NCBI GenBank assembly: GCA_043808785.1
Contig: JAZDEL010000006.1
Span: forward strand, 41,264-105,263
Reading direction: 5' to 3'
From: Candidatus Iainarchaeum sp.
Lineage (GTDB): Archaea > Iainarchaeota > Iainarchaeia > Iainarchaeales > JAZDEL01
Length of the DNA: 64,000 nt
In this document: positions 1 to 64,000 of the stretch, in pieces
Numbering within the stretch: position 1 is the stretch's first letter
Layout of the letters: each line of letters opens with the position of its first letter
The notes under the pieces: model-generated
Told to the model about the DNA's origin: nothing
Database searches by the model: none
Seen by the model: the letters and a program-made list of their open reading frames with translations, nothing else
Made by a program: the position numbers and the translations under genes

Positions 1-229
1 ACAAGGTCGGTTTTCAGGGCGCGGTTGTAATCGTTAAGGTTTCTGTCCATAATCCAGGCGCGCTTGTACTCCCTTTCTTTAATAAGTTCCATGAGCCGAT
101 TATAAATGCCCTTATCTTCCGCGTCTTTGAGGTAAGCCTCCCGCGCTTCGCGGTTATTCATTATGCGTTCATATCCATCATATGCTTTTGCAAGGTCTTC
201 TCTGTACTTAATGGCTGCCATCTCTTCCT
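1..229 (-). CDS. hypothetical protein, N-terminal part (gene runs off the window start)
   Basis: Open minus-strand frame from ATG at 229-227 (MAAIKYREDLAKAYDGYERIMNNREAREAYLKDAEDKG...) with no stop before position 1. It is absent from the ORF table, presumably because it has no stop in the window. Confidence 0.35.
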
Positions 230-604
230 CCCACTTTGGAGCAGTTATTCCACTCAGGTATGCCCTTACAGGTGGCGGCAACTTCGAGCGCAAGCTAAAC
301 TTTCCCAAGTCCACGTTCCGCGGCTTTGTCATGAATTTCCAGAATCTGGACCGCCGAAATCTCGGGCCAAGTTTCGGCTTTTTGCTGGCCTGCCGAACGT
401 TCCGGGCACCCCACGATGGCTTTTTCCTCATCACTGCCAACCACAAAAGTAATGTGTCGCTTGCAATATATATTGCTGCCGTTTTGCAGCCCAGGGGCGG
501 GAATGCGCCCCTTATGCCCGAACTTGGGTTGCCCGGGCAAAATGCAAAACCCGCAAAAAACTCACGAATTTAAGGCTGTTGTTGCAGTTTATATTAAAGA
601 GACT

Positions 605-2566
605 ATGGGTTCCGAAGAGGGAATAATCGCGGGCTTGGGCGCAAATCCTTCCGATGAGGAAATAATAGCGGGCTTCGGGGCAAAGGTCAGGGAGCACTAC
701 CCTAACCCGGACATCGGGCTGATAAGGCAGGCCTATTTCTTCGCAAAGGAGATATGCACAAACGGGAAGACCGAGGGGGGCAGGCCTTTCATAATGCACC
801 CGCTCGGCACTGCAGCCATAGTGGCCGAAATGGGCGGGGACGAGAAGGCTGTCGCAGCAGCACTGCTGCACAACACCTGGGATGCGCAGATGCACGATGC
901 CTGGGGATTGAACCTCACAGGCAGGGACATAGTTGAGCGGCGCTTTGGCTGCGAAGTTGTCGGGATTATCGACGAGGTGCTGAGGGAAAGCAAGGCTGAA
1001 CTCGGTTACAAGAACAGGCTTTCCCCTTCGCTTCAGGCAAAGCTGCTGATGGCTGCAATGAGGGACAAGAGAGGGTTCCTTGTTAAGATTGCGGCAAGGC
1101 TTGACGCATTGAGGGAAGCCGCAGGCTGGAACTTGGAAAAGCGGGGGGAAATTGCAAAGGAGGCGATTGGCGTCTTCGCCCCGATTGCGGAAAGGCTCGG
1201 CATCTACAGGATAAAGGATGAGTTCGAGGAACTGGGCTTTAAATACCTGCACCCGAACGAGTATGCCGAACTGGCGGGCAAAATGGAGTCAAGGCTTTCA
1301 AAGGAGGAGGCGTGGCTGCGCGAAGCCGGGGGGATATTGAGGAAAAAAATCTCGGACGCGCACATAGAGGCGGAGATAACCCACAGGGCAAAGACGCTTT
1401 ACAGCATCTACAGGAAAATGGAAAGGCGCGGCGTGGGGCTTGAGGGCATATACGACTTGCTCGGGCTAAGGGTAATAACCGGCAGCGTGAAGGACTGCTA
1501 TTATGTGCTCGGGCTTGTGCATGCGCAGTGGAGGCATATGGAGTCCGAGTTCAACGACTACATAGCGAAGCCGAAGCAGAACAACTACCGCGCGATACAC
1601 ACCACGATTATCGGGCCGGGAGGCGTGACAATAGAGGTGCAGATAAGGTCCGGGGACATGCACAGGATTGCGGAGCTCGGGGTTGCTGCCGACTGGAAAT
1701 ACGAGAAGGTCATAGGCGAGGAACGGTATGAAAAAAGGCTGCTCTGGCTCAAGCAACTGTTCGAGTGGGAGAGGCAGGCACAGAACCCGAGCACGGGGGG
1801 CTTTGAAATAAAGTACAAGGGCGACGTTATTGTTGCGCTGACCCCCGACGGCGCGCCTATAGAACTGCCGCGGGGCGCAACAGTGCTCGATTTCGCGTAT
1901 GCCGTGCACACCGATGTCGGGAACAGGTGCAGCGGGGCAAAGGTTAACGGCAAGATGGTTCCGCTCAGGCACGCCCTTGAAAACCTTGATGTTGTGGAGG
2001 CAATGACCTCGCAAAGGCAAAAGCCTGTGAGGGGCTGGCTGGGAATAGTGAAAAGCGAAAAGGCGAGAAAAAAGATAAGGGCTGCGCTGCATATGGAAAG
2101 CGCGGAAAAGCCGCGGAAGGGCGCTGCACTGAAACAGAAGGTTTCCATAGGCGCCCGCGGGCAGGGGATTAAGCTGGCGAAGTGCTGCAACCCTTTGCCG
2201 GGGGACGGGGTAATCGGCTACAGGACGGCAAAGCGCAAGATATCGGTGCACAGGGAAGGGTGTGCCGAAGCCAAAAAAATGGGGGCTGTGCTTAAGCCGG
2301 TTGAGGTGGAATGGGGCGCAAAAGAAGCCGGGGGCTACTCGGCAAACATGGCAATAACCGCCAGGGAGGGGGCAAACATCTCCTCGCCAATGGCCGAACT
2401 GCTTTCGAAGCACGGCATAAGGCAGTGCGCGGCAAGCCTTAAAACAGTCAACAACAAAATAGCGAACTACACTTTCACAATAGATGTGAACGACCTGAAG
2501 GCGCTCATGGGCATAATCAGGGAAGCGGGAAAAATAGACGGCGTGATTGAGGTTTCAAGGGCGTAG
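605..2566 (+). CDS. bifunctional (p)ppGpp synthetase/hydrolase, RelA/SpoT homolog (HD + synthetase + TGS + ACT)
   Basis: HD hydrolase motifs (HPLGTAAIVAEMGGD...ALLHNTWD), a nucleotidyltransferase/synthetase core (YRAIHTTIIGPGGVTIEVQIRSGDMHRIAELGVAADWKYE), a TGS-like segment and a C-terminal ACT-like segment. Start refined to Met64 of the ORF (ATG 605). Confidence 0.85.
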   Translation: MGSEEGIIAGLGANPSDEEIIAGFGAKVREHYPNPDIGLIRQAYFFAKEICTNGKTEGGRPFIMHPLGTAAIVAEMGGDEKAVAAALLHNTWDAQMHDAWGLNLTGRDIVERRFGCEVVGIIDEVLRESKAELGYKNRLSPSLQAKLLMAAMRDKRGFLVKIAARLDALREAAGWNLEKRGEIAKEAIGVFAPIAERLGIYRIKDEFEELGFKYLHPNEYAELAGKMESRLSKEEAWLREAGGILRKKISDAHIEAEITHRAKTLYSIYRKMERRGVGLEGIYDLLGLRVITGSVKDCYYVLGLVHAQWRHMESEFNDYIAKPKQNNYRAIHTTIIGPGGVTIEVQIRSGDMHRIAELGVAADWKYEKVIGEERYEKRLLWLKQLFEWERQAQNPSTGGFEIKYKGDVIVALTPDGAPIELPRGATVLDFAYAVHTDVGNRCSGAKVNGKMVPLRHALENLDVVEAMTSQRQKPVRGWLGIVKSEKARKKIRAALHMESAEKPRKGAALKQKVSIGARGQGIKLAKCCNPLPGDGVIGYRTAKRKISVHREGCAEAKKMGAVLKPVEVEWGAKEAGGYSANMAITAREGANISSPMAELLSKHGIRQCAASLKTVNNKIANYTFTIDVNDLKALMGIIREAGKIDGVIEVSRA

Positions 2567-2582
2567 CACTGGCGTGGCGGAA

Positions 2583-3713
2583 TTATTCCATGCGCAGCGC
2601 GTCCACAGGGTCCATTTTCGAGGCTGCATATGCGGGGTAAATTCCCGCAAAAATCCCCATGAAAAGGGCGAAGAGGAATGCCTCCGCTATGAGCACCGTC
2701 CCCACGACAGTTGTAAGGCCTGATAAGGAAGTGATTGCATTTGCAATGGCAATGCCTAAAATTATGCCCGCAATGCCGCCGAAAATTCCGAGGAGCGCTG
2801 ATTCGTAAAGGATCATTTTCATTACGTCATTGTTTGTCCACCCGACCGCCTTAAGCGCGCCTATTTCATTGAAGCGTTCCACAACACTCATCAGCATGGT
2901 GTTCAGTATGCCCACCCCCGCAACTATTGCCGCTATTGCGGCTACTGCGCCGACAAGCAGGCGCAGGCTGCCAAGCACGTCCCCTATCTGGCTCGAGAAA
3001 TCGCTCGCAGACCTTGCCTTGAGGTCGTCCCCGTACCTGAAATTTATTATTTCCGCTATCTTCTGGTCGTCCTCGGGGTTAGTGAGGCTGAGGCTGTACT
3101 GCGTGACCTTCCCCTGCGGCGCGTCAACAAGGTCCCTGAGGTCTGCGATAGGCATTATTATTGCCATATTGAGGATCGCCGAGCCTGTTTCGTAAACTCC
3201 CGCAATTTTGAAGCTCTTGCCGTTTATCTTTACATTGTTCCCGACAAATTTGTCGTTATCGTCGATAAATTGTTTTGAAACCATGATAACGCCCTTGTCC
3301 CCCGATTTGAGTTTCCTGCCGCTTACAAGCTCGCCTGAAAAGCCTGCTGCGCCCTCCATGCCGCCCTTGTCAAGGCCTATGCCTATGAGTTGTGCAGAGC
3401 CCCCTAAGATAGATGACGCGCCCTCTATGGACTTTGCAACAGAAACGAGTGTGGGGGTTACTTTCTCGACCCCGGTTATGGATTCGAGCTTTGCCTCATA
3501 TGAAGTGTCTATCTGGGAGAAGAGGCCTATCTGCCCCTTTTGGTAAACCACGACGCCCTGCATGTTGGAGAATGCGCCCTCAACCTCGGCAAGCATGCCG
3601 TCAACAACGGAAACCATGGCTATGATTGCGGCGACGCCTATGATTATGCCGAGCAGGGAAAGCACGGCCCTGCTGCGGTTCCTGAAAAGGTTTGAAACCG
3701 CGACCTTCAGCAT
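2583..3713 (-). CDS. ABC transporter permease, FtsX/MacB-like
   Basis: N-terminal TM helix, large periplasmic loop and C-terminal FtsX-like TM bundle. Paralog of 4417..5553. Confidence 0.8.
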   Translation of the reverse strand: MLKVAVSNLFRNRSRAVLSLLGIIIGVAAIIAMVSVVDGMLAEVEGAFSNMQGVVVYQKGQIGLFSQIDTSYEAKLESITGVEKVTPTLVSVAKSIEGASSILGGSAQLIGIGLDKGGMEGAAGFSGELVSGRKLKSGDKGVIMVSKQFIDDNDKFVGNNVKINGKSFKIAGVYETGSAILNMAIIMPIADLRDLVDAPQGKVTQYSLSLTNPEDDQKIAEIINFRYGDDLKARSASDFSSQIGDVLGSLRLLVGAVAAIAAIVAGVGILNTMLMSVVERFNEIGALKAVGWTNNDVMKMILYESALLGIFGGIAGIILGIAIANAITSLSGLTTVVGTVLIAEAFLFALFMGIFAGIYPAYAASKMDPVDALRME

Positions 3714-3725
3714 AAAACCCCCTGC

Positions 3726-4415
3726 TCAGGCCCTTGCGCGGCCGGGTTTTGTGCCCTCTATTTTCCCGTCGCGCATGTGGTACTGCACGCTGGCGAAGCG
3801 CAGGAGGCTTTCGTCGTGCGTGACTATGACGAATGTTTTTTTCTCGTCCTTGTTGAGGCGCCTCATTTCGCTGACTATTTTTCCGCCCGTAATTGAATCG
3901 AGATTGCCCGTGGGCTCGTCCGCAAAGATTATTTCCGGGTCGTTTATCAGCGCGCGTGCGATTGAAACGCGCTGCCGTTCCCCGCCAGACATTTCCGAGG
4001 GCTTGTGGAACATCCTGTCCTGCAGGCCCATCTGCCTGAGGAGCGATTTTGCCCGCCCCATGACCTTTTCCTGCGGCAGGTTCATCGGCTCGGTGGGAAT
4101 CATCACGTTTTCAAGCGCATTCAGGGTAGGAATAAGGTTGAATGCCTGGAATATGAAGCCTATTTTTTCGCGCCTTATCATTGCGAGGTGCCAGTCATCG
4201 AGCGCGGTTATGTTCTTGCCCCCTATATGCACGGTTCCTGATGTCGGATGGTCGAGCGCACCGAGGATGTGCATAAGCGTGCTCTTTCCCGAGCCGCTGG
4301 GCCCGACAATGATTACAAAATCGCCCTTCTTTACGTTGAGGGAGACGCCCCTTAGTGCGTGCACCGTGCTCCCGCCCATTTTGTATTCTTTGGTTATGCC
4401 GTTTGCCTCGATCAT
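3726..4415 (-). CDS. ABC transporter ATP-binding protein
   Basis: Walker A GPSGSGKST, ABC signature LSGGERQRVSIARAL, Walker B IIFADEPTGNLD. Start moved to the internal Met (ATG at 4415), which abuts the upstream permease stop. Confidence 0.85.
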   Translation of the reverse strand: MIEANGITKEYKMGGSTVHALRGVSLNVKKGDFVIIVGPSGSGKSTLMHILGALDHPTSGTVHIGGKNITALDDWHLAMIRREKIGFIFQAFNLIPTLNALENVMIPTEPMNLPQEKVMGRAKSLLRQMGLQDRMFHKPSEMSGGERQRVSIARALINDPEIIFADEPTGNLDSITGGKIVSEMRRLNKDEKKTFVIVTHDESLLRFASVQYHMRDGKIEGTKPGRARA

Positions 4416-4416
4416 T

Positions 4417-5553
4417 TTAACGCCCCCCGCTGATTGCGGCAACAGGGTCAAGTGATGACGCGCGGAATGCGGGGTAGATGCCCGCAAGCAGCCCTATAAT
4501 GAATGCAAAGCCGAAAGCCTGAAAAACCAATGGGGCGGTTATTGCGTAATTCAGGCCGAACGCCTGCTGGAGCGCGACATCAACGAGGAAACCAAGCACA
4601 AGCCCGAAAACTCCGCCGAGGCAGCCTAGGAAAACCGACTCATAAATTATCATGCGCATCACATCCTCGTTCCCCCACCCGACCGCCTTAAGCGCGCCGA
4701 TTTCTTTTGTGCGCTCCATTATGCTCATCAGGATCGTGTTTATTATTCCCACGCCCCCCACAATTGCGGAGATTGCCGCGATGAAAAAAACAAGAAGCCT
4801 GAAGTTGCCGAGAACGGAACCCATTTCATTCGAGAAGTCGGACGAGGTCATCGCCTCGAGGTCGTCCTTGTACTTGAAATTTATCGTGTTCGTGACCTCC
4901 TTGTCACGTGTGGGGTCGGTAAGGCCGAGGTAAAAGCTGCTAACCTTGCCCTCGGGGAAGCCGGAGAGGTCGCGCGCGTCATTTATGCTCATAACAATCA
5001 TGCTGCCCAGCATGCTCGAGCCGGCGCGGTATATGCCCCGTATCTTGAATTTTTTCCCGTCTATCTTGAAGGTGCTGCCGGGAAACTTGTCGTATTCGTC
5101 GGCAAGCTGCCTGCCGATAACCACATAGCCGTCCTCGCCGGGCTTGAGGAACTGGCCTTCCTCTATTTCCCCGACCCAGGGAACGCCGCCGAGAAGGAGA
5201 TAATCCCTTGCATCGAGGCCGTAAACAGCTGTGCTCATCATGCTGGTTACGGGACCGCCCTCTATGGTTGAAGGCAGCCCCCAGAGTTCGGGCATTGCCA
5301 GGCGCACGCCCCTGACGGATTCGAGTTCGTTCCCATAAGATTCGTCGACCTTTGAAAGCGTCTGGTCCATGGCGTCGCGCTCCATTACGTAAACGCCCTG
5401 GAACTGGCCTATGACGCTGTTCAGTTCCGCGTAAAGGCCGTCAACCATTGAAACAAGCACTATTATTGCGGCGACGCCTATGATTATGCCGAGCAGCGCA
5501 AGCGCGGTCCTGCTCTTTCTCCTGAAAAGATTTAGGAAGGATAACTTAATCAT
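4417..5553 (-). CDS. ABC transporter permease, FtsX/MacB-like
   Basis: Same architecture as 2583..3713. Confidence 0.8.
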   Translation of the reverse strand: MIKLSFLNLFRRKSRTALALLGIIIGVAAIIVLVSMVDGLYAELNSVIGQFQGVYVMERDAMDQTLSKVDESYGNELESVRGVRLAMPELWGLPSTIEGGPVTSMMSTAVYGLDARDYLLLGGVPWVGEIEEGQFLKPGEDGYVVIGRQLADEYDKFPGSTFKIDGKKFKIRGIYRAGSSMLGSMIVMSINDARDLSGFPEGKVSSFYLGLTDPTRDKEVTNTINFKYKDDLEAMTSSDFSNEMGSVLGNFRLLVFFIAAISAIVGGVGIINTILMSIMERTKEIGALKAVGWGNEDVMRMIIYESVFLGCLGGVFGLVLGFLVDVALQQAFGLNYAITAPLVFQAFGFAFIIGLLAGIYPAFRASSLDPVAAISGGR

Positions 5554-5565
5554 AAGTATTCGGGA

Positions 5566-6786
5566 TTAGGCCTTCCGCATTGCGAGCTGCCTAAAGACCA
5601 TTTTGATTATGAAGTACAGGAGTACAAGGATTACTATTATGAGAATCAGGAGCCCTATAGGGGATTCCGCGGGCTTCTGGTGCACATAAATCTCGAAATC
5701 CCGGGTTACTTGCTGCACGTTGTCAAGTTCGTCGCGGTAGGTTATTGTCACAGGCACGCTGTGCTTGCCTGTTTCCGCGGAAGGGTTTACTGTGAGGGTG
5801 AAAAGCCCCGACCCTGAGTCGTCCTCGTCTATGTTACCGACATAAGTCTCCAGTACGCCCTCTATGCTCTGGTCGGGGGCGAGGGAAATTTTAGTGGCTT
5901 TTGCGGTTTCCTCGCCTATGTTGTCCAGTTGCACCGAGAGCGTGAGGGTGTCGCCCAGCATTATGCGCTTGTCGTCGGTGCGGTACTCTATCGAAAAGTC
6001 GATCCCCGAAATTATGAGGTCCGGCTTGCCATATACATCGAAAGAAAATGCCTGCGTTGCGGTTGAGGGGCAGTCGAGGCAGTTTGCATCTATGTTGAAG
6101 ACATAGGTTTTAGGCGCCGCCTTGTCGGAAACCCTGAGTAGGAAATTTATTGTTTTGGACTCGCCCTGCGGTATGTTGCCTGGCTCGAGCACTGTGTCCG
6201 ACAGGGATATGAAAGGGTCGAGGGTGCTGTTTGTCTTCGGGATCAGCTTCACAGTTACGTCCCTTGCCTCGCCGGAGCAGTTGTTCGAGAGGTTCGCAGT
6301 TATGCGTAAGGTTTCGCCGATGTGCGGGGAATAGCTGTCAAGCATTACGTTTCCGACATCGAGGCCATAGCACTCCACCACAAGCAGGTTAACGTCGTAG
6401 CTCTGTTCGATGCGCTTGGTTCCGTTGAGGTATGAGAGATTAACCGAGAATTTGTAGGTTCCCGCGTATGCCTTTTCTTTTATTTTGAACCTGAAAACCG
6501 CGTTTTTGAGCGCGCCGGCATAAATCGTGCCGAGCTGCTCGGTTACGTGGATGGGCTCGAAATACGCCCCGCTCAGCATCAGTGTTGCGTTAACGTCGGT
6601 GGCTATGGAATTGCCGGAGGTGTTTTCCACCCTTACATTGAGGTTTACCGTGTCGCCCGCATAAACAGTTGCAGGGCTCTGGGAGAAGGTGCCGACCTTG
6701 AGGATTGTGTCGTATGTGCTGGAGTAGGCGGCAAATGCCGAGGGCAGCAGGATAAACGCAACCAGAAGAAAAACAATGCGCTTCAT
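5566..6786 (-). CDS. secreted cell-surface protein (S-layer-domain/CARDB-like, COG1361-type partner of the ABC operon)
   Basis: Signal peptide MKRIVFLLVAFILLPSAFA, beta-rich repeats, C-terminal TM anchor followed by basic residues. Position is typical of the archaeal surface-protein + ABC ATPase + permease operon. Confidence 0.6.
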   Translation of the reverse strand: MKRIVFLLVAFILLPSAFAAYSSTYDTILKVGTFSQSPATVYAGDTVNLNVRVENTSGNSIATDVNATLMLSGAYFEPIHVTEQLGTIYAGALKNAVFRFKIKEKAYAGTYKFSVNLSYLNGTKRIEQSYDVNLLVVECYGLDVGNVMLDSYSPHIGETLRITANLSNNCSGEARDVTVKLIPKTNSTLDPFISLSDTVLEPGNIPQGESKTINFLLRVSDKAAPKTYVFNIDANCLDCPSTATQAFSFDVYGKPDLIISGIDFSIEYRTDDKRIMLGDTLTLSVQLDNIGEETAKATKISLAPDQSIEGVLETYVGNIDEDDSGSGLFTLTVNPSAETGKHSVPVTITYRDELDNVQQVTRDFEIYVHQKPAESPIGLLILIIVILVLLYFIIKMVFRQLAMRKA

Positions 6787-6993
6787 AAGAACACCTAAAA
6801 TGCCCGCATTAATCAGCGGCACATAAAGTAAGTGAACGCAAGTAATTTAAATGTGGCGCTATTTTGCGCAGCAACGGCATGCTGTGCGCCGCAGGGAGCT
6901 TGCGGCAGTATGCATGCGCAATCGCGGGGGGTATGAAAGCTATAAATAGTAGTTTGCCTTACTGTTATTGTTTTATTTAAGGGGCGTGAAAAA

Positions 6994-7734
6994 ATGAAGC
7001 GTGTTGCAACAGGGGTTCCCGGGCTGGATGAACTGCTTGAGGGCGGATTTCCAGAGGGGAGGTCGGTGCTGCTTTCGGGGGCGTGCGGCACGGGAAAGAC
7101 CATACTTTCGATGCAGTATATATACAACGGCGCGAAGAAATTCTCCGAGCCCGGCGTGTATGTTACGCTTGACGAGAGACCTGATTTGATAAGGCAGGAC
7201 GTATTGAGGTTCGGTTGGGATTTGAGGAAGCTTGAGGATGAGAAGCTGCTGCACATCGTGGACGGGAGCATTGCAAAACTTGGGCTGCCGAGCGATGAGC
7301 AGTTCTCGATGCCTGCAACAGGCTTCGACCTCGACAAGCTGCTGCTCGAGATAATGAGGATTTGCAAGAGGATAGGGGCGAAAAGGGTTGTTGTTGACAG
7401 CATTCCCGCGCTTGGGTTCAATTTCGACGACCCCAACGAAATAAGGAAGGCAATACTGAAACTCAGTTACCTGCTTATGCGCACGGGCGTGACTTCAGTG
7501 CTTACTTCCGAGGTGCAGGAAGGGGAAAACAGGTTCGGAAAGTACGGAGTAGAGGAGTATGTTGTTGACGGAGTGATTGTGCTTTATTATGCGGGAATAG
7601 GGACGCAGAGCAACCGCACGCTGCACATAAGGAAGATGCGCGCGACAAACCATTCGGAGGACCTGCATCCGCTGAAGATAACAAACAAGGGGATGGTTGT
7701 ACACAAGATAGAGGAAGAATACAAGGAAACGTGA
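6994..7734 (+). CDS. KaiC-like / RecA-superfamily ATPase
   Basis: GVPGLDELLEGGFPEGRSVLLSGACGTGKT Walker A in KaiC/RadB-like context. Single domain, 246 aa. Confidence 0.75.
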   Translation: MKRVATGVPGLDELLEGGFPEGRSVLLSGACGTGKTILSMQYIYNGAKKFSEPGVYVTLDERPDLIRQDVLRFGWDLRKLEDEKLLHIVDGSIAKLGLPSDEQFSMPATGFDLDKLLLEIMRICKRIGAKRVVVDSIPALGFNFDDPNEIRKAILKLSYLLMRTGVTSVLTSEVQEGENRFGKYGVEEYVVDGVIVLYYAGIGTQSNRTLHIRKMRATNHSEDLHPLKITNKGMVVHKIEEEYKET

Positions 7735-7754
7735 ACCCGCCGGGCACGGGCGGC

Positions 7755-8816
7755 TCAGATTTCCCTTTTTACCAGGTAATCGGCAAATTCTTTCAGCCTT
7801 TGCTTTGCCGGGCTTTCTGAAAGCGAGGGTGCAAGTTCAGACCACGCTTCGGAAACAAGCCTTGCCGCGGTTTTTCTGGAATATTCCACGGAGCCGCAAT
7901 CGCCGATTATTTTTATCGCTTCCTTCACTTCCGCTTTCGTGTTTTTCCCGGAGTCGAGGATTACGGCGAGCCTTTTTGCCTGCTTTGGCGATGCGTGTTC
8001 AAGCGCATATATTGCGGGGAGGCTGCGCTTCCCTTCCCTGACATCCTCCCCGGTTTCCTTGCCCCAGCCCTTGTTCGGGAAAAGGTTCAGCACGTCGTCA
8101 CGTATCTGGAACGCCACGCCGAGCGTGGCTGCAAAATTGCCCAATGCAGTTACCTGCCTTTCCTGCGCATTGCCGAGTATCGCGCCGAGCTTTGCCGCGA
8201 ATGACGCAAGCGTGCCTGTTTTGTAAATGCACATCTGCAGGTATTGCTGTTCGGTTATTTTGCCGCCTTTTCCGCCGTGCCAGTAGATGTCCATTGCCTG
8301 GCCGAATGAAAGCCTGAGCATTTCCTCGGCATATGTGCCGTATATTTTTACACGCGTTTCGCAGCCGAGGTTTTTTGTGTTTCGGTAAAGCAGTATTGTC
8401 GGGAGGTAATAAAGGAGGTTTGCGTCGTTTATTGCGAGGTCCTCGCCGTAAATCTTGTGGGTGCACGGCCTGCCCCTGCGGAGTTCCGCATTATCCTCGA
8501 CATCGTCGACCATTATTGTGCCGTTGTGGAGGAGTTCCGGCAGGACAACGAATTCCCCTATTTCGTCGGGGTTTCCGCCCACGGCTTCGCAGCAGAGGAG
8601 CATGAGCGCGGGGCGCCATCGCTTCCCGCCCCTTGAAAGGAAATCCCATATCGGCTCCGCAACCGCGCTGTTGCAGGTTTTTTCATCGGAATAAAATTTT
8701 GGCGCGCCTAACGCGTGTTCCAGCCAGGCGCGCGTGAGTTTTTTTGGGAAAAACGATTCGAGGCGCGCCTCAACGGTTTTCGCGGTTGCACCCAGATATT
8801 CTTCAATGCTTTCCAT
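7755..8816 (-). CDS. idsA: polyprenyl (geranylgeranyl) diphosphate synthase
   Basis: Two aspartate-rich motifs, DDVEDNAELRRG and FQIRDDVLN; trans-isoprenyl diphosphate synthase fold. Confidence 0.85.
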   Translation of the reverse strand: MESIEEYLGATAKTVEARLESFFPKKLTRAWLEHALGAPKFYSDEKTCNSAVAEPIWDFLSRGGKRWRPALMLLCCEAVGGNPDEIGEFVVLPELLHNGTIMVDDVEDNAELRRGRPCTHKIYGEDLAINDANLLYYLPTILLYRNTKNLGCETRVKIYGTYAEEMLRLSFGQAMDIYWHGGKGGKITEQQYLQMCIYKTGTLASFAAKLGAILGNAQERQVTALGNFAATLGVAFQIRDDVLNLFPNKGWGKETGEDVREGKRSLPAIYALEHASPKQAKRLAVILDSGKNTKAEVKEAIKIIGDCGSVEYSRKTAARLVSEAWSELAPSLSESPAKQRLKEFADYLVKREI

Positions 8817-8839
8817 CCGCAGGTCACCTTTTCAACAGG

Positions 8840-11020
8840 TCAGCGCTTTCTCCGTTTCAGGAGGAAGAAGATTATGACTGCGGCCAGGACCGCGGCAATC
8901 AGCAGCAGGATGAGCACTACCGCAACAACGAGCACGAAAACAATGGCCTGCTGGTCCGCGCTCGCCGCGGGCAGGAATGCGCTCAGGTCGGGCAGGGGAA
9001 GGTTGAAACGCATTATGAAGGAGGTGTTGTCTACAGTGGCTGCGGAGCCCAGCACAACGGGCGGGGCGGGGAACTTTGATATCACGTCCTTGGTTATGAG
9101 GCTGTCCGCTTCCGCGCGTGAGAGGCGGCTCTTTAGCGAATATATGAGCGTGAGGGTTTCGCCGAACGGTATGGAAAGGCCCGTGAAATTTATTATCGGG
9201 TCTGCCCTTATTTCCTCGAATGCCGGGGAAGACGCGAGTTCTGATGTGTTTTGTGCGAACTCCTTTGGCACGAATTCCGCAACCTGCAGTTTGAGCGTGT
9301 TCCTGTCGCTGTTCACGATTGCGATGCGCACCCTTGCGAGGTAATATGACGAGTTGCGGTCTTCGGCATCCTTAACTTCGACAATCTCGAGCTTGCGGGA
9401 GACGGAGTATTTTTTTATGAGCGGTTCCGCTTCCGCGGCAAGGTCGGGCCTGAGCCCGCTGTCGCGCAGGAGGTTGGGGAGGCTGCCTATTGTGAAAACG
9501 TATGTTTTGCTTCGGTAGGGCACAACTGTTATCAGGGTTGCCGCGCGGGAGTAAAGCGCGGAGGCGGCTTCGGCGTGCGCCTTTGCGCCCAAATAATCCC
9601 TGCCCTTGGCAAAAAGTTCGTTTGCAAGCGCGAGGTTGCCGTCTGCCTGCAGCACGAGTTCGCCTAAGCGTGCGGATTCCACCATCTCGCCTTTCAGCGC
9701 GGACGCGGACTGCTCCGATGCGGCCTTGCCCCCGGTTGCGGAGGCTATTGCCGCGGAAGCCTCGGTACGGGACAAATAAATGTTGTTTAGGGTTATGGCA
9801 AGGGGGGCAGTTTCCGCGGTGTTGCCTGCTTTGTCGGAAACCTCCGCCTTGAGCGAGAACCTGCCGTTAGTTGCGGTTGCGGTGTTCCAGTCGTATCCAT
9901 ATATGCCGCTGTCTGATGCGGGAAGATTGGCTATTTCCTCCCACTCGCCCTTCGAGTTGCCGTAATAGAACACCACGCTTTCGATGCCTGAGCTGAACTC
10001 GCCGCCGTCGGATGCGCTTGCCTCAAGGCGCACAACATCGGAAAGTTCCGCGGTTCCGGCAGGGGAAAGCAGGGAAACCTGCGGGGCATCGGTGTCGTAG
10101 TAGAATATTTCAGTTTTATCGCACAGGTCGAAGGCTTCGTCCTTTGCTGCAAGGGTTATTTTGATGGCCCCTTTTTTCGAAAGGCCGAGGTCGTAGGTTG
10201 CGCCCAGCGAGGTTACTATGTTCTTGCTTTCAAGCACGGTTTCGTTGCCGTCGGGGAGGGTCAGGCGCAGGCTTGCGTAATAAAGGTCGTCTGCCGAGGA
10301 CACGGAAATCGAAAGCGTGTTTGACGCCCTGTCCCACGAGTGGGAGAGCGTAGCTTCTGCGGAGCAATAACGCATGCTCTCGAGGAAGTACTCCCTGCTG
10401 AGCGAGCCGCGGTTGCCCGCCTTGTCGTTTGCGGCAATAACATAATGGTAAGTGGTGCCCTTATCGAGGCCTGTGTCCTTGAATGCGGTGCCCTGGAAGT
10501 TCTCCTCCGCTATTGTTACCGAGGGGTCGCGGACATCCTTTATCTGGAGCCTGCTTTTGAAGATTATATAGCCGCCGACGCCCGAACGGTCGTCGGTTGC
10601 GGGAAGCCAGCTCAGGGTGAGTTCGTCTTTTCCCGTGGCTTCGAGGGTTATGCCTGGCACGGAGCCGGGCTTTGTTTTGTCTATCTGCGCACGGTAGTGC
10701 GCTGTGCCGCTCCACTCGTTGGCATATTTTGCCCGCAGGTGGAAGTACCATGTGCCGTCCATCTTGTCGGGGGTTTCGAATTTTGTCGCGGTTGTGTATT
10801 GCGCGGAGTCGTCGGGAATTGTTTCGGGGTTCGGGTCGATAATGTAATAGTATTGGGCGGCGTTGTTGTCCGTGACGGGCGCCCAGTTAAGGGCGATGTC
10901 GCCGTGAAAATACCATGCGTCCTGGTCGGGGTGCGTGGAGGAGGTTATTGCGGGAGTTGCGAGTGCAAGGCAGAAAGGGAGCAAAAATGCAAATGCAAGG
11001 GCTAAGGCAAGGTTGCGCAA
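8840..11020 (-). CDS. large cell-surface protein with Fn3/PKD-like beta domains and C-terminal membrane anchor
   Basis: Signal peptide MRNLALALAFAFLLPFCLALA, long beta-rich ectodomain, C-terminal hydrophobic helix ending KRRKR. Confidence 0.6.
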   Translation of the reverse strand: MRNLALALAFAFLLPFCLALATPAITSSTHPDQDAWYFHGDIALNWAPVTDNNAAQYYYIIDPNPETIPDDSAQYTTATKFETPDKMDGTWYFHLRAKYANEWSGTAHYRAQIDKTKPGSVPGITLEATGKDELTLSWLPATDDRSGVGGYIIFKSRLQIKDVRDPSVTIAEENFQGTAFKDTGLDKGTTYHYVIAANDKAGNRGSLSREYFLESMRYCSAEATLSHSWDRASNTLSISVSSADDLYYASLRLTLPDGNETVLESKNIVTSLGATYDLGLSKKGAIKITLAAKDEAFDLCDKTEIFYYDTDAPQVSLLSPAGTAELSDVVRLEASASDGGEFSSGIESVVFYYGNSKGEWEEIANLPASDSGIYGYDWNTATATNGRFSLKAEVSDKAGNTAETAPLAITLNNIYLSRTEASAAIASATGGKAASEQSASALKGEMVESARLGELVLQADGNLALANELFAKGRDYLGAKAHAEAASALYSRAATLITVVPYRSKTYVFTIGSLPNLLRDSGLRPDLAAEAEPLIKKYSVSRKLEIVEVKDAEDRNSSYYLARVRIAIVNSDRNTLKLQVAEFVPKEFAQNTSELASSPAFEEIRADPIINFTGLSIPFGETLTLIYSLKSRLSRAEADSLITKDVISKFPAPPVVLGSAATVDNTSFIMRFNLPLPDLSAFLPAASADQQAIVFVLVVAVVLILLLIAAVLAAVIIFFLLKRRKR

Positions 11021-11082
11021 GGGAACACCTAATTAGTTGGGGCGGATATTAATTTAAAGGATTGGTTAAAGCGCGCAGGGGA

Positions 11083-12708
11083 TTAGCGGAATTCGTTCAG
11101 GCGCTTAATTACCCTGTCTTGCCCTAACGCAAAAATAAGCGTGCCTATCCTCGGGCCGCGCTCTTTTGCGAGGAGCGCGAGGTAGAGGGATTTGAAAAGT
11201 TCGCTTTGCTGGGTGTTATTTGATTTTGCAAGGGCGAAGAGTTCCGCGAGGAGTGCGTCCGCCGATTTGCTTTTGCGCACGAGTTCCACAACCTGCGGGA
11301 ACAAAGATGCTGCAGCGGGGGAAATCGCATTTTTCGCATCTACGGGAAGTTTTTCAGCGAACGCCAGTTTCGAATCCGCGGGTGCGTATTTCTCGGACCA
11401 TGCGCGCGCGTTGCGCAGGCGCCCGAGGAGCGCTGCCTTTTCCTGCGCGGGGATTTTTTTAGGGAGGCTTCCCGAATCCTGCAGTTTTGCAATGAGTTCG
11501 GCATCGGATGAGAAAAGCTGCGAGAGGGAGGTGGCGAGGGAATAATCCAAAAGCGCTTCGCCAAGTTCCCTGCCGTGAACCCTAGAATAAGTGAAAAATT
11601 TTTTTGATTCCGGATTAGCCCCAACGGACGCAATAACCCTGTCCAGCTCGAGTTCAAGGTTGGGCACGTCCTGCCACGAGAAGCTGCGGGCTTTTGTTAT
11701 GCGCTTTATGAACAAATATTTAAGGGCTTCGGGCCTCGCCACCTCAAGCCAGTCTTTGGGGTAAATTACGTTGCCGAGGGAAGCGCTCATCTTTTTTCCG
11801 TCAACCATCAAATGCTCGTAAAAAATCGGCTCCGGTGCGGGAAAATTAAGGACGCGCTCGCAGATTTCCGCGTTTATCCAGAAGGCGGAATTCCTTGATT
11901 CGTACTCCTTGCCCGCGCCCTCGGAACAAACGCCCCAGCGCTTCCACTGCGCAGCCCACTCGCTTTTCCATACCAACTTGCCGTTGGCTTTTTTTAAATC
12001 CGCGGTGCCTTCATGCCCGCAGCCCTTTGCTGTTTCGGTTTCAAACTTGTAATCGCCGCAAACGTAATTAACCTTCGAATCCTCGACCGAGGTTATTTTT
12101 GTGGTTTGTATTTTGCCGCACTTTTCGCAGACCTGCTGCCAGGGGAACCAGTTCGCGCCGAGGTGCGTGCCTTCTTCCTTGAATTTGTTTATTATTTCGC
12201 GCACTGTCGATGTGCCTTTCAGAACCTGCATTACTTCCTCATTGAAATTGCCTTTCTTGTACTCTTCCCGCATCGAGAAGCGCTTTGGTTCGGAGTCGAG
12301 GAACTGCTTCATTGTTTCAAAAAATATTTCTGCGTGGTGCTGTGCGTAGCTTTTGTGGCAGCCCTCGGGGTCGGGGATGTCCGAGACGGGCATGCCTATG
12401 CATTCGCGGAATTTTTCGGGAACGCCTGCGGGGATTTTCCTCAATGGGTCCATGTCCTCGGTTACGTAAATGAAGCCCGTTGGGAAGCCCCGCGATTTCA
12501 GGGCCTTGTAAACCGCCTCGCTGCGGATTATGTCCGAGAGGCGGCCTATATGGAGAACGCCCGAAAGGGAGGAACTTGACTTGACGTTCCATTTTTTCAG
12601 TTTCGGCGCGCTTGCATGGGAAAAACTGCCCTTTTCGCGCCGTGCAATTTTTTCCGCAATCTGCTCCGCCCAGAAAATGGCTTCCTTGCCGTCAGTTGAC
12701 TGCCGCAT
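11083..12708 (-). CDS. lysK: lysine--tRNA ligase, class I (archaeal type)
   Basis: Class I LysRS-like sequence including HIGRLSD. Start set to the internal Met (ATG at 12708), because the upstream part of ORF 11083..13479 overlaps the antiporter gene on the other strand. Confidence 0.85.
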   Translation of the reverse strand: MRQSTDGKEAIFWAEQIAEKIARREKGSFSHASAPKLKKWNVKSSSSLSGVLHIGRLSDIIRSEAVYKALKSRGFPTGFIYVTEDMDPLRKIPAGVPEKFRECIGMPVSDIPDPEGCHKSYAQHHAEIFFETMKQFLDSEPKRFSMREEYKKGNFNEEVMQVLKGTSTVREIINKFKEEGTHLGANWFPWQQVCEKCGKIQTTKITSVEDSKVNYVCGDYKFETETAKGCGHEGTADLKKANGKLVWKSEWAAQWKRWGVCSEGAGKEYESRNSAFWINAEICERVLNFPAPEPIFYEHLMVDGKKMSASLGNVIYPKDWLEVARPEALKYLFIKRITKARSFSWQDVPNLELELDRVIASVGANPESKKFFTYSRVHGRELGEALLDYSLATSLSQLFSSDAELIAKLQDSGSLPKKIPAQEKAALLGRLRNARAWSEKYAPADSKLAFAEKLPVDAKNAISPAAASLFPQVVELVRKSKSADALLAELFALAKSNNTQQSELFKSLYLALLAKERGPRIGTLIFALGQDRVIKRLNEFR

Positions 12709-12856
12709 GCAGAACCACAGATAGGATAGGGGGAATGAAATAGTTAAACTTAATGTTCCGGCACCCGCGGGGAGTACTGAAAAAACACAAAAAACAAACC
12801 GCGGTTGGCGGGAAAAAGCATTAAATAACACGTGGGGCATTAGAGTTACGGTTAAG

Positions 12857-14029
12857 ATGGAACTGTTTCTCGTTCTCGGCGCGCTGTTCCTGCTGACGTT
12901 CCTTATCGGGCAGGTTGTGGAGAAAATAAGGGTGCCGTGGATTTTCGCCGCGCTGCTCATAGGCACCGTGCTTGCCGCGTATAACCCGGTCGGGGACGTG
13001 ACCTCGTCCGAGCCGTTTATTTTCCTGGCGCAAATGGGGATGTATTTCCTTCTTTTCGTGATAGGGTTTGAGATAGACCTTGCGGAGTTCAGGAAGGCGG
13101 GTGCGTTCATACTGAAGAGCACGTTTTTCATAATCCTGCTTGAGGCGGTGTTCGGCAGCCTGCTTATCCACTTCGTTTTCGGGTATGATTGGGCGATATC
13201 GGCAATAGTTGCGCTGTCCTTCGCCACGGTTGGGGAAGCCATACTCATCCCGATACTTGACGAGTTCGGCATCGTTAACACGAGGCTCGGGCAGAGCATA
13301 ATAGGGATAGGGACGCTCGACGACATAATAGAGGTTGCGATGCTTATCGTGGTAATAATGCTCGTTGGCTCGCAGGGCGCGGCGCAGGCAAGCGCGGGGG
13401 TTACGCTTGTTTCGCTCTTCGTGCTTTCCGCGCTTGCCGTGGTGCTGATGAGGCTGGGCAAGTCGGGCAGGAAGTTCATGTTTCACGGCATCGAGATGCT
13501 TTTCCTGTTCGTGCTTTTCGTGCTTTTCCTTTTCCTCGGGGTCGGGGAGTATGCGAACGCGGGGCCTATAGCCGCGCTCCTTGCGGGGATTTCGCTTAAG
13601 GCGTTTGTGCCGAAGGAGAGGCTGCAGGCGATAGAGTCCGAGGTAAAGACGATGTGCTACGGCTTCTTTGCGCCGGTGTTTTTCCTCTGGGTCGGGCTTT
13701 CGCTCGACATAGGGTATCTGCTTGCGTTTCCGCTGCTTGTGCTTGCGGTAGTGGTTGTTTCAAACAGCGCGAAGATTCTGGGCAGCTACATAATGGCGAG
13801 GAAGGAGCTTGGCACAAGGCAGTCGATTCTGCTCGGCATCGGGCTGTCAGTGAGGTTCAGCACGAGCATAATCATAGTAAAGATTCTTCTTGACAACGGG
13901 CTTATAGGCGCGGAGTTGTATTCGGTAATTGTCGCGTCAAGCATAGTGTTCAAGTTTGTCGTGCCCGTGCTGTTCTCAAACCTGCTCGTGAAGTGGGGCG
14001 TTTCGAAGGGCTCAACCGTAGCGGGGTAA
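12857..14029 (+). CDS. cation:proton antiporter (CPA2 / Kef-type Na+(K+)/H+ exchanger family)
   Basis: About 11-12 TM helices with Na_H_exchanger-like motifs. 390 aa. Confidence 0.7.
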   Translation: MELFLVLGALFLLTFLIGQVVEKIRVPWIFAALLIGTVLAAYNPVGDVTSSEPFIFLAQMGMYFLLFVIGFEIDLAEFRKAGAFILKSTFFIILLEAVFGSLLIHFVFGYDWAISAIVALSFATVGEAILIPILDEFGIVNTRLGQSIIGIGTLDDIIEVAMLIVVIMLVGSQGAAQASAGVTLVSLFVLSALAVVLMRLGKSGRKFMFHGIEMLFLFVLFVLFLFLGVGEYANAGPIAALLAGISLKAFVPKERLQAIESEVKTMCYGFFAPVFFLWVGLSLDIGYLLAFPLLVLAVVVVSNSAKILGSYIMARKELGTRQSILLGIGLSVRFSTSIIIVKILLDNGLIGAELYSVIVASSIVFKFVVPVLFSNLLVKWGVSKGSTVAG

Positions 14030-14042
14030 AAAAATAAGAAAG

Positions 14043-14184
14043 TGGGAAGAGCGGGATTTGAACCCGCGACACCACGGTTTCTGCTCCTTTCGCAAAACCT
14101 GGAATCTTCAGCTGCACATGGGCAGAGCGTGGAAAACTCCCCTCAACGCCCATCGTGTGCTCTCCCAGGCTGAGCTACCTTCCC
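14043..14184 (-). tRNA. tRNA-Phe(GAA)-like gene, 142 nt, probably with two introns
   Basis: 5' half GGGAAGGTAGCTCAGCCTGGGAGAGCACACG and 3' half CCGTGGTGTCGCGGGTTCAAATCCCGCTCTTCCCA are 68 nt apart. Removing a 41-nt segment after position 30 and a 27-nt segment after position 38 leaves G+CTGAAGA as the anticodon loop and a 74-nt cloverleaf. The anticodon assignment is an inference. Confidence 0.6.
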
Positions 14185-14207
14185 ACTCCAAGAATTGGGG
14201 GCTTTAT

Positions 14208-14218
14208 TGTTTAAAAAG
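14208..14218 (-). promoter_or_regulatory. TATA-like box (TTTTTAAA on minus strand) about 26-33 nt upstream of the tRNA 5' end
   Basis: A/T hexamer in GC-rich surroundings at the expected archaeal spacing. Confidence 0.4.
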
Positions 14219-14222
14219 GATT

Positions 14223-14858
14223 CTATTCCGTCGCAGCCATGGCCCGCGCTAGTTTATAGGGGTTTGAAAAGCCGATTTCGGAAATCCATTTTCGCAGGTT
14301 TGCCTTCCCGTTTAGTGGAACCTTATATGCGGTTCGGACTGATGTTTTTGATTTGTAAGCCCAAATTTTTGCAACATTGAATCCGGCAACGCTTAATAGT
14401 TCCTTCAACTGTTCCGCAAGAGCGCGGCTCGTAGTGGTTATCTCAATAGAAGGGTATTTCGGCGAGCCCGGTTTGTCGGCCACGAAAACGGAGCCGTCCG
14501 TGTCCACGATGCCCCGGATTGCGTGCTTTGCCGACTCCCAATCGGCTTCGATTTCGGCGGGAATTTTGGCCTTAGCGCACTTGCCTTCATGGAAAGGCAA
14601 CCTGAATGTAGTCGTCAGGCGTTCCACGATCGGCTTAGAGTCAAATTTAATTCTGACCGCACGTTCCCTGAATTTAGGCTTAACCACCCGCCCCCATGCG
14701 GAATAAATTAGGCGGCTCAGATTTTCAAAATACTGCGCATCGGTTATTGGATTTCCCGTAAAGCCGATTATGTATTTCCTGTTGCGTTTGTAAATGTGCC
14801 CGTCCCCGAGGTAGGCGCCGATTAGTTCGCATTCTTCGGGAGAAATAGTTTCAGCCAT
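14223..14858 (-). CDS. LAGLIDADG homing endonuclease, double-motif, free-standing
   Basis: Two LAGLIDADG motifs, LIGAYLGDGHI and IRGIVDTDGSV. 211 aa, between two intron-containing tRNA genes. Confidence 0.8.
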   Translation of the reverse strand: MAETISPEECELIGAYLGDGHIYKRNRKYIIGFTGNPITDAQYFENLSRLIYSAWGRVVKPKFRERAVRIKFDSKPIVERLTTTFRLPFHEGKCAKAKIPAEIEADWESAKHAIRGIVDTDGSVFVADKPGSPKYPSIEITTTSRALAEQLKELLSVAGFNVAKIWAYKSKTSVRTAYKVPLNGKANLRKWISEIGFSNPYKLARAMAATE

Positions 14859-14960
14859 ATTATATAAAAGGGTTTGCGCAATTTAAAGGCTCGCAGAGAG
14901 TGCATTTCCGCTGCGGTTTTTGCCTTAAGCGGTTTCCGGTGCGAAGTGTGCCGGCCCAGT

Positions 14961-15072
14961 AATTTTAAAACGAGCCCGAGGGGATTTGAACCCCCGACAC
15001 CTTGGTTAAAAGCCAAGTGCTTTTGGCGGAAGGGGGCATGGAAACCCGCCCGACTTCCTCTACCAGACTGAG
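14961..15072 (-). tRNA. tRNA-Lys(UUU), 112 nt, with a 38-nt intron in the D-stem (non-canonical position)
   Basis: GGGCCCGTAGCTCAGTCTGGTAGAG | 38 nt | CACTTGG-CTTTTAA-CCAAG-GTGTC-GGGGGTTCAAATCCCCT-CGGGCTC-G. Excising GAAGTC...CAAAAG restores the GAGC D-stem and a 74-nt cloverleaf. Confidence 0.8.
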
Positions 15073-15097
15073 CTACGGGCCCGTCACAAAGAACGGG

Positions 15098-15107
15098 TTA
15101 GGAAAGG
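15098..15107 (-). promoter_or_regulatory. TATA-like box (ATTTAAAT) about 27-34 nt upstream of tRNA-Lys(UUU)
   Basis: A/T hexamer at the expected archaeal spacing. Confidence 0.4.
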
Positions 15108-15387
15108 AATTTAAATGTGTGCGGGCGGGAAAAACAAACAAAAAAAACGCGTCCGTGGTTTGGCGGGTTTGGTTGGTTTTGCCGGGTTTGCCGGGTCGTG
15201 GCGGGAAACAAACCAAAAACCGCGCAGGAGCGCGGTTGGTTTTGTTGGGCTTGCGGGGTTTGCTGTGCCGGCAAACCAGCAGGCAAACCATCGGGCATGC
15301 GTGCCCGCGGGGATTTTTCGAGTTCATTTCCGCAATGCGAAAGAAACATTTATATAATGCGTTATATATCAACTATATGTTGATTAT

Positions 15388-15615
15388 ATGGCTAGCGTCA
15401 CAACAATCCAGATAGGAAGGAATGTGCTGGAAGAACTGAAGAAAACAAAGCAGTACCCTAGGCAGACCTATTCCGAGATAATCCTGGAGATGGCAAAGGC
15501 ATACAGAAGCGGCAAATTGAAGAACCAGTACGACGAGTTCCTGCACAAGATACAGCAGGAAAAAATGAAGGAACTCTGGGGCAATAAAGAGGACGAGGCG
15601 TGGGAAAATGCCTGA
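15388..15615 (+). CDS. putative antitoxin (small DNA-binding protein) of a type II toxin-antitoxin pair
   Basis: 75-aa ORF whose stop overlaps the start of the MazF/PemK-like gene by 8 nt. Confidence 0.45.
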   Translation: MASVTTIQIGRNVLEELKKTKQYPRQTYSEIILEMAKAYRSGKLKNQYDEFLHKIQQEKMKELWGNKEDEAWENA

Positions 15616-15925
15616 GCAGGGGGATGTCGTGCTTGCGGCAATCCAGTTTGCCGACACTTTCGAGATAAAAAAGAGGCCTGCTGTAGTGCTTTTTTCCGAG
15701 TTCGGGAATGTGGTTGTTGCGGGAATTACGAGCAATACGGGGATGCAGGGCATAGCGCTTACGAAAAAGGACGGGGCGATAAAGGACAGCGTGATAAAGC
15801 CGAACTATATTTTCACTATATCGGAGAAGGCTGTGGAGAAGCGGCTTTTTTCCCTTGGCGCCGCGAAAAGGCTGGAACTATATTCCGCGCTGGAGAAAAG
15901 GCTCGGCGGGCTGAAGGGGCGCTGA
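15608..15925 (+). CDS. MazF/PemK-family toxin (mRNA interferase)
   Basis: GDVVLAAIQFADTFEIKKRPAVVL...GITSN pattern typical of PemK/MazF. 105 aa. Confidence 0.6.
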   Translation: MPEQGDVVLAAIQFADTFEIKKRPAVVLFSEFGNVVVAGITSNTGMQGIALTKKDGAIKDSVIKPNYIFTISEKAVEKRLFSLGAAKRLELYSALEKRLGGLKGR

Positions 15926-15951
15926 AAATTGCTGGCGCCCGCAATTGCGGC

Positions 15952-16794
15952 TTATTTTGCGAGCGGTATTTTCACGATGAAAACCGTGCCGCTCGGCTTG
16001 TTGTCGATTATGTTATCCCTTATTTCAAGCGCGCCGTTGTGAATCTTCAGGGCGTGCATTATTGACACCTGGCCGAGGCCGTGTTGCTGCGCAGGATCAA
16101 ATTCTTTCGTGGTAAAGCCCTTTGCCTCGAGGAAACTTTTTTTGCCCCTGTCGGAAAGGATTTTGCCCGTGTTGGAAACAGTTATTATGAAATTTTTCGA
16201 ATCCGTACACAAATCCATATGCAGCCTCCCTTCTTCGTCAACGGCACGAAGCGCATTCTGACAAAGGTTAAAGACGACGCTCCTGAGCCAGCCAGAATTT
16301 GCATTCAAAGCGGCAGGCATTACATACATGCTGGCTGTGAATTTGGGTTTGTCCCCCGTTAAACGGCTATATTCGGCCAATATTGAGGGGTACTCGGCAA
16401 GTTCCTTCGCAAGAACCTGCGCGGATATTCTCCGTAGGGGGCCTTTGCCTCTCGAGGCAATGCCCTTTGAAAACTCAAGTTCCCGCAGTACATAATTTAT
16501 GTAGCGGTCTGCTTTTTCCATATTGGGCGTGGTGCTGGCAAGTTCACACCGTGCACGCTCCACAGCCAACTCGGAAACCAACACGAAGTGGCCTAAGTCG
16601 TGGTGCAGGGTGGTTTGTTCGGCAGAACTAGCGGGTTTAATTAGGCCGCAAAGTTTCTTCAAACCCTCCATGTTTTGTTCAAGAAGAGCCAGCTTGTGTT
16701 CAACCGCCTCTTTTGTCGGCGCGGGGAATGTTGTGCGTGCAACCAGTTCCCGAACACGCAGCCTGCGCCCTTTCGGCGGATAAGGTTTCGGCAT
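15952..16794 (-). CDS. sensor histidine kinase, cytoplasmic (HisKA + HATPase_c)
   Basis: H-box HHDLGHF, N-box NLCQNALRA, G-box GLGQ. No TM segments. Confidence 0.7.
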   Translation of the reverse strand: MPKPYPPKGRRLRVRELVARTTFPAPTKEAVEHKLALLEQNMEGLKKLCGLIKPASSAEQTTLHHDLGHFVLVSELAVERARCELASTTPNMEKADRYINYVLRELEFSKGIASRGKGPLRRISAQVLAKELAEYPSILAEYSRLTGDKPKFTASMYVMPAALNANSGWLRSVVFNLCQNALRAVDEEGRLHMDLCTDSKNFIITVSNTGKILSDRGKKSFLEAKGFTTKEFDPAQQHGLGQVSIMHALKIHNGALEIRDNIIDNKPSGTVFIVKIPLAK

Positions 16795-16868
16795 CTATAA
16801 AAACCCTAAATAAAATAGTGCAAGGTAGCATATAAGGTTATGTTGCCGTGCGCGAAAAATAAAAAAAA

Positions 16869-17004
16869 CGAGCCCGAGGGGATTTGAACCCCCGACACCC
16901 TGGTTGCCCCAGAATGGAAATTAAGAGCCTCACCCACGCACAAGGAAACCGCAAGCGGAAACTTGAAACATGACAGGTGCTCTACCAGACTGAGCTACGG
17001 GCCC
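16869..17004 (-). tRNA. tRNA-Lys(CUU)-like gene, 136 nt, probably with two introns
   Basis: Acceptor, D and T arms are identical to tRNA-Lys(UUU). Removing 45 nt after position 30 and 17 nt after position 38 leaves G+CTCTTAA as the loop between CCTGG/CCAGG stems, giving 74 nt. The anticodon assignment is an inference. Confidence 0.55.
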
Positions 17005-17036
17005 TGATTGAACCGAAATAATTGGGGGGTTGAAGG

Positions 17037-17046
17037 TATTTAAAGG
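17037..17046 (-). promoter_or_regulatory. TATA-like box (CTTTAAATA) upstream of tRNA-Lys(CUU)
   Basis: A/T box 33-42 nt from the tRNA 5' end. Confidence 0.35.
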
Positions 17047-17124
17047 TTGCGCGGGGGGAAGGGGGGAGAAAAAACACAACAAAACAAACCCCGGCGCGCC
17101 GTGGTTTTTGTTTGGTTTGTGGGG

Positions 17125-18426
17125 TTATTTCGCGCCCTTCCTGGGCTTAATCTCGTCAATCCCGTGCATGAAAGGGAGCAAGGCATCTGGGATTTTTACT
17201 GTGCCTTTTTCGGTCTGGAAGTTTTCTACAATCGCGCGGATTGTGCGCGAGGTTGCGAGCGCTGTGCTGTTCAAAGTGTGAACGAACTCCTTGCCCTGCG
17301 CTGTGCGGAATTTTATGTTAGAACGTACTGCCTGGTAAGAGGTGCAATTAGAGGCGGAAACAACTTCGGCATAATTCTGTTCGCGCGGGAACCATGCCTC
17401 TATGTCGTACTTGCGTGCTGCAACTGTGCCTATGTCGCCTGTGCAGACATCGACAACGCGGCAAGGTATGCGCAGACCCTGGAGGAGTTCCTCCGCGTTT
17501 TTCAGGAGTTCGTCAAGCAGTTTTGCGCTTTCTTCTGGTTTGCAAAATACGAACTGTTCTACCTTGTTGAACTGGTGCACGCGGAACAGGCCGCGAGTAT
17601 CAACGCCGTGCGCGCCGATTTCGCGGCGGAAGCAGGGAGAGATGCCTGCGTATTTCAAAGGCAGGGAACGCTCCTCGAGGATTTCGCCTGCGTGCATTGC
17701 GCAGAGCGGGTGCTCGGAAGTTGCAATCAGGTAAGTGTCCACACCCTCGATTTTATACATAACTTTCTCGAAGTCTTCAAGCGCCGTGACCCCTTCATAT
17801 GGCGCGCGGTTCATGAAGAAGGGCGGCTTTATCGGCGTGAAGCCTTTCTTGAGCAGGTGTGAAAGGGAGTATTGCACAAGCGCGCTGTCGAGGAGCGCGA
17901 GTTCGCCAATGAGGAAATAAAAACCCCTGCCGGAGGTTTTCGCTGCGCGCTCGAAATCAACCAATCCTGCGTTCTGCAGGAATTCGCCGTGGGGATGCAT
18001 TTTGAATGAAGGAACTTCTGTTTTGCCCCAGCGGCGGATGACCTTGTTTTCCGAGGAGTCTTTGCCCAAGGGGACGTCTTTTTCGAGGAGGTTGGGGAGG
18101 GAGAGGAGCATCGGGCGCGCCTGAAGGCGGAGTTTTTCCGCCTTTGCGTCAAGGGCCGCAATCTTTTTCGAAACCGCCTTTGCTAGCGAGATTTTTGCCT
18201 TTGCTTCTTTTTTTGAGGCGGCTTTTGAAATTGTTTCGGTTAGGGTGTTGCGCTTCTTTTTGAACTGCTCGGATTGGTAAGAGAGGCGAACGATTTTCTT
18301 GTCAAGCGCAAGAAGCCTTTCCAGCAGCGCTTCCTTCCCTCCCATGCCGCGGCGCTTGAGGTCTGCTTTTACCGCATCGGGGTTTGCGCGCACGAATTTC
18401 AGGTCGAGCATGTGAACACGAACCAA
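17125..18426 (-). CDS. serS: serine--tRNA ligase
   Basis: N-terminal coiled-coil arm plus class II aaRS core. 433 aa. Confidence 0.9.
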   Translation of the reverse strand: MVRVHMLDLKFVRANPDAVKADLKRRGMGGKEALLERLLALDKKIVRLSYQSEQFKKKRNTLTETISKAASKKEAKAKISLAKAVSKKIAALDAKAEKLRLQARPMLLSLPNLLEKDVPLGKDSSENKVIRRWGKTEVPSFKMHPHGEFLQNAGLVDFERAAKTSGRGFYFLIGELALLDSALVQYSLSHLLKKGFTPIKPPFFMNRAPYEGVTALEDFEKVMYKIEGVDTYLIATSEHPLCAMHAGEILEERSLPLKYAGISPCFRREIGAHGVDTRGLFRVHQFNKVEQFVFCKPEESAKLLDELLKNAEELLQGLRIPCRVVDVCTGDIGTVAARKYDIEAWFPREQNYAEVVSASNCTSYQAVRSNIKFRTAQGKEFVHTLNSTALATSRTIRAIVENFQTEKGTVKIPDALLPFMHGIDEIKPRKGAK

Positions 18427-18453
18427 TGATTAATCATTATTAAAGGATTTACC

Positions 18454-19029
18454 TTGTTATTATTTTTTATGGCGAGGGGTTTAAAGGCGGGTTCGCCAAA
18501 AGGAGAGGTTGTTGTACTCAGGTATGGCCACAGGGCTGTGCGCGATTATCGGGTAACCTCGCACTGCTGCCTTGTTGCAAGGGCGTTCGGGGCGAAGAGG
18601 ATAATTATCGCGGGGGAGGCTGACCCTGAAATAAAACAGAGTGTTGACGGGGTCACGGCAAAATGGGGCGGGAAGTTTGAGGTTCAGTTCACGGATTCGT
18701 GGAGGGAAACAATTACAGGGCATAAGAAAAAAGGTTTTGCCTGCGTGCACACAACAATGTACGGCTTGAGGCTGCAGGATGAGATTAAGCGGATAAGGAA
18801 GCGCGGGAAAGTGCTGTTAATACTCGGCTCGCAGAAGGTGGAGAGGGCGGTTTATGAAATGGCGGATTTCAATGTGGCGATAACATCGCAGCCGCACTCG
18901 GAGATTGCCGCGCTTGCGGTTTTCCTGCACGAATATTTTCAGGGAAAGGGGCTTGGGCTTGAATTCAAAGGCGCGAAAACTAAGATAACGCCGGAAGCGC
19001 ACGGGAAGAATGTGAGGAAGGCGAATTAA
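18454..19029 (+). CDS. SPOUT methyltransferase, probably tRNA (cytidine56-2'-O)-methyltransferase aTrm56
   Basis: VVVLRYGHRAVRDYRVTSHCCLVARAFGA...MYGL...NVAITSQPHSEIAALAVFL matches the aTrm56 pattern. About 190 aa. Confidence 0.65.
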   Translation: MLLFFMARGLKAGSPKGEVVVLRYGHRAVRDYRVTSHCCLVARAFGAKRIIIAGEADPEIKQSVDGVTAKWGGKFEVQFTDSWRETITGHKKKGFACVHTTMYGLRLQDEIKRIRKRGKVLLILGSQKVERAVYEMADFNVAITSQPHSEIAALAVFLHEYFQGKGLGLEFKGAKTKITPEAHGKNVRKAN

Positions 19030-19032
19030 CCC

Positions 19033-19434
19033 TTAGCGAGCCATTAAACGGATGAGCTCCTTTTTCCCGCCTGAGAGCTTCACCAAAGCGCGCGTGAGTT
19101 CTGGATCAAAATGCCACTCGGCTCTCTCCCGCAGCGCACCGAGGCGGCTGTTTAGTTGCAGTTCACTCTTCGCGGCATTTATCTCTTTAGCCAGACGCCT
19201 GGCAAACTCAAGTTCTTCCTTGTCCACGGGCCAGTCATGCCTCTTTGGCACAGCATGCTTGCCGCGTTTCAGTTTGTTGTCTCTTTGCACTAGCAGGCGG
19301 AGTACGTCTGTGTGCAGCTCATGATAAACGCGCTGCTTCTCAGCCTCATTTCTCAGGGCTTTACGAGAATAATAGTTGGTCTTTAGTTTTATAATTGCTT
19401 TTTTAAGCCCCACACAAACCACCCATTTTGGCAC
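19033..19434 (-). CDS. hypothetical protein
   Basis: 133-aa ORF, no recognisable motifs. Confidence 0.35.
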   Translation of the reverse strand: MPKWVVCVGLKKAIIKLKTNYYSRKALRNEAEKQRVYHELHTDVLRLLVQRDNKLKRGKHAVPKRHDWPVDKEELEFARRLAKEINAAKSELQLNSRLGALRERAEWHFDPELTRALVKLSGGKKELIRLMAR

Positions 19435-19570
19435 GCAATGCTACCGCTAAAAACAAACGTGGTTTGCATATATAACCGTTGTGCTGCAGTTAATGGCGGC
19501 GAAATCGAACGCAAAACGCGTCTTGCGCGCACAAAAAACGGAAAAATATTTTTCGCGCACGTGTGTAAGT

Positions 19571-19580
19571 GTTTTAAACA
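19571..19580 (+). promoter_or_regulatory. TATA-like box (GTTTTAAACA) about 25 nt upstream of the tfe ATG (leaderless-type promoter)
   Basis: A/T box at the expected spacing from the start codon. Confidence 0.4.
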
Positions 19581-19600
19581 ATTAGCAGGGGAATTATGTC

Positions 19601-20134
19601 ATGGCGAGGAAGGAACTCTGCGATTTTGTGATTGTGCAAACGTACCTGAGTTCGCTGGCGGGGGAGCACGCAAGCAAACTTGTGAGGATTTGCGGGAGGA
19701 AGAGGAAACCCATTACGGACGAGGAGATAGAAAAGAAGCTCCCGATAAAAATAACCGAGATAAGGACAATACTCAACAGGCTGCATTACTGGGGGATTGC
19801 ATCATACCAGAAAAGCAGGAACCCGAACACAGGATGGTATTCGTATTCGTGGGAAATAAAGCCGGACAGGATTTCGGAACTTATAGCGGAGGGGCAGGCG
19901 GAGGAGATTGCGAAGATAGAGGCGAAGATAGAGTACGAGAGGAATTACGCCTTTTTCAGCTGCAAGGGCGGGTGCAATAACGTGCCCTTTGAAATTGCCG
20001 CGGAATACGAGTTCAAGTGCCCTGACTGCGGGAAGACAATGGAGGCAGTGAATAACGAGAAAAGGGTAAAGGAACTGAAGAAAGGCCTGAAGGACATTGT
20101 TGACAGCATTGGGGAGATAAAGAAGCTTGTGTAA
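19601..20134 (+). CDS. tfe: transcription factor E (TFIIE-alpha homolog)
   Basis: N-terminal winged helix plus C-terminal zinc ribbon (CKGGC...CPDCG). 177 aa. Confidence 0.8.
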   Translation: MARKELCDFVIVQTYLSSLAGEHASKLVRICGRKRKPITDEEIEKKLPIKITEIRTILNRLHYWGIASYQKSRNPNTGWYSYSWEIKPDRISELIAEGQAEEIAKIEAKIEYERNYAFFSCKGGCNNVPFEIAAEYEFKCPDCGKTMEAVNNEKRVKELKKGLKDIVDSIGEIKKLV

Positions 20135-20315
20135 GCGCGCGGGCGGGGCAAGCTGTGGTTGCGGGCATCAGTTGGCATTTAACCAGAAGGCAAAATAACA
20201 CACATTGTTGGACAAACGGCACAATTTGCAAAGGGAACAATAATTAACCCGATAACGTTATTTTGTTTGCTTTCCGAAAGGTAATTAAACAGATGAATAT
20301 GATAAGTTAAGTTAC

Positions 20316-20402
20316 AGCGGGGTAGGGCAGCCTGGAGTGCCCGTCGGGCTCATATTCCATGGGGAAACCCGAAGGTCGAAGGTTCAAATCCTTCCCCCGC
20401 TA
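20316..20402 (+). tRNA. initiator tRNA-Met(CAU) with a canonical 12-nt intron (37/38)
   Basis: AGCGGGG...CCCCGCT-A with an A1:U72 pair, GGG/CCC at the base of the anticodon stem, CTCATA|TTCCATGGGGAA|A loop, and T-arm GAAGGTTCAAATCCTTC. Confidence 0.85.
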
Positions 20403-20408
20403 TGTTTA

Positions 20409-20441
20409 CTTTCGCCCCTTTTAAGCGAAAGGCTTGTTTTA
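20409..20441 (+). terminator. hairpin (CTTTCGC...GCGAAAG) followed by a T-rich tract directly after the tRNA-iMet 3' end
   Basis: Inverted repeat plus TTGTTTTA. Confidence 0.35.
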
Positions 20442-20540
20442 AGGCACGCACTTGGCTCCTGCGAGGCGGGCGGCTTGCTATGCACAGGGAGGGGGCTAAA
20501 TTCGCGTACGCACTTCCGGCAAGGCGGGGCAAACCCACCT

Positions 20541-20750
20541 TTTTCACTCACACACTTTTTGGGCCTGCCAGCGCAAAGCCTGATGCGTGCACTCACTTGC
20601 CGGCAAGCTAACCCGCAGCATTGCTTACTCTCGCTCACTTATTGGCGCACTTGGCCAAAAGAGGCTTAAAATCAACTCACTTTTCACTTAAGGCGCGCAA
20701 GGTTACTTCTGCGGGCCTGTTTTTAGGCGAAAAATCACTCACTTTTTGCA
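20541..20750 (+). repeat. five or six dispersed direct copies of CACTCAC(T)T spaced 30-70 nt downstream of tRNA-iMet
   Basis: Copies at about 20545, 20590, 20634, 20666, 20675 and 20737. Confidence 0.5.
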
Positions 20751-20840
20751 ACGGTTTTGCACTGTTTTTGGGCTTTTTTGGTTTAAATGGCTTGAAATAC
20801 GGCAATTGACTATAAAATGGCAGTAATTAATGGTAATTAC

Positions 20841-20892
20841 CGTAAATAATTTAGGTAAATACAGTCATTATAGTAAATAATTTAAGTAGATA
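20841..20892 (+). repeat. two about 21-nt AT-rich direct repeats (GTAAATAATTTAGGTAAATAC / AGTAAATAATTTAAGTAGATAG)
   Basis: 17/20 identity, 30 nt apart, in a locally AT-rich patch just upstream of ORF 20894. Confidence 0.5.
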
Positions 20893-20893
20893 G

Positions 20894-21361
20894 GTGCAAC
20901 TAGATAGCGTTATGCTCAAAGGATTTGTGCGCGGAATAATGGGCGCGCTGCTGAAAGTGGCAAACTGGGCCAGCACAGAGGGCAAGGCACCTGCTGAAGA
21001 GACTATTTATGAGCGCCAGAAGGGCGAACCTGCTTCCGAAGAGGTGCACAGCATCTGGGATTACCTGGAGTTTGCGGAAAACAGCCAGGCATTCCACCTT
21101 GTGGGAGTTGTGGGGTTTGAGGAATGGGTGGATATGGCGGAGATAAAGAGGAGGATAGCGGAGATTTACAAAATCGAGTATAAGAACGACCGCAGCCTTT
21201 ATCCATACATAAAGACGCTTACTGACGCGGGCCTGTTTGAAACAACGAGTGCGGGGGGCAGGAGGAAGTGGAGGAAGCGCGACCTTGTGATTAAGCTCAA
21301 AGGGAGCATCAAAAAAGAGGCTTTGGTGCGGCAGGCTGAAAAGGCACAAAGGAGGGAATAG
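20894..21361 (+). CDS. hypothetical protein
   Basis: 155-aa ORF downstream of AT-rich direct repeats. Confidence 0.4.
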   Translation: MQLDSVMLKGFVRGIMGALLKVANWASTEGKAPAEETIYERQKGEPASEEVHSIWDYLEFAENSQAFHLVGVVGFEEWVDMAEIKRRIAEIYKIEYKNDRSLYPYIKTLTDAGLFETTSAGGRRKWRKRDLVIKLKGSIKKEALVRQAEKAQRRE

Positions 21362-21940
21362 ATGCCTGCAAGCGGCATGGAACGGCAACCAAAAATAGGG
21401 GCGAAATCACGTGGCTTCCCGGCAGATTCTGAAGCAATAACGCGAAAGCGCAAGCCAAAACAAGCAGCTGGCAGGCTACAGGGGCAGTCAGGCGTGATAG
21501 AAAGAGTAGAAAGCAGCTATGGCCTGCCAAACGAAACAATAAGGCGGCTGCAGAACCTGCTGTTCAAGCGGGAACGAATTCCTGGGGGGTGTGTAAAAAA
21601 GGTCAGGCTGCTCCGCCGTTACTTCCACATAGGGCAGCCCGGCCAGGGTTCGCATTTCAGCAGGCTGCTGCCAGGAACCGGGGTTTGGGTGACGAACAGC
21701 AAGGGGCGGAAAACTGAGAATTATTTAGGGGTTATGGGGAAGGGGAACACCCATGTTGCGGCGCTCCGTCGCAAAGAGCCGAGCGGAGAGTGGGTTAAGA
21801 CTGGGCCCAAAACGTTTGAAATTGATGAGTTTTCCCCGACAGACAATATGGCCGAATCGTATGTTACTAGCCAGCCCGGGCTTTATGCTTGGGTCGCAGG
21901 AATTAAGGTCGGCCCGCGCTGGCTCGGCAGGCTTGTTTGA
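21362..21940 (+). CDS. hypothetical protein
   Basis: 192-aa ORF abutting the previous one. Basic, no motifs. Confidence 0.3.
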   Translation: MPASGMERQPKIGAKSRGFPADSEAITRKRKPKQAAGRLQGQSGVIERVESSYGLPNETIRRLQNLLFKRERIPGGCVKKVRLLRRYFHIGQPGQGSHFSRLLPGTGVWVTNSKGRKTENYLGVMGKGNTHVAALRRKEPSGEWVKTGPKTFEIDEFSPTDNMAESYVTSQPGLYAWVAGIKVGPRWLGRLV

Positions 21941-22033
21941 GAATAAAACAGCACTTCTACATAACTATGCAGGCGGCACCCTAGTTTCGTTGCTCCCTTA
22001 GAATTACGGCTTAAAGGGGCTGAAAATTAGGGC

Positions 22034-22642
22034 TTACCCCTTCATTGCCCTATACATCTTGTAGAATTCCGCAAGGCGCGGGGACGAGGAATAAGACTCC
22101 TTGAACCAGCCGCCGTTCACTACCTTGTCGGCGCGCTCCACAAGCAGTTTCTTGTACTGGGCATCGACATTCTGCCCTGCAGCGACCGCCTTTGCAATTG
22201 CCTGCATCTCGGAGTGCAATGATTCGGGAGCGCCGGATTTTGAAGTAACATGCTGGCGCTCGAGCAGGGCCTCAAGCGAGGAAACAACCTCCTTATCGGA
22301 GAGGGTTTTTTCATCCATGTAATAAACCGCTTTCCAGTCCCCCTTGCCCCTCCAGAAGTGGCTCGGGTTCTTGCCTGTTTTGAAGAAGGTTGTCAGGCTG
22401 TTGAAGCCGCCCTGAGGGATAATTACGCAGTTCTTTCCCGGGCGCATATAGGGCACGCCTGAAAGCACGCCGTTCCTGTGGTAATGGTAGGTTTTGCCGT
22501 TGGATTTGGTGACGTTTTGAGTATAGCCGTAGATTGCGCGGAAGAGCTTCTGGTATGTATATGAGGAGTGCTTCACGGAATCGGGAAGAATGAACTTATA
22601 TTGAATGAAATAACCTTTCAGTGCCACCAAGCAGACCCCCAC
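22034..22642 (-). CDS. hypothetical protein with an HUH-like (HYH) motif
   Basis: 202-aa ORF with GKTYHYHRNG and downstream YYMDEK. Very weak resemblance to rolling-circle Rep motifs. Confidence 0.4.
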   Translation of the reverse strand: MGVCLVALKGYFIQYKFILPDSVKHSSYTYQKLFRAIYGYTQNVTKSNGKTYHYHRNGVLSGVPYMRPGKNCVIIPQGGFNSLTTFFKTGKNPSHFWRGKGDWKAVYYMDEKTLSDKEVVSSLEALLERQHVTSKSGAPESLHSEMQAIAKAVAAGQNVDAQYKKLLVERADKVVNGGWFKESYSSSPRLAEFYKMYRAMKG

Positions 22643-22890
22643 ACTTCCACTACTAACATAACTCTATCAAACTGAACTTGCTTATGTATAAGGATAATAC
22701 ATAAATACTATTATTTGGCACTAAACCTTTTTAAACATATTTTGCGCGCGGGCGCGCGCAGGGAGCAATTGAAAACGCGTTTTTTGCGGTTGGCCGCGAA
22801 GGGAGCAACAAAATGCCGGGGGTTGCCTGCATGGTTTGCGCCGGATTTGAAAGAATCAGTAGCCGCGCCCGCGAAATGTACGGGCGCGTG

Positions 22891-23452
22891 CCAATAACCC
22901 TGCGAGTTTGTTTGGCGGGCGAAAATATCCGCGTCGCGCCCGCCCAAAAACGCGAAAACCTCAGTAACCCTGCGGACCCGGCTCTTCAGTAACCCTGCCG
23001 CCCGATACAAGGATTATGTCTTTTGTTGCCTTGACTGTCTTGTATGGTATGCTCTTTTCGCTTATGATTTTCTTCGCTTCCTGCTTTGTCTTTGCCCTGA
23101 GTGCCTCGGTTGTTATTGTTTCTACCCTGCCTTTCTCAAGGTTTATGACCAGGTCGAAGACCTTGCCCTTGTATTCGGCGCCTGTAGTGTAGATGTCCAT
23201 GCCGAAGAGTTTAGATAATCTCATTGTCATTTTTTCCACCCCAAATTTTGGATCCAAAATTATTGGATTATTCTTGTTTATAATAAGCCCGCAGAAATAT
23301 ATAAATGTTTTGGTGCGTTCGGGGATATTTAATAGATGCGGTTTGAGGTGCTTTTGGCAGGGTTCTGCGGCGGTTATACATAACCCTCGCGCAAAGGGGG
23401 CGATGTTTTTTAAGTTCCTGCGCAAGGGAGTAAGGAATATACATAACCCTTC
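22891..23452 (+). repeat. dispersed short repeats (C)AGTAACCCTGC x3 and TATACATAACCCT x2 flanking the PRC-barrel gene
   Basis: 22891-22906, 22962-22975, 22987-23000, 23375-23391, 23437-23452. Confidence 0.5.
22961..23230 (-). CDS. PRC-barrel domain protein
   Basis: MTMRLSKLFGMDIYTTGAEYKGKVFDLVINLEKGRVETI... Start trimmed to ATG at 23230. Confidence 0.55.
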   Translation of the reverse strand: MTMRLSKLFGMDIYTTGAEYKGKVFDLVINLEKGRVETITTEALRAKTKQEAKKIISEKSIPYKTVKATKDIILVSGGRVTEEPGPQGY

Positions 23453-23586
23453 AAACGCCGAAACGCGTGGTTTTTTGGGGTTTGGTGCCCGAATTAGGCA
23501 AACCCCGCAGGAGGGGGCGCGGTGCCAAAGTCCCTGCTGCCAAAGCAATGCCGCAGTAGTGGAACCATGGGGGCGGCAACAGCAGC

Positions 23587-23922
23587 TCACCCTTCTTTGT
23601 ATTTGCGTCTGTCTCCCTTGTAAATGCTGTGTCGCCTGCCTTGGTATCTAACTGGCTTTTTCTTCGGGGCGGGTTTGACTATTTTGAGTGAAGGCGTTTT
23701 ACGTATCTTTCCAGTTGGTCTAAAAGCCAAGCCAGTAGGGCTGTGACCAGCGCGACCAAACAATCCGGCTCGTTCGAAGGGGCGCCACCGTCGTTTCCCA
23801 CCGCTCCTTGTTCCAAACCCCGGAAGGTCTGGCGGACCTTCAATCAGCCAGTTCCCCTTCTTCGCGCGTTCAATATTTTTTTTGAGCAAATTCACATTTG
23901 ACATGCGTTTCTTGTTAATCAT
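23587..23922 (-). CDS. questionable small basic ORF (the region may instead be a non-coding RNA)
   Basis: 111 aa, very K/R-rich with low-complexity composition. Confidence 0.2.
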   Translation of the reverse strand: MINKKRMSNVNLLKKNIERAKKGNWLIEGPPDLPGFGTRSGGKRRWRPFERAGLFGRAGHSPTGLAFRPTGKIRKTPSLKIVKPAPKKKPVRYQGRRHSIYKGDRRKYKEG

Positions 23923-24006
23923 TCAACCCCCCCTGCAGTTGCCGCCATAATTGACGCTTTTTTAATATATAACTCTTTCCTTCACAATTTGCATTTTGCA
24001 GGCCGC

Positions 24007-25083
24007 TTACAGCGAATCCAGCGGGCTTTTGACCTTCTTCAGTTCATCCGTCGAAACCTGCGTATAAATCTGCGTTGTGTTCAGGTTGCTGTGCCCTAAA
24101 AGCTCCTGGATTTTCCTTATGTTTTCCCCTGCCTCGAGGAGGTGCGTTGCGAAGGAGTGCCGCAGCGTGTGCGGCGTTACGTGCCTCTTTATTTCCGCTT
24201 TTTCCGCGGCTTCGCGGATTATCCTCTGCATTGTGTCTGAGGAGAGCTGCTTGCCGTTCTTCTTTGAAAAGAGGAACTCGCTCTGCACCTTTTTCTTTTT
24301 GAGGTATTTTTTTATGCCCGAAGTCCAGTCTTTTGAAAGTATAACGACGCGGTCCTTGTTTCCTTTGCCCCCTTTTACGCGCGCAATGCCCTCGTGCAGG
24401 TCTGCGTCCGCGGTGCGCATTTTTACGAGTTCGCTTACGCGCAGGCCTGAGGAGTAAAGGAGCTCTACCATCAGCCTGTTCCTGCCGTGCTTTGTTGCCT
24501 TGATCAGCGCCCTTACCTCGTCCTGTGAAAGCACTGTTGGCAGTTTTTTCGCCTTTTTCGGGGATTTTATCTCATCGAGGATTTTCAGGCGCAGGAAGTT
24601 GTGGAAGAAGAATTTAAGGGCGGCGTGAACAAGCGCAAGGGTCGCGTTCGTGGAGTTTCTCTCTGATTTCATGTGTGCAAGGAATGCCACAACATCCTCG
24701 CGCGCGCAGGACTGTGCCGGCTTGCTGCTGTGCTCGAGAAAGGCCTTTGCGTACATGGAGTACATTTCAAGCGTGCGCTTGCTGTAGCCTGTAACCGTTA
24801 ATTCCTGCTGGAAGCGCCTGAGGAGTTCGGCGTTCTCAGGGAGCAGAACTTTCGCTGTAGGTGATATTGGGGTTGGGTGTGCTGCGGGAGAAGTGGCACT
24901 AACCGCGGCTGCTGGTGTTCTGGCGCCTTCTAACCCCGCTACGCCTCCTTCCTCTTTTGCGGCATAATCATTTGCCATGCTACCATATTGGTTGAAGTCG
25001 TTAATATTCGTTTCCGCACCGTGCGTAACTCGGCAGAGCGCACTGCAATTAGGGCAAACACAAACCTTTTTTAATTTTCCCAA
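24007..25083 (-). CDS. tyrosine recombinase/integrase, XerA/XerC-like, with an N-terminal extension
   Basis: C-terminal catalytic region with R...HxxR...Y (RHSFATHLLEAGENIRKIQELLGHSNLNTTQIYTQV). The N-terminal extension carries CxxC...C. Confidence 0.85.
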   Translation of the reverse strand: MGKLKKVCVCPNCSALCRVTHGAETNINDFNQYGSMANDYAAKEEGGVAGLEGARTPAAAVSATSPAAHPTPISPTAKVLLPENAELLRRFQQELTVTGYSKRTLEMYSMYAKAFLEHSSKPAQSCAREDVVAFLAHMKSERNSTNATLALVHAALKFFFHNFLRLKILDEIKSPKKAKKLPTVLSQDEVRALIKATKHGRNRLMVELLYSSGLRVSELVKMRTADADLHEGIARVKGGKGNKDRVVILSKDWTSGIKKYLKKKKVQSEFLFSKKNGKQLSSDTMQRIIREAAEKAEIKRHVTPHTLRHSFATHLLEAGENIRKIQELLGHSNLNTTQIYTQVSTDELKKVKSPLDSL

Positions 25084-25126
25084 ACGCGGGCAAATTTATT
25101 AAAGCCTTACTAATCACAACTGATTT

Positions 25127-25321
25127 ATGCTTGGAAGGAAAAAAGCCGAAGGAAGGCCGATAAAGGAGAAGGCTGAGGACAAAATCTGGCGCTCGGAGTT
25201 CGAGCAGATGTCCCTTAAAGAGCACGACGCAAAGCTTGCACAGCTCGGGCTGGATGACGAGGATATAGAGGAATTCAACGGAAAGTTTGCGGGCAAGGCG
25301 GAGAAGAAGGGGAAGAAGTAA
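25127..25321 (+). CDS. small charged protein, hypothetical
   Basis: 64-aa ORF with an AAATTTATTAAAG box about 25 nt upstream. Confidence 0.4.
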   Translation: MLGRKKAEGRPIKEKAEDKIWRSEFEQMSLKEHDAKLAQLGLDDEDIEEFNGKFAGKAEKKGKK

Positions 25322-25430
25322 GGCGCCCTAAAAAACAAACAAAAACCGCTCGCGGTTAGCGCGAACCAGCGGTTCTGTTTTCGGGTTTGTTTTTATTGCA
25401 TTTTTATTCCTTTTCATCTCCAATTGATTT

Positions 25431-26135
25431 ATGCCCCGTATATGGCAGCCGAAAGCGGTGCTGTTCGACCTGGACAACACGCTCATCGATTTCATGCGCA
25501 TGAAGCGCGCGTCCTGCGAGGCTGCAATTTCCGCAATGATTGACGCAGGCCTGCAGCTCGGGCACGGGGAGGCATTTGGCAAGCTTTTCGCGCTTTACGA
25601 CATACACGGGATAGAACACCAGCGCATTTTCCAGAAGTTCCTGAAGGATGTTTCGGGGGGCGTTGATTACCGCGTGCTTGCCGCGGGGATTACCGCATAC
25701 AGGCGCACGCAGACGGGGTTCTTGGAACCATACCCTCACGTGCGCACAACCCTCCTGCACCTTAAGGAGCGCGGGATAAAGCTCGGAATTGTAAGTGACG
25801 CACCGAGGCTCAGGGCGTGGATAAGGCTGAGCGAGATGAACCTCTCGGGTTTTTTTGACGTTGTTGTAACTCTCGGTGATACAAAACGCAGGAAGCCGCA
25901 CAGGATGCCTTTTGACGCGGCAATAAAGCTGCTCGGCATGCGCGCGGATGAAATCCTTTTTGTCGGGGATAACCCTGCAAGGGATATTGCGGGGGCGAAA
26001 AAAGTAGGGATGAAAACCGCGCTTGCGGAATACGGGCTCGCAACCTCGGGCTTAACCGGCAGGGGGCCTGAGGCGGATTACGTGCTCAAGGATATTTCGG
26101 ATTTAATGAGGATTGTCGGCAAACCAAACCCGTAA
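25431..26135 (+). CDS. HAD-superfamily hydrolase
   Basis: Motif I FDLDNTLID, motif III/IV K...FVGDNPARD. Confidence 0.8.
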   Translation: MPRIWQPKAVLFDLDNTLIDFMRMKRASCEAAISAMIDAGLQLGHGEAFGKLFALYDIHGIEHQRIFQKFLKDVSGGVDYRVLAAGITAYRRTQTGFLEPYPHVRTTLLHLKERGIKLGIVSDAPRLRAWIRLSEMNLSGFFDVVVTLGDTKRRKPHRMPFDAAIKLLGMRADEILFVGDNPARDIAGAKKVGMKTALAEYGLATSGLTGRGPEADYVLKDISDLMRIVGKPNP

Positions 26136-26548
26136 GCCGCACCCGCGAACGGAACCCTCATATATCCCCGCGGGTCGGAAACCGAACCCGATAGGGTTAT
26201 ATTTGTTTTTTCCGCAATTTGTACGGTTGGGCATGCCGTTATTGCAAAGGACAGAAACAGTGGCAAGGGCGCCGAATTTTTCCGCGCAGCGCGCGGTTTC
26301 GTGCATGAATTGCGGAAAGGCGATCGAGGGCGGGAATAACACTTATTCGCGCAGGTTCTGCTCGGATGCGTGCAGGCTCAGTTATTTGCTCTGAACGCGC
26401 GCGGGTGCGGGCGCAGTTGCCTGCCATGAACCACTTAATCCTGCAGCGGCTCAATTCTGCGGCACGGCGAAACATTGTGGCGTGATTTTTTTATGGTTCG
26501 GCTTCCGAACCCGCATATGCTTTAAGCATTTCCCCTAAGCCAAATATT

Positions 26549-27337
26549 ATGCGTGAACCCGAGGTTATTGGCGCCAGGCTTGTTGAGGGAATAAGGGATT
26601 ATTTCGGGCGCGCGGGTTTCGGGAAAGCGGTTTTGGGGCTCAGCGGCGGCATTGATTCAGCGCTCTGCGTTTCGCTTTTGCGTGAGGCCCTTGGGGCAAA
26701 GAACGTAACCGCGCTTATTCTGCCTTACAAAAAAATTAACCCTTCCTCCAGCGCGAAACTTGCGAAATCCTTCGCAAAGCGCGAGGGGATTAACTGTATC
26801 GTGCGGCCTGTTGACTCATTCATGCGGGATATTTCGACCCTGCCCTGGAAGCAGGGCAAACTTGCAGAGGCGAACTCCGTTGCAAGGGTTAGGGCAGTAG
26901 TGCTTTACAATTATGCGAACTCGAACAATTCGCTTGTTGTTGGTGCGGGGAACAAATCCGAGATAATGCTCGGGTATTTCACGAAATACGGGGACGCCGC
27001 GGCGGACGTTTTCCCCATAGGCGCGCTCTGGAAAACGCAGGTTCTGGAACTTGCAAAGGCGCGCGGAATTCCGGAGGAAATAACCTCGCGCACGCCGAGC
27101 GCGGAACTCTGGAAAGGGCAGACCGATGCAGCGGAACTCGGGGCGGGGTATGATGTGCTGGATGAAATATTGCAGGCACACGAGGCAGGCGAACCACGGG
27201 GCGCGGCACATGTGGGTGCGGGCAACAAACTGAAGCAGGCAAGGGAGCAATACGGCTCATCCCTTGTTGAAAAGGTTGTTACGCGTATTAAGGCAACGGA
27301 ACATAAGCGGCAAATGCCGCCAGTTATTGATGCTTAA
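26549..27337 (+). CDS. nadE: NH3-dependent NAD+ synthetase
   Basis: PP-loop SGGIDS. 262 aa. Confidence 0.9.
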   Translation: MREPEVIGARLVEGIRDYFGRAGFGKAVLGLSGGIDSALCVSLLREALGAKNVTALILPYKKINPSSSAKLAKSFAKREGINCIVRPVDSFMRDISTLPWKQGKLAEANSVARVRAVVLYNYANSNNSLVVGAGNKSEIMLGYFTKYGDAAADVFPIGALWKTQVLELAKARGIPEEITSRTPSAELWKGQTDAAELGAGYDVLDEILQAHEAGEPRGAAHVGAGNKLKQAREQYGSSLVEKVVTRIKATEHKRQMPPVIDA

Positions 27338-27349
27338 GGAGGCGATATC

Positions 27350-27547
27350 GTGATAGGGAACTGCAAAAGGTGCGGAACCAAAGAGGAACTGCACGGGGGC
27401 ATATGCGAGAACTGCAGGCTCGAGGCGCAGAATAAGAGGGAGCAGGAACTGCTCGGAACGGACAAGAAGAAAATGAGCAGGGAGGAAATCGAGCAGGAGC
27501 TTGCCGAGCACAGGAAGGACAAGAAGTTCTGGTGGGGGAAGGAATAG
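27350..27547 (+). CDS. small zinc-ribbon protein
   Basis: CKRCG...CENC. 65 aa, charged C-terminus. Confidence 0.45.
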   Translation: MIGNCKRCGTKEELHGGICENCRLEAQNKREQELLGTDKKKMSREEIEQELAEHRKDKKFWWGKE

Positions 27548-27682
27548 TTAGGCGACTTTCCCAAACAAAAGTGCGTTAACTTCTACATAACGGGTACAGG
27601 GAGCGAAGGATTTTGCTGCTCCCTTTGAAGCCGGAAAATGCGGGCAGCGGGCGTTTGCGGCATTCCTGCCGCGGGGCGGGCG

Positions 27683-29713
27683 CTACTTCTTCTTTGAAAC
27701 TAGTTTCTTCGCCTTTTCCGCGATGTGCTCCGCGCTTAGCCCGAAGTGCTTAATCAGTTCCCACGGCGCTCCGCTTTCGCCGAACCTGTCGTTAACGCCA
27801 AGCATATCCATTATGAAATTGTCCCTGAACTTCATGTTCTTCGCAATCGCGCCCGCAACAATGTTCCCGAATCCGCCTGTCTGGTGCTCTTCAGCAGCGA
27901 GAACCGCGCCTGTTTCCTCGGCTGCAAGGATTATTGCCGCTTCATCCAGCGGCTTAACTGTGTGCACGTTCAGCACGCGGGTTTCAACCCCGAATTCTTC
28001 CTTAAGTATCCATGCAGCGCGCATTGCTTCCGGCACCATCGGCCCGCAGGCGATTATTGTGATGTCCTCTTTTTCGTTCTTGTATTTGTGCGCAAGGACA
28101 GTTTCAAACGCATCCGCAAACTTATCCTTCTCCCCGCGGTAGCGGATTACGTTCGCCTTGCCGTATTCCCACGGGGTTTTTTCATTTGTAACAACGGGTG
28201 TTGCCTCGCGCGCGAACCTGACATAGCAGGGACCGTTGATTTCAAGCGTTGAATGGCGCGTTGCTTTTGCTGTTTCCGCTGCATCGCAGGGAACGAACAA
28301 ATGCATGTTCGGCAGGATTGCCATTATCGTGATTTCCTCAAGGCTCTGGTGTGTTGCTCCGTCAGGGCCGACTGAAATCCCGCCGTGCGCGCCGCCGATT
28401 TTAACATTAAGGTTGCCGTAGCAGATGGTTGTCCTTATCTGGTCCCATGGCCTGCCAGAGGCGAAAACCCCGTATGTGCCTGTTATAGGTATTTTTCCCT
28501 CCTTTGCCAGCCCTGCAGCAACGCACATCATATTCTGCTCCGCAATCCCAACGCTAAACACGCGGTTCCTGCGCTCGGGGTTGTTTTCCTCGAATTTGGT
28601 TATTGTAATCGAGTTTGAAATGTCCGCGTGCAGCGTAACTATCCTCGGGTCCGAGCCTATTGCAGCAAGCGTTTCCCCCCAGCCGAACCTTGAGGGCTTC
28701 ATCTCCGCCTGCATGTTCTTTGCCGTGTTCCACCAGTAATTGCGCCTGAATTTCGGCATTTCCGAATTAACCTTTGCGTCTATTTTTTTCTGCGCTTCCT
28801 CCGCTGCCTTAAGCAATTTCTCCGCGGGAAATTTCTCCATGCCCAAATCCTTCAGCGCGCGCATCAATTCATCCTTGTTCGGCGCCTTGCCGTGCCAGCC
28901 CGCAAGGTTTTCCATGAATGAAACTCCCTTTCCTTTAACCGTGTGCGCAACAAGAACGGTCGGCTTGCCCTTTACTTTCTCCGCCTCGTCAAACGCCTTC
29001 AGCAAAGCATTCATATCGTGCCCGCCGAGCTCGATTGCGTGCCAGCCGAACGCGCGGTATTTCTCTGCAAGCGGGTCTATGTCCATGACGTCCTTTGTCC
29101 AGCCGTCAATTTGCAAACGGTTCTTGTCCACAATCGCGGTTAAGTTATCAAGCTTGAAGTTTGAGGCGCTCATAACCGCTTCCCAGATGCTTCCCTCGTC
29201 CTGCTCCCCGTCGCCCATTATGCAGTAAACCCTGTTTTTCCTGCCGTCCAGTTTTGCCGCAATCGCATCCCCTACCGCAATCCCCAGGCCCTGCCCCAGG
29301 GAGCCGCCGCTCATCTCGATGCCTGTGCACTTCTTCCAGTCGCAGTGCCCCTGGAAAGGGCTCCCGAGTTTGCGCAGTGTAACCATTTCATCAATAGGGA
29401 AATAGCCCGCTTTTCCGAGCGCTGCATAAAGCGCGGGGACGCAGTGCGCCTTGGAGAGGAACAGCCTGTCCCTGTTTTCCCACTTGGGGTTCTTGGGGTC
29501 GTGGCGCATTTTGTTGAGCAAAAGCGCTGCGGTAATATCCATCTGCGAAAGGCTTCCCCCCGGATGGCCTGAGCCCGCTGCGGTAATTGCAGTGAGCGCG
29601 TAGGCGCGCAGTTCGCGCGCAGCGTCCTCCAGTGCCTTGCCCTCGAGCCTCAGCACTTCCTTTCCTGTTTTGCTGTCCACGATGCCCATTTCGCACCACC
29701 CCGCAAAGCGCAA
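27683..29713 (-). CDS. transketolase (N- and C-terminal halves fused)
   Basis: TPP-binding GDGEQDEGSIWEA and a transketolase pyrimidine-binding/C-terminal domain. 676 aa; the exact start is uncertain. Confidence 0.9.
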   Translation of the reverse strand: MRFAGWCEMGIVDSKTGKEVLRLEGKALEDAARELRAYALTAITAAGSGHPGGSLSQMDITAALLLNKMRHDPKNPKWENRDRLFLSKAHCVPALYAALGKAGYFPIDEMVTLRKLGSPFQGHCDWKKCTGIEMSGGSLGQGLGIAVGDAIAAKLDGRKNRVYCIMGDGEQDEGSIWEAVMSASNFKLDNLTAIVDKNRLQIDGWTKDVMDIDPLAEKYRAFGWHAIELGGHDMNALLKAFDEAEKVKGKPTVLVAHTVKGKGVSFMENLAGWHGKAPNKDELMRALKDLGMEKFPAEKLLKAAEEAQKKIDAKVNSEMPKFRRNYWWNTAKNMQAEMKPSRFGWGETLAAIGSDPRIVTLHADISNSITITKFEENNPERRNRVFSVGIAEQNMMCVAAGLAKEGKIPITGTYGVFASGRPWDQIRTTICYGNLNVKIGGAHGGISVGPDGATHQSLEEITIMAILPNMHLFVPCDAAETAKATRHSTLEINGPCYVRFAREATPVVTNEKTPWEYGKANVIRYRGEKDKFADAFETVLAHKYKNEKEDITIIACGPMVPEAMRAAWILKEEFGVETRVLNVHTVKPLDEAAIILAAEETGAVLAAEEHQTGGFGNIVAGAIAKNMKFRDNFIMDMLGVNDRFGESGAPWELIKHFGLSAEHIAEKAKKLVSKKK

Positions 29714-29802
29714 AACCCGCCGCGGTTTTGCCTAACCCCGCAAACCGCGCCCGTGCTTGTGCGTTTTGTTTTTTCTTTTTCGCACCTTCCTTTTTCGCCG
29801 CC

Positions 29803-31005
29803 TTATTTCTTGCCCCTGCCCTCCATGAACTTTCTTATCCTCGCAAGCCCCCCATTTATGTCCTCGTCGGAAGCGGCATAGGAGAAGCGCAGGTAGTAAT
29901 TGTTCGGGTCCGCCCTTTTGCCGAAGTGGATGTCGGCAAGCGTTGCAACCTCAGCCTCGTGCAGGAGCATTTTCCTGAATTCCTCGGAATCCTTTGCCCC
30001 GGCCATTTTGCAGGCCTTTGTAACATTCGGGTAGAGGTAAAACGCGCCTTTCGGCAGGGAGCAGTGCCAGCCCTCTATTTCGTTCAGGCCGTTAACCATC
30101 ATATCGCGCCTGCGCTGGAATGTCTTGCGCATTTCCTCCGCCTTGCCCTGCGGCCCGGTAAGCGCCTCGACCCCTGCAAACTGGGTCATATGCGCAGCGC
30201 ACGCTTCGGTATTTGTCACGAGCGTCGTGAAGAACGGCGCAAGCTTTGAATTGAGCGCCCAGCCCAGGCGCCAGCCTGTCATTGCGTAGGTTTTTGAGGC
30301 GCCGTCAACAACAATCGTGCGTTCTTTCATCCCTTCTATCGAGGCGATGCTCTCGAATTTTTCCCCATACATTATGCGGTTGTAAACATCATCGCTGTAA
30401 ACCCAGAAATCGTGGTCCTGTGCAAGGTCGGCAATAGCCTTCAGGTCAGGCTTGCCGAGCACGCCCCCCGTGGGGTTCTGCGGCGAGTTTATGAAGAGTA
30501 ATTTTGTTTTGGGGGTGATAAGTTCCTTGAGGGTTTCCACTTCAAAAGAGAAGCCGCGCTCCTCTAGCAATGGCAATGCAACGGGCTTTGCGCCGTGGAA
30601 AATTGTCTGCGACTCGTAAATCGGGTAGCCGGGAGCAGGGTAAATTACCTCGTGCCCCTTTCCATACTCGGTTGCGGCAACAACAGAGTAGCCGATGAAC
30701 GCCTTTGCACCCGCGCCTACAACAACATCGTCGGCGGAATATTCCGCGCCCGTAATCTTGCTCTCGTATTTGGCGATTGCATCCCTCAGTTCAGGTATTC
30801 CCGCGGAACCAGTGTAGCCGTGCTTGCCGTCATCAACCGCCTTTTTCATTGCCGCGCAGATGTTGTCGGGCGTCCTGAAATTCGGCTGCCCTATGCAGAA
30901 ACTGAGTATTTTCTTCCCCTGGCTGTTTAATTTGTTCACCTCGGCAAGAACAGCGAAAGCGCTCTCCCCTGTAAGGTTTTTTGTCCTGTCTGAAACAGTA
31001 GCCAT
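29803..31005 (-). CDS. PLP-dependent aminotransferase class I (aspartate aminotransferase family)
   Basis: SKTYAMTGWRLGW lysine region. 400 aa. Confidence 0.9.
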   Translation of the reverse strand: MATVSDRTKNLTGESAFAVLAEVNKLNSQGKKILSFCIGQPNFRTPDNICAAMKKAVDDGKHGYTGSAGIPELRDAIAKYESKITGAEYSADDVVVGAGAKAFIGYSVVAATEYGKGHEVIYPAPGYPIYESQTIFHGAKPVALPLLEERGFSFEVETLKELITPKTKLLFINSPQNPTGGVLGKPDLKAIADLAQDHDFWVYSDDVYNRIMYGEKFESIASIEGMKERTIVVDGASKTYAMTGWRLGWALNSKLAPFFTTLVTNTEACAAHMTQFAGVEALTGPQGKAEEMRKTFQRRRDMMVNGLNEIEGWHCSLPKGAFYLYPNVTKACKMAGAKDSEEFRKMLLHEAEVATLADIHFGKRADPNNYYLRFSYAASDEDINGGLARIRKFMEGRGKK

Positions 31006-31093
31006 GTGCGCACCTCCGATTTTTGCGAATCTATGCCCGCAGGAATATCGGACTGCAAAAGCCTTTTATACTGCTTGCCCGCTTTTAATTTTC

Positions 31094-31495
31094 ATGCGCT
31101 ACGAACTCTGCGCAGCGGAAAGCAGGCGCGCAAGGGAATTGATTGAGCTGCTGAAACTGAACCACGTGAAACCCGAAAGGGTTGTTGTTGTGCGGAGCAA
31201 GGGCACGAAAACAAGGCGCACAATCGCGCGCATACACACAATGGGGAAGGTGATGCAGCTGGCGATGGATCAGGAGCCTTTTTACGCGATTGAACTCATA
31301 GCCGAGCGCTACGACGGGCTGAGCGCGGAGGAGCAGACAAAAACCATTATCCACGAACTCCTGCACATACCGCACGCTTTCGGCGGCGGGTTCAGGCACC
31401 ACAAGGCGCATGTCAATGCGCGCACCGTGGATGAGGCGTACAGGCGGCTGCAGGCGAGGGAGCAAACCCTGCTCGGCGGGAAAACGAACTTTTAA
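31094..31495 (+). CDS. SprT/WLM-like zinc metallopeptidase domain protein
   Basis: HELLH in HELLHIPHAFGGGFRHH. Start set to the internal ATG at 31094, downstream of the aminotransferase. Confidence 0.5.
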   Translation: MRYELCAAESRRARELIELLKLNHVKPERVVVVRSKGTKTRRTIARIHTMGKVMQLAMDQEPFYAIELIAERYDGLSAEEQTKTIIHELLHIPHAFGGGFRHHKAHVNARTVDEAYRRLQAREQTLLGGKTNF

Positions 31496-31552
31496 ATACA
31501 AAAACCGCAGTATTGTATCAGTAATTTTTCCGGGCTCGGGGTTGGTTTTGGC

Positions 31553-32167
31553 ATGGCTGGGTCTGATGCAGGGGCTGCGCAGAAGCAGGGCACGGGCGCG
31601 CAGGCGCATGCAGCCGCAAACGACAAGGCGGGCGCCGCACATACCGCTGCAAAGGGAGCCGCACAGGCGCAGCATCAGGCAAAGGAGCCCCTGCAGCAGG
31701 GCATTCCTTCCGGGGCGCTGGCAGGGGATGAAAGGGATGCGCTGCTTCACAAGCTGCTTTACGGCAGGACAAAGCACACTTTCAGCCACAAGCTTTCCGA
31801 CTGGATGACGAACTGGGTCGGGAGCTGGACATTCATACTTTTGTTCGTTTTTGTTTTTGCCCTGTGGATTGCGGTTAACCTCTGGGCGCTTGGGCTGGGG
31901 GGGCGCGAGCCTTTCGACCCCTACCCTTTCATACTGCTTAACCTCGCATTGTCATGCCTTGCGGCAATACAGGCGCCGATAATACTCATGAGCCAGAACA
32001 GGCAGGCGCAGAGGGACAGGATAAAGGCGGAGAGGGACTTTGCCGTGAACCGCAGGGCGGACCGCGGCGTGGATGAAATAAAGGCGGAACTTGCAAAGAC
32101 GCAGAACCTGCTGCGGGAACTGCACGCGGAAAGCAAGGGCCGCGGGCGCTCGGGGTTGGGGGAATAG
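31553..32167 (+). CDS. DUF1003-like membrane protein
   Basis: A/Q-rich N-terminus, two TM helices, C-terminal RRADRGVDEIKAEL. Confidence 0.55.
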   Translation: MAGSDAGAAQKQGTGAQAHAAANDKAGAAHTAAKGAAQAQHQAKEPLQQGIPSGALAGDERDALLHKLLYGRTKHTFSHKLSDWMTNWVGSWTFILLFVFVFALWIAVNLWALGLGGREPFDPYPFILLNLALSCLAAIQAPIILMSQNRQAQRDRIKAERDFAVNRRADRGVDEIKAELAKTQNLLRELHAESKGRGRSGLGE

Positions 32168-32328
32168 GTGCGTGCAGGAATAGAGAAATAGCGGTTCTTC
32201 TACATAACTAACTGCGTGCGGATGCCATTTTGCCTTAATTTTAGCCCTTCGCATGCGGGTTGTGCACGCTTTGGCCGTGCTGCACCGCCGCGGGAAGTAT
32301 TATAAGCATTTTTCCGGAAAACCGATTT

Positions 32329-33294
32329 ATGGCTCTGCAAAACAAAAACGTGCTCGTAACCGGCGGCGCGGGCTTCATAGGCTCGGCGCTTGTGCGCCTG
32401 CTGCTTAAGGGGAAGGCAAACGTAACCGTGCTCGATAATTTCCTCAGCGGCAGGAGAAGCAACCTCAAGGAGCTTGAAGGGAGCATCGAAATTGTTGAAG
32501 GGAGCATCCTTGGCGAAAACCTTGCGGAAACGCTTTCCTCGCGCAACATAGGGTTCGTGCTTAACCTTGCAGCGGAACCATACATACCGAAATGCTACGA
32601 AACTCCGAGGAGTTTTTTCGAGATAAACGCGCTCGGCGCGCTGAATGTCATGCTCGCGTGCAAGGAAGCGGGAATAACGCGCATTGTGCAGTACAGCAGT
32701 TCGGAGGTTTACGGCAGCGCGCTGAAAACCCCGATGGATGAAACGCACCCAACGCTTCCCCGTTCCACTTATGCGGTGAGCAAGCTTGCCGCGGACAGGC
32801 TCTGCTACACGCTTAACCATGAGCAGGGTTTGCCAGTGGTTATTTTGAGGCAGTTCAATGTTTTCGGGCCGAGGGAAACGCACCCTTACATTATACCGGA
32901 ACTTATCTCGCAGCTCTCAAGCACGGAAAAAATAACCCTCGGGAACATAAAGGCTAGCAGGGATTTCACTTATGTTGAGGATGCTGCACGCGCCGCGATG
33001 CTGCTTCTTGAGTGCAAAAATGCGGAAGGGGAAGCGGTAAACTGCGGCTTCGGCAAGGATTACACTGTCGAGGAAATGGCGGAAATAACCGCGGAGGTTG
33101 TGGGGCAGAAGAAGCCGAATATAACTATTGACCAGAAAAGGATTAGGCCTTTGGATGTGCAGTGCCTGCGCGCGGATTACTCGAAACTCAACAAACTCAC
33201 GGGCTGGGAGCCGAAGGTAAGTTTCAGGGAAGGGCTTGAGAGGACCGTTGCATGGTTCAGGGAAAACAACAACAAGTGGGTCTGGGAAGAGTAG
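32329..33294 (+). CDS. NAD-dependent epimerase/dehydratase (UDP-sugar 4-epimerase/dehydratase family)
   Basis: VLVTGGAGFIGS Rossmann motif, YxxxK (YAVSK). Start at ATG 32329. Confidence 0.85.
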   Translation: MALQNKNVLVTGGAGFIGSALVRLLLKGKANVTVLDNFLSGRRSNLKELEGSIEIVEGSILGENLAETLSSRNIGFVLNLAAEPYIPKCYETPRSFFEINALGALNVMLACKEAGITRIVQYSSSEVYGSALKTPMDETHPTLPRSTYAVSKLAADRLCYTLNHEQGLPVVILRQFNVFGPRETHPYIIPELISQLSSTEKITLGNIKASRDFTYVEDAARAAMLLLECKNAEGEAVNCGFGKDYTVEEMAEITAEVVGQKKPNITIDQKRIRPLDVQCLRADYSKLNKLTGWEPKVSFREGLERTVAWFRENNNKWVWEE

Positions 33295-33297
33295 GTT

Positions 33298-34287
33298 ATG
33301 CCCCGTTTTTTGGTAACAGGCGCCAACGGTTTTGCGGCATCGCACCTGATAGGGCTGCTTCTCGCGCGCAAGGATGCAAGGGTTTTCGGCACCGTGAGGA
33401 AGGGTGCGGAACTTTCGCGTATCAGGCATCTGGCAAAAAACAAAAACTTCCGCAGGGTTTATTGCTCTCTCGGGGATGCGAAGGCTCTGCAAAGTGCGGT
33501 GCATTCTTCCGCCCCTGATTTTGTTTTTCACCTTGCCGCGCAGTCGTATGTTAAGGGCGCGCCTGCTGAATGCACGCTTAATGCCAATGTGCTCGGCTCC
33601 TTCAATCTTCTGGAGGCTGTGCGCAGGCACGCGCCCGATGCAAGGGTCCAAATTGCGGGGAGCAGCGAGGAATACGGGCTTGTAAATGAGCGCTCCGCGC
33701 CCGTGCTTGAGTCTGCAACGCTTAAGCCCGCGACAATTTACGGCGTGAGCAAGGCAGCGATGGAGTTTTTCGGCTCCGCATTTCATGCAACTTATGGCAT
33801 GGAAATAATCACAACGCGCGCATTCAACCATGCTGGCGCGGGGCAGAATGATAATTTCGTTTTGAGTTCATGGGCTAGGCAGGTTGCGGAAATAGAGGCG
33901 GGGAAGAAAGGTGCGGCAATGCCTGCGGGCAAAGGCGCGGATGCGGTTCTCCGCGTCGGCAACCTTGAGGTAAGGCGCGATTTTTTGGATGTAAGGGATG
34001 TTGTAAGCGCGTATGTTTTGTGTGCGGAGGAAGGCAAGGCAGGGGAGGCGTACAACGTGTGCTCCGGCACGGCGCCTGCGCTGCGCGGACTGCTGGATGC
34101 CCTGCTGCGGCTTACGGATAAGCGGATTAAGGTTGAAACAGACACCTCACTTTTGCGCAAATCGGGCGTTGACATCCCGCTGATGCTTGGCGATAACGGA
34201 AAACTTAAGGCGCTTGGCTGGGAAAGGCGCGTTACCCAGGAAAAGATGCTTGCGGATTTGCTCGATTACTGGCGCGCGCGGGTTTGA
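33298..34287 (+). CDS. NAD-dependent epimerase/dehydratase (GDP-sugar dehydratase/reductase-like)
   Basis: FLVTGANGFAASHL, YGVSK. Confidence 0.8.
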   Translation: MPRFLVTGANGFAASHLIGLLLARKDARVFGTVRKGAELSRIRHLAKNKNFRRVYCSLGDAKALQSAVHSSAPDFVFHLAAQSYVKGAPAECTLNANVLGSFNLLEAVRRHAPDARVQIAGSSEEYGLVNERSAPVLESATLKPATIYGVSKAAMEFFGSAFHATYGMEIITTRAFNHAGAGQNDNFVLSSWARQVAEIEAGKKGAAMPAGKGADAVLRVGNLEVRRDFLDVRDVVSAYVLCAEEGKAGEAYNVCSGTAPALRGLLDALLRLTDKRIKVETDTSLLRKSGVDIPLMLGDNGKLKALGWERRVTQEKMLADLLDYWRARV

Positions 34288-34652
34288 AGTTCGACCGGCT
34301 TTAAATTTTCCCAGTTTTCAAGGACCTGGTCCCTAAGTTTCTGTGGGAACTTCACCCCCGCGTTTTTCTTGTTTCTTTTATTGTTTCCATTGAGCATTCT
34401 GTGGTCGACAAGGAACCTTTTTACTCTTTCACCCCCGCCTTTTCTGGAAAAGAAATCACGCGCTCTTTCATACTTCTCGTACTTAACCGGATAGGCGGGG
34501 GCGACAACTCTTCTATCCCCGTTTGGCAAAAATTCGATAAAATAATGCGCGCCGGTTACGGCGTGCTGAAATACGCGTATGTTTTTTCCTTTTTTGCCGC
34601 TGGTCTGCCAGGGCGGGTTCTTAAAATTTTTCACTTCAAACGGTCGGGGCAT
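34266..34652 (-). CDS. hypothetical protein
   Basis: 128-aa ORF. Confidence 0.3.
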   Translation of the reverse strand: MPRPFEVKNFKNPPWQTSGKKGKNIRVFQHAVTGAHYFIEFLPNGDRRVVAPAYPVKYEKYERARDFFSRKGGGERVKRFLVDHRMLNGNNKRNKKNAGVKFPQKLRDQVLENWENLKPVELQTRARQ

Positions 34653-34736
34653 TATCCAACAACAGGGGCAAAGCCGTATTTATTCCTTTCCCGTTCGCGG
34701 GGAAAGGGTTAAATTCGGGCGTGCGGTTGTTTTGTT

Positions 34737-35270
34737 ATGCCTCTAAATCCCAGACCTGCCCGAAAGCGGGAGAAGAGAACGCGCCCCATAAATATCCAGA
34801 AAAAAGCAGAGAGGGATGCGCTGATAAACACGCTAAGGCGGGCTGAGGAGCTCGGGCAGGGCGCCATAATGCAGCACGGGAGCGGAAAATATCACCCGAA
34901 AACAGTACGGGGCGTTCTCGCGCTTTTAGGGGCGCCTGCAGGTTCGCTGTTTATTCTTTACGGGCTCAGGCCCGCGGAAACCCTGGAGAGGGGGATAGGG
35001 CCCGGGCTGAAGGTAATGCGCAGCGCCGGCGGGGGCCTTACAGGGTTCTTCTGCATAAAGCAGAAAAACGAGAGGGGAACTTCTTATTTTATGCCGCTAT
35101 TTCTGCACGGGCCTTTGCAAAAGCCGGGCTGTTGGGACCGTTACAGCGCAGGCATATATTCCCTCGGCGACCTTCTTAAGCTGTTGAAACTCGGGAAGCC
35201 GCGGTTTTACGGGGCGAAGGTAAATGCGGGCGGCGGCTGGCTTTACAAGCTGCCGGAGCTGGCGGAGTAA
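34737..35270 (+). CDS. hypothetical protein
   Basis: 177-aa ORF. Confidence 0.35.
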   Translation: MPLNPRPARKREKRTRPINIQKKAERDALINTLRRAEELGQGAIMQHGSGKYHPKTVRGVLALLGAPAGSLFILYGLRPAETLERGIGPGLKVMRSAGGGLTGFFCIKQKNERGTSYFMPLFLHGPLQKPGCWDRYSAGIYSLGDLLKLLKLGKPRFYGAKVNAGGGWLYKLPELAE

Positions 35271-35330
35271 CCCGAAGCGCGCAAACCAAAAATTTAAGAG
35301 GAACGGGGCTGTTTATCTGTTGCGAGGTGA

Positions 35331-35702
35331 TTGGTTTTGCCTGGAAAAATGGGCGGGAGCAACAGGATTAGTAGTAAGCAGATTCGGGATGTAATAAAAC
35401 AGAAAAAAGCGGGCTACATAGGCAAGCCGGCAACCGTCGATATATTGGAACTCCATTACGCAAACTCCATGTTGAAGAGAATTAATATGGCGAAGACTCT
35501 TGGCGGCTTGAGAGGGGTGAGGCAGGAGTTGAAGATGCACACAGAACATACGAACCTTGGGCATGGAAGGGGGCTTGTTATTTCCCCCATGAGCCACGGT
35601 GAAACCTCGGACCTTGTGACTGCCGGCGTATGGCGGCACAAAGAACTCCTAGGGCTTTTGGAGAAACGGCTGGCTGAAAGGGAGAAGGAGTTGGGGCGCT
35701 GA
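35331..35702 (+). CDS. hypothetical protein
   Basis: 123-aa ORF. Confidence 0.35.
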   Translation: MVLPGKMGGSNRISSKQIRDVIKQKKAGYIGKPATVDILELHYANSMLKRINMAKTLGGLRGVRQELKMHTEHTNLGHGRGLVISPMSHGETSDLVTAGVWRHKELLGLLEKRLAEREKELGR

Positions 35703-35883
35703 GGCTAAGCCTTAAACATGCTTTGCAGTAGGAACGGACCACTTAATAGAGAGGGCAAAAAAGGAAACTATGCATACATCCAAAAATGCGCGCCCGAAGA
35801 GTATTTAATCAGACAATAGATGCGTCGCACCGGAAATGCACCCTCCAAACATTTAAATCCGTCAATCGCCTATTTTTTACTGA

Positions 35884-36507
35884 ATGATATCTGACGAATA
35901 CATAATGGGCTTTGTCGAGGGCGAGGGCTGCTTCAGCATAACGCTGCAGCGTTACTTTGACCGCAAGCCCAGGGCAACTGGCCGCAGGAACAACCGCAAG
36001 CACAAGGCGTTTCCGATACGGTTGGCTCCAAGCTTCAGGATTACGATAAGGGAGAAAGACAGGCGCGTGCTTGATGAGATTAAGGAAAAGTTCGGTTTTG
36101 GCTCCATTTATTTGCAAAGGAGACAGGGGGAAAATTGCCAGGATACTTGCCAATATGTTGTAGAAACCTTTGGGGATTTGTTTGTTCTGGTGGATTTCTT
36201 CTCAATGCAGACTTTTTACACTCAGAAAGGTGAGGATTTCAGAAAATGGGCCCAGGCTCTCGAGATTTTCAAATCCGGCGGGCATTTAACAAAGGAGGGC
36301 GCGCTGGAGATTTGTAGGCTCAGGGACTGCATGAACCTACGGATGAACAAAGGCAACCGTGTTTCCGAAGAGGTTAAGGCTCTCCTCGAGGAGAAACGCG
36401 AGCACATTCTGGCGCATGCAGACAAAAATCAGAGTAAACTTCTACATAATTGTGATGGGGCACTGCCCAAATCGCCGTTCCCTTTGACGCAGCAACCCAC
36501 ACCCTAA
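35884..36507 (+). CDS. LAGLIDADG-family homing endonuclease, free-standing
   Basis: YIMGFVEGEGCFSI motif (LAGLIDADG_3-like). Locally AT-richer than the surroundings. Confidence 0.65.
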   Translation: MISDEYIMGFVEGEGCFSITLQRYFDRKPRATGRRNNRKHKAFPIRLAPSFRITIREKDRRVLDEIKEKFGFGSIYLQRRQGENCQDTCQYVVETFGDLFVLVDFFSMQTFYTQKGEDFRKWAQALEIFKSGGHLTKEGALEICRLRDCMNLRMNKGNRVSEEVKALLEEKREHILAHADKNQSKLLHNCDGALPKSPFPLTQQPTP

Positions 36508-36844
36508 GCCGTTACGAACAGGAACTGCCTCAAGTTAATTTGTCGATTTCGCCTGTATTGCATCTAAAACTGTTCAAATGCCAAAAACAACCCCCTATGT
36601 TCCACTACTGTTATTCCGATATGGCATAAAATACTCCTTATTTGCCCTCAGGATGCAAGATAAACAATATTATGCTGTAAAATCCCTTCGCAAAATTTCG
36701 CAAAATTGAAAAAAACGCACATGGGTTTTGGCGGGCTTCCTTAAGGGGCTTTGGCTGGTTTGCGAAGCGGCTCTGAGGGCGCCTGAAATGGTTCTGAAGG
36801 GAGCAGCGGACTGGCTCCGGCGCCTGCATGGTTATGTAGAAGTT
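36437..36844. repeat. inverted 14-mers AACTTCTACATAAT / AACTTCTACATAAC (rc) flanking an about 380-bp AT-rich segment
   Basis: 36437-36450 (+) and 36831-36844 (rc). Members of the CTTCTACATAAC family. Confidence 0.55.
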
Positions 36845-36865
36845 AGATCCGGTTTTTGCTTAAAA

Positions 36866-37282
36866 TCAGCGCTTTTTGCGCGTGCGCATCCAGGCGCGCA
36901 TATTGAAGCGCAGGGTGTTAAAGCCACCCCTTATGCTGCGCCCAAGTTCCCTTCTGTTGAACTTCCGCACAAGCGCCTTTATTTTCTTTCCCTGCATGCC
37001 TGAAATCTCAAAAACGCCCCTTTCTTTATCGAACGCAATTTCCGCGCCCCCGGAGCGGATAAAACGCATAAATTTATCTATATCATTTGCCCTTTTTGCG
37101 CGCCCGTTCGCATACAGCACATCAGGCCTGTTTTCTTCAGGAAATATTGCGCCATAGCGCAGATAGTAAAACGGGCCGATATACTCCCTGTCGCGGTGTG
37201 CGCTCAGCCTACCACCCCTAATCCTCGGGGCTTTCTCCCGCTCTTTTGTGTTTGGCATTGCAAATAGAATGTGTTTGCACAA
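36866..37282 (-). CDS. hypothetical protein with weak GIY-YIG-like signature
   Basis: FYYLRYGAIF...VLYANGRAKRANDIDKFMRF... Confidence 0.3.
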   Translation of the reverse strand: MCKHILFAMPNTKEREKAPRIRGGRLSAHRDREYIGPFYYLRYGAIFPEENRPDVLYANGRAKRANDIDKFMRFIRSGGAEIAFDKERGVFEISGMQGKKIKALVRKFNRRELGRSIRGGFNTLRFNMRAWMRTRKKR

Positions 37283-37517
37283 ATATAATGCTTTCGGAGG
37301 AGGTATAGTTATGTATAACCTAACTACATAACCCTGCTCCCGAGCGCCGATATTTGCGCTCCCTTAAAAAAATATTTTCGCGGAGCGCTAATTGGCGCTG
37401 CCAATTGCGCCCATTTTGGCACGCAATTCGGCTTGAGCCGAATGCGCCCATTTGGCAACAGCCAAATAGGGTGAGCCAAAATAGGGCGCAAGCGCGCCCC
37501 GCAAGAAAAAGCCTTAT

Positions 37518-37880
37518 TCAGCCTTCCACAATAAGCTGCATATCCTTGGCGTATGTCCTGTCCACGAACTTCCAGTCCTTGTGGTGTTCCGTTACGCGCA
37601 TCCGCACATCCAGTTCACCCGGGTCGGCAAGCGCCTTCGGGTAAATATCGTAATAGAACCTTTTCCCCTCCCCAGGCGCAAGGCCCTCTATCCTCTCCAC
37701 CTTGCTCCTTACAATTCCGCTCTTGTCGAAAGACAGCAGCCTTGCAAGCGCAAGCTCCATGCTAACCAATTCGTTCCTGTCTCCCCTGTTCTCCACCTCA
37801 ACCGTGAGCTGAACCGGCTTTTTGTCCCTGAGCTTCAGCCTGAACGGATGAAAATGTGTCTTTATGCTCAGCATTTCCAC
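37518..37880 (-). CDS. hypothetical protein
   Basis: 120-aa ORF. Confidence 0.4.
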   Translation of the reverse strand: MEMLSIKTHFHPFRLKLRDKKPVQLTVEVENRGDRNELVSMELALARLLSFDKSGIVRSKVERIEGLAPGEGKRFYYDIYPKALADPGELDVRMRVTEHHKDWKFVDRTYAKDMQLIVEG

Positions 37881-38173
37881 ACCCCCGTTTTAAAAAATCC
37901 CCAACCGTTCCGATTTGGTTCGTTGCGGTTCGCCGCAATTTGCCGAACCCAACCACCCGCGCGGTTTGGTTTTGGTTTTCCCGATTAATATTCTTGCCGA
38001 GAGTGCTTAAAAAACAATATCTTGGTTTTTCCGCGCGCGCAAACCCCGAAAAATGCGCGCGTTTTTTGGTTTTTATTGCGGTTTCCTTTCCGCAGGCTCC
38101 CGCAAACCTTTAAATACAGGTTGCGGAATAATTAATTGGAAACGGAAAAAGTCTTTTTGCCTGCAGGAATGGT

Positions 38174-38665
38174 TTGGAGCTGCCAACAATGCCAAAATCA
38201 GAATTTCCCGAAGCCGCGCTTGTTCGCAGCGCCTTTACAATCCGCGAAATGGATTTTCCCCCCGAAATAGCAATGACAAAGCGCTCCCTCCTGCGCTGGT
38301 TTGCCCTTTCCTCGGGGTTAATTTCCGAGCGCGAATCCCGCTCCACAATCCTTGATGTGCTCGACGCCCTATTCTGCATGCAGATAACGCACGCAAAGGA
38401 GCCAACCTCCAACGAAATCCGCCTCTTCATGGACGAACGCGGAAAAAAAATCTCGGACAAGCTTCTGCGCTATCACCTGAAGCGTATGCACGATTTGGGC
38501 CTTATCCACAGGAAGCGCCTGCGTTATTCCTTTGCGCACGCGCCCAATGCTGACCGCTCCGACCTGAAAGCGGGCTTTAACCACAACATCACGCGCAAGG
38601 TTCACGCATCCCTTGCCGCAACGGAGAACGCGTTCGAAAGGCTTGGGATGAGCTATAAAAAATAA
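38174..38665 (+). CDS. winged-helix transcriptional regulator
   Basis: LRYHLKRMHDLGLIHRKRLRYSF recognition-helix/wing-like segment. Confidence 0.45.
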   Translation: MELPTMPKSEFPEAALVRSAFTIREMDFPPEIAMTKRSLLRWFALSSGLISERESRSTILDVLDALFCMQITHAKEPTSNEIRLFMDERGKKISDKLLRYHLKRMHDLGLIHRKRLRYSFAHAPNADRSDLKAGFNHNITRKVHASLAATENAFERLGMSYKK

Positions 38666-38683
38666 TCCCCGCAACTTTTATTC

Positions 38684-39547
38684 ATGCACTCAATCATAGT
38701 TTCCCGCACGGATAAGGCTGGCATGAACATTGCGCAGCGCCTTATCGAGTTCCACGGGTTTGCGGAAACAAACGAGAAATTCCTCGGGGAAGCAATTTAC
38801 AAAACCCAAAACAACAAAAACCCGCACGCGCGCGATTTTCAGTTGGTTTTTATCAAGCGCGAGCAGATTTTCGCCGACGAGTTAAACTCGCTCGAAACAG
38901 ATTTCTTCATCTTCGCCTCCAAGCACCGCTCCGAATCAGGGCGCCCAACGCTCACGGCGCACGGGATAGGGAACTGGGGGGAAGACGCAAGTTTTGGGGG
39001 GAAGCAAAGAACGCTCGTGCCCACCTCCGCGAATTTGCTCAAGAATTATTTGCTTGGTTTGCAGGAGCAGAAGGAAACCCTCAAAAACAAAAACGCACTC
39101 GCTGGTTATGATGTAATGTTAGAGGTAACACACCACGGCCCGTTCCTCGAGAAACCCGCGGTTTTCATCGAGCTCGGCTCCTCAGAGGGACAATGGAAGG
39201 ACGAAACTGCGGCACGCGCGGTTGCGGATGTTGTTATGTATAAAACCTTTGCCAAACCGGCGGAAAAACAAATTCCCGCAATCGGTTTGGGCGGCGGCCA
39301 TTACGCGCAGGAATTCTCGAAACTCGTTCTCCGCAAAAATTACGCGCTCTCGCACATCGTTCCCGAGTATGCGCTCCCCAATTTCGATGCCGAAATGCTG
39401 CGCAAGGCAATCGCATGCACCCTTGAACCGGTGCAGGAAATCGTTGTCGACTGGAAAGGTCTGGGCAAGGAAAAAGCGCGCATCAGGGCGCTCCTTGAGG
39501 AGCAGGAACTGCCTGCGGTCGACGCCAGAAAACTGCTAAGGGGATGA
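38684..39547 (+). CDS. dtdA: D-aminoacyl-tRNA deacylase, archaeal DTD2 type
   Basis: MHSIIVSRTDKAGMNIA... N-terminus and overall length (287 aa) match the DTD2 family. Confidence 0.8.
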   Translation: MHSIIVSRTDKAGMNIAQRLIEFHGFAETNEKFLGEAIYKTQNNKNPHARDFQLVFIKREQIFADELNSLETDFFIFASKHRSESGRPTLTAHGIGNWGEDASFGGKQRTLVPTSANLLKNYLLGLQEQKETLKNKNALAGYDVMLEVTHHGPFLEKPAVFIELGSSEGQWKDETAARAVADVVMYKTFAKPAEKQIPAIGLGGGHYAQEFSKLVLRKNYALSHIVPEYALPNFDAEMLRKAIACTLEPVQEIVVDWKGLGKEKARIRALLEEQELPAVDARKLLRG

Positions 39548-39575
39548 ATTCAGCCCCTCTTCAGCAAAGGAAAAT

Positions 39576-40115
39576 TCACAAATTCTGCCGCATCCAGACG
39601 TGGCTTATAACCTTGCCAAGCGCTTCCCTGAACCAGGGCGCGTATTTATCGGGATTCCTCTTTACGTCCTTCTGCAGTTCCGTTACATCCACAAACTTCC
39701 ATTCCGCGACTTCCCCGGGGTTTGCATCTACCTTCCCGTCGTAAGTGCCCGAGAACACCTGGTCCATCTCGCTCTCGCTGCCCCTATCCCCGTATGCAGC
39801 CCTGTACTGGAACTTGAACAGCGGCCTAAGGCGAGTTGTGAACCCCAATTCATCCTTCAGGCGCTTCTCCGCAGCCTCGGCATAACCCTCCCCTTCTTTA
39901 GGGTGCGAGCAGCACGCGTTCGCCCAGTAGCCGGGCCAGAGCCTCTTGCCCTCCGCCCTCTTTTGAATCAGCATCTCCCCGTTGCCGTTGAATATGAATA
40001 CCGAAAACGCCCTGTGCAGCTTCCCCCTGCCGTCGTGCGCCTTTCCTTTGTCCTCGTACCCTATTATATTGTCGCTTTTATCCACAAGCGTTACCATTTC
40101 CTTCTTCTCAGCCAT
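39576..40115 (-). CDS. idi: isopentenyl-diphosphate delta-isomerase, type 1 (Nudix)
   Basis: HRAFSVFIFNGNGEMLIQKRAEGKRLWPGYWANACCSHP...GE...ELG motifs. 179 aa. Confidence 0.85.
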   Translation of the reverse strand: MAEKKEMVTLVDKSDNIIGYEDKGKAHDGRGKLHRAFSVFIFNGNGEMLIQKRAEGKRLWPGYWANACCSHPKEGEGYAEAAEKRLKDELGFTTRLRPLFKFQYRAAYGDRGSESEMDQVFSGTYDGKVDANPGEVAEWKFVDVTELQKDVKRNPDKYAPWFREALGKVISHVWMRQNL

Positions 40116-40144
40116 TTTCCCAACCCCTTTAAGCCCCCGATTGC

Positions 40145-40996
40145 CTATTCCAGCGCAATCTCAGTTCCTATGCAGTTTTTACCCCCCAACAGGAGATACA
40201 GATTATTAGTGCCATTCAGATTAAAAACCACGGCACTTGTGCCTTTCATGTGCATTTCAAGGTTTTCCAGCTTCCCCCGCATGCCGCTGGTTACATCCGT
40301 TGCCTTTGAACCGCCAACCCCGCGCAAAACCGCGCGGAAATTCGAGTTTGTTATTTTTTTAATTATTTTCGCCCCCCCTGCGGCAATCCTGCCCGCGTTT
40401 TTGTTTTCCCCGCCAAAACCCGCCTTTGGTTCCGCTGCATACACCCCCTCGACATCGGTCCCGAAAAAAACCTTCTTTGCATGCAGTTTTTTCGCGAGGT
40501 AAGCAGCAATCGCGTCCCCGCTGACAACGCTCGCGCCGAGTTTGGAGTCGAGTACCATATCCCCATACATAATTGGCACGACAAACCCGTCCATCTTAAT
40601 CAAACCCCCGACCAAACCCGTATCGAAGCGGGTTATTTTTTTGTTTTTCTGGGTTATGCACGCGCTCGCTTGGGAAGGGAAGGCAAGCAGCCCTTCCTCG
40701 TTGAAAATTTCAACAACCTTCGCGCACAGCCTTTCCATCGAATTGTGCGTTTCCACGAAACCCTTAACCTGCTCCTTAGTGCGCACGCCGTTGTTTATTC
40801 CATATTTTTCAACAGGCACGTGCCCGAAAGGCCCCGCGCCCAAAACAATGATGAGTTTGAATTTTTTCTCAGCGGAGGCGCGCTTAATTTCCTGCGCGAT
40901 GCGCCTCACGGCATCTTCCCTTACCCTTGCTTCCCCCGAAGCCTTGTCCGTGATGACGCTTCCCCCTAATTTGGTTATGTATAAGTTAGCGCTCAT
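40145..40996 (-). CDS. isopentenyl phosphate kinase (amino-acid kinase family)
   Basis: KLGGSVITDK, LGAGPFGH, DVTSGM. Confidence 0.75.
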   Translation of the reverse strand: MSANLYITKLGGSVITDKASGEARVREDAVRRIAQEIKRASAEKKFKLIIVLGAGPFGHVPVEKYGINNGVRTKEQVKGFVETHNSMERLCAKVVEIFNEEGLLAFPSQASACITQKNKKITRFDTGLVGGLIKMDGFVVPIMYGDMVLDSKLGASVVSGDAIAAYLAKKLHAKKVFFGTDVEGVYAAEPKAGFGGENKNAGRIAAGGAKIIKKITNSNFRAVLRGVGGSKATDVTSGMRGKLENLEMHMKGTSAVVFNLNGTNNLYLLLGGKNCIGTEIALE

Positions 40997-41385
40997 TTTA
41001 TTATCACTGTTCCTTTATCCGCATCAACCTCAACCATGCTTCCGCTTTTTATTTTTTCAATTTCAATCTTATCCACGCACGGCACGCCCGAGATTATCGC
41101 CCCCACGGCAACAATTGTTTCGCACTCGGCGTTAACAATCGCGGCGGGCGCCTTGCCGTTCTTCTTCAATCTGTAAAGCGTGTAAGAGCCCACTGTGCTC
41201 CCCTTTCCCTGCGGGAACACAAGAACCTTTCCCGAAACGCTTTTCCCCTCCAAATCGTGCCCCTTTTCAACAACCTTGCCTGTATCAGGGTCCACGCCCC
41301 CGTAAAAGGAAATCCCCATCTTCGAAACAAGCGCCTCGCCCTTTGCTTTTCCAGGGGAGATTTTCCTGCCTTTGAGTTCGGTCAT
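40993..41385 (-). CDS. phosphomevalonate dehydratase small subunit (aconitase X swivel domain, DUF126)
   Basis: 130 aa with a GKAKGEALVS...GDSGSH-like swivel pattern. 4-nt overlap with the large subunit. Confidence 0.7.
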   Translation of the reverse strand: MTELKGRKISPGKAKGEALVSKMGISFYGGVDPDTGKVVEKGHDLEGKSVSGKVLVFPQGKGSTVGSYTLYRLKKNGKAPAAIVNAECETIVAVGAIISGVPCVDKIEIEKIKSGSMVEVDADKGTVIIK

Positions 41386-42587
41386 TCAGTTGCCTCCTTT
41401 ACACAGGCATCCAAATCACGCATTTTAACCTTGAACCCGTGCTTCCCCGAGCAATAATACGCACTCTTCGCTGAATTAGTCGCAATGCATTTGAACCTTC
41501 CCTTTATTGGGGCAACAACCATGCATGTGTCGCACGCGAATTTTGCGCCAGCGCGCTCGATTTTCTCAGTGTAACCCATCGTGTCCGCGATTTTCTTAGT
41601 AGGCCTCGCTGTGCAAACCCAGAACTCCTTCCCCGCCTTTACCTTTTTCCCTTCGAGCAGTTCCGCAAGTTTTGCAATTTCCTTTATGCTCGCGTGCGGG
41701 CAGCCTATGCTTATTATGTCCGCGGCTTCCGAAGGGGAGGCGGTATTCATCTTCGCCTTTGCCTCATCAATATCCTTGCGCGAAACAGCAAAACTCTCGC
41801 CCGGAGTTTTTGTTTTATCAGGGGTTACCCTCTCCATATGGAACATCGCGGTTCCGCCATAAGTGGCAATGCTCGCGCTCAAACTCTTGAGTTCCTCGAT
41901 TGAAGCATTTTTAACCCCGATAATTAGCGGAATTTTGTTTTTTATTTTATTCCCAATCACGTGTCCAAGTGCGCCGAAATCCGTCTCGCCATTAAGTTCA
42001 GTTTCAACAGTTACCTTAACCTGTGCCTGCCTGTTCTCGTCAAGATGCAGGCCGAATTCGGGCGTTCTTCCCGCAATCGCGGCTGCAATCGCGCTTGGGC
42101 CGCCCTCCCTGTTAGTGCGCGCGCCGAGAACCGAGTTAGCAAAGCACACAGCGCTCGACTCGCTCCATGCAATATGCTCCCCGAACCTCGGCAAATTCCC
42201 GATTAGGTAAGGGGTGCAGGTACAAGTAGTTACAATCCCCATCTTCCTGAAAGCGTCAATAACTAATTTTTGCTTTTTCGCAAACTCGGGCGGAATGCCA
42301 AGTGCCTCCCAGTTCTCCAAATCCATCCCCGCAGGGTTAAGCGTTGTCAGCACCCTTACCATGCCATCCTTCGCCATTTCATCAAGGAATTCCAGCCCCG
42401 CATCCCCGAGGTTATCATAAGAAACCCCTGCAACCTGCACGCTTGCAACAGGCACCATCCTCTCCGCGCCGAAAATCTCCCCGAGCGCAACGAGAATTTC
42501 CATGCTCTTCTTTGCCGCGTTCCCGTGCTTTCCAGCGAGCATTTCCTGCTCTTCTTTTGTAAGTTGCATGCTTTTTCCCTTCTGCAC
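41382..42587 (-). CDS. phosphomevalonate dehydratase large subunit (aconitase X catalytic domain, DUF521)
   Basis: 401 aa with conserved Cys cluster region TTCTCTPY. Confidence 0.7.
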   Translation of the reverse strand: MQKGKSMQLTKEEQEMLAGKHGNAAKKSMEILVALGEIFGAERMVPVASVQVAGVSYDNLGDAGLEFLDEMAKDGMVRVLTTLNPAGMDLENWEALGIPPEFAKKQKLVIDAFRKMGIVTTCTCTPYLIGNLPRFGEHIAWSESSAVCFANSVLGARTNREGGPSAIAAAIAGRTPEFGLHLDENRQAQVKVTVETELNGETDFGALGHVIGNKIKNKIPLIIGVKNASIEELKSLSASIATYGGTAMFHMERVTPDKTKTPGESFAVSRKDIDEAKAKMNTASPSEAADIISIGCPHASIKEIAKLAELLEGKKVKAGKEFWVCTARPTKKIADTMGYTEKIERAGAKFACDTCMVVAPIKGRFKCIATNSAKSAYYCSGKHGFKVKMRDLDACVKEATE

Positions 42588-42604
42588 AAAAACAATGTTG
42601 AACC

Positions 42605-43342
42605 TTATATTAATGGTTTCTTCATCTTAAGGAACCCTGTTGGGCGCCTTTTCACCCTTAAGTCCCTTTGCGGGAAATGTTCGTAAATCGGCGTGTTGTT
42701 CCGTCTCGTTTCCAGCGCAAGCCTAGCCTTTTGATAGTTGTCAATCAGTGCATTTAGTTCCTTTTTCGGCACATTTCCTGCGGCGTGCGCTTGCTGGATT
42801 TTTTTGTGCAGGCTGAGTAATTCCCATTCAAGCCTGCCGACTTTTTGAGAGGGCGGGATTATGTGTTCAGCGGCATGGCTCTCAATAGCCGATTTGAGCC
42901 CGACAGGCATTTCCGTGGACGGTTTGCCAATTTTTTTCTTCCGCTGCCCGAGTTTCCTTGCAACTTTGTTTATTTCATTTAACGAATGTACTAGCAGGTC
43001 GTTTAACGAAACGAAGTGCACTCCGCTGCCCTTGAGGGCCGCCTTCGCTATATTTTTGTAGTCCGCGGGCGCAGCGGTATATGCAATAACCGTGCTTTTT
43101 TTGGCGGCAGACCTCAGAAAAGGTTCAAGGAAAACAATGTGTGGCCACTTGTCATGGAATAAATCTGACATAACAACATCAAAGGTTTTACTTTGTATCA
43201 GCCCATTTGCCTTCGTAAAGTCGTCACACACGGTTATTTCGCAATTAGCCCACTTCTTCATATAAGAAACGAGCGACTCCGACAACTTCGGGCTGTCTTC
43301 CACAAGCAGGACTTTTGGCACCCCCGTCTTTTGCTTTGCCAC
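42605..43342 (-). CDS. response regulator (CheY-like receiver + C-terminal helical domain)
   Basis: KVLLVEDSP...DVVMSDL receiver motifs. Embedded in the mevalonate gene string. Confidence 0.65.
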   Translation of the reverse strand: MAKQKTGVPKVLLVEDSPKLSESLVSYMKKWANCEITVCDDFTKANGLIQSKTFDVVMSDLFHDKWPHIVFLEPFLRSAAKKSTVIAYTAAPADYKNIAKAALKGSGVHFVSLNDLLVHSLNEINKVARKLGQRKKKIGKPSTEMPVGLKSAIESHAAEHIIPPSQKVGRLEWELLSLHKKIQQAHAAGNVPKKELNALIDNYQKARLALETRRNNTPIYEHFPQRDLRVKRRPTGFLKMKKPLI

Positions 43343-43344
43343 AG

Positions 43345-44652
43345 TTAGTTCCCCTTCAAAAATTTGCCAATGTCAACCTTCGGCACAGGCACCTTTGAAA
43401 AATCCTTCCCGTGCGCAACTATGGGCTTCGTCATGTCGAACCCCGCCTTGCACGTCGCCCTCGTGTTCGGGTCCGCGCTCGGGTCTATGCTCGACCCTTT
43501 TTCATTCGGCTTCATAACGAAATCCTTGTCCGCCTGGAAGCGCGTTGACATCGCCCACTCGACATCCTGCGGATTGTAGATGTTTATGTCGTCATCAACA
43601 ACAAAAACATGCTTGCACGACCTGTGCCCGCGCATTGCGGCTTCAATAGCCCTCTTCCCGTCCTCTTCCGCGCGCTTCTGTATCTGCACAATCACGTGCA
43701 GCCACGAGCACCCGCCCGTGCTTACAAAAACATCCCTGCATTTCACGCCCGCCTTCTCCACTTCCTTGAATACCGTGGGCTCCTTAGGCATCCCCATCAG
43801 CAGCCTGTGCTCGTAATATGAGGAAAGAAGCGCGTGGTAAATAGGGTTCTTCCTGTGCGTGATTTTCTTCACCTCAAAAACAGGCTGCTCCCTCTGCACG
43901 TCCATGGTTCCCGTCAAATCAACAAACGGCCCCTCCTTCGCGGTTTCCTTTGTGAAGCGCCCTTCAAGGACGAACTCGGCGTCGGCGGGAACCATGACGT
44001 CCGTGCTTTTTGCTTTTGTTATTTTCAATGGTTCAAGCGTGTTTGCAATCGTGAACTCGTCGATGCCGAGGTCCACGGATGTCGCCCCCGCAAGCAGCAC
44101 ATTCGGGCTCATGCCTATGCAGAACGCGGCATCAAGTTCTCCGTCATTGCGCTTTATGAACTCGTTCAGGTGCCTCTCAAGTATGCGCATCGTGAACTTA
44201 TTTTTCCCAATCTGCAGCGCCCTGTGGAAAGAAAGGTTCATTCCCGCCTCGCGGTCGCGTGCAAAGACAATGCCGGCCGTAACATAGTTGCCTGCTTCCC
44301 CCCCGAAGTGGTGCAGCAGCGGCAGCTTGTCAAGGTCAACAGGCATCTCCATTTCCTTGCATGGCGCGTCCTTCACAACCGCAGGCTCCGTCCTTGCATC
44401 CAGCGCCCTAATCATGCGCGGAATTAATTCCCGTGTTTTTATCCCGAAATACTCCGCAATCAAATCCTTCGTGCTGAAAAAATTCGCGGCAGTCCGTATT
44501 CCCGTTCCCCCGATATCCTCGAAAACCATCGGCTGTTCCGGCATTGCAGCCATTATCCCCGCAGCCTCGAACTTCTTCGAAACCTTGCCTGAAATTTTCC
44601 TGACCCTGCCCTGCTTCTCCAATTTTGCAACGAACTCCCTGAAACCCATCAT
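43345..44652 (-). CDS. UbiD-family decarboxylase, probable trans-anhydromevalonate-5-phosphate decarboxylase
   Basis: UbiD-like sequence, 435 aa, next to ubiX and the mevalonate genes. Confidence 0.75.
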   Translation of the reverse strand: MMGFREFVAKLEKQGRVRKISGKVSKKFEAAGIMAAMPEQPMVFEDIGGTGIRTAANFFSTKDLIAEYFGIKTRELIPRMIRALDARTEPAVVKDAPCKEMEMPVDLDKLPLLHHFGGEAGNYVTAGIVFARDREAGMNLSFHRALQIGKNKFTMRILERHLNEFIKRNDGELDAAFCIGMSPNVLLAGATSVDLGIDEFTIANTLEPLKITKAKSTDVMVPADAEFVLEGRFTKETAKEGPFVDLTGTMDVQREQPVFEVKKITHRKNPIYHALLSSYYEHRLLMGMPKEPTVFKEVEKAGVKCRDVFVSTGGCSWLHVIVQIQKRAEEDGKRAIEAAMRGHRSCKHVFVVDDDINIYNPQDVEWAMSTRFQADKDFVMKPNEKGSSIDPSADPNTRATCKAGFDMTKPIVAHGKDFSKVPVPKVDIGKFLKGN

Positions 44653-44700
44653 GAACCCTCCAAACCATTGCCGCGTTTTTTGTTTTGTTATTTTGTTTTT

Positions 44701-45303
44701 TTATTTCCGATTCCCCGCAATTGCTTGCTTTCCTTCCCAGCGCCTGTAAAGGTTGTTCTCCAACCCAATTAAATCCATAACCTTCCCCGCAACAAAGTTC
44801 TCCAAATCGCCTATGGTTTTGGGTTTGTGGTAAAACCCGGGGCTGAGCGGAAAGACAATCCCTCCGGCAACCGCAATCTTGTGCAGGTTCTCGAGTGCGG
44901 GTGCGCTCAGCGGAGTCTCCCTCACGCACACGACCAGCGGCTTCCTTGTGCGCAGCATGTTGTCGGCACAGCGCGTTATAAGCGTGTTTGTGTACGCATT
45001 AGCAATCCCCGAGCACGTCTTCACGCTCGTGGGAACAACAACCATTGCATCCACTTTAAACGAGGTGCTTGAAACCTTTGCCCCCATCTCCTTTTCCGAG
45101 TAGTGGAAGTGCGCCAGTTCTTTTATTTGCTTTGCCCCAATGTTCGCTTCGGCCTTAACCAGTTCCTCCGCCCACTCGCTCATTATCAGGTGCATCTCAA
45201 CGCCCCTTTCCTTCCCCAGCGCCTTAAGCAGTGCAACCGCGTAATTCACTCCAGATGCGCCGCTCATTGCAATAATTATCCTGCGCTTAGCCATGTCACA
45301 CAC
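44701..45303 (-). CDS. ubiX: flavin prenyltransferase UbiX
   Basis: IIIAMSGASGVNYAVALLKAL, 200 aa. Confidence 0.85.
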   Translation of the reverse strand: MCDMAKRRIIIAMSGASGVNYAVALLKALGKERGVEMHLIMSEWAEELVKAEANIGAKQIKELAHFHYSEKEMGAKVSSTSFKVDAMVVVPTSVKTCSGIANAYTNTLITRCADNMLRTRKPLVVCVRETPLSAPALENLHKIAVAGGIVFPLSPGFYHKPKTIGDLENFVAGKVMDLIGLENNLYRRWEGKQAIAGNRK

Positions 45304-46234
45304 CGATTCTTGTTTTCACACTCGAATATCCGAGTTTTTCAATCGCTTCCGCAACCTTCCCCTGCAGGTCCTTCCCTGGCGTGAGCGCAACCATAAGCCC
45401 GCCCCTTCCTGTGCCTGTCAATTTTGCCCCCAGTGCCCCCGCACCGCGCGCGGCACCAACCATCTCATCCAACTCATCACAACTAACCGTAATTTTTTGC
45501 AGGAGTCCGTGGTTTTTGTTCATCAGACCGCCAACCTTTTTGAAGTCGGAAGCAAGCAGGGCTTTTTTCGCCTCCTCCGCAATTTTTTCATACTCATCAA
45601 AAACCTTCGCGGTTTCGTTTGGTTTTTCATCCTTAAGCCTGCGCACGTCAGCAATCACTTCCTTAGTGCTGCTTGTCCTCCCGCTGTTGCCTAGCACAAT
45701 CTCCACAGGCTTCTCCATTTTCAGTTTCTCCATTTCGTTCTTCCCCCCATCAGCGCCCTTCCTGAAAACAATCATCCCGCCGTAAACCGCCGCGGTATTG
45801 TCAATCCCGCTCGGCGTGCCGTGCGGCCCCTTCTCGCCCTCATATGCGGCCTCGTTTATTTTCTCATTATTCCGGCCCATTTTGAACTCGTCATCAATCG
45901 CCCGTGCAAGCGCGGTAGCGCACGCCGCGCTCGCCCCCACGCCCGAAGCCGCAACCAATGTTCCGCCAAGCGTGATGCGCACCTGCTCCTTCACGCCCAT
46001 GAACGCAAGCACATTCTCAATCAGCGCCTCGTATTCCCCGCGCTTCTGAACCTTATACCCCGGTGTTTCGGGCCTGTTGTCAACAAGTTCGTATTTTTTC
46101 CCGTTTGCCAATTTCACGCGCCCGACCTTGGCAGTTGTCGCATCCCCGAGCGCGCACGCAATCGCGGACATTCCATAAACAACGAAATGTTCGCCGAAAA
46201 GGATTGTTTTCCCGAAGCCCGAACCAGTGCCCAT
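45296..46234 (-). CDS. mvk: mevalonate kinase (GHMP kinase)
   Basis: GKTILFGEHFVVYG N-terminus and GHMP motif. Start set to the internal ATG at 46234. Confidence 0.8.
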   Translation of the reverse strand: MGTGSGFGKTILFGEHFVVYGMSAIACALGDATTAKVGRVKLANGKKYELVDNRPETPGYKVQKRGEYEALIENVLAFMGVKEQVRITLGGTLVAASGVGASAACATALARAIDDEFKMGRNNEKINEAAYEGEKGPHGTPSGIDNTAAVYGGMIVFRKGADGGKNEMEKLKMEKPVEIVLGNSGRTSSTKEVIADVRRLKDEKPNETAKVFDEYEKIAEEAKKALLASDFKKVGGLMNKNHGLLQKITVSCDELDEMVGAARGAGALGAKLTGTGRGGLMVALTPGKDLQGKVAEAIEKLGYSSVKTRIGV

Positions 46235-46355
46235 TGCAACCAACCGCGCCCAAAAAACCAAACCGCCATCCAAAAAACAGAAAACGGTTTTTTGTTTTTC
46301 GTTTCCGCCAACCAAGAAACCAAATGCGTTTTTGTTTTTTTATTTCCGCTTCCCC

Positions 46356-46778
46356 TTACTTCACGACCCTGAACTTGTAGCCGTAGGCAATCGCCCCTTC
46401 TTTCCTCTGCTCGGAAATCTTCCTGAAAACCTTCTCCACATGTGCGCCTATCCTTACCTTTTCATTTTCGCTGTCCACGACCTGGCTTAACAGCCTCGCG
46501 CCGTTCTCAAGTTCTATTATCGCAAGGAAATAAGGCGTTTCGTGGTCGAACCCCGTGGGTCCTGTCATTACCTCCGTGTATGAAATAACCTTCCCCTTCC
46601 TCGGCATCTGCTTTGCTGAAAGCTTCCCGCGCCTCCTGCAGTTCGGGCAAACTCCCCTTGCCGGGAAGAAATCCTCGCCGCATGTGCTGCACGAATTGCC
46701 GGCAAGCGTGTAGCGCTCGGGGAACTTCCTCCAGATTAACGGCAGTGCTTCGCTCATTTCATGCACCCCCCGCAACAC
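46356..46778 (-). CDS. DUF35 OB-fold/zinc-ribbon protein (scaffold of the archaeal thiolase-HMGCS complex)
   Basis: CSTCG...CPNC zinc ribbon plus OB fold. Confidence 0.75.
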   Translation of the reverse strand: MLRGVHEMSEALPLIWRKFPERYTLAGNSCSTCGEDFFPARGVCPNCRRRGKLSAKQMPRKGKVISYTEVMTGPTGFDHETPYFLAIIELENGARLLSQVVDSENEKVRIGAHVEKVFRKISEQRKEGAIAYGYKFRVVK

Positions 46779-48045
46779 AATATGCGAATTTATTTCCCGT
46801 TAATTTCCTCTCGACAAGCCCCTCTTCAGACATCCGCAATAGAACATCGCGCACATGCCTTCCCGACCTTTTGCACGCCTTTGAAATGCCCGAAGCGGTT
46901 GCGAGAACGCCCTGCGCATTAAGATTTGTGATTGCTTTAATATAGTTCTCCGAAGCCTCGTGGCGCGGGAAAGACTCGAGCCCGTCAACATACCTGCCAA
47001 GAACATGCACGAGTTTGTTTTCCTTCCGTTCCAGGCCGAAACCGACCTTCTCGAGATATTTCCGCAGGTTCTCCCTACCGCTTATTATAAGTGTCCAATT
47101 GAGCGTAACTTCCCCGCTGCTTTTGAAATTGCGCCCCCTGACGACTATTTTTGATTTAATGCCCATGACTTCCAATGACTGCTGAACATCCGACAGCAAC
47201 TGCGGCTTTTTTGCGGCAGTTTCTTCCGCAGCGGTTGTGGGGCATATCAGAGTAATCACCCTGCAGTGATAATTATCCACAACACAGCCGTCATCGTCAA
47301 ACAGCCGTCTCAGGAGGGCTATAAGCGGCTTTCTATCGCCCGCCGCAATGAACTGCCTGGGAATTCCTAATTCGTAATTATAATTTTTGTTGCCGTCAGG
47401 AATCCCGATAGTGCCGAGGATTACGCCGATTATTTTGGGGAAAATTACGCAGGGCACGCCGCTTGTCGACCTGTGGCGTGCAAACCTGACATCGCCAAAT
47501 GTGGAAACAACCGCACCCACAAAACTATCGACCTGCTGGCGCTCGTTGTTGAAGTACCAGACGCGCATCTTGCTTTTTTCTATCCCGCCGTCGCCCAAAA
47601 CTCCGCCAACAACAAGCCCGAATTCCTCGGTCAAAATTTCGAAAGGCAGCTTCGGGTTTTTTATTTTCTCTTTTGATTTCAGGGTTTTCAATTCAATTAC
47701 TTTCTTTTCTATCTTCCGCCCGTTAATGCCAAGTTCATCCGCAGCCCTGGCCAAAAACGAAAGCGGCATGCCGCTCCTTCCGACGGAATACCGCCTTGCG
47801 GATTCGCCCCTGCCGAGCCCGAAAGCCCTTGCGATTGCGGAAAACGAGCCGTGTTTCTTCAAGAGCGCCCCGAATAGTTCCTTCCTGAACTCGGCATCCA
47901 GCGTAACGCGAATTTTGCCCGCAGGCAAATCAAAAAGGGAAATGCTCGCCATTTCATCTTCACCAGCAATAAATATGTTTTTTATCCCCTTAAATAGTTT
48001 CGGGAGAGTGCATTTCCGGTGCGAAACAGAAATTTCCGTATTCAT
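46759..48045 (-). CDS. LAGLIDADG-family protein (double-motif) with N-terminal HTH-like and C-terminal winged-helix-like extensions
   Basis: LVVGGVLGDGGI and LIALLRRLFDDDGCV motifs. Its ATG overlaps the thiolase TGA (ATGA at 48045-48042), and its stop overlaps the DUF35 start by 20 nt. Confidence 0.7.
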   Translation of the reverse strand: MNTEISVSHRKCTLPKLFKGIKNIFIAGEDEMASISLFDLPAGKIRVTLDAEFRKELFGALLKKHGSFSAIARAFGLGRGESARRYSVGRSGMPLSFLARAADELGINGRKIEKKVIELKTLKSKEKIKNPKLPFEILTEEFGLVVGGVLGDGGIEKSKMRVWYFNNERQQVDSFVGAVVSTFGDVRFARHRSTSGVPCVIFPKIIGVILGTIGIPDGNKNYNYELGIPRQFIAAGDRKPLIALLRRLFDDDGCVVDNYHCRVITLICPTTAAEETAAKKPQLLSDVQQSLEVMGIKSKIVVRGRNFKSSGEVTLNWTLIISGRENLRKYLEKVGFGLERKENKLVHVLGRYVDGLESFPRHEASENYIKAITNLNAQGVLATASGISKACKRSGRHVRDVLLRMSEEGLVERKLTGNKFAYCVAGGA

Positions 48046-49220
48046 CTTTTCCCCTCCAGTGCCTGCAAAATGTGAATCACGCATGTTGCCCCACTCCCCC
48101 CGATATTGTGCGTCAGCCCTATGTGCGCATTCTTAACCTGCCTCTTCCCCGTAACCCCCCTTACTTGCTCGCAAATCTCGATAGCCTGCTTAACGCCTGT
48201 TGCGCCGACAGGGTGCCCGCATTTAAGCCCGCCCGAGGTGTTAATCGGGATTTCACCTTTTAGTGCGGTTTTTCCGTCCTCGCTTGCTTTTCCCCCTTTG
48301 CCCTTTTTGAAGAACCCCAAATCCTCTATTGCAAGTATTTCCGCGATTGTAAAGCAGTCATGCACTTCCGCCAAATCAATATCCGAAATCTTAAGTCCCG
48401 ACTGCCTGAGCGCCTCCTGCACCGCAACCTTCGTCGCCCACAGTTCGGTAAGGCTCTTCCTGCTAGCAACGGCAAGAGTATCCGAAGCCTGCGCGCTCGC
48501 AATAATCTCGACAGGTTCCTCACACAGTTTTCTTGCCTTATCCGTCGCACACAGGATTGCCGCTGCTGCACCGTCGCTGATGGGCGAGCAATCCAGCAGT
48601 TTCAGGGGAGTTGCAACATACCCTGAATTCATCACATCCTCAATTGTAATTTCATTGTGGAATTGTGAGTGGGGGCTGTGCATGCCGTTCGCATGGTTCT
48701 TCACTGCAACAGCGGCCATCTGTTCCTCCGTTGTTTTGAACTCGTGCATATGCCTCCTTGCAAGCAGCGCATAGAGTGCGGGGAAAGTTGCGCCCTGGAA
48801 AAGCTCGGTTTCCTGGTCCCCCGCGCCCCCCAAAGCAAAGCCCGCTTCCTCGGTGCTTACCTCAGTCATCTTCTCCGCCCCGCCGACAGCAACAACATCA
48901 TACATTCCGGAAGCGATCGCGTGGTAAGCCGCCCTAAGGGCAACCCCGCCAGAAGCGCATGCAGCCTCAACACGCGTGCTCGGCGCGGGATTCAGCCCTA
49001 ACTGATCCGCAATAAGCGCCCCAATATGCTCCTGCCCTATGAACCTTCCAGAAGCCATGCATCCGCCGTAAACCGCCTCTATATCCGCCCCGCTTATGCA
49101 CGCGTCGCTTATCGCCATTATTCCCGCCTCGGCAATAAGCTCGCGGAACGACTTGCCCCAGTGCTCCCCGAATTTCGTTATGCCCGCGCCGATAACCGAA
49201 ACGCTCCTCATGCCGCGCAC
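48042..49220 (-). CDS. acetyl-CoA C-acetyltransferase (archaeal acetoacetyl-CoA thiolase)
   Basis: Thiolase Cys region CASGG, C-terminal NIGGSGATCV. Confidence 0.9.
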   Translation of the reverse strand: MRGMRSVSVIGAGITKFGEHWGKSFRELIAEAGIMAISDACISGADIEAVYGGCMASGRFIGQEHIGALIADQLGLNPAPSTRVEAACASGGVALRAAYHAIASGMYDVVAVGGAEKMTEVSTEEAGFALGGAGDQETELFQGATFPALYALLARRHMHEFKTTEEQMAAVAVKNHANGMHSPHSQFHNEITIEDVMNSGYVATPLKLLDCSPISDGAAAAILCATDKARKLCEEPVEIIASAQASDTLAVASRKSLTELWATKVAVQEALRQSGLKISDIDLAEVHDCFTIAEILAIEDLGFFKKGKGGKASEDGKTALKGEIPINTSGGLKCGHPVGATGVKQAIEICEQVRGVTGKRQVKNAHIGLTHNIGGSGATCVIHILQALEGKR

Positions 49221-49337
49221 CCCGTGCCAATGCCGATTGCGGAAACGCCTCTCATAGCATCAACCCTTTCGACAAATTTTCCCGCAAAACCCCGCCCGTG
49301 AACCCGCGCGCGGTTTTTTGTTTTTTTGCCGCCCCCG

Positions 49338-50384
49338 TCAGAGCGACTTCAGCTTCCTCCTGTGTTTCGTGTAAAGCGCGTAATCGATGTACTTTTTCTC
49401 CTTTACCATTTCAAGCACAGGCACCTTCGCCCTTCTCCCCGGGATGTTCCTTGTGGCAGTAAATGAGAACGCATCGCTTCCCGCCCCCGAACCGTAACTT
49501 ACCGCAAGAATTTTCTGCTTCGGCTTTGCAACATCAAGAATGCTCGCCAGGCCCAGCATTGTTGAGCCCGAGTATGTGTTGCCTATTATGGGCGTTACCA
49601 GGCCCTGCTCCAGCCTCCCCCTTTCCACGCCCAGAATTTTCCCCGCGCGCAAAGGAAACTTCCCGTTGGGCTGGTGGAAAACCACGTAATCGAAATCCGA
49701 AACCTTCTCCCCCGTCCTGTTCAGCAGCCCCTTTGCGGCGCCAACCACATGCCTGAAATATGCCGGCTCTCCTGTGAAACGCCCCCCGTGCTCGGGGAAC
49801 TCCGCGTGCTGCCTCCTCCAGAAATCGGGCGTGTCAGTTGTGAATGAAAATGTGTCATTAACCCGCGCAATAATTTCCTTCGGCTTCCTGCCGATTATTA
49901 TCGCCGCCCCGCCGCTCCCCGCGGTGTATTCAAGCGCATCACCGGGCTTCCCCTGTGCAGTGTCCGCGCCTATAGCCATCCCGTACTCTATCATTTTGCT
50001 CTCGCAAAACCCTATGCACATCTGCACCCCCGCAGTGCCGGCCTTGCACGCAAACTCCAAATCCGCAGCCATGTACTCGGGCGCTGCGCCTATCGCGTCC
50101 CCGACAATTGTTGATGTGGGCTTCACAGCATAAGGGTGGCTCTCGCTCCCCACGTAAAGCGCCCCTATTTTGATTGCATCAATCTTCGCGGTTTCCACAG
50201 CGCGCCTTGCCGCTTCCACAGAAATGGTTGCGCAGTCCTCGTCATAGGCGGCAACAGCCTTCTCCCTCACCCCCAGGCCCGCGCTTATGCGCTTTCCGTC
50301 CTTTTCCCAGACGCGCGCTATATCCTCGACCGCAATCCTGAACTTCGGCACATATGCGCCGTAACCCACAATTCCGCAATCCAT
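49338..50384 (-). CDS. hydroxymethylglutaryl-CoA synthase
   Basis: Archaeal HMGCS-like sequence, 348 aa, with the catalytic Cys region. Confidence 0.9.
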   Translation of the reverse strand: MDCGIVGYGAYVPKFRIAVEDIARVWEKDGKRISAGLGVREKAVAAYDEDCATISVEAARRAVETAKIDAIKIGALYVGSESHPYAVKPTSTIVGDAIGAAPEYMAADLEFACKAGTAGVQMCIGFCESKMIEYGMAIGADTAQGKPGDALEYTAGSGGAAIIIGRKPKEIIARVNDTFSFTTDTPDFWRRQHAEFPEHGGRFTGEPAYFRHVVGAAKGLLNRTGEKVSDFDYVVFHQPNGKFPLRAGKILGVERGRLEQGLVTPIIGNTYSGSTMLGLASILDVAKPKQKILAVSYGSGAGSDAFSFTATRNIPGRRAKVPVLEMVKEKKYIDYALYTKHRRKLKSL

Positions 50385-50409
50385 ATGCCCACCGGTTATT
50401 AATGTTCAA

Positions 50410-51711
50410 TTAACCTCTCTTTTTATTCTCTTTCCTTTCCCCCGCGGGTTTTGCCGCCTTCTTTCGCAGATTGACGAGAATTTCCGCTGCGTTATCCGCG
50501 GATATCCTGCCGCATTTTGCCATTTCCCCCGCAACCTTCTCAATTTCCCCGCCTTTTGCCCCCGCTGCAACCGCAACATTCTTCGCATGCAGCCCCATGT
50601 GCCCTTTCTGTATCCCCTCCTTCACAATCGCGCGGTTTGCGGCAAATGTCTGCGCAAGCCCGACAGCGCAGCACACCTCCGCAAGCTCCTTCGCGCTTTT
50701 AATTCCCATAATTTTCAATGCAATTTTTGCAAGAGGGTGAGTTTTTGTCGCCCCCCCGACAATTCCCAAAGCGAGCGGCATTTCCATTTCCCCCGCCAAA
50801 TCCCCCGATTTGGTTATGTAGAAGTTCTGCAGTGCCCTGTATGTTCCGTCCCTCGCGGCATAGGCATGCGCCCCGGCCTCCGCAGCGCGCCAGTCATTGC
50901 CCGCAGCAATCAGCACGGCATCGATGCCGTTCATAATCCCCTTGTTGTTCGTGCACGCCCTGAAAACATCCGCCTGCGCAAGCGCGCTTGCATCCGCGAT
51001 TGCCTCAACCAATTCGCCCCCCAATTCCTCCTTTTTCCACACCGCGCACGCCTTTACGGTGCGGTGTATCGCATAATTGCTTATTATTTTAAGGCGCGCC
51101 CTGCCGCCTGCCAACCTCTCCAATTCGGGCGCAATCCTCTCGCACATGCTGTTCACGGCATTCGCGCCCATCGCATCGCCGCAGTTCACGAGGATGTGCA
51201 TAACCAGCATCTTCCCGCGCTGCGTTTCCACTTCGCGCAGCTGAATTTCCTTTGCGCCTCCCCCGAATTTCAGGAGGACAGGGTCGCAGGAATTTGCTGT
51301 TTTGAGCAGTGAGGCGGAATTTGCCGTTATCTCGCGCTCCGCCTTCCCGAAATCCTTAACCCCCACCAGCTGCACCTGCCCTATCATAATCGGTTCGCTC
51401 GCCTCCGCCTTGAACCCCCCCAAAGCGCGCGCCAATTTTGCCGCGTTGGAGGCGGCGGCAATAATGCTCGGCTCCTCGGTAACCATGGGCACAAGATAAT
51501 CCTTCCCGTTCACGCGGAAGTTCGTCGCAACCCCCATAGGCATTCCGTAAACGCTCACCGCGTTCTCCACCATCCTGTCCGCGGTCTCGAACTCCAGCCC
51601 GCCCTTCCCGAGCGCCGCAACCTCATCAGCGCCGAGCGCGGACTCGCGCTTGAGCACATCAAGCCTCTCCCCGCGCTTCAATTTGTAAAACCCGCTTATG
51701 TCAGATTTCAT
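50410..51711 (-). CDS. HMG-CoA reductase, class II (bacterial/mvaA type)
   Basis: VPMVTEEPSIIAAASNAAKLARALGGF and DAMGAN motifs. 433 aa, with no membrane domain. Confidence 0.85.
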   Translation of the reverse strand: MKSDISGFYKLKRGERLDVLKRESALGADEVAALGKGGLEFETADRMVENAVSVYGMPMGVATNFRVNGKDYLVPMVTEEPSIIAAASNAAKLARALGGFKAEASEPIMIGQVQLVGVKDFGKAEREITANSASLLKTANSCDPVLLKFGGGAKEIQLREVETQRGKMLVMHILVNCGDAMGANAVNSMCERIAPELERLAGGRARLKIISNYAIHRTVKACAVWKKEELGGELVEAIADASALAQADVFRACTNNKGIMNGIDAVLIAAGNDWRAAEAGAHAYAARDGTYRALQNFYITKSGDLAGEMEMPLALGIVGGATKTHPLAKIALKIMGIKSAKELAEVCCAVGLAQTFAANRAIVKEGIQKGHMGLHAKNVAVAAGAKGGEIEKVAGEMAKCGRISADNAAEILVNLRKKAAKPAGERKENKKRG

Positions 51712-51737
51712 TTAATGCACCCTTTGCCAAGCAGCAG

Positions 51738-52460
51738 TCACGCACCATCAGTAAGCACCTTCAGCCCCGCATTTTCCAGCAGTTCCTTTGCAGCACACAT
51801 CTCACTATTTGTAGGGGCTCGAACTCCTTTTAAGGGGAATTTCAGCCCTATCTCCGTCCATTTCCTTTCGCCGAGCGCACTGTAAGGCAGCAGTTCAACG
51901 CACTCCAGCATTTCAAGGGTTTTCGCAAACTCCGCGAGCGCGGCAATATCCGCTTCGGCATCCGTGAAGCCCGGAACAACCACATAGCGCAGCCTTACGG
52001 GCCTGCGCGCCGCGGCAAAGCGTATGTTCGCGAGCGCCTCCCCGTTGCTCCTGCCCGTTATTTCGCGGTGCCTTTTATCGTCCATATGCTTCACGCTGCA
52101 CATGAACAGGCTTGTGTAAGGCAGCACGGTTTCGACCGCGGACCTGTCCGCGTACATGCACGAATCCAGCGCGGTGTGTATTCCGCGTTCGTTGCAGCGC
52201 CTCATCACTTCGGCAACGAACCCGGCCTGCATAAGCGGCTCGCCCCCGGAGAAGGTAACGCCGTTTATGTACCGCACGCTGCGCTCTATGCCGAGGAACA
52301 GTTCCGTTGCAGACATCTTCTTCCCGCCCTTCCCCGCCGCAACATCTATGTTCTGGCAGAACTTGCACCTGAGGGGGCAGCCCTGCATGAAAATAACATA
52401 GCGCCTTCCCGGGCCGTCAAGGGTGCCGAAACTTTCGACAGAGTGGACCAAACCCTGCAT
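51738..52460 (-). CDS. pflA: pyruvate formate-lyase (glycyl-radical enzyme) activating enzyme, radical SAM
   Basis: CPLRCKFCQN cluster motif. Confidence 0.85.
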   Translation of the reverse strand: MQGLVHSVESFGTLDGPGRRYVIFMQGCPLRCKFCQNIDVAAGKGGKKMSATELFLGIERSVRYINGVTFSGGEPLMQAGFVAEVMRRCNERGIHTALDSCMYADRSAVETVLPYTSLFMCSVKHMDDKRHREITGRSNGEALANIRFAAARRPVRLRYVVVPGFTDAEADIAALAEFAKTLEMLECVELLPYSALGERKWTEIGLKFPLKGVRAPTNSEMCAAKELLENAGLKVLTDGA

Positions 52461-52488
52461 GCGAAACCACGCCGCGGTTTTTTTATTT

Positions 52489-54744
52489 TTATATTTTCTC
52501 GTGGAACGAGCGGTTAATCACTTCCAGCTGCTGCTCCCTGCTCAGCCTGCTGAAATTCACCGCGTAACCGCTAACCCTTATGGTAAGCAGCGGATATTTT
52601 TCAGGATGCGCCATCGCGTCCTTAAGCATCTCCCTGTTCAGCACGTTCACATTTATGTGCTGCGCCCCCTTTGCGAAATAGCCCTCAAGCAGCCCTGCAA
52701 GGTTTTCAACGCGCTCATCCGCGCCTTTCCCGAGGCCCTCCGGCACGACAGAGAACGTGTTGCTTATCCCGTCAAGGCAGCTACTGTATGGCAGTTTCGC
52801 CACGGAGTTGAGCGAAGCCACTGCTCCGCAGCAGTCCCTTCCGTGCATCGGGTTCGCGCCCGGAGCGAAAGGCTCGCCCGCCCTTCTCCCGTCCGGCGTT
52901 GCCCCTGTCTTCTTCCCGTACATCACGTTGGACGTAATCGTAAGTATGCTCAGCGTGTGCTCCGCGTGCCTGTATGTGGGGTACTTCTTCAGGAACTGGT
53001 TAAACCCGACAACGCCCTCCACTGCAATATGGTCCGCCCTAGCATCGTCATTCCCGTAGCAGGGGAATTTCCCCTCCACAACAAAGCCTGTTGCTATTCC
53101 GCGCGCGTCCCTTACAGGCTTCACTTTCGCATACTTTATCGCGGAGAACCCGTCCGCAAGCACGCTCAGCCCCGCAAGCCCGAACGCCATATACCTTTTC
53201 ACCTTCGTGTCGTGCAGTGCCATCTGCAATGCCTCGTAATTGTATTTGTCGTGCATCGCGTGAATTATGTTCATTGCCTCCACGTAGTTCTTCGCAACCC
53301 AGTCGGCGAGAACCAAAAAGTTGTTCTTGACCTCGTCGTAATCCAGGTATTCGCCCTGCGGCAGAGGCACCTGCGGCGCAATCTGCTCCCCGGTAATTTC
53401 GTCCTTTCCCCCGTTAATCGCGAGCAGCAGCAGCTTCGCCCCGTTGCACCTCGCGCCGAAGAACTGCATCTCTTTTCCCGTGCGCATAGCGGAAACGCAG
53501 CACGCTACGGAGTAATCGTCCGAAAAATACGCGCGCATCAGGTCGTCGTTCTCGTACTGTATGGATGAAGTTTCTGTCGAAACCTTTGCCGCAAACTTCT
53601 TGAACTCCGCAGGCAGCGCGCTGCTCCAGAGCACGGTTAAGTTCGGCTCGGGCGCAGCGCCCAGATTGCGCAATGTCTGCAAAAACCTGTAGCTTGTCCT
53701 GCTCACAAGCGGCTCGCTGCTTGCCCCGCCAAGGCAAACCGTAACCCAGTTCGGGTCCCCCGCAAATATTTCGCCGTACTCCTTGGGGCGAAGATGCCTT
53801 ACAAGGCGCATCTTGATTACTATCTGGTCAACCAGTTCCTGCGCCCCGGCTTCGCTTAATTTTCCCGCGTCCATATCCCGCCTTATGTAAATATCGAAGA
53901 ACGAATCAGGCCTTCCGAAGCTCATTGCAGCGCCGTCCTGCTCCTTCACCGCGGCAAGGTAAGCAAGCCAGGCCCACTGCACGCATTCCCGTGCGTCCTT
54001 TGCAGGCTTCCCTATATCGAACCCGTACGATTTCGCCATTTCCTTAAGTTCATGCAGTGCCGCAATCTGGTTAGCAACCTCCTCCCTCAGGAACGGCCCG
54101 TTTGCGTCCATCTTCGCGAGATCCTTTTCCTTTTCCCCAATAAGCCTGTCAACTCCGTAAAGCGCCACACGCCTGTAATCCCCTATAATCCTCCCCCTGC
54201 CGTAGTTGTCGGGCAGTCCGGTTATCACGCCCGCACTCCGCAGTTTCTTTATCCCTTCAGTGTACGCGTCAAACACGGCATCGTTATGCGTCTTCCTGTG
54301 TTTGGTGAAAATTTCCTTAACCTCCGGGTTCAGTTCAACCCCGTATTCCCCGCACGCCTTCTCAACAAGGCGTATTCCGCCCTTCGGCTTTATCGCCCTT
54401 ACCAGAGGCTTCTCGGTTTGCAGGCCGACAATAACCTCGAGCCCCTTTTCAATATAGCCGGGCGCGTGCGAATTTACAGTTGACGGCTTTGAGCAGTCAA
54501 TCCCAAGCACGCCGCCCTTTTCCGCCTCCTCTTTCAAGAGTCCCAGGCACCTTCCCCAAAGCTCTTTTGTGCGTTCGCTCTTGCACTGCAGGAATTCCAC
54601 ACTCCCCAAATAAGGCACATGGTTCTTCTGTATGAAATCCCTTACATCAATAGTGCGCCGCCACTGCCCCGCATTGAAGCCGCGCCATTCACTAACCTCT
54701 TCTGCGGAAGCAATTGCCTGCTGTACGTCGTGCCTATTCTGCAT
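52489..54744 (-). CDS. formate C-acetyltransferase / glycyl-radical enzyme
   Basis: C-terminal glycyl-radical motif RVSGYAVNF. 751 aa. Confidence 0.9.
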
Positions 54745-54839
54745 CCAACTATTGTGCCCCCCGCGGCTTTTAAAGGTTTCGTCAAAAACCGAAGTATAGT
54801 TCGTTGATTGGCGATATTAACATGGTTAATTTGTGCAAC

Positions 54840-55598
54840 TCAGGCGCGAAGCAAAAGCGCGGGTTCTCCGCGCCGCAGCAGCACGCTTCCCCGTGCAGGA
54901 ACCCTTACCTTCCCGTCAATAATAACCTCGCATCCTTTCGTGAATTTTGCCAGGGTTATTTTTGCCCCGTTACCAACAACAAAAACCTTCCCGCGGTTGA
55001 GCATGGAATTGATTGGCACAACCTCAAAAACCCCGTGCTTCGGGTTTATTTTTTTTCCGCCTGCGGAGTAAGCGTGCGCAGTGCTCCCTGTCGGAGTTGA
55101 AACAATAACCCCGTCCGCCCTGTCCTTTAATTTCAATTTCCCGTTCACGCGCAGTTCGTATTCCATAATGTGCCCGAATTTTCCTGTCACAAGTTCAACT
55201 TCGTTAAGCGCAAGCGCATGTTTCCTGCCGTTAACAACCGGCAGAATCCGCGCGCGTTTTTCGATTTTATATTTTCCCGCGAGCAGTTTTTCCGCGGCGC
55301 TTAGCATCTTTTCCCTCGGCACCCTCATCAGGTTCCCGTGCCTGCCGCAGTTCACCCCAAGCACTGGCGTGCCGTGCTTCAGTTCCCTGCAGGCGCGAAG
55401 CAGTGTTCCGTCCCCGCCGAGCGCGATTGCCACGTCAACCCTGAACGCGCCAAGTTTTTTCCCCTGTGGTAAAAGTTCCCCGTCAAAAACAAACTTAACC
55501 CCGCGCTTCTTCAGGAACGCTGCAAGTTTCTTCGCCTCCGCCCTTGCGCAGGGGTTTTTCCCGCTGCCGATGATGCCGAGCGATTTAGGCGGTTTCAT
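54840..55598 (-). CDS. NAD+ kinase
   Basis: GGDGTLL motif. Confidence 0.85.
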   Translation of the reverse strand: MKPPKSLGIIGSGKNPCARAEAKKLAAFLKKRGVKFVFDGELLPQGKKLGAFRVDVAIALGGDGTLLRACRELKHGTPVLGVNCGRHGNLMRVPREKMLSAAEKLLAGKYKIEKRARILPVVNGRKHALALNEVELVTGKFGHIMEYELRVNGKLKLKDRADGVIVSTPTGSTAHAYSAGGKKINPKHGVFEVVPINSMLNRGKVFVVGNGAKITLAKFTKGCEVIIDGKVRVPARGSVLLRRGEPALLLRA

Positions 55599-56185
55599 GG
55601 CAAACGCCTCACGAGTTTAGGCTTGAATTTGATGTCGTTGAGTTTGTTTAACACCTCTTTATGTCGCCTAATTAGCTGTGCCCTCAGGTTTCCGCCCCAC
55701 AGTTGCTGCGAACTGAACTTTTTTCCTAACTCCCCCAATTCCAGCCTCAGCTCTGGCTCCCTTCGCTTATCGGGCGGAAGTTTGCCTAATTCCTCAAAGA
55801 CACGCCAACGCTCCTTGTCAATCGGCGACTGGATGTGTGTTGGTTTGCCCCATGCATCTATCCCGGACATGCTTTTGAAGTAGTTCCGCTCCTCCTTTCG
55901 CATTGACCCGATGAACTTTCCACTCTTCTCAGGGTTGCCCAGCTCGGTCGGAATATCGCGGCATTCAAATTTAGCCCCATTGTAGCCGCCCAAAAAAGCG
56001 CCGCCTTCTTTGCTATACAGCCCCGAATGAATAATTTTTTTGCCCGTACTCGCTTTAGTGCAAGGGATAACAATCCAATCAGGCCTAATCGCCACGATGT
56101 TCTTCGTGCATGCCCGCAATTTAGCCGCACATCGTTCATAGTGCAGCCCCTCATCGAACAGCATCACAGTTAGCCCTTTTCTCAC
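55595..56185 (-). CDS. hypothetical protein
   Basis: 196 aa, 4-nt overlaps on both sides. Confidence 0.4.
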   Translation of the reverse strand: MRKGLTVMLFDEGLHYERCAAKLRACTKNIVAIRPDWIVIPCTKASTGKKIIHSGLYSKEGGAFLGGYNGAKFECRDIPTELGNPEKSGKFIGSMRKEERNYFKSMSGIDAWGKPTHIQSPIDKERWRVFEELGKLPPDKRREPELRLELGELGKKFSSQQLWGGNLRAQLIRRHKEVLNKLNDIKFKPKLVRRLP

Positions 56186-57597
56186 GTTCCCGCCTCCTCG
56201 GCAATCGCCCTTGCAGCAGCCCTGCCGTCCCTGATTGCCTCAATCGCGGTGCGCGGCCCAGTAACAGCATCGCCCGCAGCATAAACCCGCGCAACGGAAG
56301 TGCGGAACTTTTCATCAACCTTTATGTTGCCCTTTTCATCAAGTTCAATCCCCGCATCATTCATCTGCTGCACAGCCGAAGCCTGCCCGCATGCAATAAC
56401 CGCCCAACTTGCGGATATTTTTTTTGTTTCCCCAGTAGGCTCAGGCTTCGAGCGCCCGCTGCTGTCAGGCTTGCCAAGGCGCATGCGCTCGAACAAAACC
56501 GCGGTTAGTTTGTTTTTTTCTTTTCCGCCGCCCAGAAATTCCCCGGGTGAGAGCAAAAATTCGAATTTCACGCCCTCCTTTTTCGCGTGCTCCAGCTCAA
56601 GAGCGCGGGAAGGCATCTCCTTTTCGGTGCGCCTGTAGGCAACAACCGCCTCCGCCCCTGCGCGGGCGGCAACCCTCGCGGCATCCATCGCGCTGTTCCC
56701 CCCGCCTATAATCAGAACTGTTTCGCCCTTTTTCAGCTTCAGCCCCCCCCATTTCTCCCCCTGCAGGAATGCCAGGGCGCCTATTACGCCCTCTGTTCCT
56801 TCTCCCTTCGCGCCGAGGCACATATCCTCCCCCGCGCCAATTCCCAAAAACACAAAGCCAAACCTGCCCAGCAGCGCCTTTACCGAGGTTATCTTCCTCC
56901 CCGCCTCGAACATGACGCCCATCTCGCGCAGGTTTTGCACTTCCCTCTCGACAACAATCCCCGCGAGCCTGAAATCGGGAATCATCTGCCCCGCAATTCC
57001 CCCGAACTTTCCCCTCTGCTCGAAAACCGTAACCCCAAAGCCGCGCAGAGCGAGCTCATAGGCGCATGCCAAACCCGCAACTCCCGAACCCACAACCGCA
57101 ACCGAACCAACCACTGCCGCGGTTTTGTTTGTTTTTTTTCCGCCAGCAGCAGCGGAACCAACCGCGGCGGCGGTTTTGTTTTTGTTTGTTTTTTTTCCGC
57201 CCGCGGATTTTGATTTTTTTATTTTTTCCGTTATTTTCTTCCGCTCATACTCGGCAAGGAACTCCTCCAATTTGCCTATCCTTATCGCCTTCCCCGCCCC
57301 TGCAAGCACGCACGCGCCCTCGCACTGCCTCTCCTGCGCGCAGATGCGCGAGGTTATGGAGGGGAAAGGGTTGACGCCCCTGACAAGCGCGAGCGCAGAG
57401 TCAAATTTGCGCTCCGCTATAAGCCGATTCACCTCCTTTATCGGCCTGTGCGCGGGGCAGCCCTGCTCGCACAGGGGAACAGCACACTGCAGGCAGCGCT
57501 TCGCCTCGGCTACCGCCTCTTCCTCGGTGTAAACCCTGCCCGAATTGCAGGTTTTATCCTTATTGCGCCCGACCATATACCAAACCTTCCCGCACAC
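56182..57597 (-). CDS. GltD/SudA-like Fe-S flavoprotein oxidoreductase (glutamate synthase small-subunit family) with an in-frame low-complexity insertion
   Basis: N-terminal Cys-rich Fe-S region, Rossmann motif VVGSGVAGLA, and an NAD(P)-binding second domain. An about 45-aa K/T/A-rich tandem insert lies before the Rossmann motif. Confidence 0.8.
   Translation of the reverse strand: MCGKVWYMVGRNKDKTCNSGRVYTEEEAVAEAKRCLQCAVPLCEQGCPAHRPIKEVNRLIAERKFDSALALVRGVNPFPSITSRICAQERQCEGACVLAGAGKAIRIGKLEEFLAEYERKKITEKIKKSKSAGGKKTNKNKTAAAVGSAAAGGKKTNKTAAVVGSVAVVGSGVAGLACAYELALRGFGVTVFEQRGKFGGIAGQMIPDFRLAGIVVEREVQNLREMGVMFEAGRKITSVKALLGRFGFVFLGIGAGEDMCLGAKGEGTEGVIGALAFLQGEKWGGLKLKKGETVLIIGGGNSAMDAARVAARAGAEAVVAYRRTEKEMPSRALELEHAKKEGVKFEFLLSPGEFLGGGKEKNKLTAVLFERMRLGKPDSSGRSKPEPTGETKKISASWAVIACGQASAVQQMNDAGIELDEKGNIKVDEKFRTSVARVYAAGDAVTGPRTAIEAIRDGRAAARAIAEEAGT
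57108..57216 (-). repeat. two tandem copies of the A/C-rich spacer repeat that adjoins CCGCGG, sitting in-frame within the GltD-like CDS
   Basis: On the plus strand: CCGCGGTTTTGTTTGTTTTTTTTCCGCC and CCGCGGCGGCGGTTTTGTTTTTGTTTGTTTTTTTTCCGCCCGCGG. Confidence 0.6.
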
Positions 57598-57637
57598 ACG
57601 TATTTAACGTTTTCTGCGCACATTATTTCGTGGTTTC

Positions 57638-58153
57638 ATGCCCGCAAAAGGTAAAAAAATCCTGTTCGTAATCGCCCCTAAAAATTTCCGTGACGAGGAG
57701 CTTTTCCACCCCAAGGAGGAACTTGAGAAAGCGGGCGCAGTATGCGCAATCGCAAGCACAAAAATAGGCGTCTGCAACGGCACGCTTGGCGGAACCGCTG
57801 ACGCAAAAACCCTTGTCGAGGAAGCCAACCCCGCGGATTTCGATGCAGTGGTTTTTGTCGGCGGCTCAGGCTCGAGCGTTTATTTCGACGACGAGGATGC
57901 GCACAAGCTTGCGAGGAAGTTTGCGGAGCAGGGCAAGGCTGTTGCGGCAATCTGCATAGCCCCGAGCACTCTCGCAAACGCGGGCCTGCTGAAGGGAAAG
58001 AAAGCGACGGCATACCCTTCCGAAAAAGACAACTTGGTTTCAAAGGGCGCAAAGTTCACCGGCAAGGGCGTCGAGGCGGACGGAAAAATAGTAACCGCGG
58101 ACGGCCCCAAGAGCGCCCGCGATTTCGGGAAGAAGATTGCGGCGTTGCTGTGA
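57638..58153 (+). CDS. DJ-1/PfpI-family protein
   Basis: AICIAPSTLANAGLL nucleophile-elbow region. 171 aa. Confidence 0.85.
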   Translation: MPAKGKKILFVIAPKNFRDEELFHPKEELEKAGAVCAIASTKIGVCNGTLGGTADAKTLVEEANPADFDAVVFVGGSGSSVYFDDEDAHKLARKFAEQGKAVAAICIAPSTLANAGLLKGKKATAYPSEKDNLVSKGAKFTGKGVEADGKIVTADGPKSARDFGKKIAALL

Positions 58154-58259
58154 GTGCCGCGTGAGCGGGGGAAGCGGCTGCGGAACTGCCGCGAGCATGC
58201 GTGCGCACGCCCCAGGCACTCCGATAGCGGAAACAATTTAACCCCTTTCCCCCAACAGT

Positions 58260-59621
58260 ATGCTTATGGGCTTCCTTGATTCCCTCCTTGATTTCCTGAA
58301 CTCGATTTTCGGCAGGCGCCCGCAGCGCGGCGCAGCTGCAAGGCAGATTGTCCAGCGCGCGAAGCCCGTTACTCTGGAAGAGGCGCGGCAGCTCGCGGAG
58401 GAAAAATCCAAAACAAGCTTCGACGAATTGGAACGCGTAGCCTTTGCGCGCTTTGCGGAGATAAAGCACCTCCTCACGGAAATAAAAAACGAGCTCAATA
58501 ATTTCGAGTCCCGCAACCTCGAGGAGGAGGAAGGGAACCAGCGCCTTCGCAAAATTGTGGAAACAAGCAAGCGCAACCTCACAAGGCAGATGCACACACT
58601 CGCGGAAAAACTATCCCCTCCAGAATCGCACGAGTATGCAGTGCTCCGCCAGTACTGCCTCAACTCAAGCGCAATCCTTTCCGAGGAAGTGAACACCTTC
58701 GGCAGGAACGTGATGTACACAGGCATCCTTATGAAAAAAGAGGTGAAAAACCTCGGCGGATATATAAATGAACTTAACACAATCTTCCTCGGCCTTAAAA
58801 CAATGTTCGAGTCCGGCGGCACGGGAAAGGCGCTCTCGGCAAAAAGCAGCCTTAAGCAATTGCAGCGCGCACTCGACGAAAGGGAACTGATCCTCAAGGA
58901 CGCGAGAGCGGTTAAAGGGCACCTTGCAGCGCTCACGGAAGAAAGGCGTGCAAAGGAAGCCGCATTAAGCGCAACGCGTGATTCTGCTGACGCAAAGGAA
59001 CTCGGCGTGCTGGAGGCAAAAAAGGCAAGCCAATTGAGGGAAAAACAGGAACTCAAAAACAAGTTCATAAATCTCCTTGCGCCCATAGACAGGCCGCTGA
59101 ACAGGTTCATGAAGCTTGCTGAAAGCGGCGCATACCCGCTCAGCGACGCCGAGCGCGCCCTCCTTAACGCATACATGACAAACCCTTTCCACGCGGCAAA
59201 GCAGGACCCCAAGGCGCAGATGCTGAAGAAAATGCTCAAGGAAGTCGAAAACCTCGTGCATGAGGAGAAGATAAAGCTCAAGGAAAAGGAAGCCGCAAAA
59301 ATGCTGCGCTCAATAGCCGAACTGCAGGACTATGATTTCTTCGGAGAACTTTTCTGGAGGCTCAACTCAATAGATGTCGAACTCATTGCAACGGAAAAAA
59401 GCATAGCCACCTCAAAGGCGGGTTCCGCAATAATGGCGCTCGAGCGCGAGATAAGGAACCTGGACAGGGCATACTCCGAGCAGGGTGCACTCCTTAAGGC
59501 GGAGGAGCAGAAACTCCTTTCAAAGGACGATGAAATCGCCGGCTTCAGGGAAAGCGCGGAAACCATGCTGCAGGGCCTTGCGGGAACGCCAGTTGCGATA
59601 AAAGTCCCTGCCGATAGCTAA
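58260..59621 (+). CDS. long coiled-coil protein, hypothetical
   Basis: 453 aa, heptad-rich, no enzymatic motifs. Confidence 0.5.
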   Translation: MLMGFLDSLLDFLNSIFGRRPQRGAAARQIVQRAKPVTLEEARQLAEEKSKTSFDELERVAFARFAEIKHLLTEIKNELNNFESRNLEEEEGNQRLRKIVETSKRNLTRQMHTLAEKLSPPESHEYAVLRQYCLNSSAILSEEVNTFGRNVMYTGILMKKEVKNLGGYINELNTIFLGLKTMFESGGTGKALSAKSSLKQLQRALDERELILKDARAVKGHLAALTEERRAKEAALSATRDSADAKELGVLEAKKASQLREKQELKNKFINLLAPIDRPLNRFMKLAESGAYPLSDAERALLNAYMTNPFHAAKQDPKAQMLKKMLKEVENLVHEEKIKLKEKEAAKMLRSIAELQDYDFFGELFWRLNSIDVELIATEKSIATSKAGSAIMALEREIRNLDRAYSEQGALLKAEEQKLLSKDDEIAGFRESAETMLQGLAGTPVAIKVPADS

Positions 59622-59655
59622 AGCCCGCGGAAATTTAAAACTAAATCAGGCGCGC

Positions 59656-60429
59656 CTACTCTATCTTCACAACCTTGTCGCAGAACTGGCTTATTGTCTG
59701 CAGTATCCCCGAATACTCGTCCGAGCGCACGAAGATAAGCACGCCCTTGACCCTGTTCTGGTTTGCTTTCCCTATAAGCGAATGCGTGAACTTCTTCACA
59801 CCCTCCGCGGAATTATACACAAGCAGCGTTGATACGGAATCCAGAATAAGGAATTTCTTGTTCTGCTGTATTGCGCCCATTTTCTTCTCAATTGCAAGCA
59901 TAAGGTCCGTAAGTTCCGCAGCGGAATTTATGTATGTGACATTCCGCTCCCTTAGCATGACCCCTTCGGACATCCTTGTGACTACATCTATGAAATCTAT
60001 GCCCTCCCACTTGATGCCGCGCTTCTCAAGCTCCTCTTTCGTTTTTTCGTAGCTCTTGTTCACGCAGACATATACGCCAGGCATTTTCTCCGCATTGACG
60101 AAACGCCTGAGCAGGCCTATCCTCATTTCCCCGTATTCCTCCGGCTCGACAATGGCAAGCACGCAGTAGTTCCCCTTGAGGTCGCCGAGCCCCCTCTCGA
60201 TCTTGACATCCATTTTCGAATCAGGGCTGAGCAGGCGCCTTACCTGCTCGTCCTCTATGTCATCCATATTTTCGAGGTCCAGCAGTTCGGCCGCGGCCGC
60301 CCGTTTTAATTTCGCGGCATCGCCAAAAACTTTTGGCGCCCCTTCTTCGGCCTTCTTGCCCGCCGCCTGCCCGGCATTTTTTCCCGAACCCTTTGCCGCG
60401 GCCTTTTCACTAACCTTTGCCGCAGGCAT
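59656..60429 (-). CDS. degenerate KaiC-like domain protein (no Walker A) with A/K-rich N-terminal tail
   Basis: FLILDSVSTLLVYN...VLIFV matches the KaiC Walker B and downstream region, but there is no P-loop. Its start overlaps the stop of the upstream KaiC-like ATPase by 1 nt (TGATG). Confidence 0.55.
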   Translation of the reverse strand: MPAAKVSEKAAAKGSGKNAGQAAGKKAEEGAPKVFGDAAKLKRAAAAELLDLENMDDIEDEQVRRLLSPDSKMDVKIERGLGDLKGNYCVLAIVEPEEYGEMRIGLLRRFVNAEKMPGVYVCVNKSYEKTKEELEKRGIKWEGIDFIDVVTRMSEGVMLRERNVTYINSAAELTDLMLAIEKKMGAIQQNKKFLILDSVSTLLVYNSAEGVKKFTHSLIGKANQNRVKGVLIFVRSDEYSGILQTISQFCDKVVKIE

Positions 60430-61283
60430 CAGCCCACTTCCTCGAACAGTTCGGCCTTTGTGAGAACCTTTACCCCGTTGTCGGTTATTTGTATTGGTTT
60501 CAGCTGTTCCGATATTTCAGTGTTCCGCATCTTCAGTATGCCTATGCTCCTCACAAACCTGTTCCTTAGCTTGGTGTGGTATAAAAGCAGCACCCCGTCG
60601 GCAACATATTCCTCGAGCCCGTAAAGGCTCTGCGTTTTATCCAGTGAAATCTCGCTTGTTATTATGGTTGTGCAGCCTATCCTCTTGAACATTTTCCCGA
60701 GGGAAACAATCCTCTTCCTTGCCTCGAGTTCCCTGTCGAAAAACAGCTTGAAAATTACGCCAGGGTCTATTACGACCCTTACGGCATTTATGCTCGCCAC
60801 CGTGTCCTCGACAGCGTTCTTCAGCCTTTCAAAATCGTAAAGTTCTATGGTTATTATCTTCAGCTTCTCCTGGTCGATAAGTTCCTTAATGTCCATGCCG
60901 AACTCGAGCGCGCCGCTCACAATCGCGTCTTCGGTTTCCTCAAGGCTGACATAAACGCCGCTTTCGCCGTATTTCTTCGCACCCTCGTAAAGGAACTGCA
61001 GGCAGAAAACGGTTTTCCCCGAACCGGGGTCGCCACTCAGCACGACAAGGTTCCCCCGCGGTATGCCCCCTCCTATCATTTCATCAAGCCCGGGTATGCC
61101 GGAAAACGTCCTCTCCACAACGCACTTTCCGTCCTTCATACTTATGTTTAGCCTCCTCCCCCCTGGCTTTTCTGCAGCCGGCTTCGGCGCCCTTTCCGCG
61201 GTTTTCTCCTTCATGCTTGCAATATTATGGCTGATGGGGTTTATATAGTTAATTCCGCGGTTTTTTCCGCAGCCCGCGCCCAA
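60429..61283 (-). CDS. KaiC-like ATPase
   Basis: GIPRGNLVVLSGDPGSGKT Walker A, Walker B region VVIDP. Confidence 0.75.
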   Translation of the reverse strand: MGAGCGKNRGINYINPISHNIASMKEKTAERAPKPAAEKPGGRRLNISMKDGKCVVERTFSGIPGLDEMIGGGIPRGNLVVLSGDPGSGKTVFCLQFLYEGAKKYGESGVYVSLEETEDAIVSGALEFGMDIKELIDQEKLKIITIELYDFERLKNAVEDTVASINAVRVVIDPGVIFKLFFDRELEARKRIVSLGKMFKRIGCTTIITSEISLDKTQSLYGLEEYVADGVLLLYHTKLRNRFVRSIGILKMRNTEISEQLKPIQITDNGVKVLTKAELFEEVG

Positions 61284-61344
61284 AATTGCAAACGTTTTTA
61301 TATTTGCGGTGCGTTATCTTGTTCAGCGGCTTTAAGGTGCCCCC

Positions 61345-62298
61345 ATGCTGACACTTTTAATAATCCCGAACAAGGAATACCAGGAGGACGTGATGCGCCT
61401 CGCAAAGCAGCTGGGCGCGCGCTATGAAAAAATATGCTATGTCAGCCTCAACGAGCTCTACGGCTCCCTGAAAAAAACTTTTGTCAGGAACGGCATACCC
61501 GTGCAGAAATTTTTTGTGGTTGACGCAATAACCCGCAGGACAGACGCATGCAGGAAGCCCGAAGGCGGCTGCGTTTTCGTCAGTTCGCCCAACTCCCTCA
61601 TCGAGCTCAGCCTTGCCATAACCGGCGCAATGCGCGCCCAGGGCTCGCAGCTGATGCTTTTCGATTCCGTCTCAACACTGCTCATTTATGAATCCGTGGA
61701 CATAGTGACAAAATTCATGCATTCGCTTGTCGGCAAGGTAAAGGAAGCGGGGGCCGACAGCATTTTCATCGCCCTGCAGAGCGACATAAACAGCGAAACA
61801 GTAAAGGACCTCGAGATGTTCGTCAATGAAACCATCACGATGGACGAGTACAATGTCAGGAACGAGATGAAGGAGAAAGCCACGCAGCGTACCCGGATTT
61901 CGCAGGTGCCGAAGCCAAATCCCGCAAAGCGGCCAAAACTCGCCCTTAACCCTGGAATGATCGAGGTCGGGGGCAAGCCTGTGGAAGTTCCCGCAAAGCC
62001 GACACTGCCCAGGCCCGCGCCGGTGCCAAAGCCCGCCGTTCCACAAATGCATACGCCCGCGGAAAAGCCGAAACCGGCCCAAGTGCCAAAGCCTGTGCAG
62101 TTCCCGGCGCAGCGGCGGCCAACCGAACCAGCGGCAGCCGTAGCGCAAGCGCCAAAGCCCGCGCAGCCGCCAAAGAAGCCGCGCGCAAAAAACGGCGTTC
62201 CGCAAGCAGTGCGGTCGGAAGAAGAAACGCGGAGTGAAGAAGAGCCGCATGGCGAAGGCGAACCGCGGGGTGAAGAAGAAAATAAGCAGTACGGCTAA
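61345..62298 (+). CDS. degenerate KaiC-like domain protein (no Walker A) with Pro/Lys-rich C-terminal tail
   Basis: LMLFDSVSTLLIYE...IFIAL is a paralog of 59656..60429. C-terminal PKPAxVPKP repeats. Confidence 0.55.
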   Translation: MLTLLIIPNKEYQEDVMRLAKQLGARYEKICYVSLNELYGSLKKTFVRNGIPVQKFFVVDAITRRTDACRKPEGGCVFVSSPNSLIELSLAITGAMRAQGSQLMLFDSVSTLLIYESVDIVTKFMHSLVGKVKEAGADSIFIALQSDINSETVKDLEMFVNETITMDEYNVRNEMKEKATQRTRISQVPKPNPAKRPKLALNPGMIEVGGKPVEVPAKPTLPRPAPVPKPAVPQMHTPAEKPKPAQVPKPVQFPAQRRPTEPAAAVAQAPKPAQPPKKPRAKNGVPQAVRSEEETRSEEEPHGEGEPRGEEENKQYG

Positions 62299-62335
62299 AA
62301 AGAAAATCGAACCTTTGGCGCAATCACGTGCCCCT

Positions 62336-63466
62336 TTACCTGAACAGTTCCTGGTCTATGTAAACCTCTATCCCCCGCCCCGTGATTTTGTAGGGCACAA
62401 TTTTCTTGTCGTGGTTCGATGACCTCAATTTGAGTATCTCGAGCCCGCGCTCCCTCATGTTGTGTATGCGTATGTTGTAAAGCACAATGACCCCGTCGGC
62501 AAGGAACTCCTCAATGCCGCTCCTGCTGTATACGCCCGGTTCCTGTTCCGTCTCCCCCAGCACTATGTTCACAGAATTGTATTTCTCAAGCGTTTCGAAC
62601 AGGTGCCTCAAATACTGCCTGTAAGCCTGCTCATTCTCCATGAACGCAATGCTCAGCGCAGAAAGCGAGTCGACAACAACCCTGTCAGGCCTGAAAGGCA
62701 GGTTCAGCTTGAATGGCAGTTCGATATCGTCGACATCTATATACAATCCGCCGCGCTCCTTTGTAAGCATCGCCTCCACAGCCCGTGCAATTGTAAGCGG
62801 GTCCTGCTTTAGTATTAGCAGTTTGCCCTCGTCCTCCATCCTGTACAAATCCCAGCCGAAGTTCTGCAGCAGGTTCTCCTTCATTTTTTCCGCGCTCTCC
62901 TCAAGGGTTATGTAAACGCAGTGCTCGCCGTGCAGCGCCGCATTGTAAAGCGACTGCATAGCAAATGTTGTCTTCCCCGTGCCGCACCCCCCGGAAAGCA
63001 GTATTGTGTCCCCGCGCTTAAGCCCGCCCCTCTCCACAAGCTTGTCGAAATCGCTCACCCTCAGCGGCATTATCTCCCTGAACTGCGCCTTTCCCCTACC
63101 GCTTGGAAGTTCCGTGTAAGCAATGCCCTTAACCGCACCGCCAGCAGTGTTCCCCGCCGCAGCCACGTATTCGTAGGTTTGCCCTTCCGCCCCCTCCCCA
63201 CGCCACTGCCCGCCATCCTCGCCACCGACTATTTTTTCCCTTATTTTCCCGAGCTCGCCCTTCGGCTTCATGAATCCCGCAAAAAGCCCGCCAAGAACCC
63301 CCTTTCCCCTCCCCTTTTCCGCAACAGCCTTTGCCCCCTTTATTATCTGCCCGGCCTCCTCATCGGACAGCCCGGCTTCCACAAGGCTTGCCTCAATCTC
63401 GGCATCATGTACGCCCTCCTTCAGCATCCTGCCCGCGGCAGAGCGCAGTATCTCGTTTTTTCCCAT
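62336..63466 (-). CDS. KaiC-like ATPase with about 150-aa Gly/Ala/Glu/Lys-rich N-terminal extension
   Basis: GDTILLSGGCGTGKT Walker A. Confidence 0.75.
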   Translation of the reverse strand: MGKNEILRSAAGRMLKEGVHDAEIEASLVEAGLSDEEAGQIIKGAKAVAEKGRGKGVLGGLFAGFMKPKGELGKIREKIVGGEDGGQWRGEGAEGQTYEYVAAAGNTAGGAVKGIAYTELPSGRGKAQFREIMPLRVSDFDKLVERGGLKRGDTILLSGGCGTGKTTFAMQSLYNAALHGEHCVYITLEESAEKMKENLLQNFGWDLYRMEDEGKLLILKQDPLTIARAVEAMLTKERGGLYIDVDDIELPFKLNLPFRPDRVVVDSLSALSIAFMENEQAYRQYLRHLFETLEKYNSVNIVLGETEQEPGVYSRSGIEEFLADGVIVLYNIRIHNMRERGLEILKLRSSNHDKKIVPYKITGRGIEVYIDQELFR

Positions 63467-63602
63467 AGCACATGATAACTGCTCTATTTGTATAAAAACG
63501 TTTGTTCAGGCTCCCGCAGGCTGCGCGCGCAGAACCGAAGGCAGCCGGCAAAACCCGCGCACATTTTCCGCCTTTGCGCCCGCGCCAGGAATGCCGAGGC
63601 GG

Positions 63603-63998
63603 TTATTTCCCCCCTTTCTTCCCCCGCGTGCCCAGTTCCTCAATCCTCTCCTCGATCCTCGTTATCCTCGCCTTGTATTCCGCAAGCATTTTCTTGTACG
63701 CCTTTGCAGGCATTATGCCCTTCCTGAAATATTCGTCCTGCAGCGATTTCATGAGTTCCGAGTTTTTCGCCCATTCCGCCTCGAGCGACTCGAGCTCGCC
63801 GCCCCTTTTTGCCCTGCCGTAAATCCGTGCGGCAATAAATGCGAGCGCCGCAACCAATGCAATTATGTACGCCGCATATGTTGAAACAAACCACTCCGCC
63901 CAGCCTGTTGCAACAGCGTTCACAATCGCCGAACCGGAATTTCCCGCACTGTCCGCAGCGCGTATCTCGATGCCCATTGCGCCCTCATCCCCGCCCAC
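63603..63998 (-). CDS. small membrane/coiled-coil protein (may extend beyond the window)
   Basis: TM helix YIIALVAALAFIAARIY plus charged coiled-coil C-terminus. Confidence 0.4.
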   Translation of the reverse strand: MGGDEGAMGIEIRAADSAGNSGSAIVNAVATGWAEWFVSTYAAYIIALVAALAFIAARIYGRAKRGGELESLEAEWAKNSELMKSLQDEYFRKGIMPAKAYKKMLAEYKARITRIEERIEELGTRGKKGGK

Positions 63999-64000
63999 GG

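Follow-up and report, generated by a model that had tools for sequence, protein, structure and literature searches.

The 64-kb stretch of DNA analysed here (the window) carries near its left end a gene for a long RelA/SpoT homologue (RSH), in which HD-type and RelA_SpoT synthetase domains are joined in one polypeptide. The gene lies in an enclosing open reading frame at 416–2566 on the plus strand. An ATG at 416 was rejected as the start because the 63 codons it adds have no counterpart in any homologue and because all relatives begin near 605. Translation from 605 (MGSEEG...) gives a product which is identical over its full length (100%) to NCBI protein P0001, an entry that comes from a contig of 113,830 bp and bears the title 'MAG: HD domain-containing protein [Candidatus Diapherotrites archaeon]'. 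The AT-rich box TTTATATT upstream of the start codon may be an archaeal TATA element; orthologues also have upstream AT-rich boxes, which cannot be aligned with TTTATATT.

Table 1. Features of the RSH gene and of the KaiC-like gene downstream (coordinates of the window; residues of the RSH protein).
Feature	Coordinates	Strand	Basis
Long RSH coding sequence, 653 aa plus stop	605..2566	+	ORF list, NCBI identity, Pfam/NCBIfam
AT-rich box TTTATATT, 10–17 nt 5' of the ATG	588..595	+	direct sequence reading
39-bp tandem duplication, in frame, 1.9 copies, 86% match	610..684	+	TRF and homologue alignment
Predicted pseudo-hydrolase domain (HD_4), residues 43–200	731..1204	+	Pfam HD_4 (PF13328) 3.3e-24, B. 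subtilis Rel 6yxa alignment, MAFFT, translation
Predicted (p)ppGpp synthetase domain, residues 250–368	1352..1708	+	Pfam RelA_SpoT (PF04607, residues 260–368) 1e-37, residue table
TGS domain, residues 411–465, with H435	1835..1999	+	Pfam TGS 2.5e-20, alignments
Alpha-helical domain remnant: one helix and a disordered stretch	2030..2140	+	no PF19296 match, alignment gap, AlphaFold
ZFD/RIS domain, residues 513–562	2141..2290	+	PF28438 RelA_RIS, precomputed Pfam match
ACT/RRM domain, residues 576–652	2330..2560	+	Pfam ACT_4 4.9e-08
Single-domain KaiC-like ATPase	6994..7734	+	Pfam KaiC 1.5e-74

The domains follow each other in the order HD_4, RelA_SpoT, TGS, zinc-finger/RIS and ACT. Matches to long RSHs are far above chance level: the closest solved structures are mycobacterial RelA, E. 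coli RelA and B. subtilis Rel (1e-96 to 5e-113), and the family model TIGR00691 (spoT_relA) is passed, if barely, with 500.6 bits against a cut-off of 499.2. An AlphaFold model (pLDDT 82.9) superposes with its N-terminal half on S. aureus Rel (7oiw; TMt 0.94, rmsd 2.1 Å). The protein is about 75–90 residues shorter than bacterial long RSHs because it is missing the alpha-helical (AH) domain (PF19296).

The host is archaeal, as indicated by a class I LysRS (equivalog lysS_arch), aTrm56, archaeal DTD2, KaiC-like ATPases, intron-bearing tRNAs and a modified mevalonate pathway (AcnX, a UbiD-like enzyme and IPK), all encoded in the window. The gene order RSH-(ABC/CARDB)-KaiC-polyprenyl synthase-LysRS is common to the window and at least four other archaeal assemblies, and the same neighbourhood was found in independent assemblies from different samples (loci L001, L002, L007, L011 and L013). 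Among these, L002 belongs to the GTDB 'Candidatus Iainarchaeum archaeon', the RSH locus of L011 is beside an A-type ATPase operon, and the window also has its gene order in common with L007 and L013 ('Candidatus Diapherotrites archaeon', next to a RadA gene with an intein). Since the contig is archaeal and its gene order is shared, the RSH gene belongs to this genome and is no product of a chimeric contig, and the recurrence of this order in other archaeal assemblies also speaks for an old acquisition. The composition of the gene is typical of the window (GC 0.560, GC3 0.697, codon-frequency r 0.86).

It is extremely unlikely that a bacterial gene has been mis-assembled or mis-binned with archaeal DNA, as might be suspected from its place near the window's left end and from its best full-length matches outside its clade, which are bacterial (Clostridia and other Firmicutes, 38–41% identity). 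Such an artefact is at odds with the recurring neighbourhood, in which archaeal genes (A-type ATPase, intein-bearing RadA, class I LysRS) lie on both sides, with the matching GC and codon usage, and with the absence of any bacterial sequence above 41% identity among the NCBI protein matches. An earlier reading of the DNA from its letters (the sequence-only reading) had proposed a multidomain long RSH of window-typical GC, acquired long ago and set among archaeal genes, and each of these points is upheld, the first by the Pfam domains, TIGR00691, the structural relatives and the identical NCBI protein.

The hydrolase (HD) domain is degenerate. The four Mn2+ ligands of B. subtilis Rel and of the S. 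equisimilis enzyme RelSeq (H53, H77, D78 and D144) correspond to H65, H89, N90 and A164, so that both histidines are retained and two of the four ligands are gone (D78→N90, 872–874; D144→A164, 1094–1096). The position of the HDxxED motif is occupied by HNTWDA (ALLHNTWDA in direct translation) and is directly followed by an 8-residue insertion with an invariant histidine (H97), while the second HD motif, ADRLHN, has become AARLDA (VKIAARLDALRE in direct translation). The phosphate-binding pair R44/K45 is changed to T56/E57, N148 to A168, and T151 is likewise replaced. HMMER (in native B. subtilis Rel numbering), MAFFT and direct translation agree on H89-N90 and A164; for the counterparts of E81/D82 the aligners disagree, with D93/A94 by MAFFT and D93/D97 by HMMER.

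These substitutions recur in two independent assemblies (P0002 in L002, P0003 in L001), and degenerate HD sites were found in all 14 sequence clusters of the clade to which the window protein belongs. By comparison, 44 of 46 full-length bacterial-type sequences, and E. coli SpoT, have HHDEDD at the six metal-ligand and dyad positions. Mean pairwise identity within the clade is 0.31 for the HD domain against 0.54 for the synthetase domain (ratio 0.57), the corresponding values for bacterial Rel being 0.56 and 0.58 (ratio 0.95); the clade's HD domain thus evolves about twice as fast as its synthetase domain and, judged from these identities, is under relaxed constraint clade-wide. As ligands have been lost and evolution is about twofold faster, yet a folded domain persists, we regard it as a probable pseudo-hydrolase. 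The window protein has lost residues needed for (p)ppGpp hydrolysis and is predicted to have no 3'-pyrophosphohydrolase activity. For monofunctional RelA, in which RXKD is changed to EXDD, the absence of HDXXED is the accepted cause of the lack of hydrolysis (PMC2666561; PMC3153485).

The synthetase domain presents the opposite picture. R261, K263, K271, D284, R289, K324, N326, Y328, H332, E344 and Q346 are all intact, corresponding to R241, K243, K251, D264, R269, K304, N306, Y308, H312, E323/324 and Q325/326 of the reference enzymes. In reference numbering, R241, K243, K251, D264, R269, D298, Y308, H312, E324 and Q326 are kept in all 88 aligned sequences, K304 in 85 and N306 in 86, and the window protein has both of the latter. 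The invariance of synthetase residues over 14 clusters which have diverged to less than 40% identity points to purifying selection on a canonical long-RSH site, and the synthetase appears able to make (p)ppGpp. The position of the RXKD motif reads E315-F-N317-D318, i.e. EFND (1547–1558; translation EFNDYIAKPKQNNYRAIH), in the window protein, and EFND is also found in its two nearest relatives. Elsewhere in the clade, E-x-D-D occurs in four clusters, and others have D/S/C/R-x-D-D, E-x-K-D, E-x-Q-D or K-x-Y-D.

The sequence-only reading had considered two intact catalytic domains and, as the case that would speak against it, a degenerate synthetase that leaves a hydrolase-only, SpoT-like protein. 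Intactness holds for the synthetase residues and fails for the hydrolase (HNTWDA, AARLDA, T/E for R44/K45), while the adverse case is the reverse of what is seen, an intact synthetase beside a degenerate hydrolase. A bifunctional enzyme of the Rel/SpoT type, which both makes and degrades (p)ppGpp and was the implicit model of that reading, is very unlikely. The four-domain architecture and the TIGR00691 match would suit it, as would the remaining metal ligands H65 and H89, the acidic D93 and D97/D98 near the motif, and the complete HD site of sister archaeal proteins. These points are outweighed by the replacement of two Mn2+ ligands together with R44/K45, N148 and T151, by the relaxed constraint throughout the clade, by the loss of RXKD, a motif of bifunctional enzymes (PMC2666561), and by a score of 362 bits with the SpoT equivalog model (cut-off 947).

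Two further possibilities concern the product. The protein could have another output, namely (pp)pApp, pGpp or pyrophosphorylation of the tRNA CCA end, as toxic small alarmone synthetases do, or it could be a decaying, non-catalytic remnant. Some RSH toxins are said, in a 2021 bioRxiv preprint, to modify tRNA. The RSH gene is the fastest-evolving gene of the syntenic block (its nearest orthologue is only 57.6% identical, against 67–89% for the neighbours), which could reflect a weakly constrained function, and neither the window nor the flanks of eight related loci yielded a hydrolase to go with it. EXDD-type enzymes also yield some pGpp (PMC2666561). We nevertheless consider these alternatives improbable, as the residues which place the guanine nucleotide and carry out the transfer in Rel/RelA (K304, N306, Y308, H312, E324, Q326 and others) are all invariant across the 14 clusters despite their divergence, and the open reading frame is intact in every assembly.

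In the C-terminal regulatory half, H435 of the TGS domain aligns with H420 of B. subtilis Rel and H432 of E. coli RelA, the histidine that stacks on the 3' CCA end of tRNA (PMC7797070), and is present in 87 of 88 aligned sequences. The zinc-finger ligands C527, C528, H549 and C553 form a CCHC set that is invariant in all 88. The modelled ACT domain has the beta-alpha-beta-beta-alpha-beta fold (pLDDT about 90), and RIS plus ACT superpose on chain 5kps_A of ribosome-bound RelA (TMt 0.77, rmsd 2.8 Å); counterparts of the residues by which the RelA ACT domain contacts the ribosome (R670, Q705/706, R739) are variable even among bacteria and so carry no information here. That the TGS histidine and the zinc finger are invariant despite the decay of the HD domain argues that sensing of tRNA and ribosome is still under selection.

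Between TGS and ZFD the protein is truncated. A Pfam scan of the RSH did not find the alpha-helical domain PF19296, and the linker measures 49 residues versus 116–189 in Rel. What remains is one helix at residues 485–500 (AlphaFold secondary structure and pLDDT), a counterpart of Linker Helix 1, while about 83 residues are missing that correspond to E. coli RelA 508–590, i.e. the AH core and Linker Helix 2 (domain limits from PMC4974054). The AH core of RelA lies against the D-stem of the A/R tRNA (PMC4974054).

This deletion of the part that grips the A/R tRNA (PMC4974054) would also fit an active synthetase that works independently of the ribosome and is switched either by a small ligand that binds ACT or by a partner protein, for example the KaiC-like ATPase. 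A KaiC-like gene is found downstream of RSH in all clade loci that were examined with their downstream flank. In L007 and L013 it follows directly and in the same direction, and in L011, L002 and the window the ABC cassette comes in between. The association as such is established, and a functional link is a candidate only: adjacency may be mere inherited synteny in fairly close relatives, and the KaiC-like proteins are far more conserved than RSH (58–89% versus 33–58% identity to the window proteins). Bacterial RelA contacts the ribosome at the A-site finger, uS19 and uL16. A ribosome-independent switch is unlikely, though it deserves more weight than the alternatives above, as the CCA-sensing TGS histidine and the zinc-finger ligands have stayed invariant in the clade although the HD domain decayed.

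The 14 clusters form a clade with 99% bootstrap support in a neighbour-joining (NJ) tree; archaeal status is shown or labelled for three members, taxonomy beyond the labelled ones being read from gene context for the few that were examined. The clade is defined by a degenerate HD site, loss of RXKD and the missing AH domain. It groups with short-linker archaeal RSHs in a 26-sequence cluster (70% NJ support), and the HD site is complete in the sister archaeal proteins P0004, P0101, P0121, P0145, P0146, P0183 and P0184. All of these except P0183 were compared as short-linker proteins and have the same truncated layout, with a linker of 55–58 residues and no PF19296. They differ from the window protein in that they keep HHD...ED...D...HN..T, and some also RXKD, so that these HD-intact forms are probably bifunctional; the window clade is the offshoot with a degenerate hydrolase. 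The gene for P0101 has an archaeal histone gene as its neighbour, and an archaeal-type UMP kinase is encoded near P0184.

The sister group has an NJ support of only 4%, so the tree does not place the bacterial donor, and 'Firmicutes-like' is a statement on best scores only. The short-linker family was revealed by an exhaustive profile search and not by word-indexed homologue searches, which returned lists dominated by Clostridia and only one further short-linker protein (P0121). A scan of GTDB genomes with a three-sequence alignment (very specific peptides) gave one true relative and two weak bacterial matches, and is thus a poor guide to the spread of the gene.

By score, the closest full-length relatives are the bifunctional Rel enzymes of Firmicutes (B. 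subtilis 6yxa/6htq, S. equisimilis RelSeq 1vj7, S. aureus 7oiw), with which the window protein shares an identical synthetase site and the fold of the N-terminal half (7oiw). They have H53/H77/D78/D144, the E81-D82 dyad and RXKD, whereas the window protein has N90, A164, no ED dyad and EFND. The window protein is reminiscent of E. coli RelA (RelA[hS]; 5iqr, 5kpv), which has the same order of pseudo-hydrolase, synthetase, TGS, ZFD/RIS and ACT and the same trait of a retained but catalytically degenerate HD domain. HDXXED is absent from both, RXKD has an acidic replacement in both (EFDD in RelA, EFND here), the second HD motif is alike (KLAERIAHLRE and KIAARLDALRE), the counterpart of His432 and the CCHC set of the zinc finger are both conserved, and the RIS+ACT model superposes on ribosome-bound RelA. 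However, the window protein is only 31% identical to RelA against 37% to Firmicutes Rel, stands separately in the NJ tree, scores below the cut-off of the RelA equivalog NF008124 (354.8 versus 728 bits) and is not a RelA orthologue by these measures; it has no counterpart of RelA 508–590, its host is archaeal, and no SpoT-like paralogue was found in the window or the flanks of related loci. The resemblance to RelA is best read as convergence.

We favour, as the probable explanation, a RelA-like enzyme of bacterial origin which has (p)ppGpp synthesis as its one function and is vertically inherited in Diapherotrites. A bacterial Rel-type gene would have been acquired long ago by a DPANN lineage of the Iainarchaeia type and have remained resident there. 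The synthetase would transfer pyrophosphate from ATP to the 3'-OH of GDP or GTP, and the charge change from RXKD to E-x-N/D-D, a companion of the loss of hydrolysis in proteobacterial RelA, would have occurred here too. The C-terminal half keeps the TGS histidine and the zinc-finger/RIS and ACT/RRM modules and has no AH core to hold the A/R tRNA. With the CCA-reading histidine, RIS and ACT kept and the AH core lost, deacylated tRNA most likely remains the trigger, probably sensed on the archaeal ribosome and held in a simpler way. As the ribosomes of archaea are unlike those of bacteria and the AH core is gone, we infer ribosome-dependent activation and go no further. A protein of this kind would be unable to break down what it makes, so that a different enzyme has to do this, presumably one encoded neither in the window nor beside the orthologues.

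Bacteria are usually harmed by a synthetase that no hydrolase counteracts (PMC3153485). Neither an SAH, a second RSH nor another candidate hydrolase was detected in the window or in the flanks of eight related loci (about 1–10 kb a side) when all six-frame ORFs were searched by phmmer with an intact HD domain. The sole Nudix protein of the window (ORF 39576–40115) was rejected as a hydrolase, as it is a type 1 IDI. Of the (p)ppGpp signalling that the sequence-only reading had deduced, the synthesis side is implied by the sequence, while a hydrolase was not found nearby. Its statement that long RSHs are rare in archaea agrees with the survey of 2011, in which archaea have no long RSHs (PMC3153485), and does not apply to this phylum: a survey by Li et al. 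from 2021 reported RelA/SpoT for 69% of the genomes of Diapherotrites and ascribed it to bacterial transfer (PMC8407392).

The archaeal RSHs catalogued by Atkinson et al. in 2011, a divRel SAS in Methanosarcina acetivorans and SAHs in Natronomonas, Methanococcoides burtonii and M. barkeri, belong to the same superfamily and were also attributed to bacterial transfer, but are single-domain proteins (PMC3153485). That Diapherotrites have RelA/SpoT is already known from the 2021 survey, which reports RelA/SpoT in DPANN at KO level as presence percentages only, the passage in question offering no analysis of domains, motifs or activity (PMC8407392). A hydrolase-dead architecture without AH seems to be undescribed so far.

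(p)ppGpp has so far been undetected in the archaea tested (PMC10249747, a 2023 review). With long RSHs denied to archaea by the 2011 survey and (p)ppGpp by this review (PMC3153485, PMC10249747), the locus offers a concrete and testable object: an archaeal long RSH with predicted synthesis but no hydrolysis, in a defined clade, with HD-intact sisters to set beside it and a ribosome-binding region that is truncated by nature. Should the protein prove active, (p)ppGpp signalling would reach into Archaea, and bifunctional Rel would have been converted to a RelA-like form a second, independent time, including the RXKD charge change, which would inform on the coupling of the two catalytic domains. 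The deletion of the AH domain tests which contacts are really needed for sensing deacylated tRNA, and the missing hydrolase points to another alarmone-degrading enzyme in these archaea. More tentatively, and with rather less than even probability, Diapherotrites/Iainarchaeia might possess a true stringent response, in which an AH-less, synthetase-only RelA-like factor docks on archaeal ribosomes and reads the uncharged CCA end of the A-site tRNA by its TGS domain, while a non-RSH enzyme hydrolyses (p)ppGpp. Such a state would have evolved convergently with proteobacterial RelA once a bacterial Rel had passed, in ancient times, into DPANN archaea; Archaea would thereby have their first alarmone pathway, and the ribosome-sensing module would exist in a minimal natural form.

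A minor peculiarity of the window gene is the short tandem duplication just behind its start codon, which results in a repeated N-terminal peptide (EEGIIAGLGA / EEIIAGFGA); in the alignment the extra residues are confined to the window orthologue.

[quoted passage not shown] The sequence-only reading of 605-2566 as a multidomain long RSH is confirmed by the Pfam domains (see the table), by the NCBIfam model TIGR00691 (spoT_relA), which is barely passed (500.6 bits, cut-off 499.2), by a full-length match of 100% identity to an NCBI entry on a 113,830-bp contig ('MAG: HD domain-containing protein [Candidatus Diapherotrites archaeon]'), and by relatives of solved structure (mycobacterial RelA, E. 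coli RelA and B. subtilis Rel; E-values 1e-96 to 5e-113). The protein scores far below the cut-offs of both the RelA and the SpoT equivalog models of NCBIfam. An N-terminal lengthening peculiar to this orthologue stems from a 39-bp tandem duplication (610-684) that keeps the frame.

Contrary to the expectation of a bifunctional enzyme with both sites intact, the site of the hydrolase domain (HD) is degenerate (D78 of Rel corresponds to N90, D144 to A164) while that of the synthetase domain is intact. The HD site was read from the HMMER alignment with 6yxa, B. subtilis Rel in native numbering, and MAFFT alignments including E. coli RelA and SpoT are in agreement with it. Of the four Mn2+ ligands two are lost, as is the phosphate-binding pair; direct translation of the relevant stretches gives ALLHNTWDA and VKIAARLDALRE. 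An invariant histidine (H97) lies within an 8-residue insertion past the degenerate motif. In monofunctional RelA, the absence of HDXXED is the accepted cause of its failure to hydrolyse (PMC2666561).

Features of the RSH, of the window and of related loci (L numbers) from other assemblies that carry orthologous RSHs
Feature	Position	Strand	Remark
TTTATATT box	10-17 nt upstream of RSH start		sequence inspection
HD_4	RSH residues 43-200		Pfam
RelA_SpoT	RSH residues 260-368		Pfam
TGS	RSH residues 411-465		Pfam
ACT_4	RSH residues 576-652		Pfam
Rel H53	RSH H65		kept
Rel H77	RSH H89		kept
Rel D78	RSH N90
Rel D144	RSH A164
Rel E81 / D82	RSH D93 / A94 (MAFFT) or D93 / D97 (HMMER)		HMMER: past a 4-residue gap
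Rel R44 / K45	RSH T56 / E57
Rel Y50	RSH F62
Rel H147	RSH D167
Rel N148	RSH A168
Rel T151	RSH E171
MacB/FtsX-ABC-CARDB cassette	window 2583-6822	-	between RSH and KaiC genes
Same, L002	9882-14112	-
Same, L011	11914-16251	+
KaiC-like ATPase	window 6994-7734	+	single-domain, 246 aa; conserved downstream neighbour of RSH
Orthologue, L002	14209-14949		downstream of RSH
Orthologue, L007	2323-3063		downstream of RSH
Orthologue, L011	16295-17035		downstream of RSH
Orthologue, L013	11965-12708		downstream of RSH
Gene order, L001			TIM(-), RSH(+)
Gene order, L002			RSH(+), FtsX-ABC-FtsX(-), CARDB(-), KaiC(+), polyprenyl synthase(-); as in the window
Gene order, L007			RSH, KaiC, class I LysRS
Gene order, L011			A-type ATPase operon, TIM(-), RSH(+), ABC/CARDB/FtsX cassette, KaiC, polyprenyl synthase, class I LysRS
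Gene order, L013			intein-bearing RadA, TIM(-), RSH(+), KaiC(+)
tRNA match, 142 nt	window 14043-14184	-	Rfam; missed by ARAGORN
tRNA match, 136 nt	window 16869-17004	-	Rfam; missed by ARAGORN
Isoprenoid block, contiguous	window 39576-51711	-	IDI type 1 (Nudix-fold), isopentenyl phosphate kinase, AcnX, response-regulator-like ORF, UbiD-like decarboxylase, flavoprotein, GHMP kinase, thiolase, HMG-CoA synthase, HMG-CoA reductase
GC-rich intergenic region	window 223-604		~380 bp
Class I LysRS ORF	window 11083-13479	-	798 aa
Class II aminoacyl-tRNA synthetase, L013	12741-14222	+	tRNA-synt_2, anticodon-binding OB fold
LAGLIDADG ORF	window 14223-14858	-
LAGLIDADG ORF	window 35884-36507	+
LAGLIDADG ORF	window 46759-48084	-
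Low-GC stretch	window about 18000-25100		GC 0.49-0.50 vs about 0.54
tRNA-Met	window 20316-20402
Tyrosine recombinase	window 24007-25083
Glycyl radical enzyme and activase	window 51738-54744	-	enzyme 751 aa
KaiC-like / DUF7504 cluster	window 59656-63466		59656-60429, 60429-61283, 61345-62298, 62336-63466

Every synthetase residue compared with Rel is intact: R261, K263, K271, D284, R289, K324, N326, Y328, H332, E344 and Q346 correspond to Rel R241, K243, K251, D264, R269, K304, N306, Y308, H312, E324 and Q326. The RXKD position reads EFND, similar to the EXDD found in monofunctional RelA (E. coli: EFDD) and unlike the RXKD of bifunctional enzymes. Also present are the zinc-finger ligands (C527, C528, H549 and C553) and TGS H435, the equivalent of Rel H420 and RelA H432; this histidine stacks against the CCA end of the tRNA, and activation is lost when it is mutated (PMC7797070).

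When 1.84 billion representatives were searched exhaustively with a profile, about 35 clusters of long RSHs (613-702 aa) matched in one piece. In an alignment of 88 sequences (40 short ones, 46 of bacterial type, and E. coli RelA and SpoT), ten of 12 catalytic or substrate residues of the synthetase are kept throughout, K304 in 85 and N306 in 86, while the zinc-finger ligands occur in every sequence and a single sequence lacks the TGS histidine. Full-length RSHs of bacterial type have HD sites reading R-x-Y-H-H-D-E-D-D-H-N-T, mostly RXKD, and 116-189 residues linking TGS to the zinc-finger domain (ZFD). The group of the window RSH comprises 14 clusters whose linkers are 45-52 residues long; the HD site is degenerate in all 14, and most have an acidic or neutral motif at the RXKD position (E/D/S/C-x-D/N/Q-D). 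It forms a clade (NJ bootstrap 99%), within which the window RSH and its nearest relatives, from L002 and L001, make up a 100% sub-clade with H-N in common. As judged from these sequences, loss of the hydrolase site is a family trait and not a single case. RSHs with linkers of 55-59 residues, some of which have a fully intact HD site, join this clade with 70% support for 26 sequences (NJ). Two of these HD-intact RSHs lie in an archaeal context, an archaeal histone gene adjoining one (P0101) and an archaeal-type UMP kinase gene being near the other (P0184).

Mean pairwise identity within the clade of the window RSH is 0.31 for the HD vs 0.54 for the synthetase domain (ratio 0.57), a divergence signature identical to that described for RelA[hS] by Atkinson et al. 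(PMC3153485); the corresponding values are 0.56 vs 0.58 in bacterial Rel and 0.55 vs 0.57 in the HD-intact archaeal set. The pattern indicates that the synthetase, the tRNA-sensing histidine and the zinc finger have stayed under selection, from which the hydrolase site has been released. The RSH is also the fastest-evolving gene of its block, with 57.6% identity to L002 (neighbours 67-89%) and 39.7% to L011 (neighbours 52-81%).

A further difference concerns the alpha-helical domain PF19296, which is present in every bacterial match listed and has no match in the window RSH; in the alignment, the counterpart of E. coli RelA residues 508-590 is missing. In the AlphaFold model (mean pLDDT 82.9) the region between TGS and zinc finger holds one helix only (485-500), along with a disordered stretch. 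The N-terminal half of the model superimposes on S. aureus Rel (TMt 0.94, rmsd 2.1 A) and the RIS and ACT part on ribosome-bound RelA (5kps_A, TMt 0.77), and therefore the HD is predicted to be still folded, as a pseudo-hydrolase, and the ribosome-anchoring module to retain its fold.

That the contig is archaeal, as the sequence-only reading held, is borne out by class I LysRS (lysS_arch equivalog), aTrm56, archaeal D-aminoacyl-tRNA deacylase, several KaiC-like ATPases and the isoprenoid block, which is a modified archaeal mevalonate pathway in a single cluster. The 142- and 136-nt tRNA matches are probably intron-containing archaeal tRNAs. The RSH gene was likewise rightly called GC-typical: its GC (0.560), GC3 (0.697) and codon-frequency correlation (0.86 vs 15 other genes) are all within the range of the window's genes. 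The decisive evidence is the gene order shared with related loci, among them L002 (GTDB representative 'Candidatus Iainarchaeum archaeon', RSH 58% identical), L011 (GCA_964540145.1, 387-kb contig) and L013 ('Candidatus Diapherotrites archaeon', 270-kb contig); it rules out, for practical purposes, both a chimera and a bacterial gene binned by mistake. We conclude that the long RSH is genuine and resident in an archaeon, and that it has been passed on vertically within the lineage.

The protein would convert ATP and GDP or GTP to (p)ppGpp without degrading it, and its pseudo-HD domain may act structurally or allosterically, as has been suggested for that of RelA. Uncharged tRNA would gate the activity via the TGS domain, probably on the ribosome via ZFD and ACT and with a simplified tRNA grip; this gating is the weakest of these points. 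Alternatively, a ligand or a partner protein may exert control, for which the single-domain KaiC-like ATPase is a candidate, its gene being the next one downstream, on the RSH strand, in L007 and L013 and following the ABC cassette elsewhere. However, KaiC is 58-89% identical between loci (RSH 33-58%), so the organisms are not far removed from each other, and inherited synteny alone may explain the adjacency. A synthetase is normally harmful where no hydrolase accompanies it (PMC3153485). Neither a second RSH nor a small alarmone hydrolase was found in the 64-kb window or in the flanks (about 1-10 kb on each side) of eight related loci, and the window's sole Nudix protein is the IDI type 1.

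The few archaeal RSHs of Atkinson et al. (2011) were single-domain only, and the lack of long RSHs was listed as an archaeal feature (PMC3153485); according to a 2023 review, (p)ppGpp is undescribed in archaea and was undetected in Haloferax or Sulfolobus (PMC10249747). RelA/SpoT genes were nevertheless reported by Li et al. (2021; PMC8407392) from 69% of the Diapherotrites genomes, 41.7% of those of Woesearchaeota, 21.3% for Pacearchaeota and 19% for Nanoarchaeota, and were predicted to have been acquired from Bacteria. Given this survey and the NCBI annotation of clade members as RelA/SpoT family protein, the presence of RSHs in Diapherotrites was already known. A hydrolase-dead, EXDD-like architecture without the helical domain was not found described in the literature searched, and a 2019 preprint on RSH classification mentions archaea in its methods only. 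The protein appears RelA-like in function, yet it is not a RelA orthologue; Firmicutes Rel is closest by score (38-41% identity). The case looks like an independent, convergent Rel-to-RelA transition. In the NJ tree the sister group, which would point to the donor, has 4% support. Although finding such a gene here is no surprise, the protein is a well-defined starting point for asking whether (p)ppGpp is used by any archaeon.

Several differences among the loci surround the RSH gene. The MacB/FtsX-ABC-CARDB cassette is on the strand opposite to RSH in the window and L002, on the same strand with another internal order in L011, and absent from L007 and L013, a pattern suggestive of a module that was inserted and later inverted. 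Triose-phosphate isomerase is encoded upstream of RSH in L001, L002, L011 and L013 and is replaced by another neighbour in the window, so that the upstream side has been rearranged there; the intergenic region between the divergent left-edge ORF and the RSH start has no supported ORF. Class I LysRS directly follows KaiC in L007 and lies one or two genes beyond in L011 and the window, and in L013 a class II synthetase follows RSH-KaiC. Homology of the window's LysRS ORF to lysS_arch begins at residue 269 (orthologues have 533-542 aa), implying either an internal true start or an N-terminal extension of ~265 aa.

Of the three LAGLIDADG homing-endonuclease ORFs, one (441 aa) sits within the mevalonate gene block. 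Such ORFs are likewise found in related loci, as is an intein-bearing RadA (L007, L013). The low-GC stretch, which contains several ORFs without a Pfam match, the tRNA-Met and the tyrosine recombinase, may be a mobile element integrated at a tRNA gene. The pyruvate formate-lyase-like glycyl radical enzyme adjoining its radical-SAM activase is unusual for archaea and may likewise have been acquired from bacteria. The four-gene KaiC-like / DUF7504 cluster suggests an expanded KaiC-family signalling set.

Follow-up and report, generated by a model that had tools for sequence, protein, structure and literature searches.

The 64,000-nucleotide stretch of DNA analysed here (the window), from a small DPANN archaeon represented by a Candidatus Diapherotrites MAG, carries short modules in which a tract of A and C alone is clamped by GC-rich sequence, and this pattern is real and peculiar to this lineage. 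They vary a theme already familiar from terminator-like and low-complexity DNA. Comparison with relatives shows that they originated on the branch that leads to this genome and the nearest relative known, and that they change fast, via slippage, tandem duplication and local copying. As the best explanation we propose, tentatively and with rather less than even confidence, that the modules are lineage-specific elements of terminator type that slippage and local duplication generate and remodel, and whose terminating activity we infer from their build and placement.

Enrichment and architecture of the modules

Measured against dinucleotide shuffles, A/C-only tracts of at least 12 nt number 52 in the window versus 20.5 in the shuffles (maximum 34). 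The excess is 19 versus 1.5 (maximum 6) for tracts with a downstream clamp, defined as CGCG or CCGC within 8 nt downstream of the tract, and 9 versus 0.15 (maximum 2) for tracts GC-clamped on both sides. A control set of 461 kb of unrelated loci at 48–58% GC holds seven downstream-clamped tracts and no doubly clamped one, the density of clamped tracts in the window being ∼20-fold that of the controls. These counts bear out the suggestion of a sequence-only reading of this DNA that A/C-rich elements adjoin GC clamps; every locus listed in that reading is present at its place, with gene identities checked with Pfam, and further copies lie outside its range (56496–57215). A search of Rfam 15 at the gathering threshold gave no match to the modules, and the only matches in the window were three tRNAs.

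The modules are built from a G-rich clamp, an A/C-only tract, a GC-rich core and, in most cases, a G/T-rich partner arm. The tract is 13–27 nt long, almost free of G and T on its A-rich strand and composed of A5–A8 runs with single C's between them, and the T-rich strand of every module carries a run of 5–8 T, usually at least six. The core is not fixed (CCGCGG, CGCGCG, CGCAC or CCCCGG). Many modules are imperfect palindromes of A/C arm, GC core and G/T arm, and AAAC-GC loop-GTTT palindromes occur 13 times in the window versus 3.75 in shuffles. Of 18 copies, 6 have a hairpin of −10 kcal/mol or stronger no more than 2 nt away from the tract, and whole-spacer folding z-scores run from −2.6 to +0.2, mostly no more stable than shuffles. 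Of the form described earlier, a GC hairpin plus antisense oligo-U, the U-tract (5–8 T) is present in every copy and a stable abutting hairpin in only about one third of them. A scan for a hairpin plus T-run picks up several modules, some on both strands, with antisense matches in operon spacers at 49296–49313 and 29746–29763. The tracts share k-mers no more than composition predicts, so that the term small dispersed repeat is only loosely true: composition and architecture are common to the copies but sequence is not, the only exception being one 26-nt pair, 1.6 kb apart, with GGGGAAGCGGAAATAAAAAAACAAAA.

Placement of the modules

The landing sites of the modules are operon spacers just past stop codons, divergent promoter regions and, in frame, tolerant linkers of proteins. 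In operons the modules begin 0–22 nt past the upstream stop codon and end 17–103 nt ahead of the next start codon, so their earlier description as lying upstream of start codons had misplaced the anchor.

All of the operon copies described here are on the minus strand. The aminotransferase/transketolase spacer (29714–29802, z = −2.2) holds two modules: the first, GGTGCG-AAAAAGAAAAAACAAAA-CGCAC, is preceded by a short A-run starting 7 nt after the stop, and the second reads GCAAAACC-GCGGCG-GGTTTTGC; the antisense hairpin plus T-run at 29746–29763 belongs to this spacer. Between ubiX and ubiD (44653–44716) the module GGGGAATCGGAAA-TAA-AAAAACAAAATAACAAAACAAAAAA-CGCGGCAATGGTTTGGAGGGTTC lengthens the UbiX C-terminus with its 5′ part and provides the stop codon, and a GGAGG Shine-Dalgarno motif is kept downstream. 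The DUF35/mvk spacer (46241–46355) contains two A/C tracts (46329–46341 and 46288–46304), then G/T arms that include two sense-strand T6 runs, and carries the second copy of the 26-nt sequence. In the hmgS/thiolase spacer (49256–49337) the module TGA-CGGGGGCGGC-AAAAAAACAAAAAA-CCGCGCGCGGGTTCACGGGCGGGGTTTTGC is followed by a conserved box, AAATTTG..GAAAGGGTTG, and the spacer is 91% identical to L081 over aligned columns. At pflB/pflA (52461–52492) the window has a one-armed copy, (TA)TAA-AAATAAAAAAA-CCGCGG-CGTGGTTTCGC-ATG, and the relative L087 a full two-armed one.

Modules also occupy divergent regions and unit boundaries. On the plus strand between the genes for LysRS(−) and a Na+/H+ antiporter(+), the module CCGCGG-N9-AAAAAACACAAAAAACAAA-CCGCGGTTGGCGGG (12765–12812) is directly upstream of the antiporter BRE/TATA (GCATTAAATAAC), and its CCGCGG...CCGCGG stem closes a 28-nt A-rich loop (z = −2.6). 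The locus upstream of mazE named in the sequence-only reading spans 15121–15250 and proves to hold two plus-strand modules. One of them, GCGGGCGGG-AAAAACAAACAAAAAAAA-CGCGTCCG-TGGTTTGGCGGGTTTGGTTGGTTTTG (15121–15185), sits in the 210-nt divergent region between a tRNA(−) promoter (TTTAAAT at 15109) and mazEF(+), and its minus strand places T8 and T5 just upstream of that promoter; ORFs at this module are not credible because six of six frames are open. The other (15199–15250) is the two-armed TGGCGGG-AAACAAACCAAAAA-CCGCGC-AGGA-GCGCGG-TTGGTTTTGTTGGG, which scored terminator-like on both strands. A two-armed minus-strand module with a sense T6, CCCCACAAACCAAACAAAAACC-ACGGCGCGCCG-GGGTTTGTTTTGTTGTGTTTTTT (17063–17124), comes right after the stop of the gene at 17125–18426(−) and ahead of the tRNA promoter CCTTTAAATA. 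The divergent region between a Xer-type integrase(−) and a HAD hydrolase(+) has the two-armed plus-strand module AAAAAACAAACAAAAACCGC-TCGCGGTTAGCGCGAACCA-GCGGTTCTGTTTTCGGGTTTGTTTTT (25326–25398). Finally, the region between the genes at 37518–37880(−) and 38174(+) combines, at 37955–38078, a minus-strand GGG-AAAACCAAAACCAAA-CCGCGCGGGTGGTTGGG with a two-armed plus-strand copy, AAAAAACAAT..CGCGCGCA-loop-TGCGCGCG-TTTTTTGGTTTTT. The convergent gene pairs of the window have spacers of 3–37 nt and no modules.

Three whole or partial copies are inserted in frame into the coding sequences of three enzymes. In D-aminoacyl-tRNA deacylase (38799–38836, plus strand) the A/C tract encodes KTQNNKN, and after it comes a 15-nt GC-clamp insertion specific to the window, CCGCACGCGCGCGAT (PHARD). 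The copy in isopentenyl-phosphate kinase (40379–40423, minus strand; ..GGCGGGG-AAAACAAAAA-CGCGGGC..) is a window-specific in-frame insertion of 13 amino acids, missing from two relatives. A GltD-like oxidoreductase, on the minus strand, has two tandem copies at 57100–57215 that encode GGKKTNKNKTAAAVGSAAA and GGKKTNKTAAVVGS; they lie in the linker that precedes the Rossmann GxGxxG and amount to a 27-aa expansion missing from relatives at 78% and 65% identity. Another stretch of the same gene, GGCGGCGG-AAAAGAAAAAAACAAA-CTAACCGCGGTTTTG (56496–56530, minus strand, encoding GGGKEKNKLTAVL), also matches the pattern, but its presence in identical form in L087 marks it as ordinary coding sequence.

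Clamped tracts run with the A-rich strand as sense 8 to 0 in coding sequence and 4–5 to 0 in operon spacers, a total of 12–13 sense-A to 0 sense-T inside transcription units. The proposal that the A-rich strand is mostly the mRNA strand holds as a count, but not as an excess over the genome's general bias, as coding sense strands carry 85 A runs of six or more against 14 T runs of that length. A T-run on a gene's own sense strand, downstream of the gene, is found at 17063–17124 and in the DUF35/mvk spacer; elsewhere in operon spacers it is the antisense strand that has the T-run, with no more than T3–T4 in the sense arm. Two operon spacers go against the sense-A rule, DUF35/mvk in the window and pflB/pflA in L087 (sense T5 and T7). 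Other gene ends in this genome also show T5–T6.

Comparison with relatives

A relative at 82–94% amino acid identity, whose four-fold sites are 42% divergent from those of the window, has modules in each of the four operon spacers that can be compared, with the A/C tract still pure and the GC core similar. These orthologous spacers are 81–91% identical over aligned columns, and tract lengths are very different, with indels of 22–72 nt in all four; in L081 one tract is longer by 22 nt. Conservation of the spacers may owe much to Shine-Dalgarno and promoter signals and to the easy alignment of low-complexity sequence. The 26-nt pair exists in the window only, L081 lacking it at either site, and tandem duplications of gene 5′ ends adjoin modules. 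A relative at 83% has no modules, and its spacers are 2–35 nt long with GGAGG.

A proposed terminator reading and its alternatives

Oligo-dT of 5–6 residues terminates archaeal RNA polymerase in vitro (PMC2253867), and stronger U-tracts, together with aCPSF1, give more efficient termination (PMC8716108, PMC7515710). If the modules are of terminator type, a copy inside a transcription unit would be retained only if the mRNA carried its A-rich strand and its sense G/T arm stayed at T3–T4, because archaeal RNA polymerase terminates at non-template-strand oligo-T. Sense transcription would then pass the module, and an antisense polymerase would meet U6–U8 and halt. Two-armed copies at unit boundaries, which have five or more T on one strand or on both, may act as terminators or insulators before the next promoter. 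An antisense terminator was among the options of the sequence-only reading, and it is compatible with the antisense T-runs and some of the terminator-scan matches.

In favour of this reading we count the lineage-specific enrichment, the retention despite 42% four-fold divergence, the rapid indel and duplication changes, the palindromic build and the T-runs, together with the placement of 17063–17124, the T8 and T5 near 15109, the terminator-scan matches and the 12–13 to 0 orientation. Counted against it are an orientation bias no greater than the genome-wide 85:14 excess of A runs, a stable hairpin in only about one third of the copies, the two rule-breaking operon spacers, the lack of modules between convergent pairs, where bidirectional terminators would be expected, and copies in coding sequence, which need no transcriptional role. 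That the one-armed modules are positively selected one-way valves, set just past stop codons as an antisense-insulation device which this DPANN lineage gained recently and which local copying carried as far as protein linkers, seems unlikely to us.

A close rival is that the modules are a neutral low-complexity by-product of a lineage-specific mutational habit (A-run slippage and short tandem or nearby duplications) and have no function of their own, only harmless copies surviving, those whose mRNA strand has A instead of T and those that encode protein linkers rich in Lys, Asn and Thr. Such an origin, which we hold to be possible though doubtful, would account for the large tract indels between close relatives, the gene 5′-end tandem duplications adjoining modules, in-frame insertions in three enzymes that resemble local duplications, tracts sharing composition but no sequence, and an orientation bias equal to the general coding-strand bias. 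It fits less well with the persistence of tract and core in four of four diverged orthologous spacers and with the absence of anything similar from the 83% relatives or the 461 kb of controls, and slippage alone leaves the GC clamps (19 versus 1.5) and the G/T arm (palindromes, 13 versus 3.75) unexplained.

Bacterial translation is known to be enhanced by CA-rich and A-rich leaders, and the A/C tract could be an unstructured mRNA standby site or enhancer that aids ribosome loading or re-initiation on the downstream cistron. The tracts do lie in mRNA sense between co-directional genes, and a tract of A and C only cannot pair with itself. This suggestion, made earlier as an unstructured re-initiation spacer, nevertheless fares badly and is improbable: the distance to the start is variable in comparison with that to the stop, downstream genes retain their own GGAGG or GGGTG, module-less relatives use short GGAGG spacers, and copies also occur in divergent, probably untranscribed regions and within genes. 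Moreover, random replacement of the tract leaves the predicted accessibility of the start undiminished (fraction as open as native, 0.11–0.82).

Insertion of a very small selfish palindromic element akin to REP/BIME elements, MITEs or Rickettsia palindromic elements, with in-frame landings in genes, would agree with the presence/absence differences between close relatives, the 26-nt pair lacking from L081, the palindromic build, the post-stop position in operons and the copies in enzymes. We consider it distinctly improbable, as the copies have no shared consensus and very variable lengths, neither terminal inverted repeats nor target-site duplications were seen in the window, no transposase or RAYT-like gene was found there (Pfam, most ORFs covered), and the coding insertions look like neighbouring sequence.

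Least convincing, and highly improbable, is a DNA-level signal in which a CCGCGG-type palindrome plus A-tract serves as a dimeric-regulator site, a SacII-type restriction-modification site or chromatin-excluding poly(dA:dT): CCGCGG is over-represented in the window (70 sites versus 37 in shuffles, which ignore codon usage), and AACCGCGGTT-type palindromes occur at several modules, with clustering at gene boundaries and promoters, but the core is variable, AAACCGCGGTTGG, when as many as 2 mismatches are allowed, shows no enrichment in the window (5 versus 3.5 expected), and most CCGCGG sites are in coding sequence, away from any tract.

Intrinsic termination signals in archaea are regarded as hardly more than T-runs. 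If the modules do halt antisense transcription and let sense transcription through, archaea would have in them a compact terminator whose action depends on orientation, and the birth of such signals would be dated to the short branch between two sampled genomes. Were they a mutational by-product only, they would show that a small, symbiont-type genome can quickly gain low-complexity inserts of 30–100 nt in operon spacers and enzymes. The tracts also call for care in annotation, since they account, as artefacts or consequences, for several start codons, one 80-aa ORF and the C-terminus of one UbiX in the window.

Comparison with known systems

Like archaeal oligo-T terminators (aCPSF1/FttA), the modules carry 5–8 T on one strand, and the two-armed module at 17063–17124 lies between a stop codon and the next promoter. 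Unlike them, the modules have their T-run antisense in operon spacers, possess a long A/C arm and GC clamps, neither of which is required for termination in archaea, and are predicted from sequence to terminate. Bacterial bidirectional intrinsic terminators share the A-tract/GC hairpin/U-tract build seen at 15199–15250, 25326–25398, 38003–38078 and pflB/pflA of L087, and several two-armed modules are matched on both strands by the hairpin-plus-T scan; the differences are the archaeal host, the lack of a stable hairpin in most modules, their absence between convergent genes and one arm that is usually much longer. With REP/BIME and Rickettsia palindromic elements (RPE) the modules have in common that they are short, imperfectly palindromic and lineage-restricted, and that they follow stops in operons and sometimes lie in frame within enzymes, but they are much shorter and more variable, lack a conserved consensus and have no mobilising gene seen in the window. 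Finally, the modules resemble mononucleotide or cryptically simple microsatellites in being dominated by A-runs, of low complexity and different in length between close relatives, yet they differ from these in their consistent GC clamps and complementary arm, and in being kept orthologously over ∼42% divergence at neutral sites.

Enrichment and anatomy of the modules

Each of the modules combines a G-rich clamp, an A/C-only tract, a GC-rich core and usually a G/T-rich partner arm. Taking as A/C tracts all stretches of 12 nt or longer with at least 65% A and at most one interruption, we counted 52 in the window, compared with 20.5 (maximum 34) in 100 dinucleotide-preserving shuffles. CGCG or CCGC lies within 8 nt downstream of 19 tracts (1.5 in shuffles, maximum 6), and nine are GC-clamped on both sides (0.15, maximum 2), while control loci (461 kb, 48–58% GC) hold seven downstream-clamped tracts and no doubly clamped one. 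The excess over the shuffles and the near-absence from the controls demonstrate that the pattern is real and ∼20-fold denser than in comparable DNA. The sequence-only reading had described A/C-rich spacer elements next to CCGCGG at eight named loci; all eight are present and flanked by the genes it gave. Its observation is confirmed and extended, and its interpretation is supported in part. CCGCGG itself occurs 70 times in the window (37 in shuffles), mostly within genes and remote from the tracts, an excess that codon usage (Ala/Pro/Arg/Gly codons) may cause, and the window shows no enrichment of AAACCGCGGTTGG as a fixed palindrome.

In five co-directional gene pairs the module starts 0–22 nt past the upstream stop codon and ends 17–103 nt 5′ of the next true start; the UbiX stop codon is supplied by the module, and for thiolase, mvk and transketolase the first in-frame start codon precedes the true one. 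The modules do precede start codons, as had been noted, but their anchor is the upstream stop. Past the GC core most run into a G/T-rich stretch whose sequence partly complements the A/C tract, as in AAAACC-GC-rich core-GGTTTT, and palindromes of the form AAAC(1-3)-GC-rich loop-G(1-3)TTT number 13, versus 3.75 in shuffles (maximum 9) and 1.5 per 64 kb in the controls. Fully two-armed copies lie at 15199–15250, 17063–17124, 25326–25398 and 38003–38078. The loci listed as upstream of the antiporter, mazE and HAD genes exist but are actually divergent intergenic regions with two promoters each, and the same holds for 37955–38078 given an unannotated gene at 37518–37880(−). This 120-aa candidate, with a good TTTTTTAAAA box ∼20 nt upstream and no Pfam hit, is probably a real gene and alters the reading of the 36.5–38.2 kb region; tracts at 37965 and 38062 were reassigned in the context counts after it was recognised.

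Modules also occur inside genes. Two tandem copies at 57100–57215, beyond the range first described, lie in the linker that precedes the Rossmann motif in a GltD-like enzyme and encode GGKKTNKNKTAAAVGSAAA and GGKKTNKTAAVVGS, and further coding copies are found in isopentenyl-phosphate kinase (IPK) and D-aminoacyl-tRNA deacylase (Dtd). Six insertions of 3 aa or more set proteins of the window apart from those of relatives; three of them are modules or module clamps (IPK 13 aa, Dtd 5 aa, GltD-like 27 aa), and two (34971 and 41732) create a CCGCGG site.

Genomic setting

The window (53% GC) carries, according to Pfam, an archaeal mevalonate cluster (HMG-CoA reductase, HMG-CoA synthase, thiolase, DUF35, mevalonate kinase, UbiX, UbiD, aconitase X and IPK) as well as pflB/pflA, the GltD-like oxidoreductase, a class I LysRS, an antiporter and others. 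Its proteins are recorded as MFH1225095.1 to MFH1225146.1 (‘MAG: Candidatus Diapherotrites archaeon’) from a 113,830-nt contig, and the closest species representatives are Candidatus Iainarchaeum, with 71–74% amino acid identity in the thiolase. Promoters are archaeal-looking, with (C)CTTTAAATA-type boxes ∼26–30 nt 5′ of many start codons (ATG). A putative mazE/mazF-like toxin–antitoxin pair, recognised from sequence alone (15388–15925(+), 75 and 105 aa, 8-nt overlap), adjoins the densest module cluster in the window. Three intron-bearing tRNA genes lie on the minus strand (14975–15087, 14043–14184 and 16869–17004), two of which Rfam finds; the one at 14975–15087(−), with its promoter TTTAAAT at 15109, is missed by ARAGORN and by Rfam at threshold. 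A coding origin of the intergenic copies was rejected: the 80-aa ORF at 15115–15357 has the look of a two-helix membrane protein, but composition leaves all six frames open there and its start is overlapped by the tRNA promoter. Between thiolase and DUF35, and overlapping both, a 441-aa LAGLIDADG_3 ORF (46759–48084(−)) has the appearance of a homing-endonuclease-type gene that inserted recently. It is not in a close relative (contig L081), where the thiolase–DUF35 gap is 4 nt. A second LAGLIDADG gene (LAGLIDADG_1) is located at 35884–36507(+).

Origin and maintenance

That close relative is represented by two Logan contigs from one sample (SRR22387960), L081 and L087, with the same gene order, 82–94% amino acid identity and 52% GC; orientation and other statistics are based on the 64 kb window plus 14.6 kb, the latter from these two 7-kb contigs. 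The module is kept at all four comparable spacers (hmgS/thiolase, DUF35/mvk, ubiX/ubiD and pflB/pflA), each in greatly altered form: the hmgS/thiolase tract is 22 nt longer in L081, DUF35/mvk has a second tract in the window, where the ubiX end also carries an additional 24-nt clamp segment, and at pflB/pflA L087 has the two-armed palindrome ATAAAAACAAACAAAAC-GCCGCGGTTCGCGTGCGG-GTTTTTGTTTTTTTG versus only AAATAAAAAAACCGCGGCGTGGTTTCGC in the window. The next relative, a Diapherotrites MAG (UbiD 83% amino acid identity, 47–49% GC), has no modules, its spacers being 2–37 nt long with GGAGG. This places the origin of the modules on the branch that the window genome and the SRR22387960 organism have in common. 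No close relative was found for the antiporter or for the antiporter and aminotransferase regions, and all relatives in a scan of JGI metagenomes were at most 57% identical.

The two genomes differ at 42% of four-fold degenerate sites (773 sites), and in both every orthologous site retains an A/C tract with hardly any G or T. Orthologous spacers are 81–91% identical over aligned columns, although gap placement and low complexity inflate this value. The tracts are being maintained, whether by selection or through slippage that keeps regenerating them. Separately, the pflB promoter region is 93% identical to L087 and contains a fully conserved palindrome, AAATTAACCATGTTAATAT (54808–54830, minus-strand sense), upstream of the pflB TATA, a candidate regulator-binding site.

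Orientation and proposed termination

Our tentative preference is that the modules are terminator-type hairpin elements of recent origin. On the antisense strand, only 6 of the 18 copies have a hairpin of −10 kcal/mol or lower next to the U-tract. A generic hairpin-plus-T scan does detect several modules, among them antisense hits at 49296–49313 and 29746–29763 and hits on both strands at 15218–15237. Archaeal transcription usually terminates at oligo-T near gene ends (PMC2253867, PMC8716108, PMC7515710), and several other transcription-unit ends in the window have T5–T6 within ∼50 nt past the stop. In operon spacers the sense G/T arm is T3–T4, with the exception of DUF35/mvk (two T6 runs), and unit boundaries have T5–T8 on at least one strand.

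The A-rich strand had been proposed to be mostly the mRNA, and clamped tracts are indeed 8 sense to 0 antisense in coding sequence and 4–5 to 0 in operon spacers, with seven more in divergent regions. This does not exceed the general bias of coding sense strands, on which runs of six or more are A rather than T by 85 to 14. A bias of equal strength and the copies within coding sequence keep in contention the closest rival to a terminator, that the modules are functionless and simply tolerated, which we consider possible though rather doubtful.

Translation and RNA structure

Less likely than either of these is a role as a translational spacer, which we regard as improbable: with each tract exchanged for random sequence, the initiation region downstream was predicted to be no less open. 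GGAGG or GGGTG is separate from and 3′ of the modules, which rejects a Shine–Dalgarno role, and a TATA or promoter role was rejected since the tracts lie upstream of the (C)CTTTAAATA boxes at variable distance, a TATA-like ATATAAAA falling inside the tract region at pflB/pflA only. Folding of ten spacers gave z-scores of −2.6 to +0.2, with a short GC stem around an A-rich loop as the sole recurrent fold. A structured RNA family was rejected, as the folds are not consistently stabler than shuffles and Rfam returned only tRNAs for the window; the copies are not alignable as homologues.

Sequence relationship and turnover

The tracts have no more k-mers in common than do shuffled ones of equal composition, so what unites the family is composition and architecture rather than descent from a single sequence. 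With k-mer enrichment also negative, a homologous repeat family was rejected. Of the proposed small dispersed repeat there survives one shared pair: the 26-nt string GGGGAAKCGGAAATAAAAAAACAAAA occurs past the DUF35 stop and again spanning the UbiX stop, and is absent at both L081 sites and in all 96 loci fetched, which indicates recent local copying. A classical mobile element, for which such copying and the palindromes might speak and the missing common sequence does not, is likewise improbable. Short tandem duplications are common around modules. The thiolase 5′ end has a 44-nt tandem duplicate (49211–49255(−)) whose upstream copy keeps its ATG out of frame, giving a short overlapping upstream ORF; L087 has a degenerate duplicate of the pflA 5′ end (6757–6790), and the GltD-like linker contains a 57-nt duplication.

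A separate ∼60-nt repeat, AAGGGAGCAGC..N17-22..(C)ATNGTTATGTAGAAGTTA..N5-8..TTTT, has long copies at 21951–21965(−), 27577–27591(−), 36436–36450(−) and 36831–36845(+), three of the four downstream of gene ends, and its core alone at 40974 and 50813. This 15-mer core occurs six times (0.05 expected), and the repeat may represent a small RNA, an element associated with terminators or an att-like site.

Discussion

We read the modules as created and remodelled by slippage and local duplication. If they are terminator-type elements, within transcription units only the A-on-mRNA orientation would be tolerated because oligo-T would terminate the operon. Sense transcription would pass such copies, and antisense transcription would meet a strong U-tract. 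At boundaries, two-armed copies may stop polymerase arriving from either side, just before the next promoter. The comparisons establish where the modules arose, their restriction to one lineage, their turnover and their anatomy, and we infer the termination behaviour and any selective value. Compared with known systems, the modules are a fresh variation on oligo-T and bidirectional terminators and on low-complexity palindromic spacers.

Follow-up and report, generated by a model that had tools for sequence, protein, structure and literature searches.

We find that three loci on the minus strand of a 64-kb stretch of archaeal DNA (hereafter the window) are, with a probability of about 90%, functional archaeal tRNA genes, each transcribed on its own, whose bulge-helix-bulge (BHB) introns are removed by protein enzymes. 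The three genes, together with an initiator tRNA-Met gene on the plus strand, are arranged as follows:

14043-14184, minus strand: tRNA-Phe(GAA) gene, 142 nt; exon 1 at 14184-14154, intron 1 at 14153-14113 (41 nt, position 30/31), exon 2 at 14112-14106 (GCUGAAG, positions 31-37), intron 2 at 14105-14079 (27 nt, position 37/38), exon 3 at 14078-14043
14971-15082, minus strand: tRNA-Lys(UUU) gene, 112 nt; exon 1 at 15082-15060, D-arm intron at 15059-15022 (38 nt, position 22/23), exon 2 at 15021-14971
16869-17004, minus strand: tRNA-Lys(CUU) gene, 136 nt; exon 1 at 17004-16974, intron 1 at 16973-16929 (45 nt, position 30/31), exon 2 at 16928-16922 (GCUCUUA), intron 2 at 16921-16905 (17 nt, position 37/38), exon 3 at 16904-16869
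20316-20402, plus strand: initiator tRNA-Met(CAU) gene, 87 nt, found by both ARAGORN and Rfam (53.5 bits)
20355-20366, plus strand: canonical 37/38 intron of the initiator tRNA-Met gene, 12 nt, TTCCATGGGGAA

Excising 41 plus 27 nt from the tRNA-Phe gene, 38 nt from the tRNA-Lys(UUU) gene and 45 plus 17 nt from the tRNA-Lys(CUU) gene restores canonical 74-nt cloverleaves that have a 7-nt anticodon loop and the anticodons GAA, UUU and CUU, and the strand, lengths and coordinates given for these genes in a preliminary description of the DNA proved exact. Its proposal of two introns each in the tRNA-Phe and tRNA-Lys(CUU) genes is borne out by exhaustive enumeration, in which none of the 153 and 156 valid decompositions, respectively, was a single-intron cloverleaf; each of these contiguous genes holds two separate BHB introns, as a multiple-intron tRNA gene does. 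The Rfam tRNA model matched both end to end (41.6 bits for tRNA-Phe and 45.2 bits for tRNA-Lys(CUU)), leaving unaligned anticodon-arm inserts of 77 and 71 nt. The tRNA-Lys(UUU) gene gave a partial match of 26.7 bits, which fell short of the gathering score of 29 bits even in a search of this gene by itself, and was located by a search anchored on the T-arm and acceptor; an ARAGORN search detected none of the three genes. The two tRNA-Lys genes do share their acceptor, D and T arms, as had been noticed; their 5' parts (25 nt) do not differ, and their 3' parts (41 nt) are 98% identical. The initiator tRNA-Met gene has, also as described, only its 12-nt intron, and within the window this intron resembles intron 2 of the tRNA-Lys(CUU) gene (ATTTCCATTCTGGGGCA).

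Taking a BHB to be a 4-bp helix between two 3-nt bulges, each cut behind its second base, we could draw the motif at every proposed junction, and it outscored shuffled introns (best of three registers) with p values of 0.0004 to 0.013 per junction. The 30/31 junctions scored H4 h2 h'6 in tRNA-Phe (p = 0.0006) and H4 h4 h'5 in tRNA-Lys(CUU) (p = 0.0004), and these, the 22/23 junction and the 37/38 junction of tRNA-Lys(CUU) (H4 h5 h'0, with no inner helix; p = 0.013) have the full bulge-helix-bulge geometry. The 22/23 junction has 4/4 central pairs, 3-nt bulges and a 1-bp outer helix (p = 0.006), and the unconstrained minimum free energy fold of the tRNA-Lys(UUU) gene recovers it, with the helix UGGU/GCCA, the bulges AG|A and AA|A and the inner helix GGAAG/CUUCC. 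At the 37/38 junctions of tRNA-Phe (H3 h5 h'3; p = 0.012) and initiator tRNA-Met (H3 h5 h'0), three of four central positions pair and the fourth is an A.G, a relaxed form of the motif. Since several motifs are relaxed (tRNA-Lys(UUU), intron 2 of both tRNA-Phe and tRNA-Lys(CUU), and initiator tRNA-Met), an endonuclease of relaxed specificity is plausible; a Pfam scan of the ORFs in the window turned up neither EndA nor RtcB.

The same geometry shifts two of the cut sites first put forward. The non-canonical 30/31 introns stand, but the second intron of the tRNA-Phe and tRNA-Lys(CUU) genes is an ordinary 37/38 intron and not one at 38/39 (H4 h5 vs H3 h0 in tRNA-Lys(CUU)). Likewise, the D-arm insert is indeed at a non-canonical position, but the cut falls at G22|A23 and not at GAG|C. 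Because bases repeat at the junctions, these corrections are sequence-equivalent excisions.

Strong compensatory covariation at the 30/31 motif was observed across 16 independent junctions. Pairs form in 92.7% of cells, compared to 67.3% after shuffling (0 of 500 shuffles reach the observed value) and 33-49% with slid partners, and the central helix is 98.4% paired, although such percentages are inflated since alignment registers were picked partly by BHB score, a bias that the slid and shuffled controls offset only in part. The covariation score was 0.693 vs 0.172, with double changes in 55 cells where 16 are expected. Double changes occur at three of the four central-helix pairs and at all four inner-helix pairs; the central helix takes the forms CACA/UGUG, CACC/GGUG, CGCU/AGCG, CAGC/GCUG, CGGC/GCCG and CAUC/GAUG, among others.

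Each gene is flanked by its own candidate transcription signals:

14210-14216, minus strand: TATA-like box TTTTAAA (sequence read directly), 25-32 nt upstream of the mature 5' end of tRNA-Phe
15110-15115 and 17039-17044, minus strand: equivalent TATA-like boxes of tRNA-Lys(UUU) and tRNA-Lys(CUU)
16861-16868, minus strand: T-run TTTTTTTT (sequence read directly), directly after the discriminator base of tRNA-Lys(CUU)
14967-14970 and about 14028-14042, minus strand: similar T-runs after tRNA-Lys(UUU) and tRNA-Phe

The upstream regions of the tRNA-Phe and tRNA-Lys(CUU) genes are 73% identical over 30 nt. Since every gene has a TATA-like box of its own, each probably has its own promoter, from which the precursor would be transcribed before terminating at the T-run. 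At each intron, the RNA would fold into a 4-bp helix with a 3-nt bulge on either side, an archaeal EndA would cut each bulge behind its second base, and the exons would be sealed by a ligase of the RtcB type. The tRNA ends would be completed by RNase P and 3' trimming, and CCA would then be added, given that direct reading found no encoded CCA in any of the three genes.

At 30/31, the central helix would arise from exon bases 25-28 and the 3'-terminal stretch of the intron, and the outer helix from exon bases 21-24 (AGAG) and bases 32-35 of the anticodon loop, which in tRNA-Lys read CUCU or CUUU. Half of the motif would then come from the tRNA-Lys sequence itself. This would account for the recurrent interruption or splitting of this tRNA there and gives the 30/31 hot spot a simple structural reason. 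The complete 30/31 motif draws on bases 27-28 and 32-35, as does the complete 37/38 motif, and because of this competition splicing is probably ordered, with 30/31 first and 37/38 after. Nearest-neighbor energies for naked RNA of one gene, tRNA-Lys(CUU), put the 30/31 motif at +3.2 kcal/mol in the primary transcript and the 37/38 motif at +9.7 kcal/mol before and +3.6 kcal/mol after excision of intron 1. Two other classes of split or interrupted RNA do not fit. We rejected group I/II self-splicing introns, which are at least a few hundred nt long and have a conserved catalytic core, since the introns here are 17-45 nt long and the window has no Rfam intron match even at E<=1. We likewise rejected split, trans-spliced tRNAs, whose 5' and 3' parts lie at separate loci under promoters of their own, since the exons are contiguous in 112-142 nt and a single TATA box and T-run go with each gene.

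The interrupted genes also have relatives. The LysRS gene of the host matches at 100% identity the LysRS annotated in a 'Candidatus Diapherotrites archaeon' metagenome-assembled genome (MAG), and all relatives are DPANN, so the affinity to Thermoproteales, Korarchaeota or Thaum-/Aigarchaeota suggested at first has to be abandoned. Comparison with orthologous tRNAs showed that close relatives, assembled independently, carry these interrupted genes too. In L146, the tRNA-Lys(CUU) gene has an identical intron 1 (45/45) and an intron 2 matching at 16/17, that is, 1/62 intron differences vs 4/74 exon differences. The tRNA-Phe orthologue in L144/L145 has both introns, the second being identical (27/27), and the 22/23 intron of tRNA-Lys(UUU) has orthologues in L146, L144, L140 and L115; between the window and L146, two compensatory double changes leave the shape of its hairpin intact. 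L140 has three introns, at 22/23, 37/38 and 42/43. The paired 30/31 and 37/38 layout of tRNA-Lys(CUU) also occurs in L138, L147, L149, L008 and L009; it is present in Diapherotrites-like MAGs, in MAGs labelled Woesearchaeota and Micrarchaeota, and in many metagenome contigs. Judging by this distribution of sequences, the layout is an inherited feature that is widespread in DPANN; its recurrence in two genes of the window had been noted correctly, but calling the two independent was too narrow.

We considered whether the introns, beyond being passive spacers, carry a selected function or a signature of mobility, such as the TTCCA motif, full-length conservation and possibly stable circular RNAs or D-loop UGG pairing. 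TTCCA is present in 5/6 introns of the window, and no 5-mer was that frequent in 5000 shuffles, while only 6/94 environmental introns contain it; it is also retained in the loop of the tRNA-Lys(UUU) intron, although the stem covaries. Moreover, the 45-nt intron 1 of tRNA-Lys(CUU) is identical in a relative whose neighboring LAGLIDADG protein is only 72% identical. The comparison covers one or two close relatives, however, TTCCA is missing from the orthologous introns of L138, L140 and L144 tRNA-Lys(UUU), and common descent through intron copying suffices without any function. We therefore regard this reading as unlikely.

A related reading, which we hold to be distinctly improbable, is that the introns are or recently were mobile at the level of DNA, that those with TTCCA (at 22/23, 30/31 and 37/38 in four tRNA genes) are copies of one lineage, and that the neighboring LAGLIDADG protein drives or drove their insertion into tRNA genes or serves as a maturase for these precursors. 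If true, it would supply a mechanism for archaeal tRNA-intron gain. The gene in question lies between two of the tRNA genes:

14223-14858, minus strand: free-standing LAGLIDADG endonuclease gene, 211 aa (Pfam LAGLIDADG_3, 3e-12), 112 nt downstream of tRNA-Lys(UUU) and 38 nt upstream of tRNA-Phe

Its protein is 63% identical to that of the syntenic gene in L140 and belongs to a family of about 210 aa throughout, 50-66% identical, that spans more than 200 DPANN clusters, mostly with one sequence per cluster; in 7/8 lineages examined, the gene is syntenic near SerRS, tRNA-Lys and LysRS. A LAGLIDADG homing endonuclease is marked by two such motifs with catalytic acidic residues and by an alpha-beta-beta-alpha-beta-beta-alpha two-domain fold. 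Here the catalytic aspartates, D19 and D121, do not vary across 32 sequences, and the AF2 model (pLDDT 95.4) has the two-domain fold, with I-Tsp061I, PI-PfuI and I-DmoI as its top structure matches; no PDB match was found at the sequence level. A selfish element, which would lie in an intron or intein and be patchy, multi-copy or degenerating, was rejected, as the gene is free-standing, uniform at ~210 aa and syntenic.

The remaining alternatives question the genes themselves and fare worse. Pseudogenes in decay, whose random insertions would never be spliced out while functional copies sit elsewhere in the genome, would fit the weakness of standard finders (0/3 for ARAGORN and 26.7 bits in Rfam for tRNA-Lys(UUU)). 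Yet the exons of all three assemble into perfect cloverleaves, the inserts have BHB motifs and compensatory covariation and are at least as conserved as the exons, the exon differences between relatives are compensatory stem changes, and each gene retains a TATA box and a T-run. Archaea, in addition, usually have one tRNA gene per anticodon, and we judge decay to be very improbable. Functional tRNA genes could still be parsed otherwise, with one long intron or another anticodon, for example 30/31 plus 33/34 to give GGC in the tRNA-Lys(CUU) gene. Alternative two-intron solutions do pass a loose cloverleaf filter, and GGC scores 11.5 vs 12.5, but besides the lack of single-intron solutions in the enumeration, 30/31 plus 37/38 scores best in more than 15 independent genes. 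The acceptor, D and T arms of the tRNA-Lys(CUU) gene match those of tRNA-Lys(UUU), with the G73 discriminator common to the tRNA-Lys genes of relatives, and intron-less orthologues (L003, L140 and L143) show exactly the predicted mature anticodon arm, so that another parsing is hardly credible. Finally, assembly or binning artefacts are conceivable in a MAG but have a negligible probability here, as near-identical interrupted genes in conserved order occur in separate ENA, JGI and Logan assemblies (L144, L145 and L146).

Functional, BHB-interrupted tRNA genes of this kind can be set beside several known systems. Sugahara reportedly described, in 2007 and 2008, multiple- and non-canonical-intron tRNA genes of Crenarchaeota/Thermoproteales. 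The genes found here are similar in their short BHB introns, between one and three in a gene, at 22/23 and 30/31 and often also at 37/38 (PMC4033280, PMC4090602), both non-canonical sites being listed archaeal tRNA intron positions (PMC4090602), and in their hBHBh' or relaxed HBh'/BHL motifs and hints of similar introns across different tRNAs. They differ in that the host is a mesophilic-type Diapherotrites MAG with 53% GC and not a hyperthermophilic crenarchaeon, the endonuclease expected is not of the (alpha-beta)2 CSL type, and the intron set is small and in large part inherited across DPANN lineages, in contrast to a recent burst.

Split tRNA genes were reportedly described by Randau in 2005. 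Nanoarchaeum equitans and Staphylothermus have a split, trans-spliced tRNA-Lys(CUU) joined at 30/31 (PMC3218864). The tRNA-Lys(CUU) gene of the window shares the tRNA, the junction and the canonical hBHBh' motif with these, and N. equitans is likewise a DPANN archaeon; unlike them, its parts are contiguous around a 45-nt cis intron, and it has a second intron at 37/38. Since its 30/31 intron coincides with the split site, it offers a cis-spliced case to set against the split genes in the debate on which of the two, introns or split genes, is older.

The canonical 37/38 intron is said to have been characterized in archaeal tRNAs by Marck and Grosjean in 2003. Intron 2 of tRNA-Phe and tRNA-Lys(CUU) and the initiator tRNA-Met intron resemble it in that the outer helix is the anticodon stem and bases 32-35 lie in the central helix. 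Unlike it, the anticodon stem of tRNA-Phe and tRNA-Lys(CUU) is interrupted at 30/31, so their motif would be complete only after the first splice. The LAGLIDADG neighbor, for its part, resembles I-Tsp061I (PDB 2dch) and I-DmoI (2vs7) in its predicted two-domain fold (TM 0.72/0.74 to 2dch) and both catalytic aspartates. Those enzymes are single-chain proteins encoded in archaeal rRNA introns, whereas the neighbor has no surrounding intron or intein and is conserved across DPANN at the level of a housekeeping gene, with uniform length and synteny.

Also close to our genes are the disrupted tRNAs of DPANN, where EndAs of broad specificity include the epsilon2 enzyme of ARMAN-1/2 (PMC3239211) and the alpha4 enzyme with an L3 loop (PMC5829648), the latter accompanying more disrupted tRNA genes (PMC5829648). 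The superphylum, the non-canonical and multiple introns, the relaxed BHB motifs and the incomplete tRNA sets predicted by standard tools are common to both, although Diapherotrites were not included in those EndA surveys (PMC3239211, PMC5829648). For annotation, a tRNA-Lys(UUU) gene that is invisible to ARAGORN and under the Rfam tRNA threshold matters, as such genes add to the 'missing tRNA' problem of DPANN genomes (PMC5829648; bioRxiv 10.64898/2026.05.13.725050) and, when missed, can bias estimates of completeness and inferences on codon usage. The 22/23 and 30/31 positions, multi-intron tRNAs and DPANN tRNA disruption are already published (PMC4090602, PMC4033280, PMC5829648). The three interrupted tRNA genes are thus one more case of a phenomenon already known in archaea and do not overturn its current understanding, and with them the Diapherotrites join the lineages with multi-intron tRNAs.

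With the T-arm and acceptor stem as search anchors, the 64-kb window yields four tRNA genes and no more, each of them interrupted:

14043-14184, minus strand: tRNA-Phe(GAA), 142 nt; matches the Rfam tRNA model end to end, with 77 nt unaligned in the anticodon arm
14971-15082, minus strand: tRNA-Lys(UUU), 112 nt; partial Rfam match, 26.7 bits against a 29-bit threshold even when searched alone
16869-17004, minus strand: tRNA-Lys(CUU), 136 nt; matches the Rfam model end to end, with 71 nt unaligned in the anticodon arm
20316-20402, plus strand: initiator tRNA-Met, with a 12-nt intron at 37/38

ARAGORN made no prediction for tRNA-Lys(UUU), and the Rfam model wrongly paired its D-stem with intron bases. 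Since an unconstrained scan for bulge-helix-bulge (BHB) motifs over all position pairs was too noisy, we enumerated all one- and two-segment excisions that yield a 73-74-nt cloverleaf and ranked them by BHB geometry. Single-intron alternatives were absent for both tRNA-Phe (0 of 153 valid parsings) and tRNA-Lys(CUU) (0 of 156), and the best parsings remove 41 nt at 30/31 and 27 nt at 37/38 from the former and 45 nt at 30/31 and 17 nt at 37/38 from the latter. For tRNA-Lys(UUU), 16 single-intron solutions were found, the best being one 38-nt intron cut at G22↓A23. The enumeration confirms the intron lengths and 74-nt products of the preliminary description, which had proposed multiple, non-canonical introns; the structure stands, except that one intron of each two-intron gene is at the canonical 37/38. 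The second intron had been placed at 38/39 and the D-arm cut at GAG↓C. Since A or AG is repeated at both junctions, these registers are the same DNA deletions as 37/38 and 22/23, and BHB geometry, by which we chose between them, gives the latter pair.

BHB motifs are present at the junctions beyond chance: when introns were shuffled and the best of three registers was taken, a motif as good as the observed one arose in 0.04-1.3% of trials, depending on the junction. For tRNA-Lys(UUU), the unconstrained minimum-energy fold is itself the complete motif (helix UGGU/GCCA, bulges AG↓A and AA↓A, inner helix GGAAG/CUUCC). At 30/31, exon bases 25-28 form the central helix with the 3'-terminal bases of the intron, whose sequence therefore has to follow that of the exon. 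It does so across 16 genes (taken from the window, from MAGs of DPANN and from contigs of metagenomes), in which these pairs are CACA/UGUG, CACC/GGUG, CGCU/AGCG, CAGC/GCUG, CGGC/GCCG, CAUC/GAUG, CUUC/GGAG and CACU/GGUG. In this covariation analysis, 92.7% of cells were paired versus 67.3% after shuffling (reached in 0 of 500 shuffles) and 33-49% with slid partners, the fairer comparison because registers were partly picked by BHB score; the covariation score was 0.693 versus 0.172. Pairing reaches 98.4% in the central helix, and double changes occur at each of the four pairs of the inner helix. The outer helix joins exon to exon (A21-G24 with C32-U35) and is 92% paired across the set, with a perfect match in tRNA-Lys (CUCU or CUUU) and just two base pairs in Phe; since the tRNA sequence supplies this helix, there is a structural reason for tRNA-Lys as the preferred host.

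The same interrupted genes recur in orthologous loci of close relatives (L144, L145 and L146), which were recovered via a neighboring LAGLIDADG gene and are independent assemblies. The tRNA-Lys(CUU) of L146 has an identical intron 1 (45/45) and a nearly identical intron 2 (16/17), with exon differences at 4 of 74 nt, and its tRNA-Lys(UUU) keeps the 22/23 intron and its hairpin via two compensatory double changes. In L144/L145, tRNA-Phe has both introns, with intron 2 identical (27/27) and exon changes consisting of two compensatory acceptor pairs; the 22/23 site of tRNA-Lys(UUU) is again interrupted, by a very different intron of 44 nt. The recurrence in independent assemblies rules out an assembly artefact, and intron conservation together with the compensatory changes rules out pseudogene decay.

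Taxonomy had earlier been read from the introns; that reading is wrong. The window's LysRS matches, at 100% identity, a protein whose annotation comes from a MAG of 'Candidatus Diapherotrites archaeon', and the other relatives are all DPANN. An exact-sequence look-up of this LysRS matched no contig, and its closest relative (L017, 88% identity) has no tRNA in its 152 nt of upstream sequence. The conserved gene order is TFIIE, Trm56, SerRS, tRNA-Lys, ..., LysRS, KaiC. A 798-aa 'LysRS' ORF (11083-13479, minus strand) was rejected as an over-extension artefact. Annotation gives a protein of 541 aa (11083-12708), and the 257 codons upstream of it run across a Na+/H+ exchanger gene (12857-14029, plus strand; PF00999, 1.6e-38). 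Among more distant relatives, intron content is patchy.

Intron positions in more distant relatives
L138/L139: Lys(CUU) 30/31 + 37/38; Lys(UUU), Phe and iMet none
L001: Lys(CUU) 30/31 only; Lys(UUU) and Phe none; iMet 37/38
L140: Lys(CUU) none; Lys(UUU) 22/23 + 37/38 + 42/43; Phe gene not found; iMet 37/38
L143: Lys(CUU) and Lys(UUU) none; Phe and iMet genes not found
L147: Lys(CUU) 30/31 + 37/38; Lys(UUU) none; Phe gene not found; iMet none
L149 (Micrarchaeota label): Lys(CUU) 30/31 + 37/38; Lys(UUU) 37/38; Phe and iMet genes not found
L008, L009 (Woesearchaeota): Lys(CUU) 30/31 + 37/38; Lys(UUU), Phe and iMet genes not found

The three-intron tRNA-Lys(UUU) of L140 (5893-6053) is 161 nt long, and each of its introns has a 4-bp central helix. 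Four Woesearchaeota MAGs (L007, L008, L009 and L011) hold class II tRNA genes, 99-175 nt long and Ser(GGA)-like when read by eye, with apparently one to three introns each. When metagenomes were scanned for the D-arm and T-arm of the window's genes at 64-94 nt separation, single 37/38 introns accounted for most of the matches listed. At least a dozen 30/31 + 37/38 genes without a single-intron solution were found, mostly Lys, with one Tyr and probably one Phe (L109); L115 has introns at 22/23 + 37/38.

Each of the three minus-strand genes has a TATA-like box 25-40 nt upstream and a T-run directly downstream, and CCA is not encoded. Going by established archaeal tRNA biology, each would be transcribed from its own TATA-like box, EndA would cleave each bulge 3' of its second base, the exons would be ligated by RtcB, and end processing would be followed by CCA addition. 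Bases 27-28 and 32-35 are needed by both the complete 30/31 motif and the complete 37/38 motif, which thus compete for them. In tRNA-Lys(CUU), forming the 30/31 motif in the primary transcript costs +3.2 kcal/mol; the cost of the 37/38 motif falls from +9.7 to +3.6 kcal/mol once intron 1 has been removed. These naked-RNA energies from one gene suggest that the 30/31 intron would be spliced first. Several motifs are relaxed: the outer helix is 1 bp in tRNA-Lys(UUU), intron 2 of tRNA-Lys(CUU) is without an inner helix, and intron 2 of tRNA-Phe and the initiator intron have one A.G in the central helix, so that their forced-structure energies, with this pair enforced, are not meaningful. Because of these relaxed motifs, a broad-specificity splicing endonuclease in the host is plausible. 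Neither EndA nor RtcB turned up within the 64-kb window when about 60 ORFs were scanned against Pfam. C/D-box guide RNAs were rejected as intron content, since a by-eye check found no box C/D pairs in the window introns, which are too short.

Five of the six introns in the four tRNA genes contain TTCCA, and the sixth has TTTCC twice.

TTCCA sites in the window
14134-14130, minus strand
14104-14100, minus strand
15043-15039, minus strand
16919-16915, minus strand
20355-20359, plus strand

The motif lies directly after the 5' splice site in the canonical introns and in the apical loop of the tRNA-Lys(UUU) D-arm intron. No 5-mer was as widely common in 5000 shuffles, and TTCCA is kept in L144 and L146 and occurs in only 6 of 94 environmental introns. 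The initiator intron TTCCATGGGGAA and intron 2 of tRNA-Lys(CUU) ATTTCCATTCTGGGGCA look homologous, and intron 2 of tRNA-Phe resembles the initiator intron of L001 (ATTCCAG...AAGGAG). The shared motif and these resemblances suggest that introns were copied from one tRNA gene to another.

A free-standing LAGLIDADG endonuclease gene (211 aa; 14223-14858, minus strand) lies between the tRNA-Lys(UUU) and tRNA-Phe genes.

Homologues of the LAGLIDADG gene in the comparison loci
L140: 6286-6918
L144: 553-1188
L146: 1469-2104
L147: 6001-6639
L009: 8975-9607
L023: 481-1077
L149: 3001-3648
L148: 3001-3630

This tRNA-linked family (about 210 aa, 50-66% identity) spans more than 200 DPANN protein clusters with both catalytic Asp invariant. 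The 211-aa protein had no PDB sequence match, and its AF2 model (pLDDT 95.4) is nearest to the rRNA-intron enzymes I-Tsp061I and I-DmoI. In seven of eight lineages, the gene sits about 20-440 nt from tRNA-Lys or tRNA-Phe, and most of these tRNAs are interrupted; the one nearest in L140 is an intronless Lys(CUU). We rejected an obligate partnership with interrupted tRNAs, since the gene is missing from many multi-intron loci whose flanks exceed 1 kb and the L148 copy instead adjoins RNase P RNA and 23S rRNA. The gene looks domesticated, not selfish, and we consider it very improbable that DNA-level intron mobility is tied to this endonuclease and the shared TTCCA signature.

Two further LAGLIDADG ORFs encode a 207-aa LAGLIDADG_1 protein (35884-36507, plus strand) and a 441-aa LAGLIDADG_3 protein (46759-48084, minus strand), the latter between DUF35/OB-fold and thiolase genes in a mevalonate-pathway cluster; both resemble the tRNA-linked family in the motif only, and no rRNA or intein context was seen. 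Between the HATPase and tRNA-Lys(UUU) genes is a type II toxin-antitoxin-like module (15373-15951), comprising a MazF/PemK-like toxin ORF (15608-15925, plus strand) and small adjoining ORFs. Since the otherwise collinear L146 lacks it, these roughly 600 nt were probably inserted recently. Similar hairpins, read on the minus strand, occur at 15200-15258 and 17066-17124, with a counterpart at L146 1180-1215; they lie downstream of the preceding genes and just upstream of the promoters of the two tRNA-Lys genes, and each has a 5' arm rich in A/C, a GC core, and a 3' arm rich in G/U that leads into a U-run. The tRNA-Lys(UUU) copy folds at -20.7 kcal/mol (z = -3.35) and the tRNA-Lys(CUU) copy does not outperform shuffles (z = -0.65). 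These hairpins may serve as terminator-like or insulator elements. A strict Watson-Crick palindrome scan of the window found none. About 3.6 kb from the initiator tRNA is a tyrosine recombinase/integrase gene (24007-25083, minus strand; Phage_integrase, 3e-48). A homologue at the margin of the syntenic locus L140 makes a conserved Xer-type gene the probable reading, rather than an integrated element.

Diapherotrites lie outside the tRNA-intron surveys cited here, and we found no description of their tRNA introns in the literature. Nor did we find stated that a cis 30/31 intron of tRNA-Lys(CUU) occurs across MAGs labeled Diapherotrites, Woesearchaeota and Micrarchaeota, which is an incremental point. 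Positions 22/23 and 30/31 are already listed in the review literature (PMC4090602), and multiple-intron tRNAs are catalogued from Crenarchaeota, Nanoarchaeum, Korarchaeum and ARMAN (PMC4033280). Kaneta et al. 2018 noted that DPANN tRNA sets are incompletely predicted and connected greater disruption of tRNA genes with the L3-loop alpha4 EndAs that several DPANN lineages have (PMC5829648). A split tRNA-Lys(CUU), trans-spliced at 30/31, is known from Nanoarchaeum equitans and Staphylothermus (Chan 2011, PMC3218864; Randau 2005). The interrupted tRNA genes of the window are a further example of this known phenomenon.
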